A stretch of 64,000 nt of DNA, taken from NCBI GenBank assembly GCA_000830295.1, contig CP010425.1, positions 806,884 through 870,883 on the forward strand. Reading direction: 5' to 3'. This DNA comes from an archaeon GW2011_AR15 (lineage in GTDB: Archaea > Nanobdellota > Nanobdellia > Woesearchaeales > GW2011-AR15). Numbering within the stretch: position 1 is the stretch's first letter; every line of letters starts with the position of its first letter. This document shows, in pieces, positions 1 through 64,000 of this stretch. The notes below the pieces were generated by a model that was not told where the DNA came from, ran no database searches, and saw only the letters and a list, made by a program, of their open reading frames with translations. Both the position numbers and the translations under genes were made by a program.

Positions 1-800
1 GTTTCCCCGATTACCATAAAATTAAATTTGTGCTCGATGCCCAGCCATAAGTAAGCAAAAGTCTGTGCAGTAGCAGTCCCGAAGTTTATAAGGTGTATAG
101 GCGTCCATGGCTCTTTTGTGAATTTCCTTATAGTGAATGTAGGGCCTCTTGTAGTTATATCTTCTGTATACGTGGCATTGACCCTTGACCCGTCGGGAAG
201 GGTTCCGTCAAGAAGCGGCTTGGCATAGCTGACATACCTCCCGCATTTCTGCGCCAGTTTTTCCACGAAATCAGTAAGCTCCTGAATTTCCCTGAAAATG
301 ACATTTGTCCTCAGGTTTTCATATTTCCTGTGCACAATATAGACGGGAAACTGCAGCCCGTTGCATTCTATATCCTCAATGTAATAATCATTCAGCAGAG
401 GCTCTATCTTATTCAGGCCGACGGAATTCCTGAATATGTAATACATGATCTTTAAATAGGTCTCTCTGGATACGCTTGTGCCAAGCTCAATGAGGATGGC
501 CTGCACATTCTTTTCAAGATACTGGAGGATCTGGTTGGCTTTCTCTATCTTGACGAGGCTGATATTTATCATTTCTTCAAGGGCAAGCATGACCAGCCTA
601 AGGATTTCTTTTTCAGAATCCTTGAGCTCAGGCTCCTCTACACTGTAGAGCAGTTCCTTCCTCTCATCGCTCCAGTAAATCCTTGCATAGGCATATGGCG
701 GCAGAAGGGGGTATCTCACATTGATTTTGGTCCTGTCTTTGCCATCAGGAAGATCATAAATTTTCAGATTGCTCTCAATTTTAAAGATGCTCTCAGCCAT
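1..800 (-). CDS. Type IV pilus / archaellum assembly ATPase (FlaI/ArlI/PilB, VirB11-GspE family), N-terminal part; C-terminus lies beyond the window start
   Basis: ATG at 798-800 (minus strand) with the frame open to position 1. Translation MAESIFKIESNLKIYDLPDGKDRTKINVRYPLLPPYAYARIYWSDERKELLYSVEEPEL...GTSVSRETYLKIMYYIFRNSVGLNKIEPLLNDYYIEDIECNG resembles the N-domain of FlaI/GspE secretion ATPases. The ORF track omits it because it is truncated by the window edge. Confidence 0.65.
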   Translation of the reverse strand, partial: MAESIFKIESNLKIYDLPDGKDRTKINVRYPLLPPYAYARIYWSDERKELLYSVEEPELKDSEKEILRLVMLALEEMINISLVKIEKANQILQYLEKNVQAILIELGTSVSRETYLKIMYYIFRNSVGLNKIEPLLNDYYIEDIECNGLQFPVYIVHRKYENLRTNVIFREIQELTDFVEKLAQKCGRYVSYAKPLLDGTLPDGSRVNATYTEDITTRGPTFTIRKFTKEPWTPIHLINFGTATAQTFAYLWLGIEHKFNFMVIGE

Positions 801-1538
801 CTAATTTACCTCAACATTTCTGACGTTCACTGTTAAAAAGTCCGCATAGCTGTCAAGAATGAATTCAAGGTCATACTCTACAAAGGTGGTATTAAGATGG
901 GCAATAACCCTTGCCCTTCCTACATCTGTGTTGTTTCCGGCAGGGACCATTTCAGTATATCCGTTCCCTGTTTTTGAAGTTTCATCATTATTCATACTGA
1001 ATGTAAACGTCCCGTTCATGTTTATTCCGTTGTAGCTGACATTCTCTATTATCTGCGAAGTATTGAAGGTAACCCAGCTGTCGCTGCTTCCAAACTTGTT
1101 TATGACAGCGCGGAAAGTGTCATTCTCTATTCTTGTTTCCATTACATAATAACCAGCAGTCTCATACGTCTTTATGTTGGCATTGCTGGCGATAACAAGA
1201 TTGCCCAGTTTTGTGCTTGTTTTCGGGCTTATCAGCTCGCTTTCAGTTTCAACTTCCCAGATAAATTCATTGTCCTCAAACCTGACTTTGCCATCCCTGA
1301 CATCAAATGCAGCAGTTGCCTGTGATCCTTCTCCCTGACTGGCGATTTCCCTTATCTGGTTGTCAAGCTCTATTGCTATTCCTCTTACCCTCTCCAGCAC
1401 TGCCCTTTCCCTCAATTCCGTAAGAAGAGGAATCCCCGTATTCAGGATTATCACAAGGGCCAGTATAGAGACCAGCGTATATATTATTGCAGATATCCAT
1501 ATCTGCCCCTTTTTCCGTGAGTTAAATTTTTTTTTCAT
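801..1538 (-). CDS. Pilin-like protein with archaeal class III (type IV prepilin) signal peptide
   Basis: N-terminus MKKKFNSRKKGQIWISAIIYTLVSILALVIIL: a basic stretch, a KGQ prepilin-peptidase-type cleavage motif, then a hydrophobic helix. Sits directly downstream of the ATPase. Confidence 0.55.
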   Translation of the reverse strand: MKKKFNSRKKGQIWISAIIYTLVSILALVIILNTGIPLLTELRERAVLERVRGIAIELDNQIREIASQGEGSQATAAFDVRDGKVRFEDNEFIWEVETESELISPKTSTKLGNLVIASNANIKTYETAGYYVMETRIENDTFRAVINKFGSSDSWVTFNTSQIIENVSYNGINMNGTFTFSMNNDETSKTGNGYTEMVPAGNNTDVGRARVIAHLNTTFVEYDLEFILDSYADFLTVNVRNVEVN

Positions 1539-1929
1539 AGGTCAATTCCTCGCAATTGTTGATATAAAACCTGTATTTCTCATTAATTGTGATATTCTCA
1601 ACCTCAGCCTTCCTTCTTTCTTTCCCTATTATCACAGGCTCAAAGACAACAGTCCGGATATCCCCTGAATCGGAAACAATGGTAAGGCTGGTTATGTTTT
1701 GGTTGTAATTCTTGCTGTCAAACTCAAACTTCAGCAGGTTATTCGTATATTGCGGATTGATTACCTCATAATTCATACTGCCGCAGTCAAACTCATCTTT
1801 TCTGGCGTTAATAGTAAGGAAGCCGGTCCTGAAAAATCCAAAGATCTGCGTAATAAACATAAAAAGGAAAAATACAAAGGCCATAGTAAGCAGCATCTTT
1901 AGTTTTGAATATTTTGCCATTTTCAGCAT
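1522..1929 (-). CDS. Small membrane protein in the pilus locus (one N-terminal TM helix)
   Basis: ORF with N-terminal hydrophobic segment LLTMAFVFFLFMFITQIFGFF. Tightly packed and overlapping its neighbours in the pilin gene array. Confidence 0.35.
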   Translation of the reverse strand: MLKMAKYSKLKMLLTMAFVFFLFMFITQIFGFFRTGFLTINARKDEFDCGSMNYEVINPQYTNNLLKFEFDSKNYNQNITSLTIVSDSGDIRTVVFEPVIIGKERRKAEVENITINEKYRFYINNCEELTYEKKI

Positions 1930-2435
1930 TGATCTAAGTCTTCAACCTCCAGTTCGCTGTCAGAGCATATATTGACACTGTCTGCGGAATAATCAAGTAT
2001 AGGCGAGATTATCACTTTTGTTGGCGGGAAAGTGAAGTTTGAGCCATCATCCAATGTCGCAATGCTTATATTGTATTTGGTCCTGTTATGGCCTCCAAGC
2101 ACAGTGAGGGCATCAGCAGTTTTTATATTATTATTGAAATCAAGCAGGAATATCCTTACTCCTTCTATGTCCACGCTGCCCTGATTTTCTACCACTACCT
2201 CCAGGTTGCTGGAGCCGGTGCGGTTGTAGCATATCAGTTCTTCATTACTAACATCAACTATTTTAAGAGAGATGTCAAGAGAGCATTTTAGATTCTTGTC
2301 TATCTGCCTTGTTGCCCTCTCCTTAAACTCAAGGGTTGTTCCTTCCTGGAATCTCATCACCATAATGCCTACAGAGATTGTCATGGCTACAAGCAATACA
2401 GTTGCTATTAATGGTGATACAGCTTTTTTTAGCAT
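1923..2435 (-). CDS. Archaeal type IV pilin (Pilin_N-type N-terminal domain)
   Basis: N-terminus MLKKAVSPLIATVLLVAMTISVGIMV matches the canonical archaeal pilin N-terminal consensus (KK-A/G-VSP-IATVLL...). Confidence 0.6.
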   Translation of the reverse strand: MLKKAVSPLIATVLLVAMTISVGIMVMRFQEGTTLEFKERATRQIDKNLKCSLDISLKIVDVSNEELICYNRTGSSNLEVVVENQGSVDIEGVRIFLLDFNNNIKTADALTVLGGHNRTKYNISIATLDDGSNFTFPPTKVIISPILDYSADSVNICSDSELEVEDLDQC

Positions 2436-2902
2436 TGTTTCAACTCATTCACTTCTCTTACTACTGCCTGCTCTTCGCAGTATATGTATTTGCCTTTCTT
2501 TTTTGCTATTGGAATAACAGTTATCTGGGATAAGGTGCCGTGCTTAAGCACTTTTAGCTTCTCTGTGTCTCCTGTGGTAAGCTGGTCAAATAATACCTGT
2601 GACTGAAGGTAAGTTTCTTCATCAGGATGCACACCGATGAACCTGAATGACAGGCCTTCAAGGGCAAGCTTCCCCGGATTTGTTATATTCAGGTAAAGCA
2701 CACTGTATGTCTGGCATGAGCCTTTAACAGAGAGCGCAACATCAGCGCACACAAGAGGGTCTGTTCTCTGCTCAATCTCCTGGCTCCTTAACTTTGCCTG
2801 TTCAATTGACCAGTTGTAAAGGACATAGCTGAGCACCATTACTAATCCGAATATCATAATCCAGCTGAGATATTCTGACTGTGCTTTTTTGCTGCTATTC
2901 AT
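2429..2902 (-). CDS. Pilus-associated membrane protein
   Basis: Single TM near the N-terminus (WIMIFGLVMVLSYVLY). Overlaps neighbouring pilin genes by a few nt, which suggests an operon. Confidence 0.4.
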   Translation of the reverse strand: MNSSKKAQSEYLSWIMIFGLVMVLSYVLYNWSIEQAKLRSQEIEQRTDPLVCADVALSVKGSCQTYSVLYLNITNPGKLALEGLSFRFIGVHPDEETYLQSQVLFDQLTTGDTEKLKVLKHGTLSQITVIPIAKKKGKYIYCEEQAVVREVNELKQC

Positions 2903-3371
2903 TCTGGATCACCAGGGTTTTCAGTTCCACTTCCCGCTGGGATGAGAAAGTAAAGGTGTAAGAATCCTGACCGACTGTTATAGGCACAGAATCGTCAAAG
3001 TCTGTCTGATATTCATGTTCCGGCTGCAGCGTTATCCCCAGATCGCTTATAGTGGCATTTTCCTCAAGATAGTTGCCTATAAATATCTGGTCATTATATG
3101 AATAGAGATACATGACCCCAAGCCCGACACCTTTTTCCTCAGCATAATCTATAAAATACTCTGTGAAGTTTTTCAGCTCCGCAGATATGTTTTTTTCATG
3201 GTAAATTGCATTGTCTATCACTATGGTTGCCTCATACTTGTAGTTATTAAGGTAATTCTGGGTATTGCTTACCTTTCCTGTTTTTATGCTGGACCTGTTT
3301 GAAACTATTGCGAAAACTAACCCAAGCAATACAAGTGTTGCAAACATGTAAAACTGCGCCCTCTTTTTCAT
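2895..3371 (-). CDS. Pilin-like protein (basic N-terminus plus hydrophobic helix)
   Basis: MKKRAQFYMFATLVLLGLVFAIVS class III-like signal peptide. Part of the same minus-strand array. Confidence 0.45.
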   Translation of the reverse strand: MKKRAQFYMFATLVLLGLVFAIVSNRSSIKTGKVSNTQNYLNNYKYEATIVIDNAIYHEKNISAELKNFTEYFIDYAEEKGVGLGVMYLYSYNDQIFIGNYLEENATISDLGITLQPEHEYQTDFDDSVPITVGQDSYTFTFSSQREVELKTLVIQNE

Positions 3372-3380
3372 TTTAATCTA

Positions 3381-6300
3381 CTAATCTACTAGTGTAACCC
3401 TTCCTGATTCAGAGCCGGGGTTTGTGAACCTTATAACCCTCTCGCCTGAACCTGATACTGTGTTCCTTATAAGCGTATTATAATCTCCTGTCTCAAGCTC
3501 TGCACCGATATCAGACGCTATTGCAAAGTCATTATATCTTAATATGTAGTTTATTATATAGACATCCTGTATGCTGTAAGCAAAGGAAGGGTTTATGTCA
3601 TCAAGGAAAGTATTGTCATCCAGCTTTCTTTCCCTTTCATTCAGGCTTTTCTGCCTTGTGTTGAAGATGAATATATTGCTTCCGACTTCTATGTCAGATA
3701 CTTCCAGCCTGTTGTCAGGGTAGCCATATTCAGTAATATCTATTTCAGCGTCTGTTGCAAGTCCTACTCTTCTGCTTGCTCCAATCCCGTAATAATGTAT
3801 GTGGTTTGTCTTGCCAGATGCATCTGTGATTTCAGCATTTTCATATGTCACATTCAGGAAGAGGCGTGTTACATTCATCGTTGTATTGAATTCAAGGTCA
3901 TCATTTGCGAGCCTTAACTCATATTCGCCGCTGTCAGGATAAGTGAAGGATACATTAAATGTCCCGTCTCCCACGTCAAATATGTATGCATCAGTCTGCA
4001 CTCCGTTTACATAAAGCTTAAGGTCACTTATGCCGGTTACGCTGCTGCCTGAATCTGTTAAGTTCACATTGAAGGTCTTTATAAGATCCTGATATGCCAC
4101 TATGCCTGCAGGTCCGCTAAGCGTATCCGGAGTTGCAGAGGAATTAACTGCAATCCCGAAAGTAGGGTTATGGGTATTTCCGGCCAGGTCAGTACAGCTA
4201 ATCACAAAAGAGTAATTGCCGTTGCTTAATCCGATTACTTTGGACTCGTGATATGTTGTGTTTGTGTATGAAAATATGACAATCTCTTCAGTAATAGGAT
4301 CATTGTAATCGCATACAGCCGGCTCATTGGTCCATACTTTAAGTATAGGGCTGTTTGTCACTATAGTTACAGTCGGCTCAAATGACACTGTCGGAGGGTC
4401 AAAGTCAAGTATGACGACATCCTGGTTGGACCATCTCCAGATGCCTGCTCCGTTAAGTGCCCCCACAGTAGCATTATATGTTTCTGAGGCCACGCCTGAC
4501 ACAGAATAAGACAATGAGGCAGTATCATTTACCAGCACAAGATACTGCGGCACTCCGTTTGTATCACTAAGGTTTATCATATAGTTGACAACACCGGATT
4601 CTTCATCTGTTGCTGCAGACCAGGTATATGTTACATTATCACCGGTCTTTTGCTCGCTTAATATATCGGGTTTCGATGCAGGGGAGTTGTCAATAGAGAT
4701 ATTGATTGAGCTTAATGCACCCCAGTTTCCTGCAGTATCCCTTGCCTTAATCTTGAAATAATATGAGCCTGACTGCAGGCCTGTGAATGTTTTATCTAAT
4801 TCTCCTGCAAGGTCGCTAAGGCTGCCTTCTGGTATGCTGTCCGGCTCTGCATTGGAGGTTGTTGTAAGGACATAGCTGTATGCGTTCACTCCTGAGAGTA
4901 CATCACTGCCCAGCCATGAGAAATTCAGAAGAGCAGCATATACCCAGGTGCTGCTTCCTATGCCTTCAGTTGATTGGTATTCACTGGTTGATAGGTTCTT
5001 GAATGTCCCATACAGGCTTGAGATTGTCGGGGAGACCAAATCTACTGTAAGTCCATCAGAGGTTGAGTTTGCAGACAACCCCGCAGAGTTTATTGTGGAT
5101 AGGTTCACATAAAGAGTTGAATTGTGAGCTAGGTTAAGCCCGGAAGTGGTTACAGTGGTGTTTACAGTGTGTATATCCCTTAAAGTTGTGCCGTTCTCAT
5201 GGTAGAGCACATAATGATAATCCAAAGGTATCCCAAACAGGTCAGACTCAGAGTCGCTTGCGCCTGACCAGGATATAGTTATGCTCTGGTTGTTATTAGT
5301 ATAGTTCCCGTCATTGATAGTGGCTGCAGTCGGCTCAGTGGTATCAAGCCCTGCCCCTGTTATGTTGTAGTAGATAGTGTCATTAGTTGTGGAATATACT
5401 CCTGAATAGTTTATCTGGTAAAAGACAACTTTTAAGCCGTTTCCAGTAGTCAAGTCCCAGAGCCTGTCTGAGACGCAGCTTTCCCACTGCGTCCATCCGG
5501 CATAGCCGCTGTCAGGCAGGGAGGTTGCATTTGGATAGTTTGTATATTTGCACCCTATTGCATTGTTATCAAAAGTCAAATGAAGGAAGACTGCAGTTTG
5601 TGAAGTATATTCCTGGTTGGTCTGCTCGACTCCGGTTACTCCGAGGTTCCTTATGGTTATGCTTGCACTAGGATCTACACAATTATAGGTTGCAAGTGAG
5701 CACACCAGCCCACCTGTGCAATCATCATTGGATACACAGTCTTTCCATGTTCCAGCATCGCAGTAATCATTATCCCCGTCGCCGTCAACATCTGCTGAGT
5801 GCACGCCATCATTGTAGCAGGTGCTGCTGGCTACGCAATCAGAGGTTGCCAGGCAGCAGGCATCGTCGCTTGAATTGTCAGCATATCCATTATCCATAGA
5901 TAGTTCATCGACCACTCTTGTATTCTTATTTTGGCTTGAGTCATCTCCACAGCATACAGTTCCGTTGACTTCGCCGCTTATGTTCCAGTATCCTGAGCCT
6001 ACTATTGCAGTACATGCAGCGCTTGAAGCATCTCCGCCATACCATGTGCTGCTTGCCCCGCAATATGCCTTGCTTGGTATTGAGGCGGAGCTAGCGCTTC
6101 CTGTTGCTACGCATGCGCCATTATAGTTGCAGTCTGTAGCGACATTACAGCATGCAGTTACAGCATTATTGTATCCGGCAGGCGCGTCAGTGCTTGAAGC
6201 TTCGGTAATGACTGCCTCTTCAGTATCATCGCCGCAGCAGGTTGTTGTTCCACAGGAGGCGTCTCCTGTACAATCTCCTGCGCCCAGGGCCCATCCAGGG

Positions 6301-6587
6301 CCGCCGTTGCATGTACCATATGCAGTGCATGCACCCGTACTTGTATCACCGGTAACGCCTGTGCATGAATTATCGTTTACAGCACAAACAATCACTCTCT
6401 CATTTCCAGGCAAAACAGTCAGGAATATGAAATAGACAAAGAAACAAAGCACGACAAGAAAGAAAGTCCTCTGGAAAGAGGCTCTTGAACCAATATTAAG
6501 ATGGAGAATACTATGTTTCCTACTATCTTCAAACCTTATTGGGCTCTTTAGCCCGCCCAGTTTACCCATTATCAACCTCTTTTTCAA
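3381..6587 (-). CDS. Large secreted or anchored Cys-rich, Ser/Thr/Asn-rich surface protein (candidate adhesin or pilus-associated protein), 1068 aa
   Basis: N-terminal TM/signal (FFLVVLCFFVYFIFLTVL). Cys-rich repeated modules (CTGVTGDTSTGACTAYGTCNGG..., CCGDD..., CTGGLVCS). A long S/T/N-rich region with many N-x-S/T sequons. The true start may be the internal Met at residue 7. Confidence 0.6.
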   Translation of the reverse strand: MKKRLIMGKLGGLKSPIRFEDSRKHSILHLNIGSRASFQRTFFLVVLCFFVYFIFLTVLPGNERVIVCAVNDNSCTGVTGDTSTGACTAYGTCNGGPGWALGAGDCTGDASCGTTTCCGDDTEEAVITEASSTDAPAGYNNAVTACCNVATDCNYNGACVATGSASSASIPSKAYCGASSTWYGGDASSAACTAIVGSGYWNISGEVNGTVCCGDDSSQNKNTRVVDELSMDNGYADNSSDDACCLATSDCVASSTCYNDGVHSADVDGDGDNDYCDAGTWKDCVSNDDCTGGLVCSLATYNCVDPSASITIRNLGVTGVEQTNQEYTSQTAVFLHLTFDNNAIGCKYTNYPNATSLPDSGYAGWTQWESCVSDRLWDLTTGNGLKVVFYQINYSGVYSTTNDTIYYNITGAGLDTTEPTAATINDGNYTNNNQSITISWSGASDSESDLFGIPLDYHYVLYHENGTTLRDIHTVNTTVTTSGLNLAHNSTLYVNLSTINSAGLSANSTSDGLTVDLVSPTISSLYGTFKNLSTSEYQSTEGIGSSTWVYAALLNFSWLGSDVLSGVNAYSYVLTTTSNAEPDSIPEGSLSDLAGELDKTFTGLQSGSYYFKIKARDTAGNWGALSSINISIDNSPASKPDILSEQKTGDNVTYTWSAATDEESGVVNYMINLSDTNGVPQYLVLVNDTASLSYSVSGVASETYNATVGALNGAGIWRWSNQDVVILDFDPPTVSFEPTVTIVTNSPILKVWTNEPAVCDYNDPITEEIVIFSYTNTTYHESKVIGLSNGNYSFVISCTDLAGNTHNPTFGIAVNSSATPDTLSGPAGIVAYQDLIKTFNVNLTDSGSSVTGISDLKLYVNGVQTDAYIFDVGDGTFNVSFTYPDSGEYELRLANDDLEFNTTMNVTRLFLNVTYENAEITDASGKTNHIHYYGIGASRRVGLATDAEIDITEYGYPDNRLEVSDIEVGSNIFIFNTRQKSLNERERKLDDNTFLDDINPSFAYSIQDVYIINYILRYNDFAIASDIGAELETGDYNTLIRNTVSGSGERVIRFTNPGSESGRVTLVD

Positions 6588-6866
6588 TATACTTTGATAT
6601 TATAGTATTTATTTTTGTCGATATTTTGGCATCTGTTTCTCTACATATCTCTTTAACCTTCTCATATAAATTTCTATCGATTGAGATGCTTATTTTTACC
6701 TTTGTTACATCATTTTTCATAAAGTATTACTTTCATTACTTTTCCTACTTATATATTTTTGCTAAACTCAAACGCAAACCAACCATATTGGTTGGCTCCT
6801 GAGCCCGAAAATAATTGGCATTTTCGAGGGGTTTATTAATGGGACAGCATCTACAATGCTGGGAGA

Positions 6867-8336
6867 ATGGAACTAAAAGGCTATCATTATCTGATTTTAG
6901 GGCTGCTGCTGGCATTTGCTTTTTTCAGCACATACAGTGAAACGCATTTGGAGTATCCCTTCCCATACCATCATGATGAATGGCAGCACCTCGGCATCTC
7001 AATGCAGGCAATGGAAGAGGGATATAATAAAGTATATAATCCATTTCTTGGGGCCCCTGGATGGCATGCAGATCTCGAGTCAGGATTCCACCTGTTTTTG
7101 GCAAACATATTCCTCATGACAGGTCTTAATCCTGTTCTGAGCTACCAGTACCTTGCTGCTATATTTGCAGTAATTACAGGATTTGTCATTTTTCTCTGTG
7201 TTTACAGGCTTACAGGCAAATTTTATGCCGGAATTCTTGCATTAATTGTGTTTATCTCTTTAAAATCTAATGTAAATATACTTGGAAAAAGCTATTTTGT
7301 GCCTATGACAATGGCAATGCCCTTTATCTTCCTCTTTATCCTTTTCTTCCTCACCTCCCTGAAAGAGAAAAGCCATAAGAAATTCCTTTTTTCCTTTGTC
7401 CTGCTGTTTTTGATTTTCCTGATACATCCGCCGTCTGCAATCATACTCGGGATTCCTGTGCTCGTTGAAATCCTCTTCAATATTGGCTTTATGGAGAAGA
7501 TATATGAAAAATTCAGGTTTTTTTTTCTTGCGCTGCCTTTTTTTGCCCTTTTGGTATTTCTCCTGCTCTGGAAAGGGGAATGGCAGGCAACTCTTGGCTA
7601 TTTTTCAGACCTGCTGGTCTTTGAGCAGGGATGGGGGAAAATTGAGATTGCATATTTCCTGCCCGCATTGTACGGATGGGCGGCGACCTTGTTTGCAGTC
7701 TACGGGTTTGTAGTGGCCAATAAAATGAAATTAAGATTCTTCATGATATTTGCATTTGTTTCAATAGGCATGACTGCTTTTTTCAATATCTTTGGGTTTG
7801 CAGTAGTGATACCTTATTCAAGGGCAATCCATTACTCTATGCTTTCTCTTCTCCCACTGACGGCACTGGGGGTTTTAAGCGCATTACAATTAGTATACAG
7901 GAAGATTGAAAATAATGATGCATTGCAGACCCTGGCTTGCTTTGTATTTCTCCTGATAGTTGTCAGTTCCTCTTATACTCTTGACACGCAGTATAAGACC
8001 TATGGGCAGCTTCCACTGGATAGGCAGGATTACAATGCACTTATATGGATAAAAGAAACTTATGGTTCTGATAATGTTCTTGTTACGCCGTATTTCATGA
8101 CGTCTGCAGTTTATCCTGTAAGCGGAAGCAAGGCAATCTCCCTGATACCTTCGCAGATGGGTGGTGGCCTTATAGAAGAAAACCTGAACTTCTACACATA
8201 TACCTGCGATAAGCAGGAAGAAATTGCAGGGCAGGCAAATGCAAGCCTTGTACTGAGCAAGCTTCCCATAGAGTGCAGTTTTCTGGAACAGGTTTATTCA
8301 AGAGGGGATTTTGTCTATTCTGTAAGAACTATTTAA
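6867..8336 (+). CDS. Polytopic integral membrane protein (>=10 TM), possible GT-C-fold glycosyltransferase or glycan polymerase
   Basis: 489-aa ORF dominated by hydrophobic helices with a soluble C-terminal ~120 aa. No confident family motif recognised. Confidence 0.45.
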   Translation: MELKGYHYLILGLLLAFAFFSTYSETHLEYPFPYHHDEWQHLGISMQAMEEGYNKVYNPFLGAPGWHADLESGFHLFLANIFLMTGLNPVLSYQYLAAIFAVITGFVIFLCVYRLTGKFYAGILALIVFISLKSNVNILGKSYFVPMTMAMPFIFLFILFFLTSLKEKSHKKFLFSFVLLFLIFLIHPPSAIILGIPVLVEILFNIGFMEKIYEKFRFFFLALPFFALLVFLLLWKGEWQATLGYFSDLLVFEQGWGKIEIAYFLPALYGWAATLFAVYGFVVANKMKLRFFMIFAFVSIGMTAFFNIFGFAVVIPYSRAIHYSMLSLLPLTALGVLSALQLVYRKIENNDALQTLACFVFLLIVVSSSYTLDTQYKTYGQLPLDRQDYNALIWIKETYGSDNVLVTPYFMTSAVYPVSGSKAISLIPSQMGGGLIEENLNFYTYTCDKQEEIAGQANASLVLSKLPIECSFLEQVYSRGDFVYSVRTI

Positions 8337-9951
8337 GAAGCTTCTGAAGCGTTTTTCCGAATTTGGTCTTCCCTATTGAATAGGTTAATTTGAAAAGTGG
8401 ATATGTAACAGAATTTCTCAGTTCTCCAAGGCGTTTTTCCAGGAAATCCACTTTCTGCTTAAACGCCTTCAGCTCTTTCTCAGTACTATTCTTCTCAGCT
8501 TTCAGAGTTTCCCAGGAGGTAATAAGGCCGTTTATCTCAGCATCCCTTTCTATCAATATTTTTTCAAGCTCGTGTTGTTTTTCCTTTAAATCTGATGCTT
8601 TCATTTTTCTTGACTCTATCTCTTCCTGAAGATTTAGGATATGCTTATCCCTCTTTTCTATCTCTTCTTCCAGCTTTTTTATGCTACCCTCCTTCCTGTC
8701 CCTTTCATCCCTCAGGCTCATGAACACCTCGCGCCTGCTGTCCAGTAGCTGGCTATGCCGGAACTCAGTTTTTGTCTTGTCAACAGACGGCTTCCAGCAG
8801 AAATTATCCAGAGGGCCGACCAGCTTATCCCATGCGTTATCAGAAACAAATTTCTCAATGTTCTTTTTCATAGCAGCCTTGTCTTTTTCACTTAATTTTA
8901 AAACCACGCTGGCAGTCTCTTCCGGAGTTTTTCCATCAATAACAACTCCTGTCTGGTATCTTTTCACCAGCTCTGCGACAGTATCCCCGCCGCTTACAAT
9001 AACAGGCAGCCTGCCGTACATTGCCTCGGAGACCCTTGTCCTGTAGGATAATTCTGTCTCCAGTATGCCCTGCGGATAAGTTGCAATGAACAAGTCAGAT
9101 TCGTTATAGATGCTATCAATATCCTCATAATCAGCATAGTCAAACAAAAAGACGGACTTGTTCAGCATTTTCTTATCTTTCACGAACCTGTAGAATTTGT
9201 TATAATTATCTTCGTAAAGTTTTTTGTAGACAAACGGGCTCTGTGCCCCGACAACAGCCAGAACATACTTATCACTTTTCTTCGAGATTTCATGCATTAT
9301 TCTCGCTGTCTGCATAGGGTCAAGCCAGTTGAAGAAAGTGCTCATCCACAAAATTATTTTTTTATCTCCAGGAATAGCTTTTCTCAGAATCTTTTTTTTC
9401 CCAAGGGGCTTTCCTGATTTCACACCGAAGGGGACAATTCCAACAAGATTTCTTTTCCTATTATATGGGTTTACTCTCCCCACGGCAGCCAGCATTCCAA
9501 GATAATACCTTCTTTGCCTTTCACTCGCACAGATGAAATAATCACCGTACTGGAAGGGAATCAGGGTTGAAAGGAATATGTCATCTGTAAACCTCCAGAA
9601 ATCACTTTGTGTTTTCTTATAATCGTAATGGATATGTTCAAGAAGGTAAGGGGCATAGACATCAACAACAATTGGGATTTTTACCCTGCTCAGGAATTCA
9701 TGGTCATCAAACCATATCTGTATAAAGGCGACATCGTATTTTCTTATGCCTTTAAGTATCTGTGCAGGAATGTAGCTGATGAATCTTATATTCTCCCTGG
9801 TAAGCTCCTTTCCCCTGTCCTTTTCAGCAATAGTAACCTTATGCCCTTTTTTTGTAAGGGCTTTGGCTAATTCCCATAACCTGATGCTTGGTCCAAAGGT
9901 CTTCCCGTCAGAAAAAACCTTCTTGTGGCTGAACATGATTATCTTAGACAT
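8329..9951 (-). CDS. GT4-family (GT-B) glycosyltransferase with a ~150-aa C-terminal coiled-coil extension
   Basis: Rossmann GT-B N-half (KGHKVTIAEKD...). C-half ...PVIVSGGDTVAELVKRYQTGVV... is typical of glycosyl transferase group 1. The K/E-rich heptad tail is ERDRKEGSIKKLEEEIEKRDKHILNLQEEIESRKMKASDLKEKQHELEKILIERDAEINGL. Confidence 0.65.
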   Translation of the reverse strand: MSKIIMFSHKKVFSDGKTFGPSIRLWELAKALTKKGHKVTIAEKDRGKELTRENIRFISYIPAQILKGIRKYDVAFIQIWFDDHEFLSRVKIPIVVDVYAPYLLEHIHYDYKKTQSDFWRFTDDIFLSTLIPFQYGDYFICASERQRRYYLGMLAAVGRVNPYNRKRNLVGIVPFGVKSGKPLGKKKILRKAIPGDKKIILWMSTFFNWLDPMQTARIMHEISKKSDKYVLAVVGAQSPFVYKKLYEDNYNKFYRFVKDKKMLNKSVFLFDYADYEDIDSIYNESDLFIATYPQGILETELSYRTRVSEAMYGRLPVIVSGGDTVAELVKRYQTGVVIDGKTPEETASVVLKLSEKDKAAMKKNIEKFVSDNAWDKLVGPLDNFCWKPSVDKTKTEFRHSQLLDSRREVFMSLRDERDRKEGSIKKLEEEIEKRDKHILNLQEEIESRKMKASDLKEKQHELEKILIERDAEINGLITSWETLKAEKNSTEKELKAFKQKVDFLEKRLGELRNSVTYPLFKLTYSIGKTKFGKTLQKLLK

Positions 9952-10054
9952 TTTACCCCTTTGGAATAGAAAAACTATATAAAAAGCTTGTGAATAGACA
10001 AATAGACCAGCAACAGGAAAGGTATTTGCAGTGGGGTGGACCCCTCATGCTTCC

Positions 10055-11263
10055 CTATAGCAGCTTGCTGATTTTGATTAGCTTTTTCTGCAGGGGAGTC
10101 ATTTTCTCTATTTCCCTGTGGAATATGAGGTTCCAGCCAAGGTTGTCGCAGCAATACAGGCAGCCGTTGCCGGTCTGTGTCGTGTTTCCTATGTTGTTGA
10201 AATATGGGTCCTTTACGTCATAGTCAATTGTATGTTTCCTGAAAGTGCATTGTTTTTTTCCTGACCAGATTTTCTTTATACTTTTTTCATAAATATTCCC
10301 TACTGGTATTCTTCCGGACTTAAGGCAGGAATTCACTTCCCCGGTTGCCAGTATTCTCAAAAAGTTGAAGCCGGCATAGCATGGGATTTTTCCTATTATG
10401 CTCTTGTCATATATTCCTTTTTCTGTCTCTCCTTCAAGCCTCCTTAGGAATTGCTCAGGCTGCTTGAATATTATTTTGTGGCCATATTGCTTTTCCCAGG
10501 CATGTATTTTTGGCCGGATATTCCTCATTTTCCCAGCCAGCAAATTCCTCTGTTCCTCATTGAGCATAAGACTGTCTGTCATTCCAGGAACAATATCTGT
10601 AGGGGTGAATTCAACAGCATCTGCCCTTACTTTAAATGCAAGCTCAACCATGTTTTCGAAGTCATAATAGTTCTCTGTGGAAATTACATGATACAGAGTT
10701 AGCTTTGGCTTGTCTGTCCTGTATTTTTTCTTCAGAAAATGCAGGTAATTCAGCGTATCCACAATCCTGTGAAATGTCTTTTCTGTCTGGTTTGGGTGGG
10801 TTCTTGAATATGCTTCAGGAGAGCCTGCCCAGAGACTGCAGTTCATATGGTCTATTTTTGCTTTTACTATTCTCCTGGCTTTCTCTTTTGTTATCAGCGT
10901 CATGTTGTTGCTCATGTCCACATTCATGCCTTTCTTCTTTACATATTCCATAATATCAACAGCATTTGGGTGCATAAAAGGCTCTCCTCCGCCTGTGAAA
11001 TAAATCTCCCTTGTGTTCATGTCAGCCAGGTCATCAACTAGTTTCTTTACAAGCCTGTAGGGAAGCTCTTTTTTCCTCGTCTCCTTATCCATAGTCTCAA
11101 ATCCGACAAGAGGAGAAAAGGACCAGCAGGAAATGCAGTCATTGTTGCAGTGGTTGGTAAGGTCAAGGTGCACAGAATAAGGCCCGGTGATTGGCTTTTT
11201 CTCAAGTATTCCTGCTATTATCCTGTATTTCTGGGCTTTATCCTTCAGGCTGTAGAATGGCAT
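10055..11263 (-). CDS. Radical SAM/SPASM-domain protein (paralog family member 1)
   Basis: CxxxCxxC cluster HLDLTNHCNNDCISCWSFSPL, a GGEPFMHP motif, and C-terminal auxiliary-cluster cysteines PCYAGFNFLRILATGEVNSC...GCLYCCDNLG (Cx13Gx4C ... CxxCC). Confidence 0.75.
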   Translation of the reverse strand: MPFYSLKDKAQKYRIIAGILEKKPITGPYSVHLDLTNHCNNDCISCWSFSPLVGFETMDKETRKKELPYRLVKKLVDDLADMNTREIYFTGGGEPFMHPNAVDIMEYVKKKGMNVDMSNNMTLITKEKARRIVKAKIDHMNCSLWAGSPEAYSRTHPNQTEKTFHRIVDTLNYLHFLKKKYRTDKPKLTLYHVISTENYYDFENMVELAFKVRADAVEFTPTDIVPGMTDSLMLNEEQRNLLAGKMRNIRPKIHAWEKQYGHKIIFKQPEQFLRRLEGETEKGIYDKSIIGKIPCYAGFNFLRILATGEVNSCLKSGRIPVGNIYEKSIKKIWSGKKQCTFRKHTIDYDVKDPYFNNIGNTTQTGNGCLYCCDNLGWNLIFHREIEKMTPLQKKLIKISKLL

Positions 11264-11291
11264 ATATTACATAAATAATACTCAAGTATTA

Positions 11292-12143
11292 TTATGCTTT
11301 TTGCAAAGACTTCAGGTAAAAACCGATATCATAAAACTCATTATAAAAAAAGCCAGGGAGAGTTACTATGCTTAAGCCCAGCTTTAGGCTCATGAGTTCC
11401 TTAAACAGAAAAACAAGAGTAATATAAGGGTTATATACCAAGAGACGCATCATCACTCCGGCAAAGCTGTCCGGAAGAGGATAGCCATGGAAGGTCCACT
11501 TTCTTGCGGCTCTTATCACGCTGGAAAAAGTATCCTCTTTTAGATGATAGCAGGCTGCATCAGGCTCATAAACAATATCAAATCCGCTTTTCTTCAGCCG
11601 TCTTGAGACATCAACATCTTCGTAATTTGTAGTGTATTTCTCATCATATCCCCCAATTTTTCTAAGAGCGGAGATTCTGAAAACAGTATTGGCTCCAAAA
11701 AGGAAATTCGGGTTAGTTATCTTTTGGTTTCCCCAGTTTTGCTTTAAATGAAAAGAGCGCCATTTGTCTGCCAATGCTTTCTTATTCTTTTCTATAAGTT
11801 TTCCGCCAACCCCGGCTACCCCCTTTTTATCAAAATCCTTCATAATTTCTTTCAGCCAGCCTTTTTCAAGAACACAGTCAGAATCAACAGCAGCAATAAG
11901 TTCTGTCATACAGTTTCTCAGCGCAAGGTTTCTTGCAGCAGCAAGATTTTGCCGTCCTAAGTTGAGAACCCTGACTTTGAATTTTTTCGCAATCTTGACT
12001 GTATTGTCAGCTGAATTGTTATCCACTACCAGGATATTCTTCGGGGATATTTCCTGCTTCAATATGCTTTCTATGCATTTTCCTATTGTCTTTTCAGAAT
12101 TCAGGGCAGGGAGGTAGAACGTGATGCTAAATGTTGTATTCAT
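11292..12143 (-). CDS. GT2-family glycosyltransferase
   Basis: N-terminal GT-A motifs (ITFYLPALNSEKTIGKCIESIL, LVVDNNSADNT, DSDCVLEKGW with a DxD). 4-nt overlap with downstream asnB. Confidence 0.7.
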   Translation of the reverse strand: MNTTFSITFYLPALNSEKTIGKCIESILKQEISPKNILVVDNNSADNTVKIAKKFKVRVLNLGRQNLAAARNLALRNCMTELIAAVDSDCVLEKGWLKEIMKDFDKKGVAGVGGKLIEKNKKALADKWRSFHLKQNWGNQKITNPNFLFGANTVFRISALRKIGGYDEKYTTNYEDVDVSRRLKKSGFDIVYEPDAACYHLKEDTFSSVIRAARKWTFHGYPLPDSFAGVMMRLLVYNPYITLVFLFKELMSLKLGLSIVTLPGFFYNEFYDIGFYLKSLQKA

Positions 12144-13996
12144 CTTGGCTTTTCTCCCTCGATAAATATCTTATGCCAGAGTATAAAATTTGTCACAGAC
12201 CAGAGCTGCCTTGAGTAATATAAACTTGTAAGCCTGTTGAAACTCAGCAGCCTGCCTGAGAGCATCCTGTCGCTTGAGAGCAGCCTGTCAACATAGCTTT
12301 TTTTGAAGAACCTGTCTACGATATCTTTTTTCTCGTCCAGGATATTTCTTGCATACTCGCCGAAATCCTGCTTGTACCATGTGTCTGTCGGGACCATAAA
12401 GCGCATTTTTTTCTTTTTGATTGTGCTCTTAGGCAGGAAGTCTTTCATGGCCTGCCTTATAATGTATTTTTCAGTCATGAGATTTATCTTATATTGTTCA
12501 GGGAGAGAAGCAGAGAATTCAGCAAGAGTATGGTCACAGAATGGGACACGGCCTTCAATAGAGTTTGCCATTGTCACCTTGTCATATTTCAGGAGCATAT
12601 CATCAGGCAGATATGTTTTCATATCGTGATATATCATCTTGTTAACAAGACCCTCCTGGCCTCTGAAATTTTTTCTTATCATCCCAAGCGATGACTCTTT
12701 CACATTATCCTTCAGCAGCACCTTTTTTTCGTCCTTGCTGAAAACAGAGCTGATGTTCAGGAAAGCTGCCGCATCATCAGATTCAAGAAAATCTTTTGTT
12801 TTCATGAAAAAAGGCTCTCTTGGCAGGAGATTAAGGCTAAGGCCGCCCGCTTGTTTAATGAACCTTGGAATTTTTTTCATTGCTTTCATTATCCTGTACT
12901 GCTCATACCCTGCAAAAATCTCATCTGCACCGTCACCATTAAGGAGAACCCTGATATCCTTTGAAGCTTTCTCCGCAAGCACATAATTTGATATCACGAT
13001 AGGGTCTGCAAGCGGCTCATCCATATGCCATGTTATTTTAGGAAGAAGACTTATGTAGCTAGAATCTATTGTGCACTCATGATGCTCTGTCCCGAATTTT
13101 TCAGCTATAACCCTGGCATCTTCAAACTCATTTTTTAAGCCATCTTCAAAGCCGAGAGTGTAGGTATCTATTTTTTCATCAGTATTCTTTCTCATCATTG
13201 CAACAATTGAGCTGGAATCTATGCCTCCAGAAAGCAAGGCTCCCACAGGAACATCGCTTATCATCCTGTATTTTACCGATTGTTCAAATAACTGCAGGAA
13301 TTGCTTCTTGTAATATTCCAGGGACTTGTTTCCGGGAGAAAAAGTCACATCCCAGTATTTTTTGATAGAGATGCCTCTTGAATTATAAACAAGATAATGG
13401 CCCGGGTTTAGCTTGTAGATCTCTTTCAGCATTGTCTCCTCGCCTGAGCAATATCTGAAGCTGAAGTAGCCGTCAAGAAGATTCTCATTCAGTTTCCTGT
13501 CTATTTCCTTGTGCTCCAGTATCGCCTTTATTTCAGAGGCAAAGATGAATTTTGAACCATCGTGGAAGTAATAGAGCGGCTTTATCCCGAGTCTGTCACG
13601 GGCAATAAAAAGTTCTTTTTTTTCTGTGTCATACAGCGCAAACGCAAACATGCCGTTGAAATAATTCAGGCATTCTTTCCCATATTCTTCATAGCTGTGC
13701 ACAATAACTTCAGTGTCAGTATCTGTGTAGAATCTGTGGCCTTTTTTTTCAAGCTTCTCCCTCAAATCTGAAGCGTTGTATATCTCCCCGTTAAAGAACA
13801 GGACAATGCTATGGTCTTCATTGAATATCGGCTGGTTTCCTCCCTTGATGTCTATGATGCTTAACCGGGTGTAGCCCAATGTAAACTTTTCGTCAGAATA
13901 AGTGTCAGCATGGTCTGGCCCCCTATGATTGAGAATTTTTGCCATTGCGGCAGCTAGCTTCCTATCGCTGAAATTAAAACCGAATATCCCGCACAT
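12140..13996 (-). CDS. asnB: Asparagine synthetase (glutamine-hydrolysing) family amidotransferase
   Basis: MCGIFGF with Cys2 nucleophile (class II glutamine amidotransferase), PP-loop SGGIDSS, 618 aa. Confidence 0.8.
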   Translation of the reverse strand: MCGIFGFNFSDRKLAAAMAKILNHRGPDHADTYSDEKFTLGYTRLSIIDIKGGNQPIFNEDHSIVLFFNGEIYNASDLREKLEKKGHRFYTDTDTEVIVHSYEEYGKECLNYFNGMFAFALYDTEKKELFIARDRLGIKPLYYFHDGSKFIFASEIKAILEHKEIDRKLNENLLDGYFSFRYCSGEETMLKEIYKLNPGHYLVYNSRGISIKKYWDVTFSPGNKSLEYYKKQFLQLFEQSVKYRMISDVPVGALLSGGIDSSSIVAMMRKNTDEKIDTYTLGFEDGLKNEFEDARVIAEKFGTEHHECTIDSSYISLLPKITWHMDEPLADPIVISNYVLAEKASKDIRVLLNGDGADEIFAGYEQYRIMKAMKKIPRFIKQAGGLSLNLLPREPFFMKTKDFLESDDAAAFLNISSVFSKDEKKVLLKDNVKESSLGMIRKNFRGQEGLVNKMIYHDMKTYLPDDMLLKYDKVTMANSIEGRVPFCDHTLAEFSASLPEQYKINLMTEKYIIRQAMKDFLPKSTIKKKKMRFMVPTDTWYKQDFGEYARNILDEKKDIVDRFFKKSYVDRLLSSDRMLSGRLLSFNRLTSLYYSRQLWSVTNFILWHKIFIEGEKPR

Positions 13997-14036
13997 TTAA
14001 AGAATAATTGTAATCAAGATATAAATAAGTTACTCC

Positions 14037-15251
14037 TCAGAGCATTCTGGCTAATTTTACAAGTTTTCTCTTCACAGGCCCCAGTTTCTGAAGCCCGCCA
14101 TGGGTCGCAAGATTCAGGCCGAGATTATCACAGCATAATAAGCAGCCGTTTTCCTCACGCTGCCACATATTCCCGATGTTTCTGAAATAAGGGTCTTTCA
14201 CATCATAGTCAATCGTGTGCTTCCTGAAAGTGCACTGCCTGCTCCCCATCCATATTTCTTTTATGCTTTTTTCATAGATGTTGCCTATTGGTATCCTGAT
14301 TGATTTAAGACATGAGTTGACATTACCGTCTCCAAGTATCCTCAGGAAAGTCCAGCCGGCATAGCATGGGATTGTGCCTATAATTGACTGGTCATACACA
14401 CCCTTTTCAGTGTTTCCCTGCAGCCTCCTGAGAAACTGGTCATAGTTCCTGAATTCAATCTTATGGTTATATTTCCTCTCCCAGTAATGGAATTTCGGCC
14501 AGATGTTCCTCACTTTGTCAGCCAGCCATTCCCTCTGCTCCTTGTTCAGCATAAGCACATCAGTTTTTCCGGGGACAATATCTGTGGGAGTGAAGTCTAT
14601 TCCAGTAACCTTTACTCTGAATGCAAATTCCACCATGTTTTCGAAATCATCGTAATTGAGGGTTGAAATTACATCGTAGATGAACAAAGTCGGTTTGTTT
14701 GTCCTGTATTTCTGCTTAAGCTTATAGAAGTGCTTGAACATGTGCTCTACCCTGTAGAATGCCTCTTTTGTCTTGTTTGGGTGGACCCTGTCATATGCCT
14801 CAGGAGAGCCTGCCCAGACACTGCAGTTCATGTTGTCAACTCCTGCTTTTACAAGCCTCTCAGCCTTTTTTTCGTTTACAAGAGTGAAGTTATTGCTCAT
14901 GTCGCACCTTATGCCTTTTTTCTTCACGTATTCCATTATTTCCACAGCATTGGGATGCATGAAAGGCTCTCCGCCACCTGTAAAGTAGATATCCCTTACA
15001 CCCAGGTCGTCAAGGTCGTCTATTAGTTTTTTCACAAGGGGATAAGGAAGAAACTTCTTTTTTGTCTCAGGCGTCATGGCAATCTCTCCCAGCAGAGGGG
15101 AATGGCACCAGCATCCTACGCAGTCGCTGTTGCAGCTGTTTGTTATGTCAATCTGCACAGTAAGCGGGCCGGTGTAAATTTTCCTGTCAAGTATGCCTGC
15201 GGCTATCTTTGCTTTCTGTACATTGTCCTTTAATCTATTCATCAATTGCAT
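14037..15251 (-). CDS. Radical SAM/SPASM-domain protein (paralog family member 2)
   Basis: QIDITNSCNSDCVGCWCHSPL CxxxCxxC. Clear full-length similarity to the 10055-11263 product (N-terminus ...KDNVQKAKIAAGILDRK vs ...KDKAQKYRIIAGILEKK). C-terminal CLLCCDNLG. Confidence 0.75.
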   Translation of the reverse strand: MQLMNRLKDNVQKAKIAAGILDRKIYTGPLTVQIDITNSCNSDCVGCWCHSPLLGEIAMTPETKKKFLPYPLVKKLIDDLDDLGVRDIYFTGGGEPFMHPNAVEIMEYVKKKGIRCDMSNNFTLVNEKKAERLVKAGVDNMNCSVWAGSPEAYDRVHPNKTKEAFYRVEHMFKHFYKLKQKYRTNKPTLFIYDVISTLNYDDFENMVEFAFRVKVTGIDFTPTDIVPGKTDVLMLNKEQREWLADKVRNIWPKFHYWERKYNHKIEFRNYDQFLRRLQGNTEKGVYDQSIIGTIPCYAGWTFLRILGDGNVNSCLKSIRIPIGNIYEKSIKEIWMGSRQCTFRKHTIDYDVKDPYFRNIGNMWQREENGCLLCCDNLGLNLATHGGLQKLGPVKRKLVKLARML

Positions 15252-16653
15252 TTTGCTTTAACCTGATGTCTGTCTCTATGTTCATTCCGACATTGTCACA
15301 GCTCCTGTGGCAGTTGATAACCTTAAAGTAAGGATGGCCCTTTTTTTCAGTCTTGGCCAAAAACCTGAATTCGTTGTATTTGTTTGAATACCATATATCT
15401 TTAAAGCTTTTTTCATGGAGATTTCCCAAAGGCATCTTGTGGCCTTTGCAGCATGGCAGCACATCCCCGTTTGGAAGTATCCTTGTGAATGTCCAGCCGA
15501 TATAGCACGGCATCCTGTCCACGATGTTAATATCATACTTCTGCTTTTTATTGTCTTTTATGCTGCTTATTCTCCTGTAGAGGCTGCCGAAGCCAAGAAT
15601 CCTTAAAAAGCTCAGCTTGAATGGGTTTTCAGTTGAGTAGCAAATGCTTTTCCTGTCGCAGCCTATGCACATGCCCTGGGAGAAGGCAAAGTCCAGTGAC
15701 GTTTTTGTTACGTTCCTTGCAGAGCTAAAATAGTCCTTAGGGCACCGTATTTTTTTGCTGTTCTCTTCCACTCTAAACCCTTCCGGTAATGTATTCCTGT
15801 AAAACCTGCCGAACTCAATGAACTCATCATTATGCTCATTTCCGAAAGTAAAGTAATTCTCTTTTTTCTTTAATTTCCTGAACTGCTCAACCATGCTCTC
15901 CATATGCTGTTCGCTCAGCTTCAGGCTGTCTGATTTTCCCTTCACTATATCCGCAACCTGGAACTCAATAAACTCAACCTGCGTATCAAGCGCAAAATTT
16001 ATCATTTCCTCAAGCTCATGGTAGTTCTTATTGGAAATTACATTGTATATCTTAACCACTGGCAGGCCGCTATGTTCTTTTTTTAGAGAAGCAAGATGGA
16101 GAAGGTTTTCCCTTATTCTTTCAAAGGTTTTTTCTGTCTGGTTTGGATGCGTTTTTACGTAGGTTTCTGCTGTCCCTGCCCACAGGCTTAATGTAATCCT
16201 GTCAACGCCAATCTCTGCAAATTCTTTCAGGATTTCTTTTGATACAAGCGTGAAGTTGGTTATCAGATGGAGAACAAGGCCTTTCTCCTTAATTGCCCTG
16301 ACAATTTCCATGAAATATGGATACATCATAGGATCCCCGCTTCCTGAAAGCTGTATTTCTCTTGTCCCGTTTTCAGCAGCCTGCTCAATAAGAGTCAGGA
16401 CAGTATCCTTCGGAAGGTGCTTCATCTTCCATTCTCCCCTGAACTTCAGCTTACCCATAAGCTCGGAATGGCACCAGCATCCTACACAGTTCAGGTTGCA
16501 GTTGTTTGTCAGGTCGAGCTGTATAATCTGGGGGAAAGAAAAGGCTTTATTTCCTGCCTCAATCCCCTTTATAATATCTCCTGAGAAATCAGTGAAAATG
16601 CTCTGGGGATAAGGATCATAGTGCCTTACAACCTCCTGAGTATCCTGTTCCAT
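15235..16653 (-). CDS. Radical SAM/SPASM-domain protein (paralog family member 3, with an extra Cys insert)
   Basis: QLDLTNNCNLNCVGCWCHSEL. An additional CIGCDRKSIC cluster. C-terminal MPCYIGWTFTRILPNGDVLPCC...CHRSCDNVG. Confidence 0.7.
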   Translation of the reverse strand: MEQDTQEVVRHYDPYPQSIFTDFSGDIIKGIEAGNKAFSFPQIIQLDLTNNCNLNCVGCWCHSELMGKLKFRGEWKMKHLPKDTVLTLIEQAAENGTREIQLSGSGDPMMYPYFMEIVRAIKEKGLVLHLITNFTLVSKEILKEFAEIGVDRITLSLWAGTAETYVKTHPNQTEKTFERIRENLLHLASLKKEHSGLPVVKIYNVISNKNYHELEEMINFALDTQVEFIEFQVADIVKGKSDSLKLSEQHMESMVEQFRKLKKKENYFTFGNEHNDEFIEFGRFYRNTLPEGFRVEENSKKIRCPKDYFSSARNVTKTSLDFAFSQGMCIGCDRKSICYSTENPFKLSFLRILGFGSLYRRISSIKDNKKQKYDINIVDRMPCYIGWTFTRILPNGDVLPCCKGHKMPLGNLHEKSFKDIWYSNKYNEFRFLAKTEKKGHPYFKVINCHRSCDNVGMNIETDIRLKQNAIDE

Positions 16654-16699
16654 ATAGTCCCCCTCAGCAGAATAATCTCCACAATTAAAAAGATTTGGC

Positions 16700-18808
16700 T
16701 TATTCTATATATAGGCCGATAGTGCTTATTATTTTGCCGAACCCAAGCTTCTGGTTTTCAAAGTCATCTATTTTTACCCATACTCTGCCAGATCTCAGAA
16801 TCTGGTGGTTTATGCTGAACCTGTATACAATCCACTTCTGATGCCCTGATATGGTAACTCCGCCGATATTGAACCATTCCCTATTATCATAGCTGAGGAA
16901 TATCTTTATTGGCCCGGATTTCGCCTGCCCGAAAGAGTTGTCCCAGATTTTTATTTTCAGCACAAGGTCAATTTTCTTTTCAAAACAAGTCCCGGGAGTC
17001 TTTAGCACGATGCCGGCCCACCCGAGGAATGCCCTTGCATTTTCCCCGTGCATTATATTATCTTTTCCGCCGTAGCACATGCTTTCTGCCGGAGTTTTTA
17101 TTACCCATGAGCCCAACGGCTCGTGGCTAAGCTCGCTTTTTCTAATGCCAAGATGGACAGTATCAACAGTTTTTCTTTCTTCAATAAACCTTTTGATTTT
17201 GCTGTAGATCGGATTCTGTCTTTCTGGTTTTGCCAGTAGGGGCTGGGGAGCCTGCGCTGCTGCTTCCACTGTCTTTTCCGGCATTTGTGTTGGCTCTTCT
17301 TTTTCTCCGGACAGGATGCTTTCAGGGTTGGGATGGTATAATGTTCCGTCAATATCAGCAATCTGCTTCTTGAAAAAGTCAAATTTTTCCTCAAATGACG
17401 GCTCGCTGCCGCCCCCTTCCAATGCCAGCATGGTCGCTTCCTTGGCTTCCTTGAGGTTGGTCTCAAGCATTGGGATGTCAAGCTCTTTTAGCAGGGCCAG
17501 CATCCTTTTTGTCCTGTCCTTCCTGACCTCATATGTGTTTTCCCCGTTGTCAGAAACCCAGTGTATGTGCCTGAAGGCTTCATCCAGTATCTTTATGCCG
17601 AATTCCTCGCGCTTCTCATAGACATCTGTATCGTCTATAAGGTGAAGCATGTTCACGGATTTGACTGCTGTGAGGTATTTCCTGTTCTTTCTTATGAAAT
17701 CCAGAGTCATCTGGAACTCTTCCTCTCCCTCTCCCGGATAGCCAATCATGGTGAAAATGAAGATAGGGATGCCCACTTCATGGGTTCTCTTTAATGTCCC
17801 CTCTATTATTTCTCTTGTGTATGGTTTCCTCATGTTCCTCAGCACTTTGTCTGAGCCGGATTCAACGCCATATTCAATCTTGTAGCACCCTGATTTCTTC
17901 ATTTTTGTAAGGAGCTCTGTCGTCATCCTGTTGGAAGGTATTGCCTGGCCGAACCATTTTATTTTTAGATTTTTCTGGAGTATGAGGTCGCAGACCTTTT
18001 CGAGCTTCTTTATATCCCCATTGAAAGTCGGGTCAGTTACAGTGAACTTTGTAATCCCGTTATTCCTGACATGGTATTCAATCTCTCCCACAATGTTCTC
18101 CGGCTCCCTGTACCTGTAGCCCTCCCACAGTCCTTTTATCTTGCAGAAAGCGCAGTTGGCAGTGCATCCTCTTGACCATTCAAGAGTGAGGGATTGCGTT
18201 GTATATTGTGTTAAGTCAAATCCCCTGTAGGTCGGGAAGGGGAATTCATCAACATCTTCTTTGTGGGGCCGCGGCGAATAGCTGGAATATTTTCCGTTCT
18301 TGTGAGTGATCAACCCGGGTATGTTTTCAAGGGGCTTTCCTTTTTTGCATGCATCAAGAATATCGAGGAGGGTATCTTCCCCTTCATTTACAACATAGGC
18401 ATCCACAAGATTAGGAAGCCTCTCCACAAATATCTTCCTTGAATCTTCGGTTGAGCAGGCAGGCCCGCCGAGGAGTATTATTTTTTCCGGAATCTTCTCT
18501 TTTATCCTCTTGATAAGCTCGATAGTTATCCTTTCCTTTGGGTCAACCACAGAAAAACCGACGATTGTTGCATTGCTGTCAAGAATCCTTCTGGCTGCGT
18601 AATCAATCAGCTGGTTGATGTGCTGTTTAAGTATGTCAAAAGTATAGTCGTTCCTCCAGAAATTTTTGTTCTCGAAATGCCAGAGGTATTTCAGGGAATC
18701 ATCTGTGTTGTTATGGACATAAATATTGAAGTCAAATACCTCAACCCTGATTCCCTTTGATTCCAGGAAAGTAGACAGGTAGGCAATTCCTGTAGGAGGG
18801 TTGTCCAC
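16700..18808 (-). CDS. Cobalamin-binding (class B) radical SAM protein with a ~230-aa C-terminal extension
   Basis: N-terminal B12-binding-like Rossmann region, then SRGCTANCAFCKIKGLWEGYRYR (CxxxCxxC). 702 aa. The C-terminal ~230 aa (…WVKIDDFENQKLGFGKIISTIGLYIE) has no recognised family. Confidence 0.75.
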   Translation of the reverse strand: MDNPPTGIAYLSTFLESKGIRVEVFDFNIYVHNNTDDSLKYLWHFENKNFWRNDYTFDILKQHINQLIDYAARRILDSNATIVGFSVVDPKERITIELIKRIKEKIPEKIILLGGPACSTEDSRKIFVERLPNLVDAYVVNEGEDTLLDILDACKKGKPLENIPGLITHKNGKYSSYSPRPHKEDVDEFPFPTYRGFDLTQYTTQSLTLEWSRGCTANCAFCKIKGLWEGYRYREPENIVGEIEYHVRNNGITKFTVTDPTFNGDIKKLEKVCDLILQKNLKIKWFGQAIPSNRMTTELLTKMKKSGCYKIEYGVESGSDKVLRNMRKPYTREIIEGTLKRTHEVGIPIFIFTMIGYPGEGEEEFQMTLDFIRKNRKYLTAVKSVNMLHLIDDTDVYEKREEFGIKILDEAFRHIHWVSDNGENTYEVRKDRTKRMLALLKELDIPMLETNLKEAKEATMLALEGGGSEPSFEEKFDFFKKQIADIDGTLYHPNPESILSGEKEEPTQMPEKTVEAAAQAPQPLLAKPERQNPIYSKIKRFIEERKTVDTVHLGIRKSELSHEPLGSWVIKTPAESMCYGGKDNIMHGENARAFLGWAGIVLKTPGTCFEKKIDLVLKIKIWDNSFGQAKSGPIKIFLSYDNREWFNIGGVTISGHQKWIVYRFSINHQILRSGRVWVKIDDFENQKLGFGKIISTIGLYIE

Positions 18809-18828
18809 ACCCCATGGAGGCGGGTTTA

Positions 18829-21800
18829 CTAGGATAATATCTTTAATTTTTTCTTCACCTCTGCTGGTTTTTTCTTTGCCTGCTCATCATAAAGATTCAC
18901 GAGGGGAGTCTGCACGCCAAGTTCTTTGCAGAGTGCTGCTATCCTCTTTACCCTTTCTTTCCTTATCTCATAAGTGTTAGTCAGATCTGAAGTATGCCAC
19001 TTGTAAAACCCGTCATTTTCATTAGGCACAACAATTCCTGCCTTTTCCGGCTCGGCTGTAAGATTTGTTCCTGCTATTAATAAACATGGAGTAAGGCTTG
19101 AAATCATCTTTATATATTTGGCGTGGCTCTTTACAAAATCATAAGTTTCCATAAATTCTTTTTCGCCTTCACCAGGGTATCCGATTATAAGGTTTATGCC
19201 GATAGTTATTCCTGCATTGTGCATCCTCGGCAGCAGGTCCTGCAGATGTTTCATCCTGTAGGGCTTGTTCATTTTCTCAAGCACGGTATCAGAGCAGCTT
19301 TCAACACCGAACACCATCACTCTACAGCCGGCCATCCTCATTTTCCTCAAAAGCTGGTCTGACATTCTTGAGTTTACAATTCCCTGGGCAGACCAGTTTA
19401 CCTCCAGGTTCCTCTTTATTATATGGTTGCAGATCTCTTCCAGAGCCTTCAGATTCCCGTTGATGACAAGGTCCCTGAAATTAAAGCTGTTAACCCCGTA
19501 GTTTTTTATGTGCATCTCCATCTCATCCACGACATCCTTGGCAGGCCTTGCAGTGTAATTTGCCCTGTACATCCAGTCAAGGCAGAAATTGCATCTTGCG
19601 ACACATCCCCTGCTGGCTATCATAGGAAGGGAATTTTCTTTGTATTTTTTCAGGTTAAATTCCATAAAAGTAGGAGATGCCAGTTCTCCAAGGTCCTTTT
19701 CAAAATGCCATGGATGCATCTTCTCTTTTTCTTTTCTCGGGCCTAATTCCCCAGAGCTGTTGGCTTTTAACACAACCACGCCAGGCAAGTCTTCAATCGG
19801 CTGATTTTCTTTTAATCTTTGGACTATTCTCGGCATCATTAACTCCGCTTCCCCTATCACAGCGAAGTCAATATAATCCTTCATTTCAGACTGCCAGAAA
19901 TAGCCATCGTCGCTGTTAGGGCCGCCTATGCATATCTTTAGCTCAGGATTGTTTTTCTTGAGGATCTTTGCCAGCATGCATGAAAAATTATAATTAGCAG
20001 CATTTACAGACAGGCCTACAAGCACAGGCTTGTCATCCATGATCCGCTTTATCATATTGTTCATATATGGTTTATAATTCTGGAAGAGGTATTCGTGGAA
20101 TTTTTCTTCAGACCATTTGAAATATTCCTCCATGTGCCATGCCCTCTTATCATTTTCAGGCGCAAGATTATAGAGGTCAATATTCATATCAAAGACTTCA
20201 GTTTTTACTCCGTGCTTTTTCAGGTTTGAAGCAAGGTATGCAATGCCGAGAGGAGGCATCAGGACATCCCACGGCGGGCACATGATGAGGAAGACGTCGG
20301 TTTTTCTCACTATCTCTTTTTCTTTATACCCGGCAAAAGCAGAGAGATTATCTTCATATACCTCAAGATTTAATTCTTTGGCAAGATTAAGTAATCTTCT
20401 TAATCTCCCTTTTCTTATGCTGTCTGTATTAGTTCCGTCTTTTGTCCTCCACCTGACTTCAGCTACACTATTATCTTCAGGCAGGATAATCCCATATTCG
20501 TCTTTGTTTTCCATGAGTTCTGAGTTGTATACAACATTGCAGGTTTTTGCATTGCAAATTCTATCAATGTACTGCCTATTTCTTTTTATGAAATCAAGGG
20601 TCATCTGGAAATCCTCTTCTGTTTCCCCAGGATAGCCTACTATGAAGTTTGGCTGGGCATTAATCCCCATTTCATAGGAATATTTCAGAACTTTCTCTAT
20701 TGTTTCAATAGTTGTGTATTTTTTCATTGCTTTCAATATCCTATCAGATCCGGTCTCAACACCGAACATCAAAACATCACACCCGGCCCGCTTCATCTTT
20801 TCCAGCAATTTCTGTGTAAGATTTTTCATTGGTATGGCATTGGCAACCCACCCTATTTTCAACTTATGACTTATAATAAGATCACAGAATTTATTTAGTT
20901 CGGGTATATTGCCATTTATCAGCAAATCACTAAAATTAAATTTAGTAATTCCTTTCTGGACATGATAATAAATCTCCTGGAATACCTGCTCAGCAGGCCT
21001 TACCCTGAACTTTCCCATTATATTCACATCATTGCAGAAAGTACATTCTCCAATGCATCCTTTAGAAAAATAGAGGGCAATCCTCTCCTGGGCGATATAA
21101 TCTTTATTGTAGTCTATTTTCAGGGCTTTAGACTTGCTTAGGTCAAATGCTTCCCTTTCTTTAAACTTTCCTTCATGCCGGAAGATAAAAATACCGGGAA
21201 TACCTGAAATTTCAAGATAGGTTTTTTTTGCTTTTATAGCATCCACCAGTTCTATAATTGCTTCCTCTCCATCTCCAACCACAAAATAATCTATGGTTGA
21301 CTTCCTGAATCTTTCCAGTTCTCTCTTTACAGAGCATGAAGGCCCGCCGACTACAATTTTTACATTATTATCAATATTCTTAATTAATTTAGCTAATTCT
21401 ATGATCATTAATGTATTTTCCTGATAGGCGGAAAATCCGATAACTCTGGATGTCTGCACCAATTCTTTTGCAAATTCAACCAAATCCACCTTAAATCTCT
21501 TTTTTAATTCTTCAAAGAAAGGATATTCTGTCCAGTTGATTTTTAAATCCTGGTGCCAGTATTTCTGCAGGTCTTTATGGCGCCTATACAGCTTTAGATT
21601 TATATCACATATCTCCGCATTGAGTCCATGTGAAACCATATATTCTTTCAGGTAATTTACCCCAGTCGGCGGAGTATTCACTCCCCATACAGGGCAGACA
21701 ACAAGTGCCAGATCCACAGGTTCATTCTTTTTCTTGTCCTCCCCTGACTGCGATAGATTTGAGAAATACACATCATAGCCGAGCTCTTTTACAAATTCAT

Positions 21801-23130
21801 ACGCTCTTTTTGCCCTGTCTAACCTTACTTCATAAGTAAGCGTTCCGTCTGACCACGCTACAGGGTCAGTACTCGTTATTCCCAGCCTTCCGGAAGCAAG
21901 GCCTATAGGCGCTCTTTTGGGAAGAATGCAGGTATTGATGTTAGTTATACCTGTTATCACATCCCTGTTCCTTTTTATGAACTGGAGAGTCTCCTGGAAC
22001 TCCTCTTCCGTCTCTCCAGGATAGCCGACTATAAAGTTTGGCTGCACATTGATTCCTGCCTCCCTTGTCCACTTCATTATCCTTTCTGCATCTTCTGCTG
22101 AAAACATCTCATACTTATTCATCTTCTTGAGCACAGAGTTTGAGCCTGACTCAATCCCGAAATTAATAGTGTAGCAGCCGGCGTCCGCCATTTTGAAGAG
22201 AAGCTCTTTCGGCATGTCCTTTCTTGCAATGGCCAGGCATATCCATTTTATTTTCAGGTTGTTTCCGATTATCAGGTTGCATAATTTTTCCAGTTCTTCA
22301 TAGTTTCCGTTTATTGCAAGGTCATGGAACCAAAAATGTGCAATCCTGTTTACATAGGCATGATATCTTAGTTCATTATAGACATCGACTGGGTCTCTTG
22401 TCCTGTGGTGGCCCTGGAACGGCTTGTCCTCACAGAATCCGCAGTTTGCTATGCATCCCTGTGAGAACCTCATGCCTATTGTCTTTTCAGTATATCTGGA
22501 CAGGTCGAGTTCTTCATAGGTAGGGAAGGGAAGTTTTTCCAGGTCAATAAGCTGTCTTGGAGCATATTTCTCAGGATATTTGCTTGATTTCAGACCTTTT
22601 ATTTCTGATAGTTGCTCAATAGATTTTCCTCTCTTTATTCCCTGCATAAGCTCAAGAATTGTATCCTCTCCTTCCCCAACAACAAAAAAATCAGCATAAT
22701 CCTTGTAATATTCCCTTTCTTCAGGCAGCCATACGCCCTTCCCGCCGAGGATTATTTTTATGTCTTTGTCTAGGAATTTTACAGATTTCATCAGCTCAAA
22801 GGAGTAGAAAATGCTTGCTGCGGATATTGAAAACCCAAGGGCAAGCGGTTTTTCATCCGCTATTCTTCTGGCGAGTTTCTCAAAATCAAACTTCAGCAGA
22901 GGCTTCAGCTTTTCAAACCTGTCTTTCTCCATCCAGAAATGGGCTTTTTCGTTTATCCAGTATCCCTTATCCTTTGCCCGATGATATTCCTCTATATTCA
23001 GGTCCAGTATCTTTGTTGCTATGTCATTTACCCTAAGGTATCTGGAGATGGATGCCAGGCTCATCGGAGGCATGTTTATTCCCCATACAGGGCACTGAAT
23101 CAGGAGTATATCCGGTTGTATGCATATCAC
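18829..23130 (-). CDS. Triple-module cobalamin-binding radical SAM fusion protein (three complete B12-binding plus radical SAM units in one 1433-aa polypeptide)
   Basis: Three CxxxCxxC cores spaced ~470 aa apart: SQGCIANCGFCEDKPFQGHHRTR, SKGCIGECTFCNDVNIMGKFRVR, SRGCVARCNFCLDWMYRANYTAR. Each is preceded by a class-B N-terminal motif (LIQCPVWGINMPP, LVVCPVWGVNTPP, LIMCPPWDVLMPP). The reading frame is uninterrupted. Confidence 0.75.
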   Translation of the reverse strand: MICIQPDILLIQCPVWGINMPPMSLASISRYLRVNDIATKILDLNIEEYHRAKDKGYWINEKAHFWMEKDRFEKLKPLLKFDFEKLARRIADEKPLALGFSISAASIFYSFELMKSVKFLDKDIKIILGGKGVWLPEEREYYKDYADFFVVGEGEDTILELMQGIKRGKSIEQLSEIKGLKSSKYPEKYAPRQLIDLEKLPFPTYEELDLSRYTEKTIGMRFSQGCIANCGFCEDKPFQGHHRTRDPVDVYNELRYHAYVNRIAHFWFHDLAINGNYEELEKLCNLIIGNNLKIKWICLAIARKDMPKELLFKMADAGCYTINFGIESGSNSVLKKMNKYEMFSAEDAERIMKWTREAGINVQPNFIVGYPGETEEEFQETLQFIKRNRDVITGITNINTCILPKRAPIGLASGRLGITSTDPVAWSDGTLTYEVRLDRAKRAYEFVKELGYDVYFSNLSQSGEDKKKNEPVDLALVVCPVWGVNTPPTGVNYLKEYMVSHGLNAEICDINLKLYRRHKDLQKYWHQDLKINWTEYPFFEELKKRFKVDLVEFAKELVQTSRVIGFSAYQENTLMIIELAKLIKNIDNNVKIVVGGPSCSVKRELERFRKSTIDYFVVGDGEEAIIELVDAIKAKKTYLEISGIPGIFIFRHEGKFKEREAFDLSKSKALKIDYNKDYIAQERIALYFSKGCIGECTFCNDVNIMGKFRVRPAEQVFQEIYYHVQKGITKFNFSDLLINGNIPELNKFCDLIISHKLKIGWVANAIPMKNLTQKLLEKMKRAGCDVLMFGVETGSDRILKAMKKYTTIETIEKVLKYSYEMGINAQPNFIVGYPGETEEDFQMTLDFIKRNRQYIDRICNAKTCNVVYNSELMENKDEYGIILPEDNSVAEVRWRTKDGTNTDSIRKGRLRRLLNLAKELNLEVYEDNLSAFAGYKEKEIVRKTDVFLIMCPPWDVLMPPLGIAYLASNLKKHGVKTEVFDMNIDLYNLAPENDKRAWHMEEYFKWSEEKFHEYLFQNYKPYMNNMIKRIMDDKPVLVGLSVNAANYNFSCMLAKILKKNNPELKICIGGPNSDDGYFWQSEMKDYIDFAVIGEAELMMPRIVQRLKENQPIEDLPGVVVLKANSSGELGPRKEKEKMHPWHFEKDLGELASPTFMEFNLKKYKENSLPMIASRGCVARCNFCLDWMYRANYTARPAKDVVDEMEMHIKNYGVNSFNFRDLVINGNLKALEEICNHIIKRNLEVNWSAQGIVNSRMSDQLLRKMRMAGCRVMVFGVESCSDTVLEKMNKPYRMKHLQDLLPRMHNAGITIGINLIIGYPGEGEKEFMETYDFVKSHAKYIKMISSLTPCLLIAGTNLTAEPEKAGIVVPNENDGFYKWHTSDLTNTYEIRKERVKRIAALCKELGVQTPLVNLYDEQAKKKPAEVKKKLKILS

Positions 23131-23204
23131 CCTCAGCTACAGAATACTTAGGATTTTATATAATATACGAAAAACATAAATAAACTTAATTTAATTAAGT
23201 AGTC
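23131..23204. promoter_or_regulatory. AT-rich divergent intergenic region with a TATA-like box, likely bidirectional promoter
   Basis: 74-bp gap between the divergent starts of the 1433-aa radical SAM gene (-) and the AsnB-like gene (+). Contains ggattttatataatatacg (TATA-box-like) at 23151-23169. Confidence 0.35.
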
Positions 23205-25070
23205 ATGGGGTTTTTTGGAGGTATTGTCTTAAAAGACAGGAATCTACCTGCCGGGCTGCTCACAAAACCGGAGAAAATCGGGGAGTTACGGTTCAGCGCC
23301 GGCAAAAAACTGGTCAAAAAGAGGAATTTGGCCGTATACTTATCAGGAAGCATAACAGACTTGTTTACAGAAGATTACAAGCTGCCGCTTAACCATCAGG
23401 AAGAGCTTATTTTGGATATGTATACCAGATATGGCGAGAAATTCATCAGATTCCTTGATGGTTATTTCGTAATTTTTGTTTATGATATTAAAAGAGGAGA
23501 GTTCTTTATATTTAATAACAGGTATTCAAACACTTTTTGCTATTACTATCTCTCTGATGATTTTCTTGTTTTCTCTGATATGATTAAGCCCCTGCTTAAG
23601 CTAACCCCAAATAAAGAAGTCAATAAAGAGGTAATAAGCCTTTTCCTGAATTCAGGATTCTCTTTCTCTGAAAGAACCCCATTTAAGCATATCTACAGGA
23701 TGATACCCGGCTTCTATCTTAAATCAAAGAAAGGCAAAATAAGCCATGTCAGGTATTCAGGAATGGAGTTTAACAGGAGACCAGTTAAAGATGTGCCAAG
23801 GGCGCTGGAAGAGTACGAAAGACTATGGGTAGATGCCATAAAAAAATTTACAAAATATAATAAGACCGGGAATCTCGGAAGTGCGCTTAGCGGAGGCCTC
23901 GACACTTCATGGGTTGTGCTGGCAGCCTCAAAAGCATTTGACAAGCCGGTCCATACATACAACTGCTACTATGATTTCACTCTTTTTAATGAAATCAGAC
24001 CTGCTTCTTATGTCACAAGAAAATGCAAAGGAAAATTCCACAAGATAAAGGTTTCTGAGGAGGATATAGATCTTTGGCCTGAGATAATAAGGGCTGCTGA
24101 GGAGCCAGTCATGTCATCTTCTGTTTCCATATATAAAATGATAAGGGAAGCAGGGAAGGAAATCGATACTTTCCTCACAGGAGATGGGGGGAACAACATA
24201 TATCACCACCTTTATCCGGTCGGGGAGATACATAGATATATCCACTTCCTGCCATATTTTGTCAGGAAAGCGATGTATGAAATTATTGATTTTACCGCAA
24301 ATCTTACAAGCTGGGAAAGGCTATGGGAGCTGAAATATGCATTCCGCCCGTTTTCATATAAAAACCCCTATCGGAATTTCTATAAGAACCTGATATGCTA
24401 CAGGCACTTCAGCCCTGAGCAGAGAGATAAGCTGCTTAACCCAGAGTTCCACGAGGAGTTTGATGAAGAAAAATCATTGGGCTATATCCCAATCAGGAAG
24501 GAAAGTTTTGATAATGATCTTGTTGACAACAGATTCGTGCACGGGAATATGGAATATGTAAGCACATTCCAGGAGAAATTTGTAAAGAAATTCGGCATGA
24601 GGCTGTTCCCGCCATACCAGAATAAGAAAATAATGGATTTTCTCTGCTCCCTTCCTTTTAATTTGTTATTCAGGGCCAACAGTCTTCAGAAGCTTACCAA
24701 TAAAGCAAACAAGATGCATTTCCAGAAGCTCTCTCTGTTAAGGTATTTCCCTAAGTCCTTTGTCTACAAAACAGGACAGCCCTTTGACCAGCCCTTTCAC
24801 GGATGGCTGCAGAGAAGGCCTGAAGTCGTAAGATTGCTCTTCGAAAGATTGAAAAGAAGAGGATGGTATAATAATGATTATTTGGATGAACTTTACAGAG
24901 AGCATAGGAGACAGCGCCAGCATAAAAAAATACTCTGCCAGCTCCAGAACCATGGATACAGAATAATGACTCTGCTTGCTCTCGAGATATGGTGTATGGA
25001 ATTCCTTGACAGGGACCCGGAAAAAGAAACCCAGAGGATGCCGCTTGAGGAGTATCTGAAAATAAGATGA
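23205..25070 (+). CDS. Asparagine-synthetase-like PP-loop amidotransferase lacking the glutaminase nucleophile
   Basis: Starts MGFFGG, with Gly where AsnB has Cys2. Keeps the PP-loop ALSGGLDTSWVV. 621 aa. Confidence 0.65.
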   Translation: MGFFGGIVLKDRNLPAGLLTKPEKIGELRFSAGKKLVKKRNLAVYLSGSITDLFTEDYKLPLNHQEELILDMYTRYGEKFIRFLDGYFVIFVYDIKRGEFFIFNNRYSNTFCYYYLSDDFLVFSDMIKPLLKLTPNKEVNKEVISLFLNSGFSFSERTPFKHIYRMIPGFYLKSKKGKISHVRYSGMEFNRRPVKDVPRALEEYERLWVDAIKKFTKYNKTGNLGSALSGGLDTSWVVLAASKAFDKPVHTYNCYYDFTLFNEIRPASYVTRKCKGKFHKIKVSEEDIDLWPEIIRAAEEPVMSSSVSIYKMIREAGKEIDTFLTGDGGNNIYHHLYPVGEIHRYIHFLPYFVRKAMYEIIDFTANLTSWERLWELKYAFRPFSYKNPYRNFYKNLICYRHFSPEQRDKLLNPEFHEEFDEEKSLGYIPIRKESFDNDLVDNRFVHGNMEYVSTFQEKFVKKFGMRLFPPYQNKKIMDFLCSLPFNLLFRANSLQKLTNKANKMHFQKLSLLRYFPKSFVYKTGQPFDQPFHGWLQRRPEVVRLLFERLKRRGWYNNDYLDELYREHRRQRQHKKILCQLQNHGYRIMTLLALEIWCMEFLDRDPEKETQRMPLEEYLKIR

Positions 25071-26506
25071 AAAAAATGAAAGTCATGTTTGTAATTTCTC
25101 CAGACAGCAACAAGGGGAGATATATCTTCAAAAATACAAATATAGACTCTTTTCTTCCTCTCGGCATAGCCCAGCTTTCTGCTGTATTAAAGGAAGGAGG
25201 CCATGAGACAAAAGCTGTTGACCTCAGGATTACAAGGAAACTAACCCAGGCGGTCATGGAATTCCAGCCGGACATTATCTCAGTTTCATCATATTTCAGC
25301 TCAATAGCCCGTCTTCAGAAGCTGTGCAGGTTCCTGAAATCCAGATTTGATACCCACATTGTTCTTGGCGGAATCCATCCTTCATTATACCCGATTACGA
25401 TATTTGACGACAATGCCTCAACAGACTACATTCTTGATGACTCCATTGATTTTGTAATAACAGGCGAGGGAGAAGTTGTTTTTCCCCAGCTCCTGGAAAA
25501 CCTCCAGAAGAAAAAATTCAGAAACATACCCGGGCTCTATTACAGGAAGAAAAATAAATGGATAAAAAACAAGGGAAGGCCGCTTGTAGAAGACCTTGAT
25601 AAACTTCCTTTTCCTGATTTTGATATCTTTGAATTGAAATATTATGTCCCCAATCCAAAACATTACAAAAGGACGCCGGTAATGTCGATGTCAGCAAGCA
25701 GGGGCTGCACCTGGGGCAGATGCACTTTCTGCTGGCAGTCGCATCTGGACGGATATTACAGAAAGCAGTCTCCTGAAAGAGTAGTTGCAGAGATAAAGCA
25801 TGCTGTTGAAAAATATGGGGTCAGGGAGATAAGATTCTGGGATGACACATTCCTCCACAAGCATTCATGGATCTTGAGATTCTGCGACCTGATGATTAAA
25901 GAGAAGCTTGGCGTCATATGGAGCTGCCACGAGCGTGTCAGCGTGGTTACCCGGGAAATCCTGAAAAAGATGGCCAAAGCAGGATGCTGGCAGGTGCTTT
26001 ATGGCATTGAGTCAGGGTACAAAGCCCTTCTTCAGGATGTAAATAAGGGGATAACAGTTGAACAGGCAAAAAGGGCAGTAAAATGGACCCAGGATGCAGG
26101 CATGGAAGCGAGAGTATCTTTTATACTCGGCCTGCCTAATGAAACTCCGGAGATGACAGAGGAAACAATAAGATTCGCAAAAAGCCTTAATGCAGATATA
26201 ATCCAGTTCAGTCTCATGACTCCATATCCCGGGACAAAAATGTATGCAGATATAAAAAATTCAGAGGGGCTCAACAGAAACATATTTGACTATACAGAAA
26301 TACAGCCGGTTTACCTGTCCAAAGGATATAGGAGATATAGTGATCTTGAAAAGAAATTCAGGAGAGCATATAGGACAATATACCTTGATCCTGCGTATGT
26401 TTTTAGAACTTTAAAGAAAATAAAAAGCCTTGAGGATATAAAAAGATATTACAGCGGGCTGAAGGCAATGATCGGGCTGAGCTATGGCAGGAGGACCTGG
26501 AGTTAA
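25067..26506 (+). CDS. Cobalamin-binding (class B) radical SAM protein
   Basis: SASRGCTWGRCTFCWQSHLDGYYRKQ CxxxCxxC. N-terminal B12-like domain. 4-nt overlap with the upstream AsnB-like gene. Confidence 0.75.
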   Translation: MKKMKVMFVISPDSNKGRYIFKNTNIDSFLPLGIAQLSAVLKEGGHETKAVDLRITRKLTQAVMEFQPDIISVSSYFSSIARLQKLCRFLKSRFDTHIVLGGIHPSLYPITIFDDNASTDYILDDSIDFVITGEGEVVFPQLLENLQKKKFRNIPGLYYRKKNKWIKNKGRPLVEDLDKLPFPDFDIFELKYYVPNPKHYKRTPVMSMSASRGCTWGRCTFCWQSHLDGYYRKQSPERVVAEIKHAVEKYGVREIRFWDDTFLHKHSWILRFCDLMIKEKLGVIWSCHERVSVVTREILKKMAKAGCWQVLYGIESGYKALLQDVNKGITVEQAKRAVKWTQDAGMEARVSFILGLPNETPEMTEETIRFAKSLNADIIQFSLMTPYPGTKMYADIKNSEGLNRNIFDYTEIQPVYLSKGYRRYSDLEKKFRRAYRTIYLDPAYVFRTLKKIKSLEDIKRYYSGLKAMIGLSYGRRTWS

Positions 26507-28243
26507 ATGGAAGATTCAAGGAAGATACATTATTTCTTTTTGGTTCTTGTATTCCTGTTTGGGTGCTACGGGGCATATGTAAATTATAAGGTCCTGCAGG
26601 AAGACACTACCCCCTTTATTTATGATATCCTGAATAGCTATGTGACAAGCATTGATCATTACAGGTTCCTACAGCAGGGAGATATCATAGGATTTATCAA
26701 TCATTACATCACTAAATATTCACGGGACTATCCTGCACTTTATATGTTCCAGACTTTTCCTTTCTATGCTATCTTTGGGATCAGCGAAGATGCCGCAGCT
26801 ATGTCCAATACAATTTATCTTTTCATCCTTCTATTTTCAGTATATTTCATAGGAAAGAAAATGAAGAATTCCTATGCAGGTTTTCTTTCAGCTTCAATAG
26901 TACTCTTCATTCCCGGAGTGCTGTCTTTCTCCAGGGTTTACCTTCCTGACTTCGGTCTTGCAGCATTTTTTCTGTTAAGCCTGGCTCTTTTCCTTTATTC
27001 TGACTTTTTTAGAGATAGGAAGTACTCTATCCTTTTTGGGGCCTCTGCAGGGCTTGGCATGCTCATCAAATATACCTTTTTTGTGTATATTGGAGTGGCT
27101 CTGTTCATATTATACTTAAGGCATCTTAAGAACGAAAAAAAACTTCTTCTCACTAAACAGCAAAGAAGCAATCTCATGATTTCACTGTCTATTGCAGTTT
27201 TATTTATGCTATTGTGGTACCCCATGAATTTTTTAAATGCTCTTGGGTATATCACAAGAAAATCTTCTTATGATGCTACTGTGGCATTTAATGATACAGG
27301 CATATTTCAAAGATGGAATCTTGTAATGGATAGGTATGTCTTTGAGATGAATGACATGCTGGCGGGATTTGTTTATCCTGTTTTTTTGATAATAGTATTA
27401 TTACTCCTGGAAAAAGTTTTTTCCCGCCGAAAGACCCAGGAAAAGAAAACAATAGAACTGCAAGACCTGGTCTACATCTCACTTATTATTTTTTTATTCT
27501 CCCTGAATTCCACGGCATCTGTAAGATATCTAATATTTATGCTGCCTTTTGCAGCCCTGCTCATTGGAGTTTACATATACACTAAATTTGATATTTTTCT
27601 CGGTTATTTTAAGAACAGGAATGAGACAAAATTCATGGTATTTGTGCTTCTTGTACTCCTTCTTGTATCATCAGCAGGCTCATATTACAGCGCATGGCTT
27701 GAACAAAAAAAACCTGCAGAAATAGCAGATGACATATTCATATATGGACTCCAGGTGCCAAAACACCACCATAATAAGCATATAGAAATTATTGAAGCAA
27801 TAAACAGAAGAATGGAAGGACTCAACGGCCTTTCTGTGCTTTCATTCCAGGAGTCTGAGGTTATGTATATTGTATCTCATTCCAAGCACCTGTCGGGCTA
27901 CGGCTATGAATTTCCGCCTGCCTGCCTTACGACTCCAGATTACGTCGACAGGGGAAGCTGTTATATCCCGGAGGAAATAAACTGCGATTGGTATTTCCTG
28001 CAGAATGATATTATAATAGACTCAGACATCCATACAAGCATAAAGACGGCTGAAGTATGGGCCAAGTTCCCTGAAAGAAAAGAAATCCTGGACGAGATTC
28101 TTAATGTGTGGGAAAGCTGCAAGGAAAATTATATCCTGGCGGAAACAATAGAGGATGTGCCTGTTTTAACAAGCTATATCCCCAGAGAGTATACAAATTC
28201 GACATTGTATCTGTATGTGAAAAAATCCAAGCTTAGTTCTTAA
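26507..28243 (+). CDS. Polytopic membrane protein, possible GT-C (ArnT/PMT-like) glycosyltransferase
   Basis: 578 aa with ~11 predicted TM helices and a C-terminal soluble domain. Immediately follows the B12 radical SAM gene. Confidence 0.45.
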   Translation: MEDSRKIHYFFLVLVFLFGCYGAYVNYKVLQEDTTPFIYDILNSYVTSIDHYRFLQQGDIIGFINHYITKYSRDYPALYMFQTFPFYAIFGISEDAAAMSNTIYLFILLFSVYFIGKKMKNSYAGFLSASIVLFIPGVLSFSRVYLPDFGLAAFFLLSLALFLYSDFFRDRKYSILFGASAGLGMLIKYTFFVYIGVALFILYLRHLKNEKKLLLTKQQRSNLMISLSIAVLFMLLWYPMNFLNALGYITRKSSYDATVAFNDTGIFQRWNLVMDRYVFEMNDMLAGFVYPVFLIIVLLLLEKVFSRRKTQEKKTIELQDLVYISLIIFLFSLNSTASVRYLIFMLPFAALLIGVYIYTKFDIFLGYFKNRNETKFMVFVLLVLLLVSSAGSYYSAWLEQKKPAEIADDIFIYGLQVPKHHHNKHIEIIEAINRRMEGLNGLSVLSFQESEVMYIVSHSKHLSGYGYEFPPACLTTPDYVDRGSCYIPEEINCDWYFLQNDIIIDSDIHTSIKTAEVWAKFPERKEILDEILNVWESCKENYILAETIEDVPVLTSYIPREYTNSTLYLYVKKSKLSS

Positions 28244-29636
28244 TCATGCTTATGCCGGCTTTAACATATCTCTCCAGCTCAGGAAGAGACTGCACTCTTG
28301 ACAGCGTCCTCAGAACAAAAGAAGGCCTGAAATAGAACTCCATGTATGCTTTCTTTATCCACCTGTTAAGCTCTTTATCAGACATTCCGCATCTTAGCCT
28401 TGGAAGAGGATGCTCAACTCCTCTGTCTTTCACATATTCCCTCCAGTAATCATATCCCATCTCAGACTTGAGCTCTTCATACATTGTCGTGCCAGGGAGG
28501 GTGCTTAATCTGTTGAACTGGGCATAGTCAAGCGGGAGGGATTTTGCAAGGTTTATTGTATTTCTTATTGATTGCCTTGTTTCCCCCGGATTGCCAAACA
28601 TGAAGTAGCCGAAAGCAAGTATCCTGTGCTTTTTCGTCAGGTAAATTGCTTTTCTTATCTGCTGCTTTTTTGTGAATTTTTTTATGTTTCTTAAGATCTG
28701 TTCATCCCCTGATTCAATGCCGAAGTAGATCCTATAGCAGCCTGCCTTCTTCATCTCTATCAGCATCTCTTCATCTATTGTGTCAACCCTTGACCTGCAG
28801 GACCAGGCAATTCTTATCTTTCTTTTTTGTATTTCCATGCATATCTCTATTACCCTTTTCTTGTTTATTGTAAACAGAGGATCAAAAACATCGATTTCCC
28901 TTACTTTGTACCTGTAATAGCATTCTTCCATCTCATCAGCAACATTCTTTGCGCTCCTGTACCTTATGTCGCCGCTTCTCTGCTCGCAGAAAGTGCACTG
29001 GAAAGTGCAGCCTCTGCTGGACATCAGGATTGTGTAATTCCTGTATTTTGAGATGAATGAATAATATTTGCTCATCGGGAGGAGATTCCTTGCCGGGAAA
29101 GGTATACTGTCGAGGTCTTTTATCTTCTCCCTTGGTTCCGTCAACACAATTTTTTTATTTTCCCTGTAACATATCCCTTTTACGGTTTTCAATGATTTTT
29201 TCTTCTCTATCTTTCCAAGAACCTCAATAATGGACTTTTCAGCCTCTCCGACAATGCCGATATCTATCACCTTTTTTAGCAGGGTTTCTTTAGGGAACAA
29301 GGTGACATGCTGTCCTCCTACAATAACTTTTGCGGGCCATTTTTCCCTGAAATAGCCAATTACCCTGGCTGTCTCGTGAAAAAGGTAGGTTGTGACTGTG
29401 AACATCATTATATCCGGCCTGAATTTTATTACTCTTTCAGCCATGTCATTTAGAGAATAGCCTGAAGCCATCCCGTCAAGAAAAATAAGCTCGTGGCCTG
29501 CTTTCTGCAGTGCCCCTGCAACATAGGCCAGGCTGATATTCGGGTAGATACCATAGTTGTCTGCAACCGCCTTTATATTCGGCTGATTGACTACCGAGAC
29601 AACTCCAAAAGCAGGGTAAATAAGCGCAATCCTCAT
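28233..29636 (-). CDS. Cobalamin-binding (class B) radical SAM protein
   Basis: SSRGCTFQCTFCEQRSGDIRYR CxxxCxxC. N-terminal MRIALIYPAFGVV... B12-type Rossmann region. Confidence 0.75.
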   Translation of the reverse strand: MRIALIYPAFGVVSVVNQPNIKAVADNYGIYPNISLAYVAGALQKAGHELIFLDGMASGYSLNDMAERVIKFRPDIMMFTVTTYLFHETARVIGYFREKWPAKVIVGGQHVTLFPKETLLKKVIDIGIVGEAEKSIIEVLGKIEKKKSLKTVKGICYRENKKIVLTEPREKIKDLDSIPFPARNLLPMSKYYSFISKYRNYTILMSSRGCTFQCTFCEQRSGDIRYRSAKNVADEMEECYYRYKVREIDVFDPLFTINKKRVIEICMEIQKRKIRIAWSCRSRVDTIDEEMLIEMKKAGCYRIYFGIESGDEQILRNIKKFTKKQQIRKAIYLTKKHRILAFGYFMFGNPGETRQSIRNTINLAKSLPLDYAQFNRLSTLPGTTMYEELKSEMGYDYWREYVKDRGVEHPLPRLRCGMSDKELNRWIKKAYMEFYFRPSFVLRTLSRVQSLPELERYVKAGISMIKN

Positions 29637-29674
29637 AACATGATTATAATATTTTAAACTATAAAAGACTATTG

Positions 29675-29881
29675 CTAGTCAAGATATCCGAGGGATTTCA
29701 GCCTTTCTGCAATCTCAGTCTGGTTGTATTCTCTGCTTTCACCGGTGTAGTTGGTATCTTGATTGCCTTTATTTCTCAGCAAATAGACAATCTCCTCTTT
29801 GTTACTATAAACGAACAGAGAGATAATTACCAGGAATAAAATTACAGCGATTATAATCAATTTTTTTATTGAGTGTTCCAT
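29675..29881 (-). CDS. Small single-TM protein (68 aa) ending in the ...ERLKSLGYLD motif
   Basis: Hydrophobic helix IIIAVILFLVIISLFVY, then a 40-aa polar tail. 16-nt overlap with the upstream gene. The C-terminal motif is shared with two neighbouring enzymes. Confidence 0.4.
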   Translation of the reverse strand: MEHSIKKLIIIAVILFLVIISLFVYSNKEEIVYLLRNKGNQDTNYTGESREYNQTEIAERLKSLGYLD

Positions 29882-31065
29882 ATTCCCATTAGCCTGTTAA
29901 TCCTTTCTTTCTCCATTCTGGACGACCGGTATATAGTCTCCCTTTTTCCCTGCCTGTTGAAATAAGGGAACCAGTATTCCCATACAATCTCTTTATCCGG
30001 GGTGACTTCTATTACATGGCCTTTCTCGCTCTCTGAAATCAATGTGTTCCCATTAGGCAGCCTCTGGACAGAGCCCATAGACTCGCTGAAAAAGCTGTCA
30101 GGCGGATTGCCTGTATAATTCCAGACAATCTCCTGCTTCAGCGGGTCCAGCTCAAGCACTCTGGAATAATCTCTCGTTTCTCCTCCGTTGTCAAAAAGGA
30201 GTATGTTTCCGTTTGCCAGCATCGTAGGCATATGAGTGCCTTCCAGAAAATCAGGCCCTGATGCCCACACAATCTCTTTTGAATCTTTATCCAGGATAAT
30301 CAGCAGGTTGACATTATGCAGGCTCAAAAGCATGTTTCCCTGCTGAAACCTGCTGTCTGTCTGGTCCAGGCTATTTTCAGGCAGCTCCTGGACAGAGTTT
30401 ATGTGATAATAGTCATATATATCTATATTGTCATCTTCTTTGGCAAACAATTTTGCCCATATGTATTCCGGAATTTCAAGGCTGGATTCATAATGGCGTT
30501 TTCTAATCTCATCAAAATGGTCAAATGTTGACCACCTGTCTATTGTCTCCCCGGTTTCAGATATTCTTATTATGCTGTCAAATAATACTTTTCTGCCCTT
30601 ATAGGCTTTCTTTTCCCTTGATATTGTCAGGAAAGTGTGATTGTATGACCTCCTCATGTCATGGTGAATCATTATGTTTTTTTTCAAGAGCAATGAAAAA
30701 TTTTTGTCATATAGTGCAAAATAGTTGTCATTGCCTCCCCAATCCCCGTCAGCTACTACCCCGTCATCAAATAATATCTGCAGGTTCCCGTCTCCGGGGA
30801 GAGTCACCAAAAGGTTGCCTTCCATATCGATTATAAACCTGCCGTCAACTACAGTGTAGCCGTCATATGCCCTGTCTTTGTCATAAAGCACAACTCCAGA
30901 CAGGTTCCTGTCCTGCACATCTTCTGTGTATTCCAGATAAGGAAGAGACCTTAATTTCTCAAGCCCGAGCTGGGACCTATACTCAGCTTCCATATATGAA
31001 GAAAACACTGAAAAGAGTCCAAATAGGATGAGCAGCACAATGCCGAAGATAAGTATCCTTTTCAT
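29866..31065 (-). CDS. Membrane-anchored beta-propeller protein, arylsulfotransferase (ASST)-like
   Basis: N-terminal TM helix. Repeated propeller-like segments (GNILLFDNGG, PNGNTLISESEKGHVIEVTPDKEIVWEY, DYYHINSV). The ASST assignment is tentative. Contains EKLRSLPYLEY after the TM helix. Confidence 0.45.
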   Translation of the reverse strand: MKRILIFGIVLLILFGLFSVFSSYMEAEYRSQLGLEKLRSLPYLEYTEDVQDRNLSGVVLYDKDRAYDGYTVVDGRFIIDMEGNLLVTLPGDGNLQILFDDGVVADGDWGGNDNYFALYDKNFSLLLKKNIMIHHDMRRSYNHTFLTISREKKAYKGRKVLFDSIIRISETGETIDRWSTFDHFDEIRKRHYESSLEIPEYIWAKLFAKEDDNIDIYDYYHINSVQELPENSLDQTDSRFQQGNMLLSLHNVNLLIILDKDSKEIVWASGPDFLEGTHMPTMLANGNILLFDNGGETRDYSRVLELDPLKQEIVWNYTGNPPDSFFSESMGSVQRLPNGNTLISESEKGHVIEVTPDKEIVWEYWFPYFNRQGKRETIYRSSRMEKERINRLMGIWNTQ

Positions 31066-31066
31066 A

Positions 31067-31873
31067 TTACATATAGCCGAGGCTTCTCAGTTTCTGCATA
31101 TTATATTCTTTCTCTGTGTCCCTGCCCTGCCTTTCTGAGTTTCTGTCTTTGTCTATCTCCTTTATTATTTTGTCGATTGTATCTGCTCTGGATTTTACAG
31201 GGGAAGAGCAGCATTTGCAGCCGATGCTCCTGAACCTTTTCCCGTCTTTGGCAAAATACAGATTCACGACAGGGATATTCTCTTTTTTTATGTATTGCCA
31301 GATATCCAGCTCTGTCCAGTGGAGTAAAGGGTGTATCCTCACATGGTTGGAGTCTTTGAATTCTGTTGCATATATATCCCATCCTGACAGTTCTGCATCC
31401 TGAGCTGAGCCTATGCCTGCTTCATTCTTCTCTTCTTTCGTGACATTCCACCTGAATTCCCTGTCTCTTGGGGAGAAATATCTTTCCATGCCCCTTATTG
31501 AATTCTCGTCTCTCCTTATGCCTACTATAACTGCATCGAATTTGTGCTTTTCAATCTCCTTTTTCAGTATCTCGGTTTTTCTTGACGTGCATGTTTTTTC
31601 TTTGAACTTTTCTTCGCTTTTCCCGACCACCAGGTCAAGTTTCCACTCTTTTGCAATCCTGTCCCTGAATTCATATGTTTCCTCATACTCTGTTTCAGTA
31701 TCTATGTGCAGGACTTTGAAGGGGATCTCGTCGTAGAATGCTTTTCTGCAGAGATACAGCAATGTAGTGGAATCTTTCCCTATGCTCCACAGCACAACAG
31801 GGTTCTTAAATCTCTTCTTTACTTCCCGGAGTATGAAGATTGATTTGCTTTCTAAATCCTTCAAATTTGCCAT
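31067..31873 (-). CDS. Sulfate adenylyltransferase small subunit (CysD)-like PP-loop ATP pyrophosphatase
   Basis: LWSIGKDSTTLLYLCRKAF PP-loop. HPLLHWTELDIWQYI and SERQGR motifs, consistent with my recollection of CysD/PAPS-reductase family proteins. C-terminus ...QKLRSLGYM. Confidence 0.7.
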   Translation of the reverse strand: MANLKDLESKSIFILREVKKRFKNPVVLWSIGKDSTTLLYLCRKAFYDEIPFKVLHIDTETEYEETYEFRDRIAKEWKLDLVVGKSEEKFKEKTCTSRKTEILKKEIEKHKFDAVIVGIRRDENSIRGMERYFSPRDREFRWNVTKEEKNEAGIGSAQDAELSGWDIYATEFKDSNHVRIHPLLHWTELDIWQYIKKENIPVVNLYFAKDGKRFRSIGCKCCSSPVKSRADTIDKIIKEIDKDRNSERQGRDTEKEYNMQKLRSLGYM

Positions 31874-31919
31874 TGGATAAATTATTCTATATCTGGTTTA
31901 TCAATCTTTCTTTTTGATT

Positions 31920-33206
31920 TTAAATGAGATATCCAAGGGAGAGAATTCTTTTTCTGATCTCATCACTTACATCATGCTCCCTTTCCGCAATTCCTATCTT
32001 TTCCCTGAGTTTGTCATTCCTCTGCAAAAACTTGAGGTATTCATCTTCAAATCTTTTGCCCGGATACAGCAGGCTATTTTTTTCAAGAGGGTCATTGGAA
32101 AGGTTGTAGTATTCAAAGTAATCGGGCCTTAATATATATTTTTCAGTTTCAGTCCTTATCGAGATTCCGCCCCTTGTTTCTGTAAAGAGAAATTCATGGA
32201 GCCTGTCTTTTTTTCCTGCAATTAAATCATATGTGCTTTTTCCCTGGAATGTTTTTGGCAACCTGTATCCGAGCGTATGCAGTATTGTTGGTGCGATATC
32301 CAGGGACTGGACCTGGGCAGTGATTCTTTTTACATTTACATCAACTTCTTCAGGAAACCTTATTATCATGGGGACTTTGATTATCTCCTCATACGGGTCG
32401 CCAAGCCCGTGGCCTATTTTTCCGTGCTCCAGGAATTCTTCCCCATGGTCTGATGTGAAAATTAGTATTGTATTGTCCAGAAGTTCAAGTTCTTCCAGCT
32501 TACTATATAACCTTCCAATATACTGGTCATATTCATGCAGCTCAGAATCATAGGCGTTTTTTATTATTTCAACATCACTTTCATTTAATATGCTGAATTC
32601 CTCTTCCTCCCACAAATCAAAATCAGGCTTGCTCATGTTTAGTATCTTGCTCGGCTGGTTGTATACATGAGTGTCATATGAATGTATGAAAAGGAAAAAC
32701 CTCCTGTCTTTCACTTCCTCAAGATGCTTTATCAGCTTTGGGTAAAAATCAGAAAAGGACTGCCCTTCTTCATCATCAAAGAAATCAAATCCTTGGTCGT
32801 ATCCGAAGTCCCTGCTGACAAAAACATCCCCGGTATAGCCGAAGGTGTAGTATCCCTTTCCCCGCAGGAACTTCTGTATTGTCATTGTGTTCGGGTTTAT
32901 GAAATTGTCAACTGAGAGGACGCCGTGTGCTGAGCCGTATAAAGAAGCCAGCATGCTCACATGCGAAGGCAGGGTCCAGTCATAATTCACAAAGGCATTC
33001 TCGAACAATACGCCTTTTTCAGCCAGCCTGTCTATGTTTGGGGTCACATTGCTGTTTCCATAGGCTCCAAGACGGTCTGCCCTTAGGGTATCCTCGGATA
33101 TCAGGATTACATTATACTCCTTTGGCTTTTGGATTACATCTGCAATTACAGTTATAGAGATTACGACAGTTATAAGCAGGAAAAAGAAAATCAGGACTTT
33201 TTTCAT
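31920..33206 (-). CDS. Sulfatase-family (alkaline phosphatase superfamily) enzyme, secreted or anchored
   Basis: Signal/TM, then ILISEDTLRADRLGAYGN metal-binding motif and DWTLPSHVSMLASLY active-site region. C-terminus ...KRILSLGYLI. Confidence 0.7.
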   Translation of the reverse strand: MKKVLIFFFLLITVVISITVIADVIQKPKEYNVILISEDTLRADRLGAYGNSNVTPNIDRLAEKGVLFENAFVNYDWTLPSHVSMLASLYGSAHGVLSVDNFINPNTMTIQKFLRGKGYYTFGYTGDVFVSRDFGYDQGFDFFDDEEGQSFSDFYPKLIKHLEEVKDRRFFLFIHSYDTHVYNQPSKILNMSKPDFDLWEEEEFSILNESDVEIIKNAYDSELHEYDQYIGRLYSKLEELELLDNTILIFTSDHGEEFLEHGKIGHGLGDPYEEIIKVPMIIRFPEEVDVNVKRITAQVQSLDIAPTILHTLGYRLPKTFQGKSTYDLIAGKKDRLHEFLFTETRGGISIRTETEKYILRPDYFEYYNLSNDPLEKNSLLYPGKRFEDEYLKFLQRNDKLREKIGIAEREHDVSDEIRKRILSLGYLI

Positions 33207-35107
33207 TTTAAGAGAGGCTTGCCGTCAATCTGCTCTGGCATACTTATATTCAGGAAATTCAGCACCGTCGGCGCAATGTCAACAAGGCTGGCTGAGTCCT
33301 GATTGATCTGTTTATTTGAAAACAAGACACCAGGCACAAATGTCGGGTCTATAAGATGGTCTCCCTGCCATTTTTTTGTGTTGTCAAGTATTGCATTCCT
33401 CGTGAATCCGCCGATTGCGGACTGCCATTCCATCCTGTATCCCGGATTGAAGCCTATTATGAGGTCAGGGGCATTCTCAAGCGAGTCTCCGGAATAGATG
33501 TCTCCTCTCCTGTAAACCTTATTTATAACTTTCCTTCCTGTTTTTGGGTCTGTCAGATTTTCAAGCTTTTCAATTATCTCATTTTCCACTGCCTCTTTAT
33601 CATCTATGCTTACTGTCCCGTGCTTTTCCCTTCCTTCAAGATTTATGTATATGCTGGAGAAGCCGACAGAATATGCTTTTGTCTCATCCCATATCACATA
33701 CTCAAACAGGCTGTCTTCCACACCCTGCTTTATTACTGTGTTAAGCTTCATGAATCCGTTCTGGGAAAGCCAGGTGTTTATGTTGACAGCGCGCTCAAAT
33801 GAGCTGAATCCGTGGTCTGAAAAAATCAGGACCATGGTGTCATTGCCTACTTCTTTCATTATCTTGCCAAGCAGCTCGTCTTTCCTCATATAGTAGCCTG
33901 TGAGGACCTCATTCATGACAATCTCATCAGAGATGTTGGTCAGCACTTTGTTGTCCCAGAAAAGATGCTGCAGCCTGTCAGATGAATCAAATGCAAATGC
34001 CAGCACACCGGTTTCCTTCTCCTTGAATTCATTGAATTCTTTCCAGAACATGGCTTCCCTTTCCTTTTCTATTTCATAGACCTGGCTGAGGAATGCTTTT
34101 TCATCTAGGAAGCCGTTTACATATCCATCGGTTTCTTCAGGCATCCCTAAAGTGTAATACAGCCCGAGCTCATCTGCCAGCTCCTTTGCATAACCTTTGG
34201 GTGAAGAAATATCAACAATGGGGTTTGTCGGGTCAATCTGGACTGTTGTTATGTACATCTGGAAGGGTTCAGTGCTTATCAGGTATGCCTTGAACATGCC
34301 GTGCACACTCCTGAGGAAACCGGCATCAAACTTCACTTTTACCCAGTCGCTCCATTTCTCCCTGTCCAGCTGGTACTCCCTTCCGTCTATGGTTAGTATG
34401 GCAGAATATTCGTCTGTTATTTCAATATCCATGCCTTCTTTTACGTCCTCTATTTTGCTGAATTTCCTGACTTTTGGGCCGAGGACATTGGTGTGAATTG
34501 ACGAGCCTTCTTTTGTTACATGTATTACTTTCTGCTTGTCTATATCTTCTTCTGTGTAGAAAGCATAGCCGCTCAGGAACCCCTTTATGTCAGGGACTCC
34601 AAGGCCCGAGAACAGGTTTCCATTAACCTTTTCAGGCGGAAAAGTTGCAGGCCACCTTATTACTGAAGTCGGAATTCCTGCCTTGCTTGTAAGTTCCCAG
34701 AAAGGGGTTGCCCTTATCAGAGAGGCATAGCTTCCTCCGAATCCTTTCTGGCTTGTTATTGAAAGCTCAGGGAGGTAGGTCTGCGGATCCCTTATTATGA
34801 AATCAAACATATTGTGCTTCCCAGGATTTGTCCCTGTGGAGATTGAAGTCCAGGCAACAGGGCTTTCAGGAGGATTGCTTGTTTCAAGCTTCAGGAATGC
34901 ACCTGTTTCAGCCAGTTTCTTGAAATTTGGAAGTTTTCCTTCTGCCATAAGCTTGGCAGTTGCCTTATAATCCATGGCATCTATCCCAATAAGAAGAACC
35001 TTGCCTTTTGGACTGATTTTATCTCCCCCCTTTGAAAGCGCAAATATGAAATACAGGATAACTACAATAACCACGACGTTAATAAACCTTTTTAATGCCT
35101 TATTCAT
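33203..35107 (-). CDS. Alkaline-phosphatase-superfamily type I phosphodiesterase / nucleotide pyrophosphatase-like protein
   Basis: N-terminal TM helix, then VLLIGIDAMDYKATAKLMAEGKLPNFKKLAETGA, typical of the Phosphodiest (ENPP-like) family. 634 aa. Confidence 0.65.
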   Translation of the reverse strand: MNKALKRFINVVVIVVILYFIFALSKGGDKISPKGKVLLIGIDAMDYKATAKLMAEGKLPNFKKLAETGAFLKLETSNPPESPVAWTSISTGTNPGKHNMFDFIIRDPQTYLPELSITSQKGFGGSYASLIRATPFWELTSKAGIPTSVIRWPATFPPEKVNGNLFSGLGVPDIKGFLSGYAFYTEEDIDKQKVIHVTKEGSSIHTNVLGPKVRKFSKIEDVKEGMDIEITDEYSAILTIDGREYQLDREKWSDWVKVKFDAGFLRSVHGMFKAYLISTEPFQMYITTVQIDPTNPIVDISSPKGYAKELADELGLYYTLGMPEETDGYVNGFLDEKAFLSQVYEIEKEREAMFWKEFNEFKEKETGVLAFAFDSSDRLQHLFWDNKVLTNISDEIVMNEVLTGYYMRKDELLGKIMKEVGNDTMVLIFSDHGFSSFERAVNINTWLSQNGFMKLNTVIKQGVEDSLFEYVIWDETKAYSVGFSSIYINLEGREKHGTVSIDDKEAVENEIIEKLENLTDPKTGRKVINKVYRRGDIYSGDSLENAPDLIIGFNPGYRMEWQSAIGGFTRNAILDNTKKWQGDHLIDPTFVPGVLFSNKQINQDSASLVDIAPTVLNFLNISMPEQIDGKPLLK

Positions 35108-35298
35108 TTTTTGCTGTTCTTCAGTCTCTTTATTATGTTTTTTACAGGGTTTATTATCAGGAAGGCTATGACTGCCCCCAGAACAGCCACAATCGTCTGC
35201 CAGAAAGAGCCGATTATAATCCCGCCGGTTCCCGGGTCAATGTATGCGTAGCTACTGTGAACTAACAATATGAAAATCACTAAATATGTCCCCCACAT
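35104..35298 (-). CDS. Small two-TM membrane protein (64 aa)
   Basis: 4-nt overlap with the downstream NPP-like gene suggests translational coupling. Mostly hydrophobic, with a YIDPGTGG motif. Confidence 0.3.
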   Translation of the reverse strand: MWGTYLVIFILLVHSSYAYIDPGTGGIIIGSFWQTIVAVLGAVIAFLIINPVKNIIKRLKNSKK

Positions 35299-35337
35299 TT
35301 GTATTTAAGTTACCCGAGGAGTATTTAAACGTTTTGA

Positions 35338-36615
35338 TTGGTTTTGATGAAAGAATATTTAAAGAGAGAAAATTTAGTTTGTGAAATGGAATTCAAGAAA
35401 GAAATATTACTTTTCCTTATTTTTATACAAATTGTTGCAGTTTTATTTCTTGGATTTAATATGGTAAAAGACACTTATTTATCAAATAATTCTTATAAAT
35501 GTAAAGAATGCAATATAGTACTCATAATTATAGATACAGTGAGAGCAGATCACATTAGCTTTTATGGTTACCATAAAAATACAACACCTAACTTAGATAG
35601 TCTCGCAAAGAAAGGAGTTTTTTTTAACCAGGCAATTAGCCAGGGGTCCTGGACAGCGACATCAGTACCTTCTTTAATTACCTCCAGATACCCTTCGACA
35701 ATCGAGGTTTACCTATTTTCAGATACGAATATATTAGCAAGAGAGATACCAACTCTCCCAAAGGTATTGCAAAAAAAAGGTTATAGAACAGCGTTTATCA
35801 GTTCTCACCCACTTCTGTTTGTAGAAGAGGTAGGTATGTTTGAAACATTCATAAAATCCGATGGTGCTAAGGCAGATAACTTAACAAACGAGGCAATTCA
35901 ATGGATCAGAGAAAATGGTGAAGATAGATTTTTTCTACAACTACATTATATGGATGTGCATGATATTCCTTTCTTTGGTAATCAAACTACCTTGGAAGAA
36001 GGCATCTCAATGTATGATGAAGCACTTACATTTACCGATTCAAACATAAACAGACTTATAGAAGAACTTAATAAACTAGGCATAGAAGATAAAACGATTA
36101 TAGTTTTTACATCAGACCATGGAGAGGGGATAAATGACCACGAACAACTGTTTGAACATAGTGCATACTTGTATGATTATTTAATAAATGTTCCACTAAT
36201 AATCTACAATCCAAAAGCAAAAATTACAGGATACAACGTAGATTGTCAAGTTCAGCTTGTGGATATTGTTCCAACCATGTTAAATATTCTAGGAGTAAAA
36301 GAACAAGAGTCATTTCAAGGTAAAAACTTATTCCAATACACTCAATTTGATGTTTGTACAGACTCTTCAATTAGTGAGCACATACAATTTGAGTTTTATC
36401 CTGATGATGCAATATACCTTTATGAACTTAAATCGTTTAGGGTTGGTAAGTGGCATCTAATACAAAACCTTAGCTCAGAAAAAGAACCATTTGAATTGTA
36501 TAATCTAGAAGAAGATGCCAGAGAATTAAATAACCTTATAGATAATTATACAGAGCTTAAACCAGAGTTAAATACTGAAATAATAAAAAGAATAGAGAAC
36601 AGAACTTTAATCTAG
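35338..36615 (+). CDS. Sulfatase-family enzyme (alkaline phosphatase superfamily)
   Basis: LIIIDTVRADHISFYGY metal-binding motif and SQGSWTATSVPSLITSRYP active-site region. The start may be the internal Met (MEFKKE...). Confidence 0.7.
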   Translation: MVLMKEYLKRENLVCEMEFKKEILLFLIFIQIVAVLFLGFNMVKDTYLSNNSYKCKECNIVLIIIDTVRADHISFYGYHKNTTPNLDSLAKKGVFFNQAISQGSWTATSVPSLITSRYPSTIEVYLFSDTNILAREIPTLPKVLQKKGYRTAFISSHPLLFVEEVGMFETFIKSDGAKADNLTNEAIQWIRENGEDRFFLQLHYMDVHDIPFFGNQTTLEEGISMYDEALTFTDSNINRLIEELNKLGIEDKTIIVFTSDHGEGINDHEQLFEHSAYLYDYLINVPLIIYNPKAKITGYNVDCQVQLVDIVPTMLNILGVKEQESFQGKNLFQYTQFDVCTDSSISEHIQFEFYPDDAIYLYELKSFRVGKWHLIQNLSSEKEPFELYNLEEDARELNNLIDNYTELKPELNTEIIKRIENRTLI

Positions 36616-37782
36616 GTTTTTTACTAACTCATAATTCTCCTTATTCTCCATCAGATTATCACATGTTTTGAGGCAGCCGACTTTTTCCACAAACCCAGGG
36701 TGTTCCTTTAGATTAACTCCTATCTGCCTGAACATCTTCTGCTTCTGTCCGTTCCAGATATCTCTGAATCTTTGTCTATTAATGTTTCCAGTAGCCACCA
36801 TAACTCCACGGCAGCACGGCGCAACATCTCCGTTTGCCATTATCCTTGAGAAAGTCCAGCCGACGGTGCAAGGAACCTTGTATATGATGTTGCTGTCGTA
36901 TCTGCCTGTTGTCACTGTACTGTTCGAGATCCTTCTCAGAAAATTATCCGGGTTGTCGATTTTTAGATCCCCATAGTGACCTTTATGGTATTTTTCATAA
37001 ATCCTTGCAAAGCTCTTTTTCAGCTCTTCCTGCTGTTTTTTGTTTAAAAGAAGAGAATCTGTCTCTCCGTCAATAGGATCAACCATCGTAAGGTAGACTT
37101 CACTTGCCTTGACTTCTCTGGCAAGCTCTATCATTTTTTCTATCTCTTTATAATTCAGGTTTGATATAACATTGGCAATAACAACTTTTGTTTTCCTGTT
37201 TATTGTACTGAAATACATCAAATTCCCCTTAATCCTGCTGAATGCTTCTTCTGTCTGGTTGGGATGTGTTTTCGCGTATGTTTTGGGAGTGGCTGCCCAG
37301 AGGCTTACAGTAAGATTATCCACCCCGTATTCTACTAATGTATCCAGTTTCTTTTTGTTCATTAAGGAGAAGTTGGTTGTTATATCAAGCCTGATTCCCC
37401 TGCTCTTTATCAGCTTTACAATCTCCATTATTTGAGGGTGTATGAAGGGCTCGCCGCCCCCCGTCAGCCGAATTTCCTCTGTTTTTAGCTCTTTCAGGTC
37501 TTCTACAAGCTGCTTTATTGTCTCAAACGGAAGCTGCTGCCTGAACCATTCTTCTTCAGGCTTTTTTTTGTTTAACATAGGAGAATAAGTCCAGCAGGCA
37601 ATGCAGTTGAGGTTGCACTTGTTTGTTATGTCTATTACAACATATTTTGGGCCAAGAGAGGCATTAAATTTCCTGTTTTTTATCTCGCTTATTCTAATAC
37701 TGGCATGATTTTTTTCATTTGCTAAATTCCTTTTAAACAGCTTTAGCTGCGATTCCAGATAAGATACCATAGATAAATACAA
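36607..37782 (-). CDS. Radical SAM/SPASM-domain protein (paralog family member 4), candidate anaerobic sulfatase-maturating enzyme
   Basis: VIDITNKCNLNCIACWTYSPML, GGEPFIHP, C-terminal PCTVGWTFSRIMANGDVAPCC...GCLKTCDNL. Convergent with, and overlapping, the 3' end of the sulfatase gene. Confidence 0.7.
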   Translation of the reverse strand: MYLSMVSYLESQLKLFKRNLANEKNHASIRISEIKNRKFNASLGPKYVVIDITNKCNLNCIACWTYSPMLNKKKPEEEWFRQQLPFETIKQLVEDLKELKTEEIRLTGGGEPFIHPQIMEIVKLIKSRGIRLDITTNFSLMNKKKLDTLVEYGVDNLTVSLWAATPKTYAKTHPNQTEEAFSRIKGNLMYFSTINRKTKVVIANVISNLNYKEIEKMIELAREVKASEVYLTMVDPIDGETDSLLLNKKQQEELKKSFARIYEKYHKGHYGDLKIDNPDNFLRRISNSTVTTGRYDSNIIYKVPCTVGWTFSRIMANGDVAPCCRGVMVATGNINRQRFRDIWNGQKQKMFRQIGVNLKEHPGFVEKVGCLKTCDNLMENKENYELVKNLD

Positions 37783-37882
37783 TATTTGAAGATATTTAAA
37801 TGTAAGTTACCAAGACTAATCGTAACTATGAAATAGTAACAAAAGCGAAAGATTTATATAGGAGTAGGAAATTAATATCTTC

Positions 37883-39016
37883 ATGAGTCTGGCAAATATT
37901 GTCAATAAAACGCTCTTGCTTGGAGTAGGGTTATCATTACTAGTGAATGCAGCATGTTCGCCTGTTCAGGCACAGAATAACCCAAGCGCTACAGAGACAA
38001 GACCTGCAGTCACAGCCACATACACTCCAACAGCTATCCCTACAAACACAGCTACAGCCACGCCTGAGCCAATTTATCAGGAAGTACAGGGCGTTAGGGT
38101 GCCTACAAATGTAACTATAGAAGAAGGTATTCCAATGATGATACAGGGAGAAGAGAAATTAATCAATTATTTCTGGTATGGGGAAGCAGGACAGAATTTT
38201 TCAAGAGACTTAGAGCTAAGCGGAAATGTGTATGTTATTGGAGATGTCAATGCGCAGAATGTAACTTGTGTGAATAGCCCACAGGTTTATGTTGATGCTA
38301 ATCATGATGTACAGGACCTCTATGCGCATTATGGAGAAGCACACCAAAGGTCAGGAATAAACAATGAATACGAAATCTTAGAAGGAGTTCATAGAGGAGA
38401 ACCTTTTTATGATGAAGAAAACAAAATATCTATGACTTTTAATGGGTTTCTTGATTGTATAGGGATTAACCAAGAATATCCAGTTTTACTAACATCAGAT
38501 GCAGCTGAGCCTACAAGATGGGACTGGAACTTTTTTCAATATAAAGGGATAATACAAAATGCGATTATTGAGTATGGCAGATCTGTTGAACCAGGAGATA
38601 ACACCGAAATAAGTTATAGTATAATTAGACACATGGGCGGAGGATCTATAGTTACATGGCATAATAAAAATGTTGTTATTAAGAATAACACACTCTACGA
38701 TACTAACCATGAGCTAATAGATATCCATCATTCAGATGTAGAGATTATAGAAAACGATATAGGGCCAGCAGTTAATGGCACTATAATGCGACCAGGCATA
38801 ATTTTAGATTTAGAAGAAGACGGATTTGTTACAATCTATGGGAATAAGATACATGATAATGGAATAGGGATATTTTTTCTCAGTCAACCTAGAGAGGTCC
38901 CAGACATTAGTGGAAATACTTTTTATAATAATTTAACTGATTTAGAGTATGAAGAGAATGGAATTATCCTTAATGAATTTTTAGAGGAGTGGATTACATC
39001 AAACTATTTTGAATAG
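37883..39016 (+). CDS. Secreted Thr/Pro-linker surface protein with a predicted right-handed beta-helix C-domain
   Basis: Signal peptide with a lipobox-like ...LLVNAACS. TATYTPTAIPTNTATATPEP linker. Repetitive N/G/I-rich segments. N-terminal ~150 aa nearly identical to the 59734-60891 product. Confidence 0.55.
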   Translation: MSLANIVNKTLLLGVGLSLLVNAACSPVQAQNNPSATETRPAVTATYTPTAIPTNTATATPEPIYQEVQGVRVPTNVTIEEGIPMMIQGEEKLINYFWYGEAGQNFSRDLELSGNVYVIGDVNAQNVTCVNSPQVYVDANHDVQDLYAHYGEAHQRSGINNEYEILEGVHRGEPFYDEENKISMTFNGFLDCIGINQEYPVLLTSDAAEPTRWDWNFFQYKGIIQNAIIEYGRSVEPGDNTEISYSIIRHMGGGSIVTWHNKNVVIKNNTLYDTNHELIDIHHSDVEIIENDIGPAVNGTIMRPGIILDLEEDGFVTIYGNKIHDNGIGIFFLSQPREVPDISGNTFYNNLTDLEYEENGIILNEFLEEWITSNYFE

Positions 39017-39038
39017 AAACTTAGTAAATCTTCTGATA

Positions 39039-40499
39039 TTATTTGTATAAATAATTCATTGCATGCCTCAACGTATACCCCAACCCATGCTCCCTCAAAC
39101 AATCAAAGAACAGTTTAACAGGCGTTTTATTCTTGTATCTCTGCTGCTTAATCTTGTGGTCATGCCATCTGCTATAGGCGTATCTCTGCGCTCTGGTTAA
39201 ATCCTCAGAACTCAGTGTTTCAGTCCTTATGACGCTCATTGTGTTGCCGTCATAGTTTGAGAAATTTTCATTCACGATCATTCCCTGCTTTTTGAGCATA
39301 TCATAAAACTTAGTGCCGGGGAAAGGTGTCATTATAGAGAACTGGACTGATTCAGGGTCAATGAAAAGAGCATAATTAACAGTCTGGTTAATTGTTTCTC
39401 TTGTTTCTCCTGGTAGGCCAAGAGTAAATGTGAGGTGCATCTTTATTCCCAGCTTTTTTGTAAGCTGCATGTTCCTTGTAGCAACTTTTAGATTAAGATT
39501 CTTTTCAGCAGCATCCACAATCTCCTGAACACCGGATTCAACTCCATATTTGACAGCAGCCAACCCTACTTCTTTTAATCTTACAAGAATTTCTTCATCT
39601 ACTATATCTGAGCGGCCCATGAATGCCCATGGAGTGTTCCAGTTCCTTTTCTTCAGCTCATCAGCGAGCTCAAGCATTCTTTTTTTCCCAATATTAAAGG
39701 TATCGTCGTCAAAATAGACTGATTTAAAGCCAAGCTTTTTGACACAATATTCCATTTCGTCTACAACTTCTTTTACATTCCTTGCCCTGTAATTCCTGCC
39801 GCTGTAGACAAGCTGAGGCCAGACGCAGAAAGTGCAAAGATAAGGGCATCCCCTTGTAGCTATCATCTGGACGCTTGGGAAAGGTATGCCACCTGGACAG
39901 TCATGGTATTTGTAAATTGGGAAGTCAACCCTGTCAGGCCATGGATATTCTTCTAATGGCTTTCTTTCTGTTCTTCTTTCATTCACGACAATTTTATTCT
40001 TATTCCTGAAAACCAGGCCAGGTATCTTATTAAGGGGTTTTTTGTTTTCCAGGTTCTGGACCAGTTCAAGCAGAGTAAACTCATATTCTCCTACAAGGGC
40101 AAAATCAATATTAGGGTTTTCTTCCATGAATTTTTCATTAAAGATATCCATATCAGGGCCGGCAATCGCAATCTTGCACACGGAAAAAGCTTTTATCTGC
40201 TCTATCAGCTCTAAATCATGCTTTAGGGAGGGAGTTGAAACCTCAACAAACAGCACATCAGGGTCAAATATCTTTAATTGCCTGAAAAATTCAGCATAAC
40301 TCATATTATCTGCAATTGCATCAATGGCTTTTACATTAACATTGTGTTTTTTTAATAAAGAAGTTGAATAGGCCAGGAAAAAAGGAAAAGGAAGATATCC
40401 TTCTTCTTCAGTTATCTTTAGATGGGGCCACCTGCTGCCTGCCCTGACACCCTGTCTACCCCCCACAGTCCATGGCATATTTGCCAGTAGGATTTTCAT
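39039..40499 (-). CDS. Cobalamin-binding (class B) radical SAM protein
   Basis: ATRGCPYLCTFCVWPQLVYSGRNYRAR. N-terminal MKILLANMPW...GSRWPHL class-B signature. Confidence 0.75.
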   Translation of the reverse strand: MKILLANMPWTVGGRQGVRAGSRWPHLKITEEEGYLPFPFFLAYSTSLLKKHNVNVKAIDAIADNMSYAEFFRQLKIFDPDVLFVEVSTPSLKHDLELIEQIKAFSVCKIAIAGPDMDIFNEKFMEENPNIDFALVGEYEFTLLELVQNLENKKPLNKIPGLVFRNKNKIVVNERRTERKPLEEYPWPDRVDFPIYKYHDCPGGIPFPSVQMIATRGCPYLCTFCVWPQLVYSGRNYRARNVKEVVDEMEYCVKKLGFKSVYFDDDTFNIGKKRMLELADELKKRNWNTPWAFMGRSDIVDEEILVRLKEVGLAAVKYGVESGVQEIVDAAEKNLNLKVATRNMQLTKKLGIKMHLTFTLGLPGETRETINQTVNYALFIDPESVQFSIMTPFPGTKFYDMLKKQGMIVNENFSNYDGNTMSVIRTETLSSEDLTRAQRYAYSRWHDHKIKQQRYKNKTPVKLFFDCLREHGLGYTLRHAMNYLYK

Positions 40500-40523
40500 A
40501 GAGGTAGTGAAAGAGAGAGAGTT

Positions 40524-41549
40524 TTAAATATGTTTCTGAATTATTTCTATTAATCTAGTTAATGGCTTCTTCCCAAGCTCTTTTTTTCTTTCCTGAACAT
40601 CATACAGACAGTTTACTAAGAAATGACAATTTTCTTTGCATGTGCTTGCTTTTTTTCTTGCATGAGAAAAATCTCCGTAATAGATCTCCATTGGACTATC
40701 TCTTATTATGTTCCCGGCAGGCATTTCTTTTATGCATCCATGAACGTCTCCTGTGTAAGAAACAGCAAAATTGTTGGTGCCAGCAGGGCATTTTATCTCC
40801 AAATCTGCTTCAGGATTGAGAAAATACTGTATATATTTATCAAATTGGGATGCAGGGTTGGATATTTTGGCACCCTCCAATTTTCTCCTTTTCAGATACT
40901 TCATAACCTGTATTATAACTTCCCTGTCTTTCGGCCATAATGGATCATTTTTCCACCATTGTTTGCCCCCATTATGAGTTAACACTTGATTGTATGCCTG
41001 GAAATGGATGTAATTAATTGGCAATTTTTCTGTTATCCACTCAACAAATTCAGGAATATCATATATGTTATCTTCTAAAATGATTGCTGAAATACCTATA
41101 CTTAATTCTGGTTTTAACTCTTTTAAGTAATTTATGGCTTTCACACATTTCTCGAATAAATCAGGTATACCTCTCATCCTATTATGTTTCTCAGCAAAAC
41201 TGTCTATAGAAAAATCAATATGGCTTATTCCTGCTTCTATAAGTCTCTCACAGTTCTTCTCTGAAAGCAAGCTTCCGTTTGTAACAATAGAAACAATAAT
41301 TCCAAGTTCTCTTATCCCCCTGATAACAGCATATAAATCTTTATACATGAACGGCTCTCCACCGCCGATACAGACATGCTCTACATCAGAAAATCTCTTA
41401 AGGTCTCTTGCGGTTCTGATCCAGTGCTCTGCAGGAAGTATTTTCTCATTATAAATCGGGTTTTCCCATATCTTACAGAAATCGCATCTGGCGTTACAAA
41501 CACCATTAATCTGGAAATCAACCCTTATTTTCGGTCTTTTTCTATCCAT
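40524..41549 (-). CDS. Radical SAM protein
   Basis: RVDFQINGVCNARCDFCKIWENP CxxxCxxC, CIGGGEPFMY. C-terminal Cys pairs (CPAGTNN...HGC, CKENCHFLVNC) suggest an auxiliary cluster. Confidence 0.65.
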   Translation of the reverse strand: MDRKRPKIRVDFQINGVCNARCDFCKIWENPIYNEKILPAEHWIRTARDLKRFSDVEHVCIGGGEPFMYKDLYAVIRGIRELGIIVSIVTNGSLLSEKNCERLIEAGISHIDFSIDSFAEKHNRMRGIPDLFEKCVKAINYLKELKPELSIGISAIILEDNIYDIPEFVEWITEKLPINYIHFQAYNQVLTHNGGKQWWKNDPLWPKDREVIIQVMKYLKRRKLEGAKISNPASQFDKYIQYFLNPEADLEIKCPAGTNNFAVSYTGDVHGCIKEMPAGNIIRDSPMEIYYGDFSHARKKASTCKENCHFLVNCLYDVQERKKELGKKPLTRLIEIIQKHI

Positions 41550-43247
41550 CTACCGCTCCACAAACCTCAGCAAGTCATAATTTAGTGCAGCATCTACCAT
41601 CATTGTGTTCTGGTCATGATTGTCACAGGAATCGCAATAATCGTCATATAACAATCTGCCATATAATGTGAGGGGGTTCTCTTTATGCATAATTAACCCG
41701 TCATTCCTGTATCTGGTATATGCATCTGAAAGCCAGACATCTTTCAGGCCAGAGCCGTCTTTCTCCAGCAGCCCAATCATCCTTGCACCGCAGCACATGA
41801 AAACCTCTCTTCTTAGTGATACATAAGTAAAGCACCAGCCGACATAGCACCCCTGGCTCAATAACCCTTTGTTTCCCCAGCTTCCGGAATTCTTATCATA
41901 ATGTTTTATCTCAAATTCAATGAAGGAGTGGAACTCAATCCCTATCTCTTTGCACACTTCTCTGGCCTTTTCGAGCTCTTTCTTCACAAAATCCATATCA
42001 CTTTTTTTCATATATAGCTTGTCCACGCTGAAATTCTCCAAATGGACAAGCTGATACCATATCTTGTCAGCTCCGATTTTCTTTGCATGATAGGCCATGT
42101 CAACGATTTCTGTAAAATTATACTGATTTATCACATAAAGTGCCTGTATAAACGGATGTCTTACATTATGATCTTTTTTTAACTGCGATAACTCTAAGAT
42201 ATTGTCCTCTATTTTCTTCATTAGCTTAAGTGGGGAATTTGGCCTTACAAGTTTCCATGATTTTTCAGATGCATAAGACAAAGAAACATTTATTGATTGA
42301 CAATTGCCATATTCCACAATCTGTTTTTTGTATAGATGAAGCATTGATCCGTTCGTCACCAAATCTAAGTTTAACCCCAAATCCTTTGTAATCTTTAATA
42401 TCTCACCAAACTGAGGATGCATTGTCGGTTCTGCTCCTCCAACAAGAAAAACATTTTCGGCGCCAAGCTCTTTTGCCTCTTTTAATGAATTCTCCACAAT
42501 TTCTATATCCAGCATCCCAAATAGCTCCGAGTGCTGGTCATCCCAGTATTTTTTATTCCATGGAGAGAATTTTCTGCAATAGACGCAGTCAAGGTTGCAC
42601 TTTCCGCTTAAATCCAGAAGAATATTTTCCGGCCCGCTAAAAACGTCTTTGACAACAGGACCTAATGTTCGCAGGAATGCGCCCATATTAAACCCTGTAC
42701 TTCTGGAGTTATTTTCTATGACTGAAAGCAGCTCGTCTAGCTGGCTGTCTATAATCCTGAATTCTATGCCCTGCTTTAGACAGGCCCTGCTTAAATTACT
42801 TAGATAGGCATAAAACCGGGATTTTATATCCACTAATGGGAGAATGTTAAATTTAGGGATGTCTGCATTTTCTCCTTTAATTTCCATAACCAGCCCTATT
42901 ATCCTATAAAGCCTGTGAAAGTTTGTTCTCCTTATTCCGATTATAATATGGTGCTCCTGATTCTTTGAGACGGCTTCTTTTAATTTATCTACTTGTTTGA
43001 AAAAATCATTTTCATCCAGATCAACACCCCATCTGTGGTTTTCTGATGTGTCGCCGCACAAGTAGATTAAAGGTATGTTTTTTGAACTTGGCAGAGGAAA
43101 CTTTCTATCCTCTATATTTTCATATTTTCCTATCACATCAAGCTTTTCAGAATATTTTATGATATCCGGATAGGTAGGTATTCCTTTTTTTGCAATCTCC
43201 CTGACTTCCGGAGGTATTATAATCTTACCCGAACCATAGATTCCCAT
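41550..43247 (-). CDS. Radical SAM/SPASM-like protein with a ~200-aa N-terminal extra domain
   Basis: LLDLSGKCNLDCVYCRKFSPWN (same CxxxCxxC-x-x-SP signature as the paralog family). C-terminal QGCYVGWCF...FMCCGARMIG. Stop abuts the start of the next radical SAM gene. Confidence 0.65.
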   Translation of the reverse strand: MGIYGSGKIIIPPEVREIAKKGIPTYPDIIKYSEKLDVIGKYENIEDRKFPLPSSKNIPLIYLCGDTSENHRWGVDLDENDFFKQVDKLKEAVSKNQEHHIIIGIRRTNFHRLYRIIGLVMEIKGENADIPKFNILPLVDIKSRFYAYLSNLSRACLKQGIEFRIIDSQLDELLSVIENNSRSTGFNMGAFLRTLGPVVKDVFSGPENILLDLSGKCNLDCVYCRKFSPWNKKYWDDQHSELFGMLDIEIVENSLKEAKELGAENVFLVGGAEPTMHPQFGEILKITKDLGLNLDLVTNGSMLHLYKKQIVEYGNCQSINVSLSYASEKSWKLVRPNSPLKLMKKIEDNILELSQLKKDHNVRHPFIQALYVINQYNFTEIVDMAYHAKKIGADKIWYQLVHLENFSVDKLYMKKSDMDFVKKELEKAREVCKEIGIEFHSFIEFEIKHYDKNSGSWGNKGLLSQGCYVGWCFTYVSLRREVFMCCGARMIGLLEKDGSGLKDVWLSDAYTRYRNDGLIMHKENPLTLYGRLLYDDYCDSCDNHDQNTMMVDAALNYDLLRFVER

Positions 43248-43272
43248 AGAAATAGAATAATATTCTGAGTTT

Positions 43273-44436
43273 TTATATATGTTTCTGTGATAAATCTCTC
43301 TTATACAATTTTAACAGCCTGTCAGCAACAATCTCCCACCTGAACATCCTCTCGGCCCTTTCTCTTGCCTTTTTCTCCAGTTTTTTCCTTAAGGCTTTGT
43401 TTTTCAATAGTTTCATTACCTTATCAGCCATTTCTTGATAGTTTCCTGGTTCATACAACAATCCTGCATCTCCAAGCATCCAGGGAATTTCTCCGACATT
43501 GCTTGCTACAATGGCCTTTCCGGATGCCATGTACTCAGCTATCTTTAAAGGGGATTTGCATCTCTGCTGCTTTGTATCGGCAAAACTGCCGACAACAACA
43601 TCTGCAGCAGCAAGATATTCATTAACTTCTTTTCCAACTGCAAATCCGGTAAAAATGATCTCTTTCTGCAAGCCCATTTTCATTACAATCATGTTAAGCC
43701 TTGGAAGGTCCTGCCCGCCTCCGACAATCATAAATTTCGCTTTTGGCATTTTTTTTAGTATTAATCTGGCAGAGCGTATAAACTGCTGGGCATACTGGGC
43801 GCCGTGAAGCTGCCCAAGATACAGCACAACAGGGTTTTTCTCAATTTTGTATTTTTTCCTTACATAAGCGCCGGGGTATTTTGGGCTGAACCTGTCCAGA
43901 TCAGCGCATACATTTGCCTTTACAATCCTGCTTTCAGGAAAGCCCATCTCTAAAACCATGCTTCTCAGCTCTTCGCTCGCTACAGACACAGAATCAACAA
44001 GCTTAGGCAGTAGCTTTTCCATCACATTAAGGTACCATCCGTAGATTCTTGAAGGCGGTGAGAACATGTATATGCCGTATTCCCAGTCATCCCAGTCATA
44101 GTGCACAGGCTTATTATTAACATAAGCAGAGAATATCGCAGGAATTGAGGCAATTGAAAAGCATTTCTGGAAATGAATCACATCGGCCCATTTCCCGAAT
44201 TCAGCCATTTTTTTCATATTTGAGAACAAATACCATTTGCTCCTGTTAAAAGGAATTGTTTCATATTCTGTTATTTTTTCCTTTAGTTTCCCTCTCTCTT
44301 TTCCAGAAAGTGGGAAATATACAAGCTTTACCCTATGGCCTTTTTTGACAAATTCATGGGCAATGGAAGTTATTCTTATTGTCCATGGCTCTGAGGCAGA
44401 GTAGATGTCGTGCGGGTGGATTATTAAAATATTCAT
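43273..44436 (-). CDS. GT4-family glycosyltransferase
   Basis: GT-B with C-terminal group-1 signature (...KSPLKIAEYMASGKAIVASNVGEIPWMLGDAGLLYEPGN...). Confidence 0.7.
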   Translation of the reverse strand: MNILIIHPHDIYSASEPWTIRITSIAHEFVKKGHRVKLVYFPLSGKERGKLKEKITEYETIPFNRSKWYLFSNMKKMAEFGKWADVIHFQKCFSIASIPAIFSAYVNNKPVHYDWDDWEYGIYMFSPPSRIYGWYLNVMEKLLPKLVDSVSVASEELRSMVLEMGFPESRIVKANVCADLDRFSPKYPGAYVRKKYKIEKNPVVLYLGQLHGAQYAQQFIRSARLILKKMPKAKFMIVGGGQDLPRLNMIVMKMGLQKEIIFTGFAVGKEVNEYLAAADVVVGSFADTKQQRCKSPLKIAEYMASGKAIVASNVGEIPWMLGDAGLLYEPGNYQEMADKVMKLLKNKALRKKLEKKARERAERMFRWEIVADRLLKLYKRDLSQKHI

Positions 44437-44476
44437 TTTATTTTTTAAGAATAACTATGGCTATATTTAAATATAG

Positions 44477-46120
44477 TTATCGGACTATTTCACCAGAAAT
44501 AGTATTAAACATTTTCTTCTCCTCATTATCTAATATGTTGTACAATTGATTAACCAATTCATAGGAAGGTATCAATTCATCGGTTAGGAATGCTAGAAAA
44601 AATTTTTTTTTATCTTCAGAATTCAAAGTATTTAATATTTCCCTAATTTGAGCAGTATATGGCATCTGTTTACCTCCAATATCAAAACCCTTTATAATTC
44701 TTCTACTCATTCCACTGAGATAAGCTTCTTTAATAACTGTATCTTTATCTATTTCATTATAGAATTTCATAAAGATAGCGGGAGCCATCACATAGTTAAA
44801 CCCTGCCTCGAAGACATTTGCTTCCGTATAACTTCTTATTTCTCTGAAAACACCAGGATTATATCTGCCAAACTGTAATGTTGAAAAAAAACCAACACTC
44901 ATTATTAGCACACAAGCTATAAAAAGAGAGTAGGAAATTTTTTGTAATTTAGAACCAGCTATTAATTGTCCAATACATAAGCTTGTGATTAAAAATAATA
45001 AGGGATGGAAGAACAACAGATAATACCCATCATTAGGATCCATAGAGTTGAATTTTGGATTATCACCCGGCGGTGGATTCATAATATTGAAAACTAGGAA
45101 ACAAATAAAGAAATATAATAGAACTAACATGAAAAACTGTTTTCCCTTTTTCTTTTTATTATCAATTGTTCCAGATATCTTAATATCTTTAAAAGAACTG
45201 AAACCTAAAAAAATTAATGAAATAACTATAAAATAGAAGGTATAGGACAATAGTGGTGCCTTAATAATAAGAAAATCCAAAAAATGAAAGGATCGTGGAA
45301 GATACAAGACCAAGAATGAGATCATTCTTTCTGCAATTCCAGAGAAAAGAGTGCCAGTTACAAACTGCGGATTAAACAGATTATAGATTAGAGGATCGGA
45401 GAAAATACTTGGAAAACCATAGCTTATATTGTAAATTATCCAAGGCAGAAAACCAATTAAAAAAGAAATTGGCAGGATTATCAAATTTCTAAACTCAATA
45501 CTCCTTATATACATAAATACTAGTATAATAATGAGCAGAATAATTGATATGAACCCGTACTGCACCCATAGCCCAAGTCCAGAAACAAACCCAAGCAATA
45601 TAAAATTTTTCATATGCCTATCATTATCAATAAAAATTTTAGTTATGAGAGTCATGGCAAGCATAATAAACAAAACAAACACCATAGAGTTGCCAAGTAT
45701 CATAACACTTTTTTGAAGGAAATGTGGAGTTCCCAATATAAAGAAAATTGAAAATATAATAATTACAACTTCAGAAAAATACTTTTTTAATAGATTTAGA
45801 CATAAAAGAAAAACAATTAAAGAGTTAAATATTGCAGCCATTTTTAAAGCCAGAAGAGTATTTCCGAATATTAGATAGAAAGGTATTATCTCAATCTGTG
45901 CCAGCAAGTGTCCTCCTGAATGAGGCGAGTCAAGATATCCCCACATAGGCACTCTTAAACCCCTGTTAAACACAATATCATAACCTAGAGAAGAGGTTTT
46001 TACTTCTTCAGGGTTGTATATATAAGGACTATAAAATAAGAAGAGTAGTCTTGATATTATAAATAACACAATTAAAATTATCATTAGTTTGTTTCTGCTG
46101 ATATTTGAAAAATAATCCAT
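44477..46120 (-). CDS. Polytopic membrane protein (>=12 TM) with a C-terminal soluble domain, possible GT-C glycosyltransferase or polymerase
   Basis: 547 aa, almost entirely hydrophobic helices. No confident motif recognised. Confidence 0.45.
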   Translation of the reverse strand: MDYFSNISRNKLMIILIVLFIISRLLFLFYSPYIYNPEEVKTSSLGYDIVFNRGLRVPMWGYLDSPHSGGHLLAQIEIIPFYLIFGNTLLALKMAAIFNSLIVFLLCLNLLKKYFSEVVIIIFSIFFILGTPHFLQKSVMILGNSMVFVLFIMLAMTLITKIFIDNDRHMKNFILLGFVSGLGLWVQYGFISIILLIIILVFMYIRSIEFRNLIILPISFLIGFLPWIIYNISYGFPSIFSDPLIYNLFNPQFVTGTLFSGIAERMISFLVLYLPRSFHFLDFLIIKAPLLSYTFYFIVISLIFLGFSSFKDIKISGTIDNKKKKGKQFFMLVLLYFFICFLVFNIMNPPPGDNPKFNSMDPNDGYYLLFFHPLLFLITSLCIGQLIAGSKLQKISYSLFIACVLIMSVGFFSTLQFGRYNPGVFREIRSYTEANVFEAGFNYVMAPAIFMKFYNEIDKDTVIKEAYLSGMSRRIIKGFDIGGKQMPYTAQIREILNTLNSEDKKKFFLAFLTDELIPSYELVNQLYNILDNEEKKMFNTISGEIVR

Positions 46121-46233
46121 ATTTTATACTACTTTAGTTACCCCAGTTTAAATAAATTTTGTAATGAGAAGAGTTTATTAGTAAAGAATATAAATATAAA
46201 CTAAACATATGATAAATTTGTTGGGATACTGAA

Positions 46234-47910
46234 ATGAAGAATAAAAATACTAAAAGATATTATCTTAGCATCTGTGACAACCATGATACCGGGGCAGGAA
46301 TATTTTTTGAAACAGAACCTTTAAGTGTAATCTCAGAAGAACGTCTAAATAGGGAAAAGATCACCAGAAAATTCCCTAAAAAATCAATAAACCTAAACTT
46401 TGTATACACTAAACTAAACCCAGAGAAAATAGAGAGAATCATAATTGGATCAAGGAACACTCCAATATTTTTCCTGAGATTATTTAATAAATATCACGCA
46501 GAACAGCAAGCAGTTTCTTCTTTTGATATAAGACTATATCTGTACTTCTATTTTCAGATTTTATTAAACATAACCCCTCTTTCATACTTTGATTCTCAAT
46601 TGTCCGCTATACTCCTCAAAAGAAAATTTAGGAAAAAAATAACTATGGTTGACCATCATTTGTGCCATGCATATTCTGCATATTCCACAAGCGGATTTAG
46701 AGGCAAATCTCTTGTAATAACTGCTGATTCCGGGGGAGACGGATTATGCCTGACAGTTAGTATAGGAGAAAGAAGTAACCTAAAAAGGATTTACCAGGAA
46801 AGTGTATTATCCTCAATAAGCCAGTATTACAGATCCTTTACTGAAATACTTGGGTTTGTGCCTTCAAAAGACGAGGGTAAAGTTGTCGGGCTGGCTGCGT
46901 ACGGAAACCCAGACCTGTTGTTAGATTATATGAAGAAAAAATTATATTTTAATGGGATAGGATTTAATAAAAATCTCTTCCAGTATGCAGGTACCAGGGC
47001 AAAAATAGAGAAAGAGCTTAAAAAATACAAGAGAGAGGACATAGCCGCAGCTCTTCAAAAAAATTTAGAGGAGGAGGTTTGTAAATTTATTTCACATTGG
47101 ATTAAGAAAACAGGCATAGGCAATGTATATCTGGCAGGCGGATTATTTGCTAATGTGAAGCTTAATCAGAAGGTACATGAACTTGAAGAGGTAGAAAACA
47201 TATTCATTTTTCCGCATATGGGGGATGGAGGATTATGTATTGGGGCAGTAATGGCATACTTGCAGCCAAAACCCTCTAAAATAACAACGCTTTATCTTGG
47301 GCTAGAGTTTAGTGATGAGTATATGCTAAATATCTTTAAAAAACATAATCTCGATTTCAAGAGACTGAGAAACGCACCAGCAGAGATAGCAAAACTGCTT
47401 GCAAAAGGAAAAGTTGTTGCAAGATTCAAGGGAAGAATGGAGTTTGGACCAAGAGCATTGGGCAATAGAAGCATACTCTATAGGCCGGACGATGAAGATA
47501 CTATTAACTGGCTTAATAAAAGACTTAACAGAAGTAAGTTTATGCCATTTACTCCAACCATACTCGCTGAAGATGCGGACAAATGTTTTGTTAATCTGAG
47601 AGGTGCAGAATATATGGCCAAATATATGACTATAACATTCAATTGCACTGAATGGATGAAGAAAAGCTGTCCAGGAGTAGTTCATATTGATGGTACAGCC
47701 AGACCACAGGTTCTAGGCAGAGAAGATAATACAGAGTACTATGATATAATTTGGAAATTCAAAGAACTAACCGGACTTCCGTGTGTACTTAACACAAGCT
47801 TTAATATGCATGGAGAACCAATTGTATGCAGCCCAGAAGACGCAATAACCTCTTTCAGGAAATCAAAATTAGATTATTTATTATTGAATGACTTTTTAAT
47901 AAAAAACTAG
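46234..47910 (+). CDS. Carbamoyltransferase (NodU/CmcH family)
   Basis: DHHLCHAYSAYSTSGF metal-binding motif and C-terminal ...LNTSFNMHGEPIVCSPEDAI typical of NodU/CmcH carbamoyltransferases. 558 aa. Confidence 0.8.
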   Translation: MKNKNTKRYYLSICDNHDTGAGIFFETEPLSVISEERLNREKITRKFPKKSINLNFVYTKLNPEKIERIIIGSRNTPIFFLRLFNKYHAEQQAVSSFDIRLYLYFYFQILLNITPLSYFDSQLSAILLKRKFRKKITMVDHHLCHAYSAYSTSGFRGKSLVITADSGGDGLCLTVSIGERSNLKRIYQESVLSSISQYYRSFTEILGFVPSKDEGKVVGLAAYGNPDLLLDYMKKKLYFNGIGFNKNLFQYAGTRAKIEKELKKYKREDIAAALQKNLEEEVCKFISHWIKKTGIGNVYLAGGLFANVKLNQKVHELEEVENIFIFPHMGDGGLCIGAVMAYLQPKPSKITTLYLGLEFSDEYMLNIFKKHNLDFKRLRNAPAEIAKLLAKGKVVARFKGRMEFGPRALGNRSILYRPDDEDTINWLNKRLNRSKFMPFTPTILAEDADKCFVNLRGAEYMAKYMTITFNCTEWMKKSCPGVVHIDGTARPQVLGREDNTEYYDIIWKFKELTGLPCVLNTSFNMHGEPIVCSPEDAITSFRKSKLDYLLLNDFLIKN

Positions 47911-48084
47911 TTCTCAGGATCCCGGAAATATCTTATGCCTCTTTACCTTCTCCCAGGCAAGAAGAAACACATCAATAACAAGCGTTAAGCCTAATAGATA
48001 AATTAAGCCCAGCCATTTGAATATACTTTTCCTCATTTTTTGAGCAGAATAGAATTCAATATTTAAGTTTATCCTGATAAACAC

Positions 48085-50052
48085 TTATTTATTAATTTCC
48101 CACCTGCTGTCCAGATAAACAATGCCTAAATCTCTTATCTCCCTGCTCTTTACTTCAAACGAGTATCTCTTATCATGCAGGTCATAAGGCGTGAATGAAT
48201 TATACGGATGGACAGCAGCACTAACCAGGTAGGTCCCTTCCAGCAAAGGCAGCTTATCTATGATATAGGAGACGCTCCCTTTTCCCTTAACATAGGGGAT
48301 TTCAATATTGTGGAATTTAGTATTCGGCCCTGTTATCTGCGTTCCGTCATCTCCATGGATTGTTATGCCGAAAACAGGCTTTTCAACCTTCTTTTCAGCA
48401 TCAAACATAATTTTTATCTTGACCTGTTCCCCGGTATAAAACAACTCTTTATGCTCTTCTTTTGAATCCAGAAAAACCACATTTGTTATCCTGACAGGTC
48501 TCTGTTCTTTCTCATCATCCTCTTTTACTGATATTGATAATTTTGTTAATTCTTTCCTAAATTCAAGCAATCTCTCCAGTTCTTTTTCTATTTTTTTCTT
48601 TTCAGCCGGTTTTGCCTCTTCTAGCTCAAGCTTATGCACACTAATTAGTTCATGCAGCTCGTGCAGATGTGTTCTTATAATACCGGATATCTGGTTCTCG
48701 TTATCTTCAGGGTCAAAATGCGGGACAGTTTTGAGCATATTTTTGCATTCTTTTATTGAATGGATTATAGAAGCAAACTCAGAGTTATCTATCCTGAGTG
48801 AGATCAGGAAGTCAAACATATATTTCCGCAGATAGACCGCGCTTGGCTTGTCAACATGATTGAATCCCTCTTTGTATCTGGCAAACACTCTGGAAATAAC
48901 TTCTTCCCTTTCCTTTTCTGCTGTCTGCAGCTGGACTTCCATCTCCAGCAGCCTTATTCCCAGAAGTATCTCTTCAAACTCAAAAGATTTTTTTGTAACA
49001 GCCTGCTTTATAGTCAGCGCTTCCTGCGCCTGCTTCAGGTTCTCCAGCAATTCCTTTTTCTGCTGGGGAGAGAAATTCTTTACTTTGTTTTCCAGCCAGA
49101 CATAATTCTTGTCAGGAAGAATGATAAGCATGTCGCACAGGTCAATAAGCTGTGATCTTAAGGTTGCTTCCCGATATCCCAATGATTCCAGCTGCTTTTC
49201 CAGCCTGCTTCCCATGAAACTGTCTATAATAGGGAGATTGATTTTTCTTTTCAGATCTTTTCTTAATTTTTGAGTTTCATCTGAAACTGAAAGATATGAT
49301 TTGAAATTCTTCTTCAGCAAAAAGTAATTGTAAACCCTTTCTGATTTTTCGCTGTGATTCAGATAATCCAGTATAACTTTCTGCGCAACTCCCTGGCTTT
49401 TCACGACTCCGTGCTCAAGAAAAATTGCCCTGTCACAGATTTCCCTTACTGTTGACATGTCATGGCTCACAATGACCATTGTTTTTCCCTGCTCTTTCAT
49501 TATCCTTATCCTGTTCAGGCTTTTTTTCTGGAATTCCTCATCACCAACTGCAAGAATCTCATCTATCAGGATCACTTCAGGGTTATTTGACATTGCTATT
49601 GCAAAAGCCAGCCTGAGCTTCATGCCTGTGGAGTAATCTTTAAGCTTGACATTGATGAATTTTTCAAGCTGCGAGAAGTCTACTATCCTGCTGAAATTCT
49701 TCTTTATCTCAGAAGTGCTCATCCCAAGTATTGAGCCATATAAAAAGACATTTTCCTTCCCAGTCAGTTCCTCCCTGAACCCAGAGCCTGTATCAAGGAA
49801 AGTCAGCACTTTTCCGTTTACTTTTACATTTCCTTTTGTCGGAGACAAAATTCCCGCGATTACCTTGAGAAGGGTTGTTTTTCCTGAGCCATTCGGGCCG
49901 ATTATGCCAAGGCACTCCCCTTTTTTCACAGCTAAATTAATGTTCTTCAGGGCATAGAAATCTTCTTTTTCTGATTTTCCAATAAGCATGCTGTCTTTTT
50001 CATGGATCAGGTTAAATTTCTTAGACACGTTTTTCAGTTCTACAGTATTCAT
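48085..50052 (-). CDS. wzt: ABC transporter ATP-binding protein, Wzt/TagH-type polysaccharide exporter ATPase with a long C-terminal extension
   Basis: Walker A GIIGPNGSGKTTLLKVIAG, signature LSGGMK-like YSTGMKLRLAFA, Walker B ILIDEILAVGDEEF. ~400-aa C-terminal region with a coiled coil and a terminal beta-rich domain. 4-nt overlap with the Wzm gene. Confidence 0.75.
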   Translation of the reverse strand: MNTVELKNVSKKFNLIHEKDSMLIGKSEKEDFYALKNINLAVKKGECLGIIGPNGSGKTTLLKVIAGILSPTKGNVKVNGKVLTFLDTGSGFREELTGKENVFLYGSILGMSTSEIKKNFSRIVDFSQLEKFINVKLKDYSTGMKLRLAFAIAMSNNPEVILIDEILAVGDEEFQKKSLNRIRIMKEQGKTMVIVSHDMSTVREICDRAIFLEHGVVKSQGVAQKVILDYLNHSEKSERVYNYFLLKKNFKSYLSVSDETQKLRKDLKRKINLPIIDSFMGSRLEKQLESLGYREATLRSQLIDLCDMLIILPDKNYVWLENKVKNFSPQQKKELLENLKQAQEALTIKQAVTKKSFEFEEILLGIRLLEMEVQLQTAEKEREEVISRVFARYKEGFNHVDKPSAVYLRKYMFDFLISLRIDNSEFASIIHSIKECKNMLKTVPHFDPEDNENQISGIIRTHLHELHELISVHKLELEEAKPAEKKKIEKELERLLEFRKELTKLSISVKEDDEKEQRPVRITNVVFLDSKEEHKELFYTGEQVKIKIMFDAEKKVEKPVFGITIHGDDGTQITGPNTKFHNIEIPYVKGKGSVSYIIDKLPLLEGTYLVSAAVHPYNSFTPYDLHDKRYSFEVKSREIRDLGIVYLDSRWEINK

Positions 50053-50675
50053 AATTTCTCACTTATATCCTTAGACATCTTGTCAAATACAAACAGCCCG
50101 AAAAGCAAGATGCTCATGCACAATATAAAAGTTATCATCAGCTGCTCAGGCAGATCAACATAGTCATATATGAAAATATTCCTTAAATGGCTTATTATCC
50201 TTGCCAGCGGGTTCAGCATATATATCCCCCTTATTGCCAGGGGTATAACCTGCTCGGAGTATATTATCGGGCTCAGCCAGAAGCCAATAAGGAGGAGAAA
50301 AGACCAGATATGGGCAGTGTCTTTGAAATTCAGGAAAGCTCCGGTTACAAGGAGCGAAACGCCTATAGTCAGTAGGAAAAGCATTGTCATATAAAATATC
50401 GATAGCAGTGCAATAAGCTTTATCTGGATGCCGAATACAATCAAAAGCATAAGAAACACAGCAAAGCTGAGCAGCAGGCCGACAAGGTTGCTCAGGCAGG
50501 AGCTTATAACAAAGATATATGGGCTGACTTTATGTTTCTTTAGAAGGTAGGAATTTTCCATGAGAGCACTGAGGCTATTGCTGGTCGCTTCAGAGAAATA
50601 GTTCCACACGAGTATACCAAGGAGCAGGAAGTGCTGGTAATGGGGCACATTCAGCTGCATGACATAAGTGAACAC
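50049..50675 (-). CDS. wzm: ABC-2 type transporter permease (Wzm-like)
   Basis: 208 aa, 5-6 TM helices, translationally coupled to wzt. An in-frame stop 14 codons upstream of the Met rules out a longer product. Confidence 0.6.
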   Translation of the reverse strand: MFTYVMQLNVPHYQHFLLLGILVWNYFSEATSNSLSALMENSYLLKKHKVSPYIFVISSCLSNLVGLLLSFAVFLMLLIVFGIQIKLIALLSIFYMTMLFLLTIGVSLLVTGAFLNFKDTAHIWSFLLLIGFWLSPIIYSEQVIPLAIRGIYMLNPLARIISHLRNIFIYDYVDLPEQLMITFILCMSILLFGLFVFDKMSKDISEKL

Positions 50676-50840
50676 TACATATAGTGTGACTAGCAGCAGT
50701 AGCGGGTTAAGTATTGACCAGACATAGCCGAAAAATGCATTCCTGTGCTTAAGCTTGAACTCATTTACAGCAAGCTGCCATATAAGCTCCAGATCCCTGA
50801 ATTTAACAAATGCTCTGATTGCACTCCCCCCGGCTTATGA

Positions 50841-51758
50841 TTATTTCCCTGAATTATAAAATTTTCTGACAGAATCTCTTTTCTTATTGATAAATCCCCC
50901 TTCCTTTTTTATCTCAGAGAGAGCTCTGGAAAAATATTTTATGAAGGAAACTCCTCTCCCAAGAAAAATTTTATTTTCTGTTTTTAGTTTTTTTGTGGCT
51001 CTGTCATATCCATGCCAGTTGAACCAGGCGAAATTCATGGCTCCATATATAAACGACTTAGCAATCGCTTTCTTTGTAAATGGGTTGTAGAGGCCAGATT
51101 TCTTTGCCAAATCCCCCAGTTTTTTGTATCCGTAAATGAGGTTCCTGACTTCGAGATAATACCTCTCACTGTAGTCAGTTTTTTCTTTGTTTTTGTGCGT
51201 GACCCTGGCATCTTCAATATACGATGCTGATAATCCTGCTAATCTGCATCTGATGAAAAAATCGTAATCCTCAAGATAAGTCCCGTAGAATTCATCAAAA
51301 TTCTCATCCAGCTTTTCAAGCGCATCTTTTTTTATCAGGAAGCAGCCGCTGATATGCGGATACTGTTTTTCAACCTCAAGAAGAGGGTACATTACCTGCC
51401 CGTTTTCATAAATAATTTTCGGAAAGACTATATCATAATCTTTTATTCCCTTTATCATCGTGGTTATTGTCGTCTTGTTGAGCCACATATCACTGTCTAT
51501 GAAAAGGAGGATATCACCGCCGGAATTCCTTACCCCGTTGTTTCTTGCAGCAGAAGCCCCTTTCGGCAGATTGAACCTTAGAACCCTTACAAGTGGGTAT
51601 CTCTTGTTTACCTCATTATACAGCCCGTCTGTGGAGCCGTCGTCGCAAAGTATTATCTCATAATCATGCTTGTTTATCCCTGCTGATGAATAGATGCTTT
51701 CCACAGTATTAAAAATTACAGGGGAGTTGCAGTTAGGGATGATTATGCTGAGTTTCAT
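50841..51758 (-). CDS. GT2-family glycosyltransferase
   Basis: MKLSIIIPNCNSPVIFNTVESI...ILCDDGSTDG and DSD motifs (GT-A). Confidence 0.7.
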   Translation of the reverse strand: MKLSIIIPNCNSPVIFNTVESIYSSAGINKHDYEIILCDDGSTDGLYNEVNKRYPLVRVLRFNLPKGASAARNNGVRNSGGDILLFIDSDMWLNKTTITTMIKGIKDYDIVFPKIIYENGQVMYPLLEVEKQYPHISGCFLIKKDALEKLDENFDEFYGTYLEDYDFFIRCRLAGLSASYIEDARVTHKNKEKTDYSERYYLEVRNLIYGYKKLGDLAKKSGLYNPFTKKAIAKSFIYGAMNFAWFNWHGYDRATKKLKTENKIFLGRGVSFIKYFSRALSEIKKEGGFINKKRDSVRKFYNSGK

Positions 51759-52909
51759 TTTATTCTTCTGTAGTATTCCTCAATTTTTTTTGCCTGCTTT
51801 TTGACACCATACTCTCCGGCAAATTTCTTTGCATAGCTGCTCATTTTATTCAGCTGTTTTTTGTCATTTAAAAGCTCACCTATCTTGTGTGCTACTTCAA
51901 TCTCTTTCTTTTCCAAAACACACCCGTTTTTCCCGTCTATAAATGAGGCAAGGGCATTTCTTTGGTGAGTTAGAGTAATTACAGGTAGTCCGCATCTCAT
52001 GGCCTCAAATGCAACGATGCTAAAGCCTTCAAGCTCTGACAGCAATACAAACAGTTTCGATGATTTCATGTAGCTGTAAACCTGTTTATGGTCTTTTGAA
52101 AAGCTCAGAATATCGACGTTTTTCTCAAGATCAAGAGTCCGTCTTATTTTTAGTAGTTTAATTGTTTCAGGACCATTTCCTATAATCAGGACTTTTATAA
52201 CAGGATTGTTTGCTTTCAGCAATGAGACAATCTTCAGCAAAAGGTCAAAATTCTTGTGCTTCATATGCCTGCCTATTGAAATTAAGTCATATTCTACTTC
52301 TGTTTTTTTGGCTTTGTCTATTTCTTTTGTATCAATCCAGTTCTCTATTGTTGCTATGTTTCTTCCTCCAATCTTCTTTAAATCATCTGCAACAGGCTTA
52401 GAAACACAGATATTATTCTTTGACAGCTTTGCAGCAGCCCTTTCTACAATCTTTCCAAAAAACCCAGTCATCCCAAATCCTGACCAGTATTTGCCCCATA
52501 TCTCGTGCCAGGTAACAACCAGCGGCTCTCTTTTGAGCAGAGAACAAAGCTTGCACGAAAAGGCAGGGAAATACGGGAAAGCAGTAACATCAATTATATC
52601 AAAATCATGCTTCATGAGCTCAAAGAAAAGAGCGAGAGAGTATTTTAGCGGCTCAAATGGTTTTCTTTTCCCTGTAAATTGATATTTTCCCTTATAGCTG
52701 GAGACTCCATGGATATAAAATCTTTCAGTTATCTTCTTAGTCTTTGACCCAGGCCACATCTTCACGCCGAAAAGATGGACTTCATGCCCCATAAGCACAA
52801 GCTGCTCTGCAAGGCTGAAATTCCTGTACTCAGCTCCGCCTATTGAAAAAGGATAGATGAGGTCATAGACAAGAGCAATTCTCATCTGCCTAATCCCTCT
52901 TTTCCACAA
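51755..52909 (-). CDS. GT4-family glycosyltransferase
   Basis: GT-B. C-terminal ...ELEGFSIVAFEAMRCGLPVITL... group-1 signature. Overlaps neighbours by 4 and 20 nt. Confidence 0.7.
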   Translation of the reverse strand: MWKRGIRQMRIALVYDLIYPFSIGGAEYRNFSLAEQLVLMGHEVHLFGVKMWPGSKTKKITERFYIHGVSSYKGKYQFTGKRKPFEPLKYSLALFFELMKHDFDIIDVTAFPYFPAFSCKLCSLLKREPLVVTWHEIWGKYWSGFGMTGFFGKIVERAAAKLSKNNICVSKPVADDLKKIGGRNIATIENWIDTKEIDKAKKTEVEYDLISIGRHMKHKNFDLLLKIVSLLKANNPVIKVLIIGNGPETIKLLKIRRTLDLEKNVDILSFSKDHKQVYSYMKSSKLFVLLSELEGFSIVAFEAMRCGLPVITLTHQRNALASFIDGKNGCVLEKKEIEVAHKIGELLNDKKQLNKMSSYAKKFAGEYGVKKQAKKIEEYYRRIK

Positions 52910-54008
52910 GCATCATGCTTATGAAAAATACCGAGAAGACAGTCTGCACACCTATAATGAACACACTGAGGATGAACAGTATCCATGCAGTATTAAGTGT
53001 TGTGAAAAGCCTTTGAAAGAACAGGAAAAATCCGGCCAGACCTAAAACAACAAGCCCCAATCCAAGAATTATCCCTCGTTCCAGCGGCACCTTTTTTGCT
53101 ATAAAATCAATTAGTTTATCCTCTTTCTCAAACCCAGTATGTATCGCGTATATCTTTGAATAAAGCCCAAGGTTCATCAGCTGGTAGCCAAGCACTGAAA
53201 ATGACGAGCCAAGTAGGGACATGTAAATGCTAACGTCCTGTCCGCTGATAAATAATGTTCCTGCCATCATTGCTCCCAGAATAAAGAAACCGGAAAGCAG
53301 CAGTAAGAGACCGGGAATAAAGAAAAGATAGGTCGGGCTGAACATCAGCATGAACCTCAGATGCCTCCAGCCGTCACTAAAACTCTTTAATTTTGATTCG
53401 CCAATTCTTGGAGAATAGGTTATCGGGACTTCTGTTATATCAAGGTTATTCTTTGCTGCCTTTATGATCATCTCAGAGGCGAATTCCATGCCTGTTGTCT
53501 TAAGGTTAAGGAAGAAGAGATAGTCTTTCCTTATTGCCCTGAATCCTGAATGGGCATCGCTTACTTTTGTCCTGAAAAAAACATTTAATAAAAACGACAG
53601 CAATGGGTTTCCTATGTACTTATGATGCCAGGGCATTGCCCCTTTCTTGATATTGCCTTTAAGCCTGCTTCCTATAACAAGATCATGGCCGTAGTCCAGC
53701 TGCTCTATAAGCAGAGGTATTTCTGAAAAATCATAGGTGCCGTCAGCATCTCCTATAACAATGTAAGTCCCCTTTGCCTTGTGCATGGCTTCAATAATGG
53801 CTATCCCATATCCTTTCTTATTGTGCCTTACAAGCTTCACTCCATGCCTTTTTGCTATTTCAGGGGAGCTGTCTGTTGATGAGTCAGAGACAATAATCTC
53901 GTAATCCAGCCTTTCCCTGTCAAGGCTTTTCTTTATCTGCCTGATGCAGCCAGCTAAAGTCCTCTCCTCATCCCTGCAGGGCAGGATAACAGATACATTA
54001 ACCCCCAT
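52890..54008 (-). CDS. Polyprenyl-phosphate glycosyltransferase (GT2, DPM1/GtrB-like) with C-terminal TM helices
   Basis: VSVILPCRDEERTL...IIVSDSSTDSS...IVIGDADGTYD GT-A motifs, followed by 4 TM helices. Architecture of dolichol-phosphate sugar synthases. Confidence 0.7.
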   Translation of the reverse strand: MGVNVSVILPCRDEERTLAGCIRQIKKSLDRERLDYEIIVSDSSTDSSPEIAKRHGVKLVRHNKKGYGIAIIEAMHKAKGTYIVIGDADGTYDFSEIPLLIEQLDYGHDLVIGSRLKGNIKKGAMPWHHKYIGNPLLSFLLNVFFRTKVSDAHSGFRAIRKDYLFFLNLKTTGMEFASEMIIKAAKNNLDITEVPITYSPRIGESKLKSFSDGWRHLRFMLMFSPTYLFFIPGLLLLLSGFFILGAMMAGTLFISGQDVSIYMSLLGSSFSVLGYQLMNLGLYSKIYAIHTGFEKEDKLIDFIAKKVPLERGIILGLGLVVLGLAGFFLFFQRLFTTLNTAWILFILSVFIIGVQTVFSVFFISMMLVEKRD

Positions 54009-54060
54009 AGGCTCCTGGATTACCCCCTAATATATAAATGTTTGAGAAAAAATAAAACAG

Positions 54061-55044
54061 CTATTTCAGGTCTTTCTTCAGCTTTTCAATAATTTCTACA
54101 GGCGTCGGATCCCTGTCATACTCCATTGCCAGATAATAGGCAAAGAAAAGGCCCATCCAGATGCTTGAGAAAAGCCTTGCAAGAAGGGTATTCCCTACAA
54201 AATTTACCTCAGCAACAGGGACCTTGTATTCTTTAAGCAGTTTCCTGAATATTCCAATTCTCTTCTTGATTTTTGGGTGGTAGTCATCATAGCTTAATAT
54301 CAGCGGCTTGAATATCTCCTGGTTGTACTGGTAGGCGCATATCTCATTGTGGTTGAATTCCGGGAGCACATTATAGAAAGCATGTGTCTTTGCGTTCTCA
54401 TTTATATCCGTCTTCCATTTTTCGGCAATGCAGAAAAATTCCTGGGCAGAATAGATAATCGGGATTTTGTTCCTGTATTTGCCGGCAAGCTCTTTCCCGG
54501 TTTTCTCTATACTGCCTGCTGATGATTCAAGCTCGGCTACGCATTTCTTCACCAGCTCCCCCTGGTCTTCTATTATTCCTGAATAGCTAAGCACATTTAA
54601 TACAGAAATGAAAAGATAAGGAGTAGACAGCCTGGGCTGGATTCCACCGGGAATTGATATGTGGGGATTCTTGTTCAGTTCTGCCAGCTCTTTTAATTTT
54701 CCGCCAGAAGATATGCTTATTATATTGCATCCTCGCCTTATGGCTGTCCTGTAGGCAGAGATGGTTTCTTCTGTATTCCCAGAATATGAAATTGCAAAAA
54801 TAAGGCTTTTCCGTCCTATGAACTTGGGCAGGTTATAATTCTTTACAACATGCACGGGTATTGCGACATCATTCAGATAGGCTTTCAGAAGGTCTCCGGT
54901 GTAGCCGCTTCCGCCCATCCCTATAACAACTATACTTTCCACAAATTCTTTCTGGAAATTCATGTCCTCTCCCAGCTTGGCAGCGCTTTCAAGCATTGCC
55001 GGGAATTTTCTTAGAACATCAATCATATTTTCTTTATCAGCCAT
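54061..55044 (-). CDS. Bifunctional phosphoglucose/phosphomannose isomerase (SIS-domain PGI/PMI family)
   Basis: VVIGMGGSGYTGDLLKAYL and FAISYSGNTEETI SIS motifs. 327 aa. Confidence 0.7.
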   Translation of the reverse strand: MADKENMIDVLRKFPAMLESAAKLGEDMNFQKEFVESIVVIGMGGSGYTGDLLKAYLNDVAIPVHVVKNYNLPKFIGRKSLIFAISYSGNTEETISAYRTAIRRGCNIISISSGGKLKELAELNKNPHISIPGGIQPRLSTPYLFISVLNVLSYSGIIEDQGELVKKCVAELESSAGSIEKTGKELAGKYRNKIPIIYSAQEFFCIAEKWKTDINENAKTHAFYNVLPEFNHNEICAYQYNQEIFKPLILSYDDYHPKIKKRIGIFRKLLKEYKVPVAEVNFVGNTLLARLFSSIWMGLFFAYYLAMEYDRDPTPVEIIEKLKKDLK

Positions 55045-55062
55045 ATAACCACCAAATCTGCA

Positions 55063-55572
55063 TTATGTTATAAATTTATTCATATTAAGAAAACTGTGTA
55101 TTTCATTCTTCAATTCTACAGCATCGCTCTTCACCATGCCTGCAAAATCTTTTCCAGGAGAGCTGAACAGCATTTTGTCGAAAATTGTTTTTATGAAAAC
55201 ATATTCCGGCCTTGCATCCCACTTGCCTCTTATGTCCTGAAGCACAAATGCGTCAACAACAGCGCTCACCCTGCCTTTGTTGAGGGTGACTTCAATCCCG
55301 TCAATTTTTTTCTTGACATCCGTCATGTCCCTTATGTCAAGCCAGAGCTGCACTTCAAGCTTGTTTGATTTGACAGGCTTAAAAGGCCTCAGCCTCAGGC
55401 TTACCTGCCTGCCTGCCTTGCTTACCTCCTCCTTGTGGTTTATGACATGCTTTGTATATCCCTTTTTCTTGAAAAAAGAATCTATCATGACTACAAGTTC
55501 CGGAAAGCTGAATATCCCGGTGTAGCTTGTTGACATGCCCTGCGCAACTGTCTGTATTTCATCCCTTATCAT
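55063..55572 (-). CDS. Uncharacterised ~170-aa protein, tandem paralog A of 3
   Basis: Shares a pattern with the next two ORFs (N-terminal ...Y.GIFSF.ELV..ID.FF..K...K; C-terminal EL..E..SFLNMN.F). Family not recognised. Confidence 0.45.
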   Translation of the reverse strand: MIRDEIQTVAQGMSTSYTGIFSFPELVVMIDSFFKKKGYTKHVINHKEEVSKAGRQVSLRLRPFKPVKSNKLEVQLWLDIRDMTDVKKKIDGIEVTLNKGRVSAVVDAFVLQDIRGKWDARPEYVFIKTIFDKMLFSSPGKDFAGMVKSDAVELKNEIHSFLNMNKFIT

Positions 55573-55574
55573 TT

Positions 55575-56090
55575 TTATTTCTCATATAGGAACCTGTTGA
55601 GGTTGAGATAGCTGGAAAGCTCTGTTTTTAGTTCATTTATGACGTGTTTTGACACATTGTCCCAGTAAGCTATCCTTGCTCTTGCAAGGTATTTTTCATA
55701 TATGACCTTAAAGAGGAAATAGAAGGGCTTTGTGTCCGGGAAAAGGCCGAAATACTCAGTCTGGAGAAAAGCATCGAAAGTTATGGAAAGCCTTCCGTGC
55801 CCGGTCTTGACTTTGTTTCCGTCCACCTCAATTTCAGTTTCCTTGTATTCATTCACATAAATCCAGAGCCTTGTCTGCAGCCTGATATAGGAGTCTGTTT
55901 TTTTGTAATACTCTGTTTTCAGGTGGAAATACTTTCCCTTTGCAGTCTGGTATTCCTCATCAAACACAATTTTCTTATCAAAGGCTTTTGTCCTGAAGTA
56001 TTTGTCAATAATCCTGACTAATTCCCTTACGCTGAACAGTCCCTCATAAGTCAGCTGCTCTGCGACAACAGTGCTGTATATTTCAGTCAT
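55575..56090 (-). CDS. Uncharacterised ~170-aa protein, tandem paralog B of 3
   Basis: Similar length and motif pattern (YEGLFSVRELVRIIDKYFRTK..., ...ELKTELSSYLNLNRF) to 55063-55572. Confidence 0.45.
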   Translation of the reverse strand: MTEIYSTVVAEQLTYEGLFSVRELVRIIDKYFRTKAFDKKIVFDEEYQTAKGKYFHLKTEYYKKTDSYIRLQTRLWIYVNEYKETEIEVDGNKVKTGHGRLSITFDAFLQTEYFGLFPDTKPFYFLFKVIYEKYLARARIAYWDNVSKHVINELKTELSSYLNLNRFLYEK

Positions 56091-56118
56091 AGCTTACAAC
56101 ACCTATCATAGTTCTAAT

Positions 56119-56295
56119 ATGCATTTGTAGCACTCTCGGCATCAGCTGGTTACGCTCCCCTAAAAAATCAAAGATTTTTGGGGCCCCGAAAAACAAATCG
56201 TTTTTCGAGGGGGTTGGCACGCAAAACCCAGTGCTATTCAATTTCATTGAACAGCACGCTGTAAAGTTATTAGTAAGCATTTGTAGCACTCTCCA
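56119..56295. repeat. 18-19-nt direct repeat (agcatttgtagcactctc) duplicating the 3' end (ESATNAY-stop) of the 56270-56785 gene, flanking a ~140-bp insert with a hairpin
   Basis: Copies at 56119-56137 and 56277-56295. Both encode ESATNAY* on the minus strand. The insert contains the hairpin ccccgaaaaac-aaatc-gtttttcgaggggg at 56184-56213. Confidence 0.6.
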
Positions 56296-56785
56296 TATCC
56301 AGGAATTTTTTGACATCATTCATGAAGTCATATAGGTAATAATCGAGGTAGTCAAAATACTTCAGCAGGACTTCGTGGTAAAGCACTTTATCCACAAGGA
56401 ATTTTTCAATTTTCTTCAGTCCAGGGGATTTTTCAAAATCACCGTCATAATCAAGTATAAACCCCCCGTTTATTATGATTTTCATCCTCCCTTCTGTGAG
56501 ATGCATCACTTTGTCGTTTCTCAAAACTTCAACAGGCTTTGCCTCCCATATCCAGACCTCAGGCAGCAGCATAAGCATTGCGTAGAAGCTAATCTTCTTT
56601 TTGCCCACCATCTTATGGATCCTGTAAGGTGGGTAGTCCCATATCTTTGTTTCATAGAAGTCAAAATCATGGTCTTTTATCCACTTGGCCATGTATTTAT
56701 ACAGGCCGTCAAAGTCAAAGATTCCCTTGTACTTGATAGTCCTGTGAAACCCGTATTTACTGTAATCTGCAAGTCCCGTGTACAT
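56270..56785 (-). CDS. Uncharacterised ~170-aa protein, tandem paralog C of 3 (more divergent)
   Basis: Same size and position in the array. YKGIFDFDGLYKYMAKWIKD parallels the GIF-F..L motif of A and B. Confidence 0.4.
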   Translation of the reverse strand: MYTGLADYSKYGFHRTIKYKGIFDFDGLYKYMAKWIKDHDFDFYETKIWDYPPYRIHKMVGKKKISFYAMLMLLPEVWIWEAKPVEVLRNDKVMHLTEGRMKIIINGGFILDYDGDFEKSPGLKKIEKFLVDKVLYHEVLLKYFDYLDYYLYDFMNDVKKFLDMESATNAY

Positions 56786-56903
56786 TTCAGTATATAAATA
56801 AGTATACTGGTTTATTAAATTTTTCTTTTATAGGGAAATTTAATATTCAAAAATCTCCTGATTTTTGTTTTATATAATTTTTGCTTTATCTTCGTGAATA
56901 CTA

Positions 56904-57082
56904 GAATCAATGGTAGGTTGTCCTGCTTCCAAGCTGATATCTTGTCATCTGCCTTATACCGCATCAAGCCTTTAATAAGCCTTGAGGGAAACATATTAAG
57001 GACTACATTACTGCGTAAGTAGTCCGAAGAATCAATGATAAGTTGTCCTGCTTCCAAGCTGATATCTTGTCATCTGCCTTAT
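56904..57082. repeat. ~55-nt direct repeat duplicating the 3' end of the 57032-57577 gene, flanking a ~70-bp insert with a hairpin
   Basis: Copies at 56904-56958 and 57027-57082 (gaatcaatgGTAgGTTGTCCTGCTTCCAAGCTGATATCTTGTCATCTGCCTTATA, 2 mismatches). The insert contains the inverted repeat ggactac-attactgcgtaa-gtagtcc at 57000-57025. Confidence 0.65.
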
Positions 57083-57577
57083 ATCCATCTCGCCTTTTTC
57101 AGGATGGAGTATGTGCAGGACTTCGTGAGTGAGCACTTCCTGGTATTCGCTTCCCATTAGGGAATCCAGGATTTCTATGTAATTGCTGTGGATGAAAGCC
57201 CTGCCGAGGACGCCGTTCCCAAGAGTATTTTGTGAGACCCTCCTGACAATAACGCCTGAAGGTGCAAAAAGACCATAATCTTTTTCTTCCTGCTTCTCGC
57301 TTATTGCATATTCAGTCCAGACCGGCTCTCTCTTATCCTGTTTTGTATAAACATAATAAAAGTCTCTGCTTACCTCGTAAAGAAGTATATTGTGCTTTGG
57401 ATCTGGCAGGTCAACAAGCAGTACTTGCTCTTCAAGTTCCTTTATGCTGATGTTCCTGTTTTCAGGGATAAAAACAAATGCCTTTTTCTCTTCAGTCTGC
57501 TTTGCAAGGCTCTCGAGTATTTCATCAAGAGAGAATTTACTTTGTTTGCCTGAAAATACTCTCTCTTTGAGCTTCAT
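57032..57577 (-). CDS. Putative zinc metalloprotease-like protein (HExxH motif)
   Basis: HEVLHILHPEKGE (HExxH...E) near the C-terminus. 181 aa. Start abuts the stop of the upstream NTase gene. Confidence 0.4.
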   Translation of the reverse strand: MKLKERVFSGKQSKFSLDEILESLAKQTEEKKAFVFIPENRNISIKELEEQVLLVDLPDPKHNILLYEVSRDFYYVYTKQDKREPVWTEYAISEKQEEKDYGLFAPSGVIVRRVSQNTLGNGVLGRAFIHSNYIEILDSLMGSEYQEVLTHEVLHILHPEKGEMDIRQMTRYQLGSRTTYH

Positions 57578-57578
57578 T

Positions 57579-59501
57579 TCACTGGTGGATCATAACCTCT
57601 ACATCCTTGCCAAAGAGTTCTCTGAGGTTTTCAAAGATAGGCTGCTTTATGAAAACCCTGGTAGGTATGGACTGGTCTGCCAGAGCCTTTTCAAGCTCCT
57701 GTATTGAACTTCCACTTATATTCTCCAGCGCACCTTCGGCAGTTATATCTGCTTTTGATATCTGCTTTTCATCAGCATCAAGGTCATGCGTTATGAAAGC
57801 GGTTTTTCCCAGGAGCACCACTTCACCAAAAACATCACCGTATTTTACCCTGATAGTGGCTTTCTCTATCTCTCTTCCTCTCTTCCTCTGTATATGCTCA
57901 ATCAGGAATTTGTGCAGGTCCTTGCTTATCTTCGTGACATTATTAACATCTGTCCTTGTAAGCTTGGAATTGTCATAGTCATCTTTTGCCTTCACGATTT
58001 CCTTTATCATCCTGAGGAACTTATGAGGGACTTTCCCAGTGTCTATTATCTCATGCTCAAATGTCCTGAGAACTTCATCTTCCTTGATTTTCTCAACACC
58101 CTCAATCCTCAGGATATCCCTTACCAGTGTTATTGTGTTCTCATATGTGGTAACAAGGGACTCTTCTTCCTTTATTTTGTCAATCTGCTTGAACAGCCTC
58201 TTGATTCTTTTCAGGAATTTATCTGCATCGCCAAGAAGCTCATCAACCTCTTTTCCGGTAAGCTCTTTCTTTGTCTGGTGCTCAAGCTCTTTCCTGACTT
58301 TTATGTTGTTTTCAAGTATCTTGATATACTCTTCCTCCAGAAGCTTTTCTTTTTTCACGAAAATTTCTCTCATCAGATCCGGAGTTTCCTTTGGAGTCGG
58401 AGGAGACACTCCATAAAGCATCAGAGCAGCCTGCGATGGGGTCAGGATAGCATAGAAAGTATCCTCCATGCCGATAGAACTCAGCTTGTACTTTACCCTT
58501 GAGACCAGCTGCTCTCCTGAACTCATGAAAAGGTCAATTGCTTCAGGGCTTGGCTTTACTTTTCCCATCTGCAGAAGCTGCTTCCACGGCATGAATATTC
58601 CCCTGTCATAGAATGGGATGCCATCCCTCAGGAAAGTGAATATGATTGGATTGGCCTCTTTTATGTTGTCCCAGAAGTCTGTCAGTATATAGACCTGGAT
58701 GTTCAGCTTGTTCTTAATCCTTGTAAGCTCACCTGCCTCGAGCCCCATCCCTATAATGATGGCCCTCAGCTTGTCCTTAAGCTCCACTCTTGTCATTTTC
58801 TTGACATCAGTGTCATCTATCACAACAAATACATCGATGTCAGAATCAGGCTTTGCTTTGCCCTGGACAAGGCTTCCTGCAAGAACATAGGTTACAATAT
58901 ATTTTTCAAACTTCTTCAGCACCATCTGCTTGTGTATTTCTGCTATCTTAATTGCTGCAAGCATCCCTGTATCATATACTATCCCCCCTGAAGCTATTTT
59001 GCCCAGAACTTCATATTTTGCATCATAGCAGCTCTGCCACACATCACTCAGGATAAGGGTTTCAGGAATCATTGAGGGGTTGATATCTTTTGCAATCTTT
59101 TCGATTATCTGGCTGAGCTTGCTTTTCAGTTCATATTTTGACATTTTTTTGCTGTCAGAATCATCCACAAGCACCATAACAGAAATCTCGCTCTCCTCGG
59201 CAGCTGGCTGATGCGGCACTGGCACAGCCTTGTTCATAGGAACAGGTGATAATCCGGACAGCATGCCAGGCAGAGCTGGCTGAGGAAACTTCTGCTTTGG
59301 CTGGGGAGGCAGCAGGCTTATCCCCATTATGTATTTGTCAAATTTTGCAATTACTTCTTTCTTAAACCTGTCAACTTCTTTTTTTATCTTCTCAAGCTTC
59401 TCTTTTGCTTCCTTGCTCAGATTTGGTATTTTATCCAGATTGAATTCGTCATTTTCCTCTTCTTTGACCTTTTCCTGTTCTTTTTTTCCTTTTGCTGCCA
59501 T
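57579..59501 (-). CDS. Pol-beta-superfamily nucleotidyltransferase-domain protein with K/E-rich and Pro-rich N-terminus and internally repeated segments
   Basis: LAGSLVQGKAKPDSDIDVFVVIDDTD matches the GS-x9-13-DxD NTase motif. An upstream degenerate repeat (VMVLVDDSDSKKMSKYELKSKL vs VFVVIDDTDVKKMTRVELKDKL). Coiled-coil-rich C-half. Confidence 0.5.
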   Translation of the reverse strand: MAAKGKKEQEKVKEEENDEFNLDKIPNLSKEAKEKLEKIKKEVDRFKKEVIAKFDKYIMGISLLPPQPKQKFPQPALPGMLSGLSPVPMNKAVPVPHQPAAEESEISVMVLVDDSDSKKMSKYELKSKLSQIIEKIAKDINPSMIPETLILSDVWQSCYDAKYEVLGKIASGGIVYDTGMLAAIKIAEIHKQMVLKKFEKYIVTYVLAGSLVQGKAKPDSDIDVFVVIDDTDVKKMTRVELKDKLRAIIIGMGLEAGELTRIKNKLNIQVYILTDFWDNIKEANPIIFTFLRDGIPFYDRGIFMPWKQLLQMGKVKPSPEAIDLFMSSGEQLVSRVKYKLSSIGMEDTFYAILTPSQAALMLYGVSPPTPKETPDLMREIFVKKEKLLEEEYIKILENNIKVRKELEHQTKKELTGKEVDELLGDADKFLKRIKRLFKQIDKIKEEESLVTTYENTITLVRDILRIEGVEKIKEDEVLRTFEHEIIDTGKVPHKFLRMIKEIVKAKDDYDNSKLTRTDVNNVTKISKDLHKFLIEHIQRKRGREIEKATIRVKYGDVFGEVVLLGKTAFITHDLDADEKQISKADITAEGALENISGSSIQELEKALADQSIPTRVFIKQPIFENLRELFGKDVEVMIHQ

Positions 59502-59733
59502 AAGCTCACCTTGTGAAAGTTACTATTTATTCAAGGTAGCCGGACTCAATATATAAATAAAATTGTAGTTTAGCCTATAGAAGTGTGACATAAATGACAA
59601 TTGGAAGTACAGGTATAAGAATAAAACGCCTGTTAAGCTGTTTTTGGATTGTTTGAAGGAGCATGGGTTTGGTTATACGGTTAGGCATACATACAAGTAT
59701 TTAAAAAATAGAGAAGGTATTTTGGTATAAAAT

Positions 59734-60891
59734 CTATGGGATTCCTGTTCCATCTATGAATCTATCCAAACTACTATAAGAAACTGGTATTTCTGGGCCT
59801 TCAAATATATATTCATACATTATTTCGTATCCTGAAGGAATATTAATAAATGTATTAGATTCTGTTATTTGAGTTTCTCTTGGAATACCAAGAAAAACTA
59901 TTGCCCCTCTATTATCATATGCCCAACTACAATTTTCAAATGAGTTATTATCTAGATATGGTGAGCCTCTACTTATATTAACACAACTACTTGAATTTGG
60001 TCCTAAGGTATTATCAATTAAATTAACTGTGCTGCCATTTAAGGCAATTAACTCGTGCCCTTTATCATGTTCATTGTAAATACTATTACCTATAATATCT
60101 CCTTCCAAAACATCATATAAACAAAGTGCACATTCACCAACATTTCTTAGTGTACTATAACTTATCTCACCTCTCTTTTCAAAATTAAGATACCTATAGT
60201 ATTCTATTGTTGCATGTGAGATAGTGCCTTGAACAAAAGTAAAAAAATTCCAATCATAAATCATAGGATTTTCAGAAGCTGAAGTGATTAAAACTTGGTT
60301 TTCTTCCGTACCACTACAATCAAGATTACCTAATATCTGGATAGACACATGGTTCTTTTCATCTCTAAATGGTTCCCCTTTATGAACACCATCAAGATTT
60401 TCATATTCGTTGTTTATTCCAGATCTTTCATATGCTTCACCGTAATGTGCATATAAATCATGGACATCATTATTCGCATCAACATAAACCTGCGGGCTAT
60501 CCACGCAGGTAACGTTCTGTGCATTGACATCCCCTATAACATACACATTTCCGCTTAGCTCTAAATCTCTTGAAAAATTCTGTCCTGCTTCCCCATACCA
60601 GAAATAGTTGATTAATTTCTCTTCTCCCTGTATCATCATGGGAATAGGCTCTGCTAATGTGATATTTGTAGGCACCCTGACACCCTGTACTTCCTGGTAA
60701 ACCGGCTCAGGCGTGGCTGTAGGCGTATTTGTAGGGATTGTAGTTGGAGTGTATGTAGCTGTAATTGCCGGCCTGTCTGTTTGAGTTATGTTCGGACTGG
60801 CCTGCGCCTGGCCAGAACATGCTGAGGTAACTAATAGTGATAACCCGGCTCCAAATAATAGCGTTTTTTGAATAATTTTTGTTAAGCTCAT
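59734..60891 (-). CDS. Secreted Thr/Pro-linker beta-helix surface protein (paralog of 37883-39016, inverted orientation)
   Basis: N-terminal ~150 aa ~90% identical to the 37883 product, including TATYTPTTIPTNTPTATPEP and EEKLINYFWYGEAGQNFSRDLELSGNVYVIGDVNAQNVTC. Underlying DNA ~85% identical over ~450 bp. Confidence 0.55.
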   Translation of the reverse strand: MSLTKIIQKTLLFGAGLSLLVTSACSGQAQASPNITQTDRPAITATYTPTTIPTNTPTATPEPVYQEVQGVRVPTNITLAEPIPMMIQGEEKLINYFWYGEAGQNFSRDLELSGNVYVIGDVNAQNVTCVDSPQVYVDANNDVHDLYAHYGEAYERSGINNEYENLDGVHKGEPFRDEKNHVSIQILGNLDCSGTEENQVLITSASENPMIYDWNFFTFVQGTISHATIEYYRYLNFEKRGEISYSTLRNVGECALCLYDVLEGDIIGNSIYNEHDKGHELIALNGSTVNLIDNTLGPNSSSCVNISRGSPYLDNNSFENCSWAYDNRGAIVFLGIPRETQITESNTFINIPSGYEIMYEYIFEGPEIPVSYSSLDRFIDGTGIP

Positions 60892-60926
60892 AGTGAGAAG
60901 TGTTAAAAAGTTATATTTAAAGGTAA

Positions 60927-61532
60927 CTAGGCCACTGCAATATTGAGCTTGCTCATCTTCCTGTATAATGTTCTCTTTCCGACATCAATCGCAGCAGCTG
61001 TCCTCTGCACATTGTATTCATTGTTTTTCAGGGCCTTCTCCAGGTATTCTTTTTCAAAAACTTCAACTGCGTCTTCATAGGAGTGGTGGCCTATATGCTC
61101 TGCAATAATCTGGGAGATGTCATCAAGGTTTGAGTAGATCCTCTTTATCTTGGACTCATCAAAGCCTGAAAGAGTGCCTTCAAGAATCTGGTGTATGTTT
61201 TCTTTCATGTACTCTGCAGGCTTTACAAGCTCCCTTCTGTGGCTCTCCGTGTCTATGTCAAGCTCTGTTATTATCCTGTGGATATGCCTCCTGTGGAGCT
61301 GGGCTTTTTTTGCAGCCAGGCTTATGTTTCCAAGGCTCAGCACGAGAAGGTCATTGAAATAATTTTTCAGGAATTCTTTCCTGGCCTCTTTAAATGTTTT
61401 TGAGAAGTCTATGGTAAACAGGAGCCTGAACTCGAGATTGGTTGCTATATCCTCCTTAATCTCCTTTGCCTCTTTGCCTCTGCTTACGTGCCTGTTTATT
61501 GCACTGTCAACGAGCGTGGATATTGTCTCCAT
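60927..61532 (-). CDS. DNA-binding protein with a C-terminal Fis/NtrC-type helix-turn-helix
   Basis: C-terminus NEYNVQRTAAAIDVGKRTLYRKMSKLNI resembles the HTH_8/Fis family. 201 aa. Confidence 0.5.
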   Translation of the reverse strand: METISTLVDSAINRHVSRGKEAKEIKEDIATNLEFRLLFTIDFSKTFKEARKEFLKNYFNDLLVLSLGNISLAAKKAQLHRRHIHRIITELDIDTESHRRELVKPAEYMKENIHQILEGTLSGFDESKIKRIYSNLDDISQIIAEHIGHHSYEDAVEVFEKEYLEKALKNNEYNVQRTAAAIDVGKRTLYRKMSKLNIAVA

Positions 61533-61555
61533 AAGATAAGGTAGAAAATCATGGT

Positions 61556-62818
61556 TTATATTACTTGTGCTCTCAGGTCAAAAGAAGTCACCTTTTTCAC
61601 ATCAACTTCAATTTCTTCTCCAATATTGAAATGCCCCTCTACAATTACAGGCTTATATGCATAATTTCTTCCTACAAGGCTTCCCTCCTTGCCCTGCTCA
61701 TCTATGATTATCTCCCCTCTCCAGCCAATCCATTTCCTGTTGTTTTCCCTTGCTATCCTGTGGTAGAGCTTTGTGAGTTCAATGCTCCTGTTTTTTATTT
61801 CAAGAGTTGGCAGCTGTTTTTTCTTGGCAGCCACTGTCCCGGGCCTTGCCCAGAATCTTGAAATATTCATCACATCCGGCCTTGTTTTCTCAAGTATTCT
61901 AAGCGTCTCCAGAAAATCTTCCCTAGTTTCCCCGGGGTAGCCGACAATTATGTCAGTTGCAATTGTTATGTCAGGATGGACTGCCCTGAATTTCTCTATT
62001 ATCTTCACAAATGTTTCTGCCGTGTAATTCCTCTTCATTTTTTTAAGGACATTGTCTGAGCCTGCCTGTAGTGGGATATGCAGGAATTTGAACATCCTTT
62101 TGTCTTTAAAGACCTCAATCAGCTCATCCAGGTAATCCGGCAGGAAGTCAGGGTTGCCCATCCCCAGCCTCACTTTGAACCCCCTCTTCATCTCAAATAT
62201 CTTCTTCAAGAGAGCTACTATAGTTGTTCCTATGTCATAGCCGTAGCATGCAGTATCCTGGCTTGTAAGCCAGATTTCTTTAGCCCCGTCATTCAGGGCA
62301 TTTCTTATATGGCTGACTATCTCTTCAGGCTGGTAAGATACAAGATGCCCCCTTGAGAACTTGGTGGCGCAGAAATTGCAGCTTCCGAGGCAGCCTTCAT
62401 TTATTGGCACAATCTCAACAATGCTGTTCTTCCTGACTTTTGGGATATTGAGCCTTCCTGTACTTTCTTTTTTGAAGAGCTGGACTGTATTGCCCGACAA
62501 AGTCTCATCCACAACTTCAACCACCGAATTTATCTGGTTGCTTCCGATTACAGAGAATCTCTCGAATTTGGATTTGTCGCGCTCTGCCTGCGGCACGCAG
62601 CCTGCAAGAATCTTTGTTTTCTTTATGTTTTTGAGATCCCTCCAGAACTTGTTTTCTGCCTTATTTTTTACAGTGCAGCTGTTTATTATCACAACATCAG
62701 CATCGCCTTCAGAATCAACCAGCCTGTATCTTTGCGATTTGACCAGCAGGCCAGCCATATTCTCTGAGTCTGCCTGGTTAAAAGAGCATCCGTATGTCTT
62801 GATGAAGATTTTTTTCAT
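61556..62818 (-). CDS. MiaB/MtaB-family radical SAM methylthiotransferase (UPF0004 N-domain, radical SAM, TRAM)
   Basis: MKKIFIKTYGCSFNQADSE (MTTase N-terminal cysteines), INEGCLGSCNFCATKFSRG CxxxCxxC core, GYPGETREDF. Start set at Met23 (62816-62818) because the longer ORF overlaps the tRNA. Confidence 0.75.
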   Translation of the reverse strand: MKKIFIKTYGCSFNQADSENMAGLLVKSQRYRLVDSEGDADVVIINSCTVKNKAENKFWRDLKNIKKTKILAGCVPQAERDKSKFERFSVIGSNQINSVVEVVDETLSGNTVQLFKKESTGRLNIPKVRKNSIVEIVPINEGCLGSCNFCATKFSRGHLVSYQPEEIVSHIRNALNDGAKEIWLTSQDTACYGYDIGTTIVALLKKIFEMKRGFKVRLGMGNPDFLPDYLDELIEVFKDKRMFKFLHIPLQAGSDNVLKKMKRNYTAETFVKIIEKFRAVHPDITIATDIIVGYPGETREDFLETLRILEKTRPDVMNISRFWARPGTVAAKKKQLPTLEIKNRSIELTKLYHRIARENNRKWIGWRGEIIIDEQGKEGSLVGRNYAYKPVIVEGHFNIGEEIEVDVKKVTSFDLRAQVI

Positions 62819-62835
62819 TTTCCCTGAAAAATAAA

Positions 62836-62961
62836 TGCGGGTGAGGGGATTCGAGCCCCCGACCTCAGGATTTCTAGCGCGCATGAAATATCATCGCCTA
62901 ACGGCTCATCACTCATAAGCATATGAGTCCTGCGCTATAGACCAAGCTAAGCTACACCCGC
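62836..62961 (-). tRNA. tRNA-Met: tRNA with CAT anticodon (elongator Met or Ile2-type) carrying a ~50-nt intron at the canonical 37/38 position
   Basis: Minus-strand sequence GCGGGTG-TA-GCT..AGC-CAGGA-CTCATA-[intron TGCTTATGAGTGATGAGCC...GCTAGAA]-A-TCCTG-AGGTC-GGGGGCTCGAATCCCCT-CACCCGC-A. Acceptor, anticodon and T stems pair. G1:C72 argues against an initiator. CCA is not encoded. Confidence 0.8.
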
Positions 62962-63001
62962 TTAGTCCAGAAAGAATTCTATGAGTTTTATAAAAGTATT
63001 G

Positions 63002-63412
63002 CTATATACTCTCAATAATTTTGTTTTTTACTGCTATCATCTCATCTTCACTATAGTCCTTCTTTGGCCAGTGCTTTAACCCGTCATTTTCAAATCTTGG
63101 GATTATATGGAAGTGTGTATGGAAAACAACCTGTCCGGCAACAGGTCCCGTGTTCGCAATGAAATTAAATCCTTCTGCACTTACTGCCTTCATCACAGCC
63201 GCGCTTATTTTCTTTGCTGCCTTCATCACAGCCGCCAGATCCTTATTATTGTCCTCCAGCATGTCCTTTGAATGCTTCTTTGGCACTATCAGGGTATGCC
63301 CTTTATTTGCAGGCGCAATATCCAGGAAGGCCATAACATCCTTATCCTCATATACTTTTAATGTAGGTATTTTGCCTGCTATTATCTTACAAAATATACA
63401 ATTTTCATCCAT
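63002..63412 (-). CDS. HIT-family (histidine triad) nucleotide hydrolase
   Basis: MDENCIFCKIIAGKIP...HTHFHIIPR histidine triad. Confidence 0.75.
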   Translation of the reverse strand: MDENCIFCKIIAGKIPTLKVYEDKDVMAFLDIAPANKGHTLIVPKKHSKDMLEDNNKDLAAVMKAAKKISAAVMKAVSAEGFNFIANTGPVAGQVVFHTHFHIIPRFENDGLKHWPKKDYSEDEMIAVKNKIIESI

Positions 63413-63476
63413 TTTACATTCACCTTTTGATGCTTAATTTTGCTTTGTATTTAAACCTTTTTTCTAAGCGCAGTAT

Positions 63477-63632
63477 TTTGTCTCAAAAATGTCTTATTTT
63501 TGTCTTTTTTTGTATCTTTCTCGTCTCAAAATTAAATTTGAGACACCCCTTCATTTCCTGTGGAACTTTGGCTGTTTTTTGAGTCTCAATCAGGTCTCAA
63601 AAAATTCTGAGAAGGTATCAGTTTTGTCTCAT
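63477..63632. promoter_or_regulatory. Array of six GTCTCA(A) motifs, including one 8-bp-arm palindrome, in the divergent intergenic region
   Basis: gtctcaaaaa (63480), palindrome gtctcaaa-attaaa-tttgagac (63523-63544), gtctcaat (63583), gtctcaaaaaa (63594), gtctcatcc (63626). Lies between the divergent HIT gene and the plus-strand ORF. Confidence 0.4.
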
Positions 63633-63677
63633 CCATCACATAAAAATTTATATACTAGTTAATGATTTTTCATTTTC

Positions 63678-64000
63678 ATGTTCGGGGGCGATAGTGATAG
63701 AAATAGCATTGCGAAAGCTTTTTCCAAGATAACCGGAGATGTAGCGAAGCTCAGTGAAGAGCTAAACAGGCTTAAGCAGGACCACAGTAAACTTCTGGAA
63801 GAAAATATGGCCCTAAAAAAGCAGATTTCAGCCAATTCTTTTTCTTTTGACAGAGAGATGATAGGCAGCATTGTTAAAGAAACCCTAAAGCATGCGCCGA
63901 GCAGCAATAGCCTGATGAAAAAATTCAACAAGAAAAGAAAAAGCATCCTGACTGTAAGGATAAGCAACCTTGCAATGCACCAGAACCTTACTCTCCCGGA
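63678..64000 (+). CDS. Coiled-coil protein, N-terminal part (continues beyond the window end)
   Basis: ATG at 63678. Translation MFGGDSDRNSIAKAFSKITGDVAKLSEELNRLKQDHSKLLEENMALKKQI... is open to the window end with plausible composition. The opposing-strand ORF (63659-63967) is low-complexity Leu/Phe-rich. Confidence 0.35.
   Translation, partial: MFGGDSDRNSIAKAFSKITGDVAKLSEELNRLKQDHSKLLEENMALKKQISANSFSFDREMIGSIVKETLKHAPSSNSLMKKFNKKRKSILTVRISNLAMHQNLTLP

Follow-up and report, generated by a model that had tools for sequence, protein, structure and literature searches.

A conserved cluster of radical SAM enzymes in a Woesearchaeota archaeon and its probable link to surface-glycan tailoring

Introduction

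Why are so many radical SAM (rSAM) enzymes gathered in one locus of archaeon GW2011_AR15, a tiny groundwater archaeon (Woesearchaeota, DPANN) from the Rifle aquifer? We analyzed a window of 64,000 nucleotides from its contig, to which all positions refer. As the initial annotation had counted, the Pfam scan of positions 10055-43247 found exactly 11 rSAM proteins (13 rSAM domains in all): four rSAM+SPASM proteins, five B12-binding+rSAM proteins with seven class-B-type modules (including the three-module protein at 18829-23130) and two others. The MtaB-type protein expected at 61.5 kb is also present (61556-62884, domains UPF0004+rSAM+TRAM) and is the twelfth of the window. rSAM coding sequence occupies 18.4 of the 33.2 kb (55%). 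Moreover, rSAM genes are 11 of the 23 genes there versus 1 of 26 in the rest of the window (Fisher p = 5e-4), and the binomial probability of at least 11 in 23 is 2e-13 to 4e-10 at an assumed genomic frequency of 2-4%, although the genes are paralogs and so not independent events.

The functional locus is wider, about 47 kb from about 8.3 to 55.0 kb, and contains Wzm, Wzt with Wzt_C, three GT2, three GT4, a GT-C, a carbamoyltransferase, AsnB and a PGI/PMI. All neighbors listed in the initial annotation were found, but the 33-kb stretch itself does not include the carbamoyltransferase (46234-47910) or Wzm/Wzt (48085-50675). We consider with moderate confidence that the locus encodes a cytoplasmic battery for radical tailoring of a lipid-linked surface glycan that is exported by Wzm/Wzt.

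Radical SAM enzymes and their nearest relatives

SP402, 10055-11263 (-): rSAM with twitch/SPASM C-terminal domain, 65% identical to its paralog SP404
SP404, 14037-15251 (-): rSAM with twitch/SPASM domain; AF2 model pLDDT 90.8
SP472, 15235-16653 (-): rSAM+SPASM, ~30% identical to SP402, SP404 and SP391
B702, 16700-18808 (-): B12-binding+rSAM, methyltransferase-like, ~300-aa C-terminal extension
B1433, 18829-23130 (-): 1433 aa, three complete fused class-B rSAM modules, CxxxCxxC in each
B479, 25067-26506 (+): B12-domain rSAM, AprD4/HpnJ/BchE-like
B467, 28233-29636 (-): B12-domain rSAM, AprD4/BchE/HpnJ-like; 65% identical homolog in related locus L011
SP391, 36607-37782 (-): rSAM with twitch/SPASM domain
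B486, 39039-40499 (-): AprD4/HpnJ-like B12-domain rSAM
R341, 40524-41549 (-): compact rSAM, marginal SPASM match
R565, 41550-43247 (-): rare 200-aa N-terminal domain, then BlsE-like rSAM/SPASM core (rSAM domain at residues 214-344)

CxxxCxxC is present in every rSAM protein except B479, which has the variant Cx4Cx2C. None of the modules reached the curated cutoff of a named family (anSME, Tes, HpnJ, BchE and others), the sole score above such a cutoff being a summed one on B1433; the enzymes are thus not members of the characterized families whose presence, according to the initial annotation, could have made the clustering coincidental. Their closest characterized relatives are mostly sugar-acting (AprD4, BlsE, SpeY, DesII). 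AprD4, a sugar diol dehydratase, is the best PDB match of B486 (6fd2, E = 2e-32), B467 (E = 3e-23) and B479 (E = 5e-20). The top NCBIfam match of B486 is HpnJ (262 bits, cutoff 577), and its B12-binding match is slightly under the Pfam gathering score (29.5 vs 32.1). The best curated-family matches of B702 are PhpK, RiPP C-MT and ApyD, all under cutoff. C-methylation had been proposed for the class-B modules in general; by sequence only four of the seven (B702 and the three of B1433) look like B12-methyltransferases, and B479, B467 and B486 are set apart because their nearest relatives, AprD4 and HpnJ/BchE, have no methylase role.

The island might instead be a protein post-translational modification system, and the relatives speak partly for this: MgmA, a methylase with a protein substrate, is the best PDB match of B702 (9ccb) as well as of B1433, and in Foldseek searches with the SP404 model the peptide-modifying SuiB, SkfB and anSME match at TM-scores equal to those of the sugar enzymes, with DesII and BlsE among the top matches. 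The single PDB sequence match of SP404, however, is SpeY, and neither a precursor peptide, an RRE (leader-peptide-binding domain) nor a protease was found. The few intergenic gaps contain no precursor-like ORF, and in the SPASM-type proteins CxxxCxxC begins at residues 18-56, which leaves no space for an RRE. We therefore disfavor this alternative, which the initial annotation had also raised, and prefer glycan tailoring.

Conservation among archaea and bacteria

With SP404 as index family member, we compared 51 related loci, each of at least 12 kb with an SP404 homolog, from DPANN archaea, Omnitrophota, Desulfobacterota, Patescibacteria and others. At least three rSAM genes are present in 43 of them, at least five in 27 and at least eight in 10; a B486 homolog occurs in 37, Wzt in 26, and Wzt or a GT in 40. 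The cassette proved conserved and syntenic in relatives and also across phyla, and the clustering is not coincidental. The recurrent core consists of Wzm-Wzt, the AprD4/HpnJ-like enzyme, twitch/SPASM enzymes, R341/R565-type enzymes and a conserved GT4. B486 is the core gene with the widest conservation (over 5500 homologs with E < 1e-30), and Wzt usually adjoins it.

Five Omnitrophota loci have the common order R341xN-R565-B486-B1433like-GT4_387-GT2-Carb-x-PMT-SP391, in which the GT-C gene is kept after the carbamoyltransferase. A minimal cassette (locus L091) is B486-GT4_387-GT2_283-WecG/TagA, its GT2_283 ortholog (38% identity) following those of B486 and GT4_387. Gene fusions join rSAM families with each other and with a GT2 domain: B486+SP391 (P0141, P0146, P0147, P0149), R341+R565, and GT2+R341+R565 (P0277). 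Multi-module fusions as in B1433 are recurrent, 18 of 65 ORFs in the related loci having at least 900 aa. An RmlC-like dTDP-sugar isomerase lies 6 bp downstream of one SP404 homolog (63% identity), a WecA/MraY-type Glycos_transf_4 protein adjoins Wzm/Wzt in five related loci, and SGNH/GDSL hydrolases occur in 17. WecA- and TagA/WecG-type genes, seen in the bacterial versions, are markers of polyprenol-linked glycan synthesis.

Bacteria also have tandem arrays of up to 12 distant R341 paralogs; around those of 10-12 members GTs are nearly absent in a 21-kb view, which is hard to explain by any known glycan. The recurrence of the cassette in many other archaea and bacteria points to an undescribed chemical tailoring of cell-surface glycans; as the initial annotation supposed, our full-text literature search found no precedent or description of such a system.

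Proposed glycan assembly, modification and export

GT4_540, 8329-9951 (-): GT4 glycosyltransferase (Glycos_transf_1, 54 bits)
GT2_283, 11292-12143 (-): GT2 glycosyltransferase
Asn618, 12140-13996 (-): glutamine-hydrolysing AsnB-type amidotransferase (TIGR01536, 514 bits vs cutoff 267)
Asn621, 23205-25070 (+): AsnB-like synthetase domain with degenerate glutaminase domain; 54% identical homolog in locus L032
PMT578, 26507-28243 (+): GT-C glycosyltransferase, PMT_2/ArnT-like, ~10 TM
CysD268, 31067-31873 (-): CysD-like PP-loop ATP pyrophosphatase (NF003587, 280 bits vs cutoff 195)
GT4_387, 43273-44436 (-): GT4, best-conserved non-rSAM cassette member (40-64% identity across phyla)
unk547, 44477-46120 (-): polytopic membrane protein, ~10 TM, layout like PMT578, probably GT-C-like; low GC (32%)
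Carb558, 46234-47910 (+): NodU/CmcH-family O-carbamoyltransferase, kept in Omnitrophota cassettes
Wzt655, 48085-50052 (-): ABC transporter ATPase with C-terminal Wzt_C glycan-binding domain
Wzm208, 50049-50675 (-): ABC-2 permease
GT2_305, 50841-51758 (-): GT2 glycosyltransferase
GT4_384, 51755-52909 (-): GT4 glycosyltransferase
GT2_372, 52890-54008 (-): AglJ/dolichyl-phosphate-hexose-synthase-like GT2, C-terminal TM helices (TIGR04182 144 bits, NF041391 111 bits, both under cutoff)
PGI327, 54061-55044 (-): bifunctional phosphoglucose/phosphomannose isomerase-type SIS protein at the operon head (bact-PGI_C, 144 bits)

From the TM scan, every rSAM is predicted to be soluble, as are both AsnB-type proteins, the three GT4s, the GT2s other than GT2_372, Carb558 and CysD268. 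PMT578, unk547 and the membrane protein unk489 are predicted to be polytopic, and ASST399, AP428, AP425, PDE634 and bhelix377 to have a single N-terminal anchor. This topology matches the in/out split of proteins that is typical of lipid-linked glycan pathways. Within the window we recognized no initiating polyprenyl-phosphate transferase (WecA/AglH type) and no CysN partner for CysD268.

The observed domain content, topology classes, synteny, fusions and nearest relatives would accommodate the following route, whose substrates, reaction types and step order are proposed from context or remote homology. Soluble GT2 and GT4 enzymes would build the glycan on a polyprenyl or dolichyl phosphate carrier at the cytoplasmic face, and the isomerase at the operon head hints at hexose or mannose units. 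Before export, the 11 soluble rSAM enzymes of four families would modify the sugars. B486, B467 and B479 may abstract ring hydrogens for deoxygenation/dehydration or ring contraction, SP391 being the putative working partner of B486; the four MgmA/PhpK-like cobalamin modules may C-methylate unactivated carbons; SP402, SP404 and SP472 may perform BtrN/SpeY/DesII-type oxidation, deamination or epimerization; and the BlsE-like pair R565 and R341 may act on a uronate-type unit. Carboxylates would be amidated by AsnB and hydroxyls O-carbamoylated by the NodU-type enzyme. Of the two AsnB-type amidotransferases first annotated, Asn618 (start MCGIFG) has the Cys2 nucleophile, but Asn621 lacks it. The finished chain would leave through Wzm/Wzt, with its end recognized by Wzt_C.

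Membrane-anchored, surface and small proteins

Ig1068, 3381-6587 (-): large Ig-like/fn3/PKD-like surface protein (weak Y_Y_Y/fn3/PKD matches), one N-terminal TM anchor
unk489, 6867-8336 (+): polytopic membrane protein, at least 8 TM
sm68, 29675-29881 (-): 68-aa membrane-anchored protein
ASST399, 29866-31065 (-): arylsulfotransferase-like beta-propeller; 45% identical homolog in locus L010
AP428, 31920-33206 (-): membrane-anchored Sulfatase-family protein (alkaline-phosphatase superfamily), zero cysteines
PDE634, 33203-35107 (-): membrane-anchored type I phosphodiesterase/NPP-family protein
sm64, 35104-35298 (-): small membrane protein upstream of PDE634
AP425, 35338-36615 (+): membrane-anchored Sulfatase-family protein, EptA/LtaS-like secondary matches
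bhelix377, 37883-39016 (+): membrane-anchored right-handed beta-helix protein

Outside the membrane, PMT578 and probably unk547 and unk489 would branch the chain or join it to an acceptor, with donor likely supplied to these GT-C enzymes by GT2_372. unk489 has no match in Pfam or NCBIfam and is possibly a GT-C or ligase-like enzyme; its homologs (43-53% identity) adjoin those of GT4_540 in four DPANN relatives (L010, L013, L015, L019), where the block GT4_540-unk489-Ig1068(-pilin) is syntenic. The adjacency of GT4_540 to SP402/SP404-type homologs is likewise conserved in DPANN loci. Ig1068, outside the core, is by context a candidate acceptor, as pilins may also be.

The proteins taken for sulfatases, AP428 and AP425, both lack the formylglycine motif C/S-x-P-x-R; their sequences resemble LtaS/EptA-type members of the alkaline-phosphatase superfamily, which use a Thr nucleophile. 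For the sulfated units once proposed, the evidence is therefore limited to the CysD-like and ASST-like proteins. The heavily tailored surface glycan or glycoconjugate of the initial annotation stands as the main reading, together with the clustering, but the sulfatases, three of the seven class-B modules and the second AsnB had to be revised. The membrane-anchored alkaline-phosphatase-superfamily enzymes and ASST399, outward-facing because of its N-terminal anchor, may add or remove phospho- or sulfo-substituents.

The 68-aa membrane-anchored sm68 was also considered as a RiPP precursor and is not a credible one. The right-handed beta-helix fold of bhelix377 is one that typically occurs in proteins that bind or cleave glycans, and a paralog with 58% identity lies at 59734-60891.

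Radical SAM genes and their nearest relatives

The initial annotation had counted 11 radical SAM (rSAM) proteins with 13 rSAM domains between 10055 and 43247, and the ORF listing together with Pfam gave exactly the same numbers. The further MtaB-like enzyme that it reported is also present, at 61556-62884. The 11 proteins are listed below.

10055-11263: SP402, rSAM and SPASM domains
14037-15251: SP404, rSAM and SPASM domains
15235-16653: SP472, rSAM and SPASM domains
16700-18808: B702, B12-binding and rSAM domains
18829-23130: B1433, three full B12-binding and rSAM modules
25067-26506 (+): B479, B12-binding and rSAM domains
28233-29636: B467, B12-binding and rSAM domains
36607-37782: SP391, rSAM and SPASM domains
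39039-40499: B486, B12-binding and rSAM domains
40524-41549: R341, other rSAM protein
41550-43247: R565, other rSAM protein

All 11 proteins (13 domains) matched PF04055 with 47.6-199 bits against a gathering score of 29.5. The B12-binding domain PF02310 reached 36.4 bits in B702, 59.2 in B479, 65.8 in B467 and 117.6 in B1433 (the sum of three) against a cutoff of 32.1, and B486 lies slightly under it with 29.5 bits; by these predicted domains the five proteins are class-B enzymes. The CxxxCxxC motif occurs in every rSAM protein except B479 (25067-26506, +), which has CTWGRCTFC, that is Cx4Cx2C. The rSAM genes occupy 55% of the bases of 10055-43247 and make up 11 of its 23 genes, compared with 1 of 26 in the rest of the window (Fisher p = 5e-4).

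SP402 and SP404 share 65% identity; SP391 shares about 38-40% with both of them, and SP472 about 30%. The modules of B1433 share 31-38% identity among themselves and 35% with B702, and B479, B467 and B486 have about 30% mutual identity. In the alignment of SP404 homologs four C-terminal cysteines are invariant, consistent with a single auxiliary cluster. The C-terminal two-thirds of R565 are SPASM-like, and its N-terminal domain of 200 aa is rare (24 cluster representatives among 1.84 billion) and nearly always joined to an R565-type rSAM. Moreover, rSAM proteins of the locus are found with 100% identity on at least 18 Rifle aquifer groundwater contigs (AJF61844.1 and AJF61842.1 in GenBank).

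We then compared these proteins with the named families. Scored per module, no rSAM reached the curated cutoff of any named NCBIfam family. The sole formal pass is that of B1433 on TIGR03975, with 323 bits against 281.85, and this score is summed over three modules; each module has about 108-133 bits, and B702, B479 and B467 have 133, 151 and 95 bits, respectively. They thus fall outside the RiPP maturation rSAM C-methyltransferases, and the locus outside the RiPP clusters. The best NCBIfam match of the SPASM proteins is TIGR04317 (tungsten-cofactor maturase), at 108-126 bits against 380. HpnJ (TIGR03471) is among the top two NCBIfam matches of B486, B467 and B479 and the top one of B486 and B479, at 261.6, 202.2 and 200.4 bits, respectively, against a cutoff of 577.6, and no hpn or squalene-hopene cyclase (SHC) genes occur within the window. 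For BchE (TIGR02026) the scores are 209.4 (B467), 184.8 (B479) and 153.6 (B486) against 481, so the GenBank label "BchE" on AJF61842.1 is an over-annotation. The Tes / GDGT-MAS model (NF045702) gave 54.1 bits for SP472, 55.9 for SP391 and 27.4 for R565 against 450, PDB entry 7tol matched R341 with E = 2.9e-5 only, and TIGR04072 scored 133-146 bits against 360. Membership in Tes, HpnJ, BchE, the "ladderane" lipid rSAM, PqqE, AhbD, MoaA and the tungsten-cofactor maturase was rejected, as all scores are far below the cutoffs.

Among proteins of known structure, AprD4 is the best match of B486 (E = 2e-32), B467 (3e-23) and B479 (5e-20). AprD4 is the apramycin C3' diol dehydratase, HpnJ takes part in hopanoid cyclitol-ether formation and Cds is the calditol synthase, and all three radicalise a hexose or hexosamine ring. 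The three window proteins resemble AprD4 and HpnJ in architecture, with a B12-like N-terminal domain and an rSAM domain. They differ from AprD4, HpnJ and Cds (the last compared by description only) in that no hopanoid, aminoglycoside or calditol genes are near and that their partner is a twitch/SPASM rSAM, SP391, at times fused. BlsE, DesII, BtrN and SpeY are SPASM/twitch rSAMs acting on nucleoside-linked or free sugars and cyclitols; however, identity to them is only 13-18%, and R565 adds its rare, unassigned N-terminal domain of 200 aa. SpeY, a twitch dehydrogenase, is the sole PDB sequence match of SP404. A structure model of SP404 (pLDDT 90.8) had both peptide enzymes (SuiB, SkfB, anSME) and sugar enzymes (DesII, BlsE) as Foldseek neighbours at TM 0.55-0.61, and with the two kinds equally distant the fold does not discriminate the substrate class.

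The class-B methyltransferases matched were MgmA, TokK and CysS in the PDB, MgmA being the best PDB match of B702 and B1433, and PhpK as an NCBIfam model; GenK, Fom3 and PoyC are further enzymes of this kind. B702 and each module of B1433 likewise have the B12-binding domain, the rSAM domain and CxxxCxxC, but B1433 holds three modules in one chain, and the context is a glycan locus rather than an antibiotic, RiPP or MCR one.

Neighbouring genes and extent of the locus

Every neighbour named in the initial annotation was found; the carbamoyltransferase and Wzm/Wzt lie beyond 10055-43247. A GT4 glycosyltransferase at about 8.3 kb and a PGI/PMI-type isomerase at about 55.0 kb mark the ends of the coherent locus. 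Wzm and Wzt matched ABC2_membrane with 45 bits, ABC_tran with 85 bits and Wzt_C with 90 bits, and on these matches are classified as ABC-transporter export genes with a Wzt_C domain. The CysD-like protein scored 279.9 bits on NF003587 (subfamily cutoff 195), and 221.6 against 413 and 216.7 against 396.6 on equivalog models; no CysN partner of it was found within the window. Two AsnB-type amidotransferases had been reported, and only Asn618 can be kept as such, with 514 bits on TIGR01536 against 267 and the start MCGIFG. The other, Asn621, scored 103.8 bits, begins with MGFFGG and has no Cys2.

The designation of two proteins, AP428 and AP425, as sulfatases did not hold. The Pfam Sulfatase fold is present in the Sulfatase-family proteins, and AP425 also matches EptA/LtaS-type models. 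Regular expressions for C/S-x-P-x-R and [CST]x[PA]xR found neither motif in the two proteins, nor C/S-x-P-x-R in the phosphodiesterase PDE634, and AP428 has no cysteine at all. Judged from these features, AP428 and AP425 are not formylglycine sulfatases but membrane-anchored enzymes of the alkaline-phosphatase superfamily. The lack of the motif removes the obvious known explanation of the adjoining SPASM proteins, namely that they are anaerobic sulfatase-maturating enzymes (anSMEs). Such a role was also rejected from the side of the SPASM proteins: the SP404 family conserves only four cysteines at the C-terminus, whereas the SPASM domain of an anSME has 7-8, and no anSME model is among the best 25 matches listed for each protein.

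The rSAMs, the AsnB proteins, the GT4s, two of the three GT2s, the carbamoyltransferase and CysD are predicted to be soluble. A single N-terminal anchor is predicted for the ASST-like protein, the three alkaline-phosphatase-superfamily proteins and the beta-helix protein. The transmembrane (TM) scan marked the GT-C protein PMT578 and the proteins unk547 and unk489 as polytopic, with the same TM layout in unk547 as in PMT578, and a relaxed Pfam search gave nothing significant for unk489 and unk547. GT2_372 has C-terminal TM helices and is AglJ/Dol-P-hexose-synthase-like, below cutoff. The predicted topology is the usual split of lipid-linked glycan systems, with cytoplasmic assembly and tailoring, ABC export and extracytoplasmic decoration.

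The GC composition gave no clear island boundary, save for a low-GC patch at 44000-48000 (32-34% versus about 40%), which spans unk547 and the carbamoyltransferase and may be a more recent acquisition or a faster-evolving part of the locus. The beta-helix protein at 37883-39016 (+) has a 58% identical paralog 20 kb off and outside the locus, at 59734-60891 (-). A motif L[KR]SLGYL is also shared: LKSLGYLD ends the small membrane protein sm68 (29675-29881, -), a near copy, ILSLGYLI, ends AP428 (31920-33206, -), and the ASST-like protein (29866-31065, -) has the related LRSLPYLEY after its membrane anchor. It may be a shared targeting or interaction tag.

Conservation of the cassette among genomes

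Conservation and synteny in relatives had been proposed as a check on the locus. We used the SP404 homolog alignment to scan one genome per GTDB species and obtained 79 loci, whose ORFs were called and matched to the window proteins; the counts below refer to the 51 loci of at least 12 kb. As a result, the same families were found in related loci across phyla. At least three rSAM genes are present in 43 of the 51 loci, at least five in 27 and at least eight in 10, with a maximum of 13. A B486 homolog occurs in 37 of the 51 loci, Wzt in 26, and either Wzt or a glycosyltransferase in 40. The recurring order is Wzm-Wzt-(R565)-B486-SP404, then one to twelve R341-like genes, then B1433/B702-like-GT4_387-GT2-carbamoyltransferase-x-GT-C-SP391-like, and it is identical in five Omnitrophota loci. 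The carriers are labelled Woesearchaeota/Nanoarchaeota, Omnitrophota, Desulfocapsaceae, Proteobacteria, Aminicenantes, Patescibacteria and "Planctomycetia".

In DPANN relatives, too, the cassette adjoins a block of the glycosyltransferase GT4_540, unk489, the Ig-like surface protein Ig1068 and pilins (syntenic in L010, L013, L015 and L019). A Desulfobacterota-like locus on a Pfam-annotated contig has SP404, B486, Wzt with Wzt_C, Wzm and a sulfotransferase; on a Patescibacteria-labelled contig 9 of 11 genes are rSAM genes; and the minimal bacterial cassette (L091) is B486-GT4_387-GT2_283-WecG/TagA. PF00953 (WecA/MraY-type) genes, which are absent from the window, stand beside Wzm/Wzt in five related bacterial loci. 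SGNH/GDSL hydrolases and class-I methyltransferases recur in related loci and are likewise absent from the window. An RmlC-like gene lies 6 bp after an SP404 homolog (63% identical).

Several proteins of 815-846 aa are fusions of the B486 and SP391 types. R341 and R565 are fused in proteins of about 900 aa in Caldisericota, Omnitrophota and Woesearchaeota, and one protein unites a GT2 domain with both. Through these fusions the rSAM families are linked with one another and with glycosyl transfer. Multi-module class-B polyproteins also recur, up to 2098 aa. In three bacterial loci (L038 3469-21151, L060 4494-21130 and L092 2-14606) 10-12 tandem R341-like paralogs, 25-31% identical to R341, directly follow Wzm-Wzt-R565-B486-SP404, with almost no other genes in view. 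Their R565-like proteins have N-terminal regions of 700-850 aa with no Pfam match, and their Wzt is about 940 aa long with no recognisable Wzt_C.

In rough NJ trees, the archaeal copies of B486, and those of Wzt, form single clades. In the SP404 tree a Proteobacteria/Desulfocapsaceae clade is nested within archaeal sequences, which indicates at least one inter-domain transfer, in either direction. That archaea and bacteria share the cassette thus also shows that a complex surface trait has passed between the two domains.

For many of the closest relatives (L010-L021, L031, L032, L069 and L075) the record title reads "uncultured Methanosarcinales archaeon". Their loci show DPANN-type synteny (pilin, Ig-like protein) and 60-74% identity to Woesearchaeota proteins, and these bin labels look unreliable. 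On the Desulfobacterota-like contig L090, a prenyltransferase/squalene-hopene-cyclase-repeat protein of 368 aa (2452-3558) lies 6.4 kb upstream of the SP404 homolog; it is the only lipid-related neighbour seen.

Possible function of the locus

We consider that the locus probably directs a polyprenol-linked surface glycan that is tailored by a cytoplasmic rSAM battery and exported by Wzm/Wzt, with the substrates and reactions inferred from context and remote homology. The AprD4/HpnJ-like enzymes would carry out ring-radical chemistry, for example deoxygenation or ring contraction, the four cobalamin modules C-methylation, and the twitch/SPASM and BlsE-like enzymes oxidation, epimerisation or decarboxylation. 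AsnB would add amide groups and the carbamoyltransferase carbamoyl groups. Outside the membrane, GT-C and the alkaline-phosphatase-superfamily enzymes might finish the product, perhaps on the adjoining Ig-like protein or pilins. What was observed is limited to the gene content, the topology, the synteny, the fusions and the homology distances.

ABC-transporter-dependent glycans are a known type, as in the E. coli O8/O9a polymannan (WbdA-D/Wzm/Wzt) and the Geobacillus stearothermophilus S-layer glycan (Wzm/Wzt/WsaB). The present locus is similar to these pathways in the Wzm permease and Wzt ATPase with Wzt_C, in cytoplasm-facing GT4 and GT2 enzymes, in tailoring before export and in the WecA- or TagA-type genes of related loci; as in S-layer glycan loci, a surface protein adjoins it. 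In contrast, the window shows no recognisable initiator of the WecA/AglH type or terminator of the WbdD type, and the host, a DPANN archaeon, has no outer membrane. We know of no rSAM enzyme in the known pathways of this type, let alone 11-15. Nearly all known rSAM chemistry on carbohydrates belongs to antibiotic pathways or to two enzymes of lipid head groups, and to our knowledge such chemistry has not been described as a standing part of cell-surface glycan assembly. The view of the initial annotation that the combination lacks a described precedent agrees with the full-text literature, in which few subscription journals are covered and no description of a Wzm/Wzt-linked rSAM battery was found; genome papers on Woesearchaeota and Omnitrophota do not mention one. 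What is new here is a conserved, uncharacterised radical tailoring module within a known type of glycan locus.

Four other explanations were weighed. It is hardly credible that mere chance brought unrelated rSAM genes of cofactor synthesis or housekeeping together within a glycan locus. Tandem duplication can raise local density, as the SP402/SP404 pair (65% identity) and the B1433 modules (31-38%) illustrate, but the same families stand together in 43 of the 51 related loci in two domains of life, the gene order is kept in five Omnitrophota loci, rSAM families are fused with each other, and no rSAM matches a cofactor-enzyme family at cutoff. Unrelated neighbours in other genomes had been named as the sign of coincidence, and the scan of related loci effectively rules this out. 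Modification of a ribosomal peptide or of a secreted surface protein (e.g. the Ig-like protein or pilins), comparable to proteusin, sactipeptide or MCR methylation, is quite improbable. It would account for the matches of the class-B modules to RiPP C-methyltransferase models (TIGR03975, by the summed score of B1433, and ApyD), for MgmA, a protein glutamine C-methylase, as their best PDB match, and for SuiB, SkfB and anSME near SP404; Asn621 (23205-25070), predicted to lack glutaminase activity, recalls lasso-type cyclases (64 bits against 525), and a PMT-family GT-C suggests protein glycosylation. The locus also resembles proteusin clusters (polytheonamide Poy) in having several class-B C-methyltransferase-like and SPASM-type rSAM genes. 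Unlike such multi-rSAM peptide systems, however, it holds no precursor, leader-binding domain or protease, and the partners are glycan assembly and export genes. The gaps contain no precursor-like ORF, the sole unannotated small ORFs there being the small membrane-anchored proteins sm68 and sm64; no RRE/PqqD domain was found, and in the SPASM-type proteins the cluster motif starts at residue 18-56, which leaves no space for an N-terminal RRE. Genes for a leader peptidase, LanB/LanM or YcaO are absent, the single modules stay far below the TIGR03975 cutoff, bacteria without the archaeal surface-protein neighbours keep the cassette with Wzm/Wzt and glycosyltransferases, and a GT2 domain is joined to R341 and R565 in one fusion.

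Action on membrane lipids or glycolipid head groups instead of a polymeric glycan, as by Tes/Grs/Hbs/Hgm on GDGTs or by Cds and HpnJ turning a hexose head group into a carbocycle, is unlikely. In its favour, the top NCBIfam match of B486, HpnJ, acts on glucosaminyl-hopanoid, and Tes and the "ladderane" lipid rSAM gave weak matches. Lipid rSAMs of the same architectural classes exist in the described Tes/Grs/Cds/Hbs/Hgm set, namely the B12-binding Grs and Hgm, the SPASM protein Hbs, which is extended at its N-terminus, and Cds, whose substrate is a hexose head group, and the phyla with the cassette (Omnitrophota, Planctomycetes-labelled bins and Desulfobacterota) overlap the membrane-spanning-lipid producers discussed in the same work (bioRxiv 10.1101/2023.10.20.563219). 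The scores for Tes (54-56 against 450), HpnJ (262 against 577) and TIGR04072 nevertheless lie far below the cutoffs, neither the window nor most related loci have lipid-core biosynthesis genes, and the conserved partners are Wzm/Wzt with Wzt_C, GT4, GT2, GT-C and the carbamoyltransferase. DPANN archaea, moreover, generally lack lipid synthesis, and a glycolipid-anchored glycan would overlap the preferred explanation, not replace it. We also give little credence to a small glycosidic natural product (an aminoglycoside, nucleoside or pseudo-oligosaccharide) with the ABC-2 transporter as a DrrAB-type efflux pump and no surface polymer. The nearest characterised relatives, AprD4, BlsE, SpeY and DesII, all come from antibiotic pathways, carbamoyltransferases of the TobZ/NodU family and AsnB-like enzymes are common in antibiotic-type clusters, and Wzt also matches the DrrA and NodI models below cutoff. 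Against this, Wzt carries the glycan-binding Wzt_C domain (90 bits), the locus encodes a Dol-P-hexose-synthase-like GT2 as well as two or three polytopic proteins of GT-C type, WecA- and TagA/WecG-type genes of the polyprenol pathway occur in related loci, the locus is syntenic in DPANN with a large surface protein and pilins, and core genes of the cyclitol, nucleoside or aminotransferase kind were not found.

Beyond the tailored and exported surface glycan, a wider reading is tentative and may well prove wrong. The locus might be one case of a widespread inter-domain "radical glycan editing" cassette, unrecognised before, whose core would be Wzm/Wzt, an AprD4/HpnJ-like and a twitch enzyme, the BlsE-like pair and GT4, extended by variable arrays (about 13 rSAM genes at most). 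In a lipid-linked polymer such a cassette might turn ordinary hexoses into deoxy, C-methylated, C-branched or carbocyclic units, which would be a coat chemistry without described precedent, notably in ultra-small, probably host-attached lineages (DPANN, Omnitrophota and Patescibacteria). This reading is kept mainly on account of the long R341-like tandem arrays of the bacterial relatives, which are hard to reconcile with any known glycan.

The locus offers defined targets for enzymology, namely the pair of B486 and SP391, the pair of R565 and R341, and the multi-module methylases. At 90% clustering, the family of the core enzyme counts over 5500 members, and a function established here would annotate thousands of genes called "radical SAM protein" or mislabelled "BchE". 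The locus of about 47 kb takes up about 4% of the genome of about 1.16 Mb, and such a share of a small genome suggests that the surface coat is central to the lifestyle, possibly to host attachment.

Other features of the window

At 801-6587 (-), the 1068-aa Ig-like protein has beside it five small proteins that lack Pfam matches and are hydrophobic at the N-terminus. The block continues past the window start (L006 17917-21209), a T2SSE-type ATPase stands directly outside the window, and the whole looks like an archaeal type-IV-pilus-like locus, which agrees with an archaeal origin of the contig, as does the intron-containing tRNA described below. Four ORFs of about 170-180 aa with no Pfam match lie at 55063-57577 (-), two of which (55063-55572 and 55575-56090) are 30% identical paralogs.

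Rfam identified a tRNA at 62836-62961 (-), whose span of 126 nt for a model of 71 positions means that it holds an intron, an archaeal trait; ARAGORN reported no tRNA in the window, so this one was found by Rfam only. The tRNA and the 5' end of the MtaB-like ORF (61556-62884) overlap, and the true start of that ORF is thus probably further downstream. Finally, a 201-aa protein at 60927-61532 (-) has a C-terminal Fis-type HTH_8 domain, typically a domain of bacterial regulators, here on an archaeal contig.

Follow-up and report, generated by a model that had tools for sequence, protein, structure and literature searches.

A four-module class-B radical SAM set divided between two reading frames in a probable DPANN archaeon, with a possible role in glycan modification

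We describe here a radical SAM locus of the archaeon GW2011_AR15 (GCA_000830295.1, CP010425.1:806884-870883), of which a stretch of 64,000 nucleotides, referred to below as the window, was analysed. A sequence-only reading had described here one ORF with three complete class-B units, each bearing its own B12-type region and CxxxCxxC core, and behind it a stand-alone fourth module. For the three units this description is borne out by our results. When each module was scanned alone with profile HMMs, the scores of all four exceeded the Pfam gathering scores, which are 32.1 bits for B12-binding (PF02310) and 29.5 bits for Radical_SAM (PF04055); the B12-binding domain was detected in all three N-terminal segments of ORF1 and in module 4 as well, and the motifs quoted in that reading are all present in ORF1 (Table 1). 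By domain content the modules belong to the class-B radical SAM enzymes, with cobalamin as their putative cofactor. At the family level, all four remain below the curated NCBIfam cut-offs (PhpK, rSAM_ocin_1, ApyD, QCMT, BchE, HpnJ, BzaD and TsrM-type), the best scores being 100-148 bits against cut-offs of 280-750, with RiPP C-methyltransferases (rSAM_ocin_1, ApyD) among the best sub-threshold matches. The analogy drawn earlier to PoyB/C, GenK, Fom3 and TsrM holds as a resemblance of class, while no module reaches the cut-off of any characterised family. Overall we read the locus, with middling confidence, as a multi-module class-B set in which four diverged modules and a carbohydrate-binding-module (CBM)-like beta-sandwich are encoded by two ORFs one base out of frame, and for which a glycan-modifying role and a particular decoding are proposed below.

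Table 1. Positions of the radical SAM set and its flanking features in the window
Feature	Position	Strand	Description
ORF1	18829..23130	(-)	1433 aa; three B12-binding + radical SAM modules; GTG start
Module 1	21721..23130	(-)	Residues 1-470; CPVWGINMPP, CIANCGFC; B12-binding 39.2 bits, Radical_SAM 71 bits
Module 2	20305..21720	(-)	Residues 471-942; CPVWGVNTPP, CIGECTFC; Pfam 49.2 and 81.7 bits; low GC
Module 3	18832..20304	(-)	Residues 943-1433; CPPWDVLMPP, CVARCNFC; Pfam 40.8 and 66.3 bits; ends ...AEVKKKLKILS, stop
Junction	18821..18853	(-)	SD-like GGTGA; A6 run (18845-18850); in-frame ATT (module 4 frame); ORF1 stop (TAG TAA)
ORF2	16700..18808	(-)	702 aa; 20 nt between ORF1 and ORF2
Module 4 with putative true N-terminus	17444..18853	(-)	EKIKDIILVNPPPWG followed by VDNPPTG...; Pfam 38.3 and 84.9 bits; CTANCAFC
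Linker, module 4 to C-terminal domain	17231..17443	(-)	Partly low-confidence; model segments 503-506 and 521-534 with pLDDT <50
C-terminal domain	16700..17230	(-)	About 150-175 aa; rare beta-sandwich, carbohydrate-binding-module-like fold
Two radical SAM/SPASM genes	14037..16653	(-)	472 aa and 404 aa (Pfam), directly downstream; conserved operon partners
Divergent promoter region, ORF1/AsnB-like gene	23131..23204	(.)	Conserved 45-nt AT-rich block with TATA-like element

Triple fusions of this kind had been taken as undescribed, and in fact no paper describing or studying triple or quadruple class-B radical SAM chains was found in the literature searched; the databases, on the other hand, have them in abundance, for our searches of the public protein collections found 30 clusters that combine three such modules and a further 22 that have four (52 with three or more), the sources being Omnitrophota, DPANN archaea and additional uncultured lineages. 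The database proteins, for example those of 2,288 aa in Candidatus Lernaella stagnicola and 2,358 aa in Candidatus Alcyoniella australis and those in MAGs of Omnitrophota, Woesearchaeota and Nanoarchaeota, are true homologues with two to four class-B modules, often with SPASM, and numerous bacterial relatives have a SPASM module as part of the chain itself. The relative P0002 unites the four module types and the C-terminal domain seen here in a single chain of 2096 aa, and an ORF of L034 combines four modules with that domain beside the same SPASM neighbours. Unlike these homologues, the set in the window is interrupted after module 3, module 4 being read in the -1 frame. It is a new architectural variant of an already known enzyme class, and its source organism is probably a DPANN archaeon. 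Multiple radical SAM domains in a single chain are also a property of FbiC, the F0 synthase formed by fusion of CofG and CofH, where two such domains in one polypeptide serve one pathway (mentioned in PMC11917521); these two domains, however, are not of class B and have fixed roles in cofactor F420 synthesis, in contrast to three to five modules in variable order.

The modules share 33-40% identity in pairwise comparison with each other, while identity to their counterparts in other organisms is 41-77%: module 1 matches the first module of P0002 at 60% and the first module of P0003 at 77%; for module 2 the value is 47% with the third module of P0002, and for module 3 it is 75% with the second module of P0003. 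Because they are closer to foreign counterparts than to each other, the modules are old, specialised paralogues, a relationship that fits several distinct reactions. The set further departs from its database homologues in module order, which is M1-M2-M3/M4 in the window (the slash marking the offset) and M1-M4-M2-M3 in P0002, and such differing order among relatives counts against an ordered assembly line. The earlier proposal of three or four sequential radical reactions on one substrate is thus retained as regards several reactions and disfavoured as regards their fixed sequence. Another departure concerns module 2, which has a GC content of 0.369 against 0.43-0.44 in its neighbours and is missing from the closest relative, module 1 being joined straight to module 3 in L006 and L004; compared with that relative, it is an extra low-GC insertion.

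Of the four modules, module 4 was modelled, and for this model (pLDDT 89.3) the top Foldseek matches are the solved class-B enzymes OxsB, TsrM, CysS, QCMT and TokK, with E values from 1e-17 to 1e-21. AprD4, a dehydratase of class-B-like fold that works without cobalamin, is an equally good structural match. By sequence, QCMT is the best match among solved structures (E 4e-11). In QCMT/MgmA (9CCB), TsrM, TokK, CysS and OxsB an N-terminal Rossmann-type B12-binding domain precedes the CxxxCxxC core just as in each module here; these enzymes nevertheless have one module per chain, against three or four modules plus the extra CBM-like domain in the present set. Behind module 4, where neither the linker nor the C-terminal domain has a Pfam or NCBIfam match, the earlier reading had left 230 aa as an unassigned domain and overlooked its nature, for a beta-sandwich of CBM-like fold is recognised after the linker. 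This jelly roll matches solved CBM folds in the model; it also matches reelin and ephrin-receptor domains, which weighs against a firm assignment to sugar binding, and the domain may be called CBM-like by predicted fold, outside the CAZy and Pfam CBM families.

The junction between modules 3 and 4, whose frame offset the earlier reading had missed, merits special attention. Three independent assemblies carry the same DNA there, so that an artefact of a single assembly is excluded; moreover, the exact 1433-aa protein of ORF1 was found on 18 contigs. The fourth module had been regarded as standing alone, and the 702-aa ORF and the 20-nt gap do exist, but the conserved first beta-strand of module 4, DIILVNPPPWG (model residues 6-9 for the strand, pLDDT about 89), lies upstream of the GTG annotated as the start (18808); it is read in frame -1 with respect to ORF1, whose end it overlaps, and the GTG thus falls past this strand. 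The frame of module 4 is open for 22 codons further upstream of the GTG, with no ATG, GTG or TTG among them, and encodes the conserved N-terminal strand and loop of the family, in which P12, P13 and W14 each reach at least 90% conservation among 49 relatives. With one more A in the A6 run, modules 1 to 4 would form a single reading frame. The frame offset is kept in L004 and L006; both have GTA in place of the GTG and no canonical start for module 4. A 29-nt island, GGTGAAGAAAAAATTAAAGATATTATCCT, is found unchanged in the diverged Hainich lineage, though synonymous sites elsewhere are saturated, and over the 31 codons that precede the first canonical start of L006 omega is 0.058, indicating purifying selection. 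Offset and site are conserved across two lineages only, a Woesearchaeota relative being in frame, and our metagenome scan found no further lineages with the junction beyond these two.

As for how the junction is decoded, we favour a reading in which module 4 would be translated with its full N-terminus from an SD-led start at ATT, a rare start codon, seven bases after GGTGA; GGTGA-type motifs stand 4-6 nt before ATG at other internal genes of the window. Alternatively, programmed -1 frameshifting, or insertion of an extra A by transcription, at G_AAA_AAA_T would yield the four modules as one chain of about 2,140 aa (about 240 kDa), with three- and four-module isoforms in a fixed ratio, a mechanism that we regard as rather unlikely. 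One extra A gives ...VKKK-IKDIILVNPPPWG in frame and the trans-frame peptide would read …EVKKKIKDIILVNPPPWG…, the junction is in frame in the relatives P0123, P0062 and P0002, and both the perfectly kept island and the lack of a canonical module 4 start in L004 and L006 speak for such recoding. A precedent in archaea is fucA1 of Saccharolobus solfataricus, where a programmed -1 frameshift on the canonical A-rich heptamer A_AAA_AAT is experimentally proven; there, too, the two ORFs differ by -1 in frame at a run rich in A, and the full enzyme requires both (PMC1616953). The site in the window differs in that it is known from sequence, and an SD-led start at ATT is an equally good reading of it. 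Its zero frame is AAG AAA AAA TTA, i.e. G_AAA_AAA, and the canonical slippery heptamer X_XXY_YYZ is absent from this frame at the junction. Neither was a stable downstream RNA structure found there, the folding energies being no better than those of shuffled controls (z-scores 0.3-1.0) and the predicted folds differing between the two lineages. Furthermore, six As are short for transcriptional slippage, and the SD-like GGTGA is only 2 nt from the A6 run, nearer than the spacing that stimulates -1 shifts, which as known from dnaX exceeds 2 nt. It is also conceivable, though highly improbable in our estimation, that the offset is an inherited frameshift mutation and ORF2 a decaying remnant or an N-terminally truncated protein from the GTG at 18808, for the in-frame state is apparently ancestral and gene callers begin ORF2 at the GTG in the window and 40 codons into module 4 in L006. 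Yet about 700 codons have stayed open in two lineages with saturated synonymous sites, pN is 0.07 in the module 4 core, the low omega is found upstream of any canonical start, the GTG itself is not conserved, and a truncated protein would lack the conserved PPW loop as well as beta-strand 1, which is central in the Rossmann-type domain. We keep the SD-led start at ATT as the favoured reading, and note that gene callers truncate module 4 in all assemblies examined.

The genes around the set, a context that the earlier reading had passed over, give an indication of its substrate. They include glycosyltransferases (four GT2, four GT4 and a PMT_2-like protein), a Wzm/Wzt-type transporter in which a Wzt with ABC_tran and Wzt_C domains stands beside an ABC2_membrane (ABC-2) permease, sulfation genes (CysD above its curated cut-off, together with sulfatases and an ASST-like protein), as well as AsnB-like amidotransferases and a carbamoyltransferase. 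Since the transporter and the glycosyltransferases occur together, the cluster is by its gene content of the ABC-transporter-dependent surface glycan type. Surface proteins and pilin-like genes also lie nearby. The same neighbours recur in L005 and L007, and the order of the SPASM genes is the same in L005 and L034 (51-52% and 74% identity). The AT-rich promoter block is conserved despite saturated synonymous sites. From the glycosyltransferases, Wzm/Wzt, the sulfation genes and the SPASM partners we infer that the set carries out a radical tailoring, probably C-methylation, of a surface glycan, and the CBM-like fold, the recurrent neighbours, the syntenic SPASM partners and a GT4 glycosyltransferase fused to a module 4-type radical SAM unit (P0205) count for this link. 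That the modules function together is suggested by P0002, with all four types in a single chain, and by P0123, with M3, M4 and the domain in frame. Methylation is proposed only as the commonest class-B chemistry, because no module reaches a curated family threshold, and the use of cobalamin has against it the AprD4 match and the absence of cobalamin uptake or synthesis genes within the window.

A ribosomal peptide or a surface protein, in place of a glycan, might also be the substrate, as in proteusin-type pathways, in which PoyB/C-like C-methyltransferases work with SPASM maturases. The RiPP families among the best sub-threshold matches, the SPASM partners typical of peptide maturases (SPASM enzymes often act on peptides), the AsnB-like genes, which are also found in lasso-peptide clusters, and the surface-protein and pilin-like genes would all agree with it. 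But the RiPP-family scores are far under their curated cut-offs, no precursor-peptide gene, RiPP recognition element, leader protease or cyclodehydratase was found in the gaps inspected, glycan genes including a Wzt with a glycan-recognition domain dominate the cluster, and the CBM-like domain and the GT4 fusion of P0205 likewise point to sugars, which makes a peptide substrate quite improbable.

With a surface glycan as the preferred substrate, the enzyme would be cytoplasmic and act jointly with the two SPASM radical SAM enzymes encoded downstream, and together they would introduce several different radical modifications, most likely C-methylations, into a sulfated glycan that the glycosyltransferases of the cluster build and the Wzm/Wzt ABC transporter exports. 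The beta-sandwich may keep the polymer close to the catalytic modules, and the fusion would provide co-localisation and stoichiometry instead of an ordered assembly line. While the data show directly which domains the set has, how they fold and where they are distributed, as well as the layout of the junction, the purifying selection on it and the gene context, what the set acts on, by which chemistry and with which cofactor, and how the junction is decoded are all inferred. A likely functional analogy is offered by PoyB/PoyC, CysS and TokK/ThnK, class-B enzymes that put several radical methylations on one substrate; these, however, are single iterative modules or separate proteins that act on peptides or small molecules, whereas here four diverged modules lie in cis in a polysaccharide cluster. 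A bolder generalisation, which we consider improbable, is that radical SAM "megaenzymes", each with three to five such domains in its chain, make up a widespread class that performs multi-site radical C-methylation or C-C chemistry in ultra-small archaea (DPANN) and bacteria (Omnitrophota), directly on a surface polysaccharide held by a dedicated and hitherto unrecognised carbohydrate-binding domain, the fourth module being joined at this locus by programmed recoding at the A run with two isoforms as a result.

Some of the most difficult alkylations in biology are carried out by class-B radical SAM enzymes, of which, to our knowledge, every characterised one is single-module. A family uniting three to five radical SAM domains in one polypeptide would be a new setting for this chemistry, and so would the fusion to a CBM-like domain or, in some relatives, to glycosyltransferases, and the association with glycan export clusters. 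The genomic context points to radical tailoring of cell-surface polysaccharides in a family concentrated in lineages known from metagenomes only (DPANN, Omnitrophota), whose surfaces probably mediate attachment to hosts. Moreover, the conserved one-base offset provides a concrete candidate for non-standard decoding in DPANN archaea, either by recoding or by a non-canonical start.

The multi-module class-B chain, each module of which joins a B12-binding domain to a Radical_SAM core, is a real one. The two ORFs stand as the sequence-only reading had given them, with 20 nt between, all six motifs that it quoted were found in ORF1, and ORF1 scanned as a whole contains three B12-binding and three Radical_SAM stretches. 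With the modules scanned singly, both Pfam gathering scores (32.1 bits for B12-binding and 29.5 bits for Radical_SAM) are exceeded by all four, so the domain reading of both ORFs was correct, including the B12-binding domain of every module. Moreover, the exact 1433-aa protein was found on 18 contigs, and the ORF1-ORF2 pair is present in three independent assemblies (one from Logan and two from ENA) with identical DNA at the junction between modules 3 and 4. Since these assemblies carry the same gene pair, the in-frame junctions M1-M2 and M2-M3 are not artefacts of a single assembly, a doubt that the sequence-only reading had itself raised.

Coordinates of the features in the window, with Pfam scores for the singly scanned modules
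Feature	Position	Strand	Size or content	B12-binding (bits)	Radical_SAM (bits)
ORF1 (modules 1-3)	18829..23130	-	1433 aa		
ORF2 (module 4 and C-terminal domain)	16700..18808	-	702 aa		
Module 1				39.2	71
Module 2	20305-21720			49.2	81.7
Module 3				40.8	66.3
Module 4				38.3	84.9
C-terminal domain of ORF2	16700-17230	-	CBM-like fold (model)		
A6 run	18845-18850				
Divergent promoter region, ORF1/AsnB-like	23131-23204		45-nt AT-rich block		
Sulfation block	29866-37782		ASST-like protein, CysD, two sulfatases, Phosphodiest-family protein, SPASM radical SAM gene		
Putative surface-appendage locus	801-6587		four small ORFs, 1068-aa protein		
ORF with pilin-like signal	1923-2435				
Three neighbouring ORFs	55063-56785		169-171 aa		
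Polytopic membrane protein	6867-8336		489 aa		
Polytopic membrane protein	44477-46120		547 aa		

Membership of a characterised class-B family is ruled out, as none of the four modules reaches any NCBIfam curated cut-off; the top matches (PhpK-type, RiPP C-methyltransferase, ApyD, QCMT, HpnJ, BchE and BzaD) score 100-148 bits against cut-offs of 280-750. The closest solved structure by sequence is 9CCB, which is QCMT, the MCR glutamine C-methyltransferase (2026 review). The model of module 4 matches the structures of OxsB, TsrM, CysS, QCMT and TokK, and AprD4, which uses no cobalamin, fits it equally well. By their fold and domain content the modules belong to class B, chemistry and cofactor use apart.

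The view of module 4 as a cleanly stand-alone module that begins at the GTG is not confirmed, as a conserved N-terminal stretch precedes its GTG and the frame is open upstream. Behind two stop codons this frame reads AGKEKTSRGEEKIKDIILVNPPPWG up to the GTG (VDNPPTG), without any ATG, GTG or TTG, and here DIILVNPPPWG corresponds to DILLIQCPVWG, DLALVVCPVWG and DVFLIMCPPWD, the openings of modules 1-3. Aligned over 49 members of the family, the pre-GTG stretch shows conservation of at least 90% at P12, P13 and W14, and when the extended ORF2 is modelled with AlphaFold (pLDDT 89.3), the Rossmann-type domain has its first beta-strand at residues 6-9 (IILV). ORF1 ends with GTG AAG AAA AAA TTA AAG ATA TTA TCC TAG TAA, and the frame of module 4 is -1 relative to it; one A added to the A6 run would give ...VKKK-IKDIILVNPPPWG and a four-module chain of about 2,140 aa. 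A sequencing or assembly error at this junction is ruled out by the identical DNA in the three independent assemblies together with a diverged relative. The closest relative, known from Hainich groundwater and the Nanoarchaeota MAG GCA_038045225.1 (loci L004 and L006), has modules 75-78% identical at the protein level, and its junction shows the same offset and an identical island of 29 nt (GGTGAAGAAAAAATTAAAGATATTATCCT); the GTG of the window is GTA there, and the first canonical start lies 40 codons into module 4. Between the window and this lineage the synonymous sites are saturated (pS 0.68-0.86), and over the 31 codons from the island to the first canonical start omega is 0.058 (16.2 synonymous against 6.8 non-synonymous differences). 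Such a low omega upstream of the canonical start, despite the saturation, argues that the stretch is translated.

In P0123, a Woesearchaeota MAG protein, module 3, module 4 and the C-terminal domain lie in one frame (...LVNLYDEQTKPQPLTKKANNMPTIMLVNPPPWGVDNPPTG...), and in-frame fusions are also found in two further related proteins, P0062 and P0002. To judge from these relatives, the ancestral junction was apparently in frame, with the offset an inherited, tolerated one-base change. A scan of metagenome contigs for further junction variants, using a back-translated DNA pattern, gave only the known Hainich lineage. In the 5843 region of the Woesearchaeota locus L007, two ATG codons stand directly before beta-strand 1 of module 4 (NNMPTIMLVNPPPWG), and an internal start there may possibly yield a separate module 4 even where the modules are fused.

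As for the decoding of module 4, we lean tentatively, at a little under even chances, to an SD-led near-cognate start, by which initiation at the ATT after GGTGA would give the N-terminus (M/I)KDIILVNPPPWG. It is favoured by the spacing, GGTGA lying 7 nt before the ATT in the module 4 frame, and by GGTGA-like motifs 4-6 nt ahead of ATG at other internal genes in the window. The A-run at the junction, the conserved 29-nt island and the relatives with modules 3 and 4 in frame would also suit a joining of module 4 to ORF1 by a -1 frameshift or an extra transcribed A (slippage) at the A6 run, and fucA1 provides an archaeal precedent for a -1 shift (PMC1616953). However, the site is G_AAA_AAA and not X_XXY_YYZ, and folding of the RNA 3' of the junction found no stimulating structure better than in shuffled controls; both points weigh against the -1 shift, and we regard the frameshift or slippage as unlikely. 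A defective or truncated module 4 product is quite improbable.

The modules of the window are 33-40% identical to one another against 41-77% to their orthologues, by which a recent tandem duplication of one module is ruled out. For example, the counterparts of module 1 share 60% identity with it in P0002 and 77% in P0003, another related database protein, module 2 is 47% identical to that of P0002, and module 3 is 41% and 75% identical to those of P0002 and P0003. This points to old duplications with each module type conserved since, and implies that the types would differ in specificity. An ordered, colinear 'assembly line' is not supported, as the order is permuted among relatives, the typing of distant bacterial modules being only approximate; in P0002 all four types are present in the order M1-M4-M2-M3, followed by the same C-terminal domain as in the window. 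In the Hainich relative module 2 is absent and module 1 is joined straight to module 3. Module 2 of the window also has a lower GC content (0.369, GC3 0.367) than modules 1, 3 and 4 (0.43-0.44, GC3 0.47-0.54), and together these two features suggest that a whole module was gained or lost in frame.

The C-terminal domain of ORF2, without a match in Pfam and NCBIfam, is rare and, judging from its confident model (pLDDT 90.4, 16-sequence alignment), similar to a carbohydrate-binding module (CBM). When 1.84 billion representative proteins were scanned in full with HMMER, only 14 relatives came up; in most of them the domain forms the C-terminal end of a class-B radical SAM chain, and a few others, 92-245 aa long, are fragments or proteins on their own. 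The related protein P0226 has two CBM-like copies N-terminal to a class-B module, and P0205 is a GT4 glycosyltransferase fused to a module 4-type class-B unit; both are domain-fusion ('Rosetta-stone') proteins.

The genes of the window include GT2 and GT4 glycosyltransferases, a PMT_2-like membrane transferase, two AsnB-like amidotransferases, a carbamoyltransferase, a PGI/SIS protein, and Wzt (with Wzt_C) with an ABC-2 permease. In the sulfation block CysD exceeds its NCBIfam curated cut-off, CysN was not seen adjoining, and the SPASM radical SAM gene is positioned like a sulfatase maturase. Besides the multi-module set, the radical SAM genes of the window number five of SPASM type in all, three single-module class-B and one without a B12-binding match, and 14 radical SAM domains lie within about 45 kb of the glycan cluster. 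The order of multi-module chain, 472-aa SPASM and roughly 400-aa SPASM protein is repeated in the relatives' loci L005 and L034 (51-74% identity), and Phosphodiest and CysD-like (PAPS_reduct) neighbours occur again in L005 and L007. In the ABC-transporter-dependent pathway the whole polymer is assembled on the cytoplasmic face, where oxygen-sensitive cytoplasmic radical SAM enzymes could modify it, and we infer a function of the multi-module chain in such a glycan setting. The two polytopic membrane proteins, weakly similar to each other and without a Pfam or NCBIfam match, are candidates for a glycan polymerase, a ligase or a transferase of GT-C type in the cluster.

The 45-nt block in the divergent promoter region (TTAATTAAATTAAGTTTATTTATGTTTTTCGTAT-ATTATATAAAAT) is identical in the Hainich lineage despite the saturated synonymous sites, and a role as shared promoter or regulatory element is probable. 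At many genes of the window a TATA-like box precedes the start codon by about 25-30 nt and a Shine-Dalgarno motif is lacking, which indicates leaderless transcripts of the archaeal pattern, whereas GGTGA or GGAGG stands 4-8 nt ahead of the start at a minority of internal genes. Together with the labels of the nearest relatives and the archaeal pilin-like signal of ORF 1923-2435, the leaderless pattern points to a host that is probably a DPANN archaeon. A tRNA scan of the 64-kb window for taxonomic markers found none. Elsewhere in the window, four small ORFs with hydrophobic N-termini lie beside a protein with Ig, PKD and fn3-like repeats, in what may be a surface-appendage locus, where one ORF starts with an archaeal type-IV-pilin-like signal (KAVSPLIATVLLVAMTISVG). 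Among three neighbouring ORFs, all without a Pfam match, the first two are clear paralogues and the third is weakly similar.

The sequence-only reading had held the architecture to be undescribed, which agrees with the open literature as searched but not with the databases. Literature searches for radical SAM domains in tandem, in fusions or in multiple copies turned up nothing beyond two-domain cases of the FbiC type and unrelated fusions, and searches for class-B enzymes in polysaccharide pathways gave no account of the multi-module architecture; it is also absent from the 2026 B12 radical SAM enzyme review and the RadicalSAM.org perspective, and in a preprint on Omnitrophota giant proteins PF04055 (radical SAM) is merely one of many Pfam families listed. 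A search with ORF1, in turn, gave more than 100 proteins of 1,000-2,500 aa with B12-binding and Radical_SAM, often with SPASM, from Omnitrophota, Candidatus Lernaella, Candidatus Alcyoniella, Caldisericota, Cloacimonadota, Nanoarchaeota and others. Among the clusters retrieved, an HMM built from the modules counts three class-B modules per chain in 30 and four in 22, and many four-module chains have a precomputed SPASM match. A genome scan adds Woesearchaeota, many Omnitrophota MAGs, Desulfobulbaceae, Myxococcales-labelled MAGs and a Methanosarcinales-labelled MAG with a 2,098-aa ORF; the nearest relatives are labelled Nanoarchaeota and Woesearchaeota. The window chain is thus a member of a widespread architecture without description in the papers found, and what is new beyond the original finding is the conserved one-base frame offset, the rare CBM-like domain and the glycan-cluster setting.

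Follow-up and report, generated by a model that had tools for sequence, protein, structure and literature searches.

A Cys-less AsnB-like protein, a B12 radical SAM and a GT-C glycosyltransferase form a putative sugar-tailoring cassette in an archaeal surface-glycan cluster

Described systems closest to the locus

In glycan loci, the AsnB-type enzymes WbpS, WbqG and PGN_1234 convert uronic acids to uronamides, the documented substrates of the WbpS-type family being (di)N-acetyl-hexuronic acids (PMC7468200, PMC6025236). The AsnB-like protein that we describe here belongs to the same superfamily and is also encoded in a surface-glycan gene cluster, but, unlike the WbpS type (TIGR03108), it has neither Cys1 nor the glutamine site, and its partners are a B12 radical SAM and a GT-C. 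Within the window, by which we mean the whole stretch of 64,000 nucleotides analysed, the canonical AsnB is a better WbpS analogue (495 bits) and a candidate WbpS-like uronamide synthase (Table 1).

Cys1 is absent from beta-lactam synthetase (BLS) and carbapenam synthetase (CarA) as well. Like these two enzymes, the AsnB-like protein shows a two-domain AsnB fold in which a Cys-less, non-catalytic N-domain is joined to an adenylating PP-loop domain, and the BLS/CarA structures (1jgt, 1m1z and 1q15) were matched by Foldseek with E-values of 1e-16 to 1e-18 and TM values of 0.52-0.71. By analogy, our protein could plausibly work as they do, through adenylation and then the formation of an amide within the same molecule. 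However, the identity is just 13-15%, which is no closer than to AsnB or ASNS, and the AsnB-like protein is longer by about 120 residues, with a helical insertion visible at roughly residues 340-470 in the alignment and in the AF2 model. A profile match to CarA (E 2e-4) covered the PP-loop region only, and a phmmer search of the single sequence against PDB sequences gave no hit. Finally, BLS and CarA come from actinobacterial or enterobacterial antibiotic clusters, whereas the AsnB-like gene sits in an archaeal glycan cluster.

These likenesses raise the question of a small-molecule or lipid pathway, in which a beta-lactam/carbapenam-like synthetase would work with B12 radical SAM alkylases, or archaeal lipid head groups would be modified. 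It is favoured by the presence of beta-lactam synthetase and CarA among the best structural matches and by the thienamycin clusters, where the Cys-less AsnB homologue ThnM is found with the class B radical SAMs ThnK/L/P. B12 radical SAMs are also known to modify archaeal and bacterial lipids, and weak matches to TIGR04072 and HpnJ were obtained here. Nevertheless, we consider such a pathway very unlikely since, besides the low identity to beta-lactam synthetase and CarA, genes for CarB, CarC, crotonase or other steps of antibiotic pathways were not found in the window, a GT-C is the third conserved partner, and the cassette lies amid Wzm/Wzt and glycosyltransferases.

The best match in both structure and profile was the hydroxyamidotransferase TsnB9 (PDB 7ylz; Foldseek E 1.6e-19, profile E 1.2e-12), with 14% identity to the AsnB-like protein. 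This AsnB-fold enzyme acts in polyketide (trichostatin) biosynthesis, where it links an unusual nitrogen nucleophile to a carboxylate that does not come from an amino acid, and it retains a functional N-terminal hydrolytic site.

Table 1. Features of the cassette and its surroundings in the window
Feature	Position	Strand	Details and evidence
Canonical glutamine-hydrolysing AsnB	12140-13996	-	Starts MCGIFG; TIGR01536 514 bits (cutoff 267)
Protein with three tandem B12 radical SAM modules	18829-23130	-	1433 aa; divergent from the cassette; Pfam/NCBIfam
AT-rich divergent intergenic region	23131-23204	.	74 bp; TATA-like TTTATATA at 23155-23162; sequence read
Cys-less AsnB-superfamily protein	23205-25070	+	621 aa; starts MGFFGG; Pfam/NCBIfam, alignments, AF2, Foldseek
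B12-binding radical SAM	25067-26506	+	479 aa; Pfam/NCBIfam, motif, synteny
GT-C fold glycosyltransferase (PMT_2/PMT)	26507-28243	+	578 aa; Pfam, TM prediction, orthologue alignment
Second B12-binding radical SAM	28233-29636	-	467 aa; canonical CxxxCxxC motif; Pfam/NCBIfam
68-aa ORF	29675-29881	-	N-terminal TM helix and short tail with two N-x-T sequons
Wzt (ABC ATPase with Wzt_C glycan-binding domain) and Wzm (ABC-2 permease)	48085-50675	-	

Loss of the glutamine site and retention of the PP-loop

The Ntn (glutaminase-like) domain of the AsnB-like product is degenerate; its other domain is a PP-loop ATP-pyrophosphatase. In the Pfam scan, it matched Asn_synthase (PF00733, E 1.4e-26) and, weakly, GATase_7 (27.4 bits for a cutoff of 25). 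Its best NCBIfam match, TIGR03108 (eps_aminotran_1), stayed below the cutoff (113.4 bits versus 816.9), as did those to TIGR01536 for glutamine-hydrolysing AsnB (103.8 versus 267.1) and to the lasso cyclase model NF033535 (64.1 versus 525). The AF2 model displayed the two-domain AsnB fold (pLDDT 90.3, pTM 0.91), and its Foldseek matches were TsnB9, beta-lactam synthetase, ASNS, CarA and AsnB (E 1e-15 to 1e-19). This protein founds a small archaeal family with sharp boundaries: about 18 clusters at 50% identity were found, family members scored 264-998 bits versus at most 195 bits for canonical AsnB, and every assignable locus was archaeal. Since no TM segment was predicted and ATP would be needed, the AsnB-like protein should act in the cytoplasm.

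The initial annotation had claimed that this protein cannot hydrolyse glutamine, and the alignments agree with it. Cys1 was absent from all full-length family members inspected, residue 2 of the homologues being G, Q, D, K, E, A or T, and a longer ORF does not bring it back, because an in-frame TAA at 23196-23198, two codons 5' of the ATG, makes an upstream start supplying a Cys impossible. Moreover, the canonical glutamine-site motifs HRGPD, NGEIYN and (S/T)D(S/T)E were not found in alignment A1, where the HRGPD segment is deleted, LxGxIT stands in place of NGEIYN and xQEE in place of TDTE. In addition, about 25 residues are deleted. Since Cys1 and the whole glutamine site are lost, the protein is, judging from its sequence, unable to use glutamine as a nitrogen donor.

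AsnB can take free ammonia in place of glutamine, and the protein is a member of the Asn_synthase superfamily, so that an ammonia-dependent housekeeping asparagine synthetase had to be weighed. We find this barely credible: the TIGR01536 score lies below the cutoff, the motifs around the canonical AsnB substrate site are replaced, a canonical AsnB is encoded 9 kb away, and the AsnB-like family is rare and always found within glycan clusters.

In contrast to the glutamine site, the PP-loop was kept, again as initially annotated, with LSGGLDTS in our protein and SGGxDTS invariant throughout the family, which shows no degeneracy at this loop. In alignments A1, A2 and A3, S229, G230, G231 and D233 were invariant, and so were E263, E300-P301 and G326 among members at 28-67% identity. 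The close subfamily nevertheless differs from canonical AsnB at other positions: LSGEGSDE is changed to LTGDGGNN (D327, N330 and N331), which in E. coli numbering corresponds to E348 to D, D351 to N and E352 to N. In the same subfamily, RVPFLD is replaced by FPPYQN, and the Lys of the canonical K-Q-G-F aligns with a Gly. As these altered residues lie near the adenylate site, catalysis in the close subfamily could be altered or lost.

Such changes, together with the tight translational coupling to the radical SAM gene, would fit a pseudo-enzyme, which would serve the B12 radical SAM as a scaffold or by presenting the substrate, without catalysis of its own, and would keep the PP-loop for nucleotide binding or folding only. 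Several observations make this quite unlikely. The PP-loop and about 25 further positions do not vary in members down to 28% identity, the Asp of GDxGD is kept by the more divergent members, and the family consensus conserves a Lys two residues upstream of the lost one. AsnB with the E348D replacement is reported to be still active. Finally, one locus (L005/L016) carries the AsnB-like gene without any B12 radical SAM within 8 kb.

Partner genes and their conservation

All four large ORFs reported in the initial annotation were present at the positions it gave. The intergenic region upstream of the AsnB-like gene contains a TATA-like TTTATATA 43-50 nt before the ATG and no Shine-Dalgarno sequence; it may act as a promoter. 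The ATG of the first radical SAM gene overlaps the TGA of the AsnB-like gene in an ATGA (25067-25070), which, with the conserved pairing described below, confirms the proposed translational coupling to a class-B radical SAM. The GT-C gene in turn starts directly after the radical SAM TAA (26504-26506), while the second B12 radical SAM gene is convergent and overlaps the GT-C stop with the last 11 bp of its 3' end.

Like AprD4, GenK, Fom3, HpnJ, BchE, OxsB and TokK, class B enzymes with sugar or lipid substrates, the coupled radical SAM has an N-terminal B12-binding domain (PF02310, 59.2 bits, cutoff 32.1) and a radical SAM core (PF04055, 91.4 bits, cutoff 29.5), its closest solved relatives being AprD4, OxsB and TokK. 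Unlike characterised class B enzymes, it carries its cluster motif, CTWGRCTFC, with a Cx4Cx2C instead of the usual Cx3Cx2C spacing, and this CxWGxCxFC form is specific to its orthologous clade. It also scored below all NCBIfam equivalog cutoffs, the best being HpnJ (200 bits, cutoff 578) and BchE (185 bits, cutoff 481). Its best matches HpnJ, BchE and AprD4 are not simple methylases. The reaction could be a methylation, a rearrangement or a dehydration.

The product of the third gene had been annotated as a multi-TM, GT-C-like protein, and the match to PMT_2/PMT (36.5 bits, cutoff 26.1, and 33.9 bits, cutoff 22.7) bears this out. Some 11-12 TM segments are predicted for it, and its C-terminal part is a soluble domain of about 180 aa. 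As in GT-C of the ArnT/PMT type, conserved acidic residues are found in the first extracytoplasmic loops: D33, E94 and D95 were invariant among six orthologues, which share the motifs LxxDxT after TM1, DYP, GxSED and SR. Unlike ArnT/PMT-type enzymes, however, it did not match any solved GT-C at the sequence level, and its match to Agl23 was weak (25 bits, cutoff 126).

The gene order recurs in independent metagenomic loci whose proteins are 42-78% identical, and an arrangement kept in this way is not accidental. Among the partners of the AsnB-like gene, the best conserved is the orthologue of the coupled radical SAM, which lies downstream with at most one gene in between in 10 of the 13 independent loci, another B12 radical SAM being present within 3 kb in two further ones. 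An orthologue of the GT-C was present in six of the eight loci with enough flank; in L002 and L006 it comes after the B12 gene, and it is found close by in L001, L007 and L010. Orthologues of the second B12 radical SAM (49-66% identity) were found near the cassette in five loci (L002, L006, L007, L010 and L012), and homologues of the canonical, Cys-containing AsnB (41-54% identity) also recur in five (L001, L002, L004, L010 and L012). The divergent pairing of the cassette with its upstream gene, which was part of the initial annotation, exists here, but among the relatives only the closest, L013, has kept it.

The 68-aa ORF had been presented as the gene of an SLGY peptide belonging to a peptide module. 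Lasso cyclases (McjC-type) are ATP-dependent isopeptide/lactam formers of the AsnB superfamily, and in a RiPP maturation module the AsnB-like protein would be a lasso-type or macrolactam cyclase acting on a peptide such as this 68-aa product, with the B12 radical SAMs C-methylating it. The ORF does adjoin the second B12 radical SAM gene, lying 38 bp upstream of it; the protein has a weak similarity to NF033535 (64 bits), the radical SAMs are weakly similar to RiPP methylase models, and an Hxs peptide system occurs near the cassette in L012. However, that similarity is far below the lasso cyclase cutoff of 525, and the ORF encodes a membrane-anchored protein without a homologue in any related locus. 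It probably lies outside the module. A search for cognate small ORFs gave no conserved one beside the cassette: the small-ORF matches between loci that were located at the cassette were all other reading frames of the large conserved genes, and none fell in the intergenic gaps next to it. The glycan cluster has just two unassigned gaps of more than 60 bp with a small ORF (68 and 56 aa), which leaves no free gap for a maturation gene. In addition, no PqqD/RRE, transglutaminase-type (leader) protease, peptidase, C39-ABC exporter or lasso partner was detected among ORFs of at least 150 aa, and no precursor or other RiPP features were found at the locus. With a GT-C and glycan genes as partners instead, a RiPP module appears highly improbable.

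Glycan setting and a possible pathway

The window encodes a Wzm/Wzt export system, indicating that the cluster is devoted to ABC-transporter-dependent glycan biosynthesis. It also contains GT2 and GT4 enzymes, a carbamoyltransferase, PGI/PMI, and the sulfation-related membrane-anchored AlkP/sulfatase-family and ASST-like proteins. A dehydrogenase that would form uronic acids was not identified in the window. Related loci likewise carry Wzm/Wzt, glycosyltransferases and NAD-dependent sugar epimerases, with Wzm/Wzt near the cassette in L002, L010 and L016. The initial annotation had left peptide and glycan roles side by side, and this context favours the glycan one. The best explanation of the three co-oriented genes is a conserved sugar-tailoring and attachment cassette inside a Wzm/Wzt surface-glycan cluster, and its most likely role is to make an unusual modified sugar and attach it. 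The host is an archaeon from groundwater, probably a member of the DPANN or 'Nanoarchaeota'. The cassette is built from known enzyme types in an uncharacterised form and is not a new kind of system.

For this cassette, we tentatively propose that a sugar carboxylate is joined to an amine in the cytoplasm at the expense of ATP, giving an amide or lactam, that the sugar is tailored by radical chemistry, and that the GT-C transfers it outside the cell; we regard this as a real possibility, somewhat short of probable. It is weakened by the changes near the adenylate site, by locus L005/L016 with its AsnB-like gene but no close B12 radical SAM, by the missing uronic-acid-forming dehydrogenase in the window, and by the best matches of the coupled radical SAM, which reaches no equivalog cutoff and resembles enzymes other than simple methylases. 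The PP-loop of the AsnB-like protein would first adenylate the carboxylate of a sugar precursor, most plausibly a uronic acid carried by a nucleotide or by polyprenyl phosphate. A nitrogen nucleophile not derived from glutamine, which could be free ammonia, an amine, an amino acid or the amino group of the same sugar, would then capture the acyl-adenylate to form the amide or lactam. Thereafter, the coupled B12 radical SAM may methylate this residue at an unactivated carbon, or alter that carbon through a different radical reaction. Finally, using a polyprenyl-phosphate-linked donor at the membrane's outer face, the GT-C would attach the completed sugar to either the exported glycan or a surface protein. 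A similar logic operates in the Arn and Gtr systems, where a tailored sugar carried by polyprenyl phosphate is transferred outside the cell.

A further-reaching version, which we judge unlikely, is that the sugar modification has no described precedent: a uronic acid would be both radical-alkylated or ring-rearranged by a B12 enzyme and either lactam-closed or amide-linked to an amine or amino acid by a glutamine-independent ligase of the AsnB fold. Bolder still, amide cross-links would be made between sulfated heteropolysaccharide chains of the wall. If either version were true, such glycan chemistry rich in radical SAMs would be characteristic of the envelopes of DPANN archaea. The glycan cluster studied here contains 13 radical SAM modules, including those of the three-module 1433-aa protein.

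The three-gene cassette and its recurrence in related loci

All the open reading frames (ORFs) described in the initial annotation were found in the window, as was the translational coupling of an AsnB-like gene to a B12-binding radical SAM gene. These two genes are followed by a GT-C gene, onto which a second B12 radical SAM gene does converge. The AsnB-like product matched Pfam Asn_synthase (E 1.4e-26) and, barely over the cutoff, GATase_7 (27.4 bits; class-II glutamine amidotransferase fold).

Coordinates of the cassette and of the other window features discussed
Feature	Position	Strand	Remarks
Tandem ORF with pilin-like N-terminus	1923-2435	-	
Tandem ORF	2429-2902		
Tandem ORF	2895-3371		
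1068-aa ORF	3381-6587	-	TTG start
102-aa ORF	6127-6435	+	overlaps 5' part of 1068-aa ORF
Radical SAM protein	10055-11263	-	
Canonical AsnB	12140-13996	-	
Radical SAM protein	14037-15251	-	
Radical SAM protein	15235-16653	-	
Three-module B12 radical SAM protein	18829-23130	-	1433 aa
AsnB-like protein	23205-25070	+	621 aa; N-terminus MGFFGG
Coupled B12 radical SAM protein	25067-26506	+	start inside AsnB-like stop codon (ATGA)
GT-C protein (PMT_2/PMT)	26507-28243	+	first base directly after preceding TAA; ~11-12 predicted TM segments
Second B12 radical SAM protein	28233-29636	-	convergent with GT-C gene, 11-bp overlap
68-aa ORF			38 bp upstream of second B12 radical SAM gene
ASST-like protein	29866-31065	-	arylsulfotransferase-like; membrane-anchored
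CysD-like protein	31067-31873	-	
'Sulfatase' family protein	31920-33206	-	
AlkP-superfamily protein	33203-35107	-	between the two 'sulfatases'
'Sulfatase' family protein	35338-36615	+	
Radical SAM protein	36607-37782	-	
Radical SAM protein	40524-41549	-	
Radical SAM protein	41550-43247	-	
56-aa ORF	47914-48084	-	

We looked at this layout in 13 independent related loci, drawn from species-representative genomes, metagenome contigs, and contig look-ups. Locus searches were done with alignment A2, A1 and A3 being too diverse, and the window proteins were mapped onto the loci by tblastn. At 10 of the 13 loci, the AsnB-like gene was followed, with no more than one gene in between, by an orthologue of the coupled B12 radical SAM gene (36-74% identity). 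Two others (L001/L018 and L011) carried a different B12 radical SAM gene (~29-31% identity to the window protein) at most 3 kb away, and the remaining one (L005/L016) had none within 8 kb. GT-C orthologues showed 22-31% identity (alignment A4). In L002 and L006 the orthologue is the very next gene after the B12 gene, and in L001, L007, and L010 it lies within two genes of it. The second B12 radical SAM protein had orthologues (49-66% identity) in L002, L006, L007, L010, and L012, and a canonical Cys-containing AsnB (41-54% identity) was present in L001, L002, L004, L010, and L012. Since partner orthologues recur across related loci, the three-gene layout claimed in the initial annotation is a genuine conserved cassette. 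The divergent pairing with the upstream gene did not hold up, being kept in the closest relative (L013) only.

The best database relatives of the coupled radical SAM protein share their contigs with AsnB-like proteins. Its cluster-binding motif, at residues 214-222, is CTWGRCTFC (Cx4Cx2C) and not Cx3Cx2C. This one-residue insertion (CxWGxCxFC) marks the clade travelling with the AsnB-like gene (homologues P0024-P0042); most more distant relatives lack it and have the usual Cx3Cx2C. Six GT-C orthologues share the motifs LxxDxT after TM1, DYP, GxSED, and SR. GDSL-like and SPASM genes, found inside the cassette in some loci, were rejected as core members, as they vary between loci and are absent from the window. 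In L012, the AsnB-like/B12 cassette is followed after 1.2 kb by a His-Xaa-Ser (Hxs) system (14638-17910) made up of HxsD, two radical SAM proteins, and an ORF of 88 aa.

Glutamine site and synthetase core of the AsnB-like protein

From its N-terminus, the AsnB-like protein had been proposed to be unable to use glutamine. No longer frame can supply an N-terminal Cys, because an in-frame TAA stands at 23196-23198, two codons 5' of the ATG. A database search gave ~18 close relatives (53-67% identity), below which identity fell abruptly to the 20-24% of canonical AsnB. Likewise, when 1.84 billion cluster representatives were searched with a profile, ~18 AsnB-like representatives scored 264-998 bits, with canonical asparagine synthetases all at or below 195 bits. 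In every full-length member inspected, divergent ones (28-37% identity) included, position 2 is occupied by G, Q, D, K, E, A, or T and never by Cys. Aligned with canonical sequences, among them the window's own AsnB, the family has the HRGPD segment deleted, NGEIYN replaced by LxGxIT, and (S/T)D(S/T)E by xQEE. Together with the missing Cys, these changes mean that the glutaminase site has been lost thoroughly, beyond mutation at one residue, which bears out the proposal.

The synthetase core is under constraint. Residues S229, G230, G231, and D233 of the PP-loop are invariant across the family, so this loop is not degenerate, and so are E263, E300-P301, G326, and ~20 further positions. A two-domain AsnB fold was predicted confidently by AlphaFold2 (pLDDT 90.3, pTM 0.91). 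Other motifs are changed. In the profile alignment, LSGEGSDE(344-352) of E. coli AsnB maps onto LTGDGGNN, the close subfamily having D for E348, N for D351, and N for E352 (E. coli numbering), with GDxGD kept by divergent members; RVPFLD and K-x-G-F are altered too in the alignment with canonical AsnB. Because of these three alterations, the substrate is predicted to be other than aspartate, and catalysis may be altered or lost. Lost catalysis would suit a rival explanation in which the protein is a pseudo-enzyme partner, a reading to be set against the invariant PP-loop. A second rival, that of a housekeeping ammonia-dependent AsnB, would fit the retained fold and the missing glutamine site, and has to face the predicted change of substrate.

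Since single-sequence phmmer gave no match among PDB sequences, profile search and Foldseek were needed. By Foldseek, the model is about equally far (13-15% identity, E 1e-15 to 1e-19) from five solved structures: TsnB9 hydroxyamidotransferase, beta-lactam synthetase, human ASNS, carbapenam synthetase, and E. coli AsnB. Cys-less AsnB-fold enzymes are a recurrent origin of unusual amide or lactam chemistry (beta-lactams, lasso peptides, hydroxamates). In at least six loci, the Cys-less paralogue comes with a canonical glutamine-dependent AsnB. Because biosynthetic capacity is usually reduced in such organisms, we suggest that this canonical enzyme serves the glycan, like WbpS, and not asparagine supply. 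WbpS, WbqG, and PGN_1234 are AsnB-type enzymes of glycan loci that turn uronic acids into uronamides (PMC7468200, PMC6025236). Their better analogue is the canonical AsnB travelling with the cassette, not the Cys-less paralogue, and this suggests a different amide-forming step for the latter.

A peptide or a glycan as the target of the cassette

The initial annotation had left open a peptide or glycan amidation and cyclisation module, and the peptide branch found no support. The 68-aa product, with an N-terminal TM helix and a short tail bearing two N-x-T sequons, gave only chance matches and no homologue in any related locus. When 1,863 small ORFs were compared all-against-all across loci, the matches at the cassette were all within large conserved genes, with none in the adjoining intergenic gaps. 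The window is tightly packed, and only two unassigned stretches inside the cluster hold small ORFs, those of 68 and 56 aa; no small ORF of a free gap is conserved except the latter, which lies 18 kb from the cassette. Domain scans detected no RRE, protease, or peptide-exporter domain in window ORFs of 150 aa or more, and the AsnB-like protein reached 64 bits with the lasso-cyclase model (cutoff 525). For these reasons, a RiPP module built on the AsnB-like and B12 radical SAM proteins is unlikely and was rejected.

The window lies on a groundwater metagenome contig of at least 150 kb (PRJNA268031), and L013 is from Hainich groundwater. Several features speak for an archaeal origin of the window. 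Among its products are a MiaB-like-B of the archaeal/eukaryotic type (438 bits; cutoff 315), a PGI/PMI of the archaeal type (275 bits; cutoff 214), and a protein whose N-terminus resembles a pilin-like class III signal peptide. Relatives are labelled archaeon or Nanoarchaeota, and RadA, L21e, Rpb4, SepF, and LonB are encoded in related loci. The cassette sits in a 45-kb cluster with Wzm/Wzt, including a Wzt_C glycan-binding domain, two GT2 and three GT4 genes, one carbamoyltransferase, the CysD-like and ASST-like proteins, and three AlkP/sulfatase-family proteins; related loci also contain Wzm/Wzt, glycosyltransferases, and sugar epimerases. Judged by its gene content, this is a surface-glycan biosynthesis cluster. 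It stands out by an exceptional radical SAM density, with 13 modules, of which seven are B12-type, spread over five genes, and six are SPASM or other.

None of these six further radical SAM proteins, five of which have a SPASM domain, reached an NCBIfam cutoff; the best match was the tungsten-cofactor oxidoreductase maturase for five (100-126 bits; cutoff 380) and TIGR04133 for the 40524-41549 product (82 bits; cutoff 425). The three AlkP/sulfatase-family proteins all have an N-terminal membrane anchor. Both 'sulfatases' lack the C/S-x-P-x-R formylglycine motif, one having WTLPSH there, and the trio resemble transferases or hydrolases that act outside the cytoplasm through a Thr nucleophile, not formylglycine sulfatases. 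As this target motif is missing and no NCBIfam cutoff is reached, the nearby SPASM proteins were rejected as sulfatase-maturing enzymes (anSME) for them. The CysD-like protein passes NF003587 (280 bits; cutoff 195) and adjoins the ASST-like one; with neither CysN nor APS kinase seen anywhere in the window, it is an orphan sulfate-activation subunit in the glycan cluster.

Glycan tailoring is, with good though not full confidence, preferred to peptide maturation. The mechanism that we propose draws on gene anatomy and established family knowledge. No TM segment is predicted in the AsnB-like protein, and it would require ATP; its most likely place of action is the cytoplasm, and its most likely reaction the adenylation of a sugar carboxylate. 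The adenylate would be resolved by a nitrogen nucleophile not derived from glutamine to give an amide or lactam. B12 radical SAM enzymes do chemically difficult alkylations, and the coupled one would alter an unactivated carbon of the same sugar residue. The GT-C protein, whose class takes its sugars from polyprenyl phosphate on the external side of the membrane, would install the finished sugar on an exported glycan or surface protein. This full sequence of amide or lactam formation, radical tailoring, and transfer is put forward tentatively, its chances being a little short of even. A small-molecule or lipid pathway is a rival that the same enzyme families could serve, and it has to be weighed against the glycan genes surrounding the cassette.

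Cys-less AsnB-fold ligases, class B radical SAMs, GT-C transferases, and AsnB homologues in glycan loci are already known kinds. What appears new, from the homology searches, is a sharply bounded, rare, archaeal Cys-less clade failing every curated family cutoff, and its conserved coupling to the Cx4Cx2C B12 radical SAM clade and GT-C. Literature searches returned nothing relevant on this pairing or on archaeal AsnB-like glycan enzymes. The combination points to an undescribed envelope sugar modification in poorly known, mostly uncultured archaea, whose surface glycans probably mediate host-cell attachment. With three genes in ~5 kb, the cassette is a small, well-bounded set for heterologous reconstitution, a worthwhile target for the specialist though not an astonishing one.

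Other genes of the window

The 1433-aa protein may be a more surprising object than the cassette. It contains three complete B12-binding and radical SAM modules, 31-38% identical among themselves, each with its own CxxxCxxC (C226, C692, C1176). A database search gave 146 relatives at E<=1e-60, from Omnitrophica, 'Ca. Lernaella', Caldiserica, Cloacimonetes, Nanoarchaeota, and Nitrososphaeria MAGs, many of them 1,000-2,500 aa long and containing several B12 radical SAM modules, frequently joined by a SPASM module. Literature searches brought up no account of multi-module radical SAM megaproteins of this type.

The 56-aa ORF, which contains a hydrophobic segment and occupies the gap after wzt, has a weak homologue adjoining a GT4 orthologue in L006 (48% identity over 33 aa, E 5e-8) and may encode a small conserved membrane protein. 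The product of 1923-2435 starts with MLKKAVSPLIATVLLVAMTISVG, like an archaeal class III (type IV pilin-like) signal peptide; it is followed by two tandem ORFs of similar size, and none of the three has a Pfam match. Finally, the 102-aa ORF resembles two tandem ORFs of L004 (2941-3246 and 3301-3687), located just upstream of the orthologue of window gene 6867-8336. Because of these counterparts, the 1068-aa ORF on the opposite strand may be over-extended at its 5' end.
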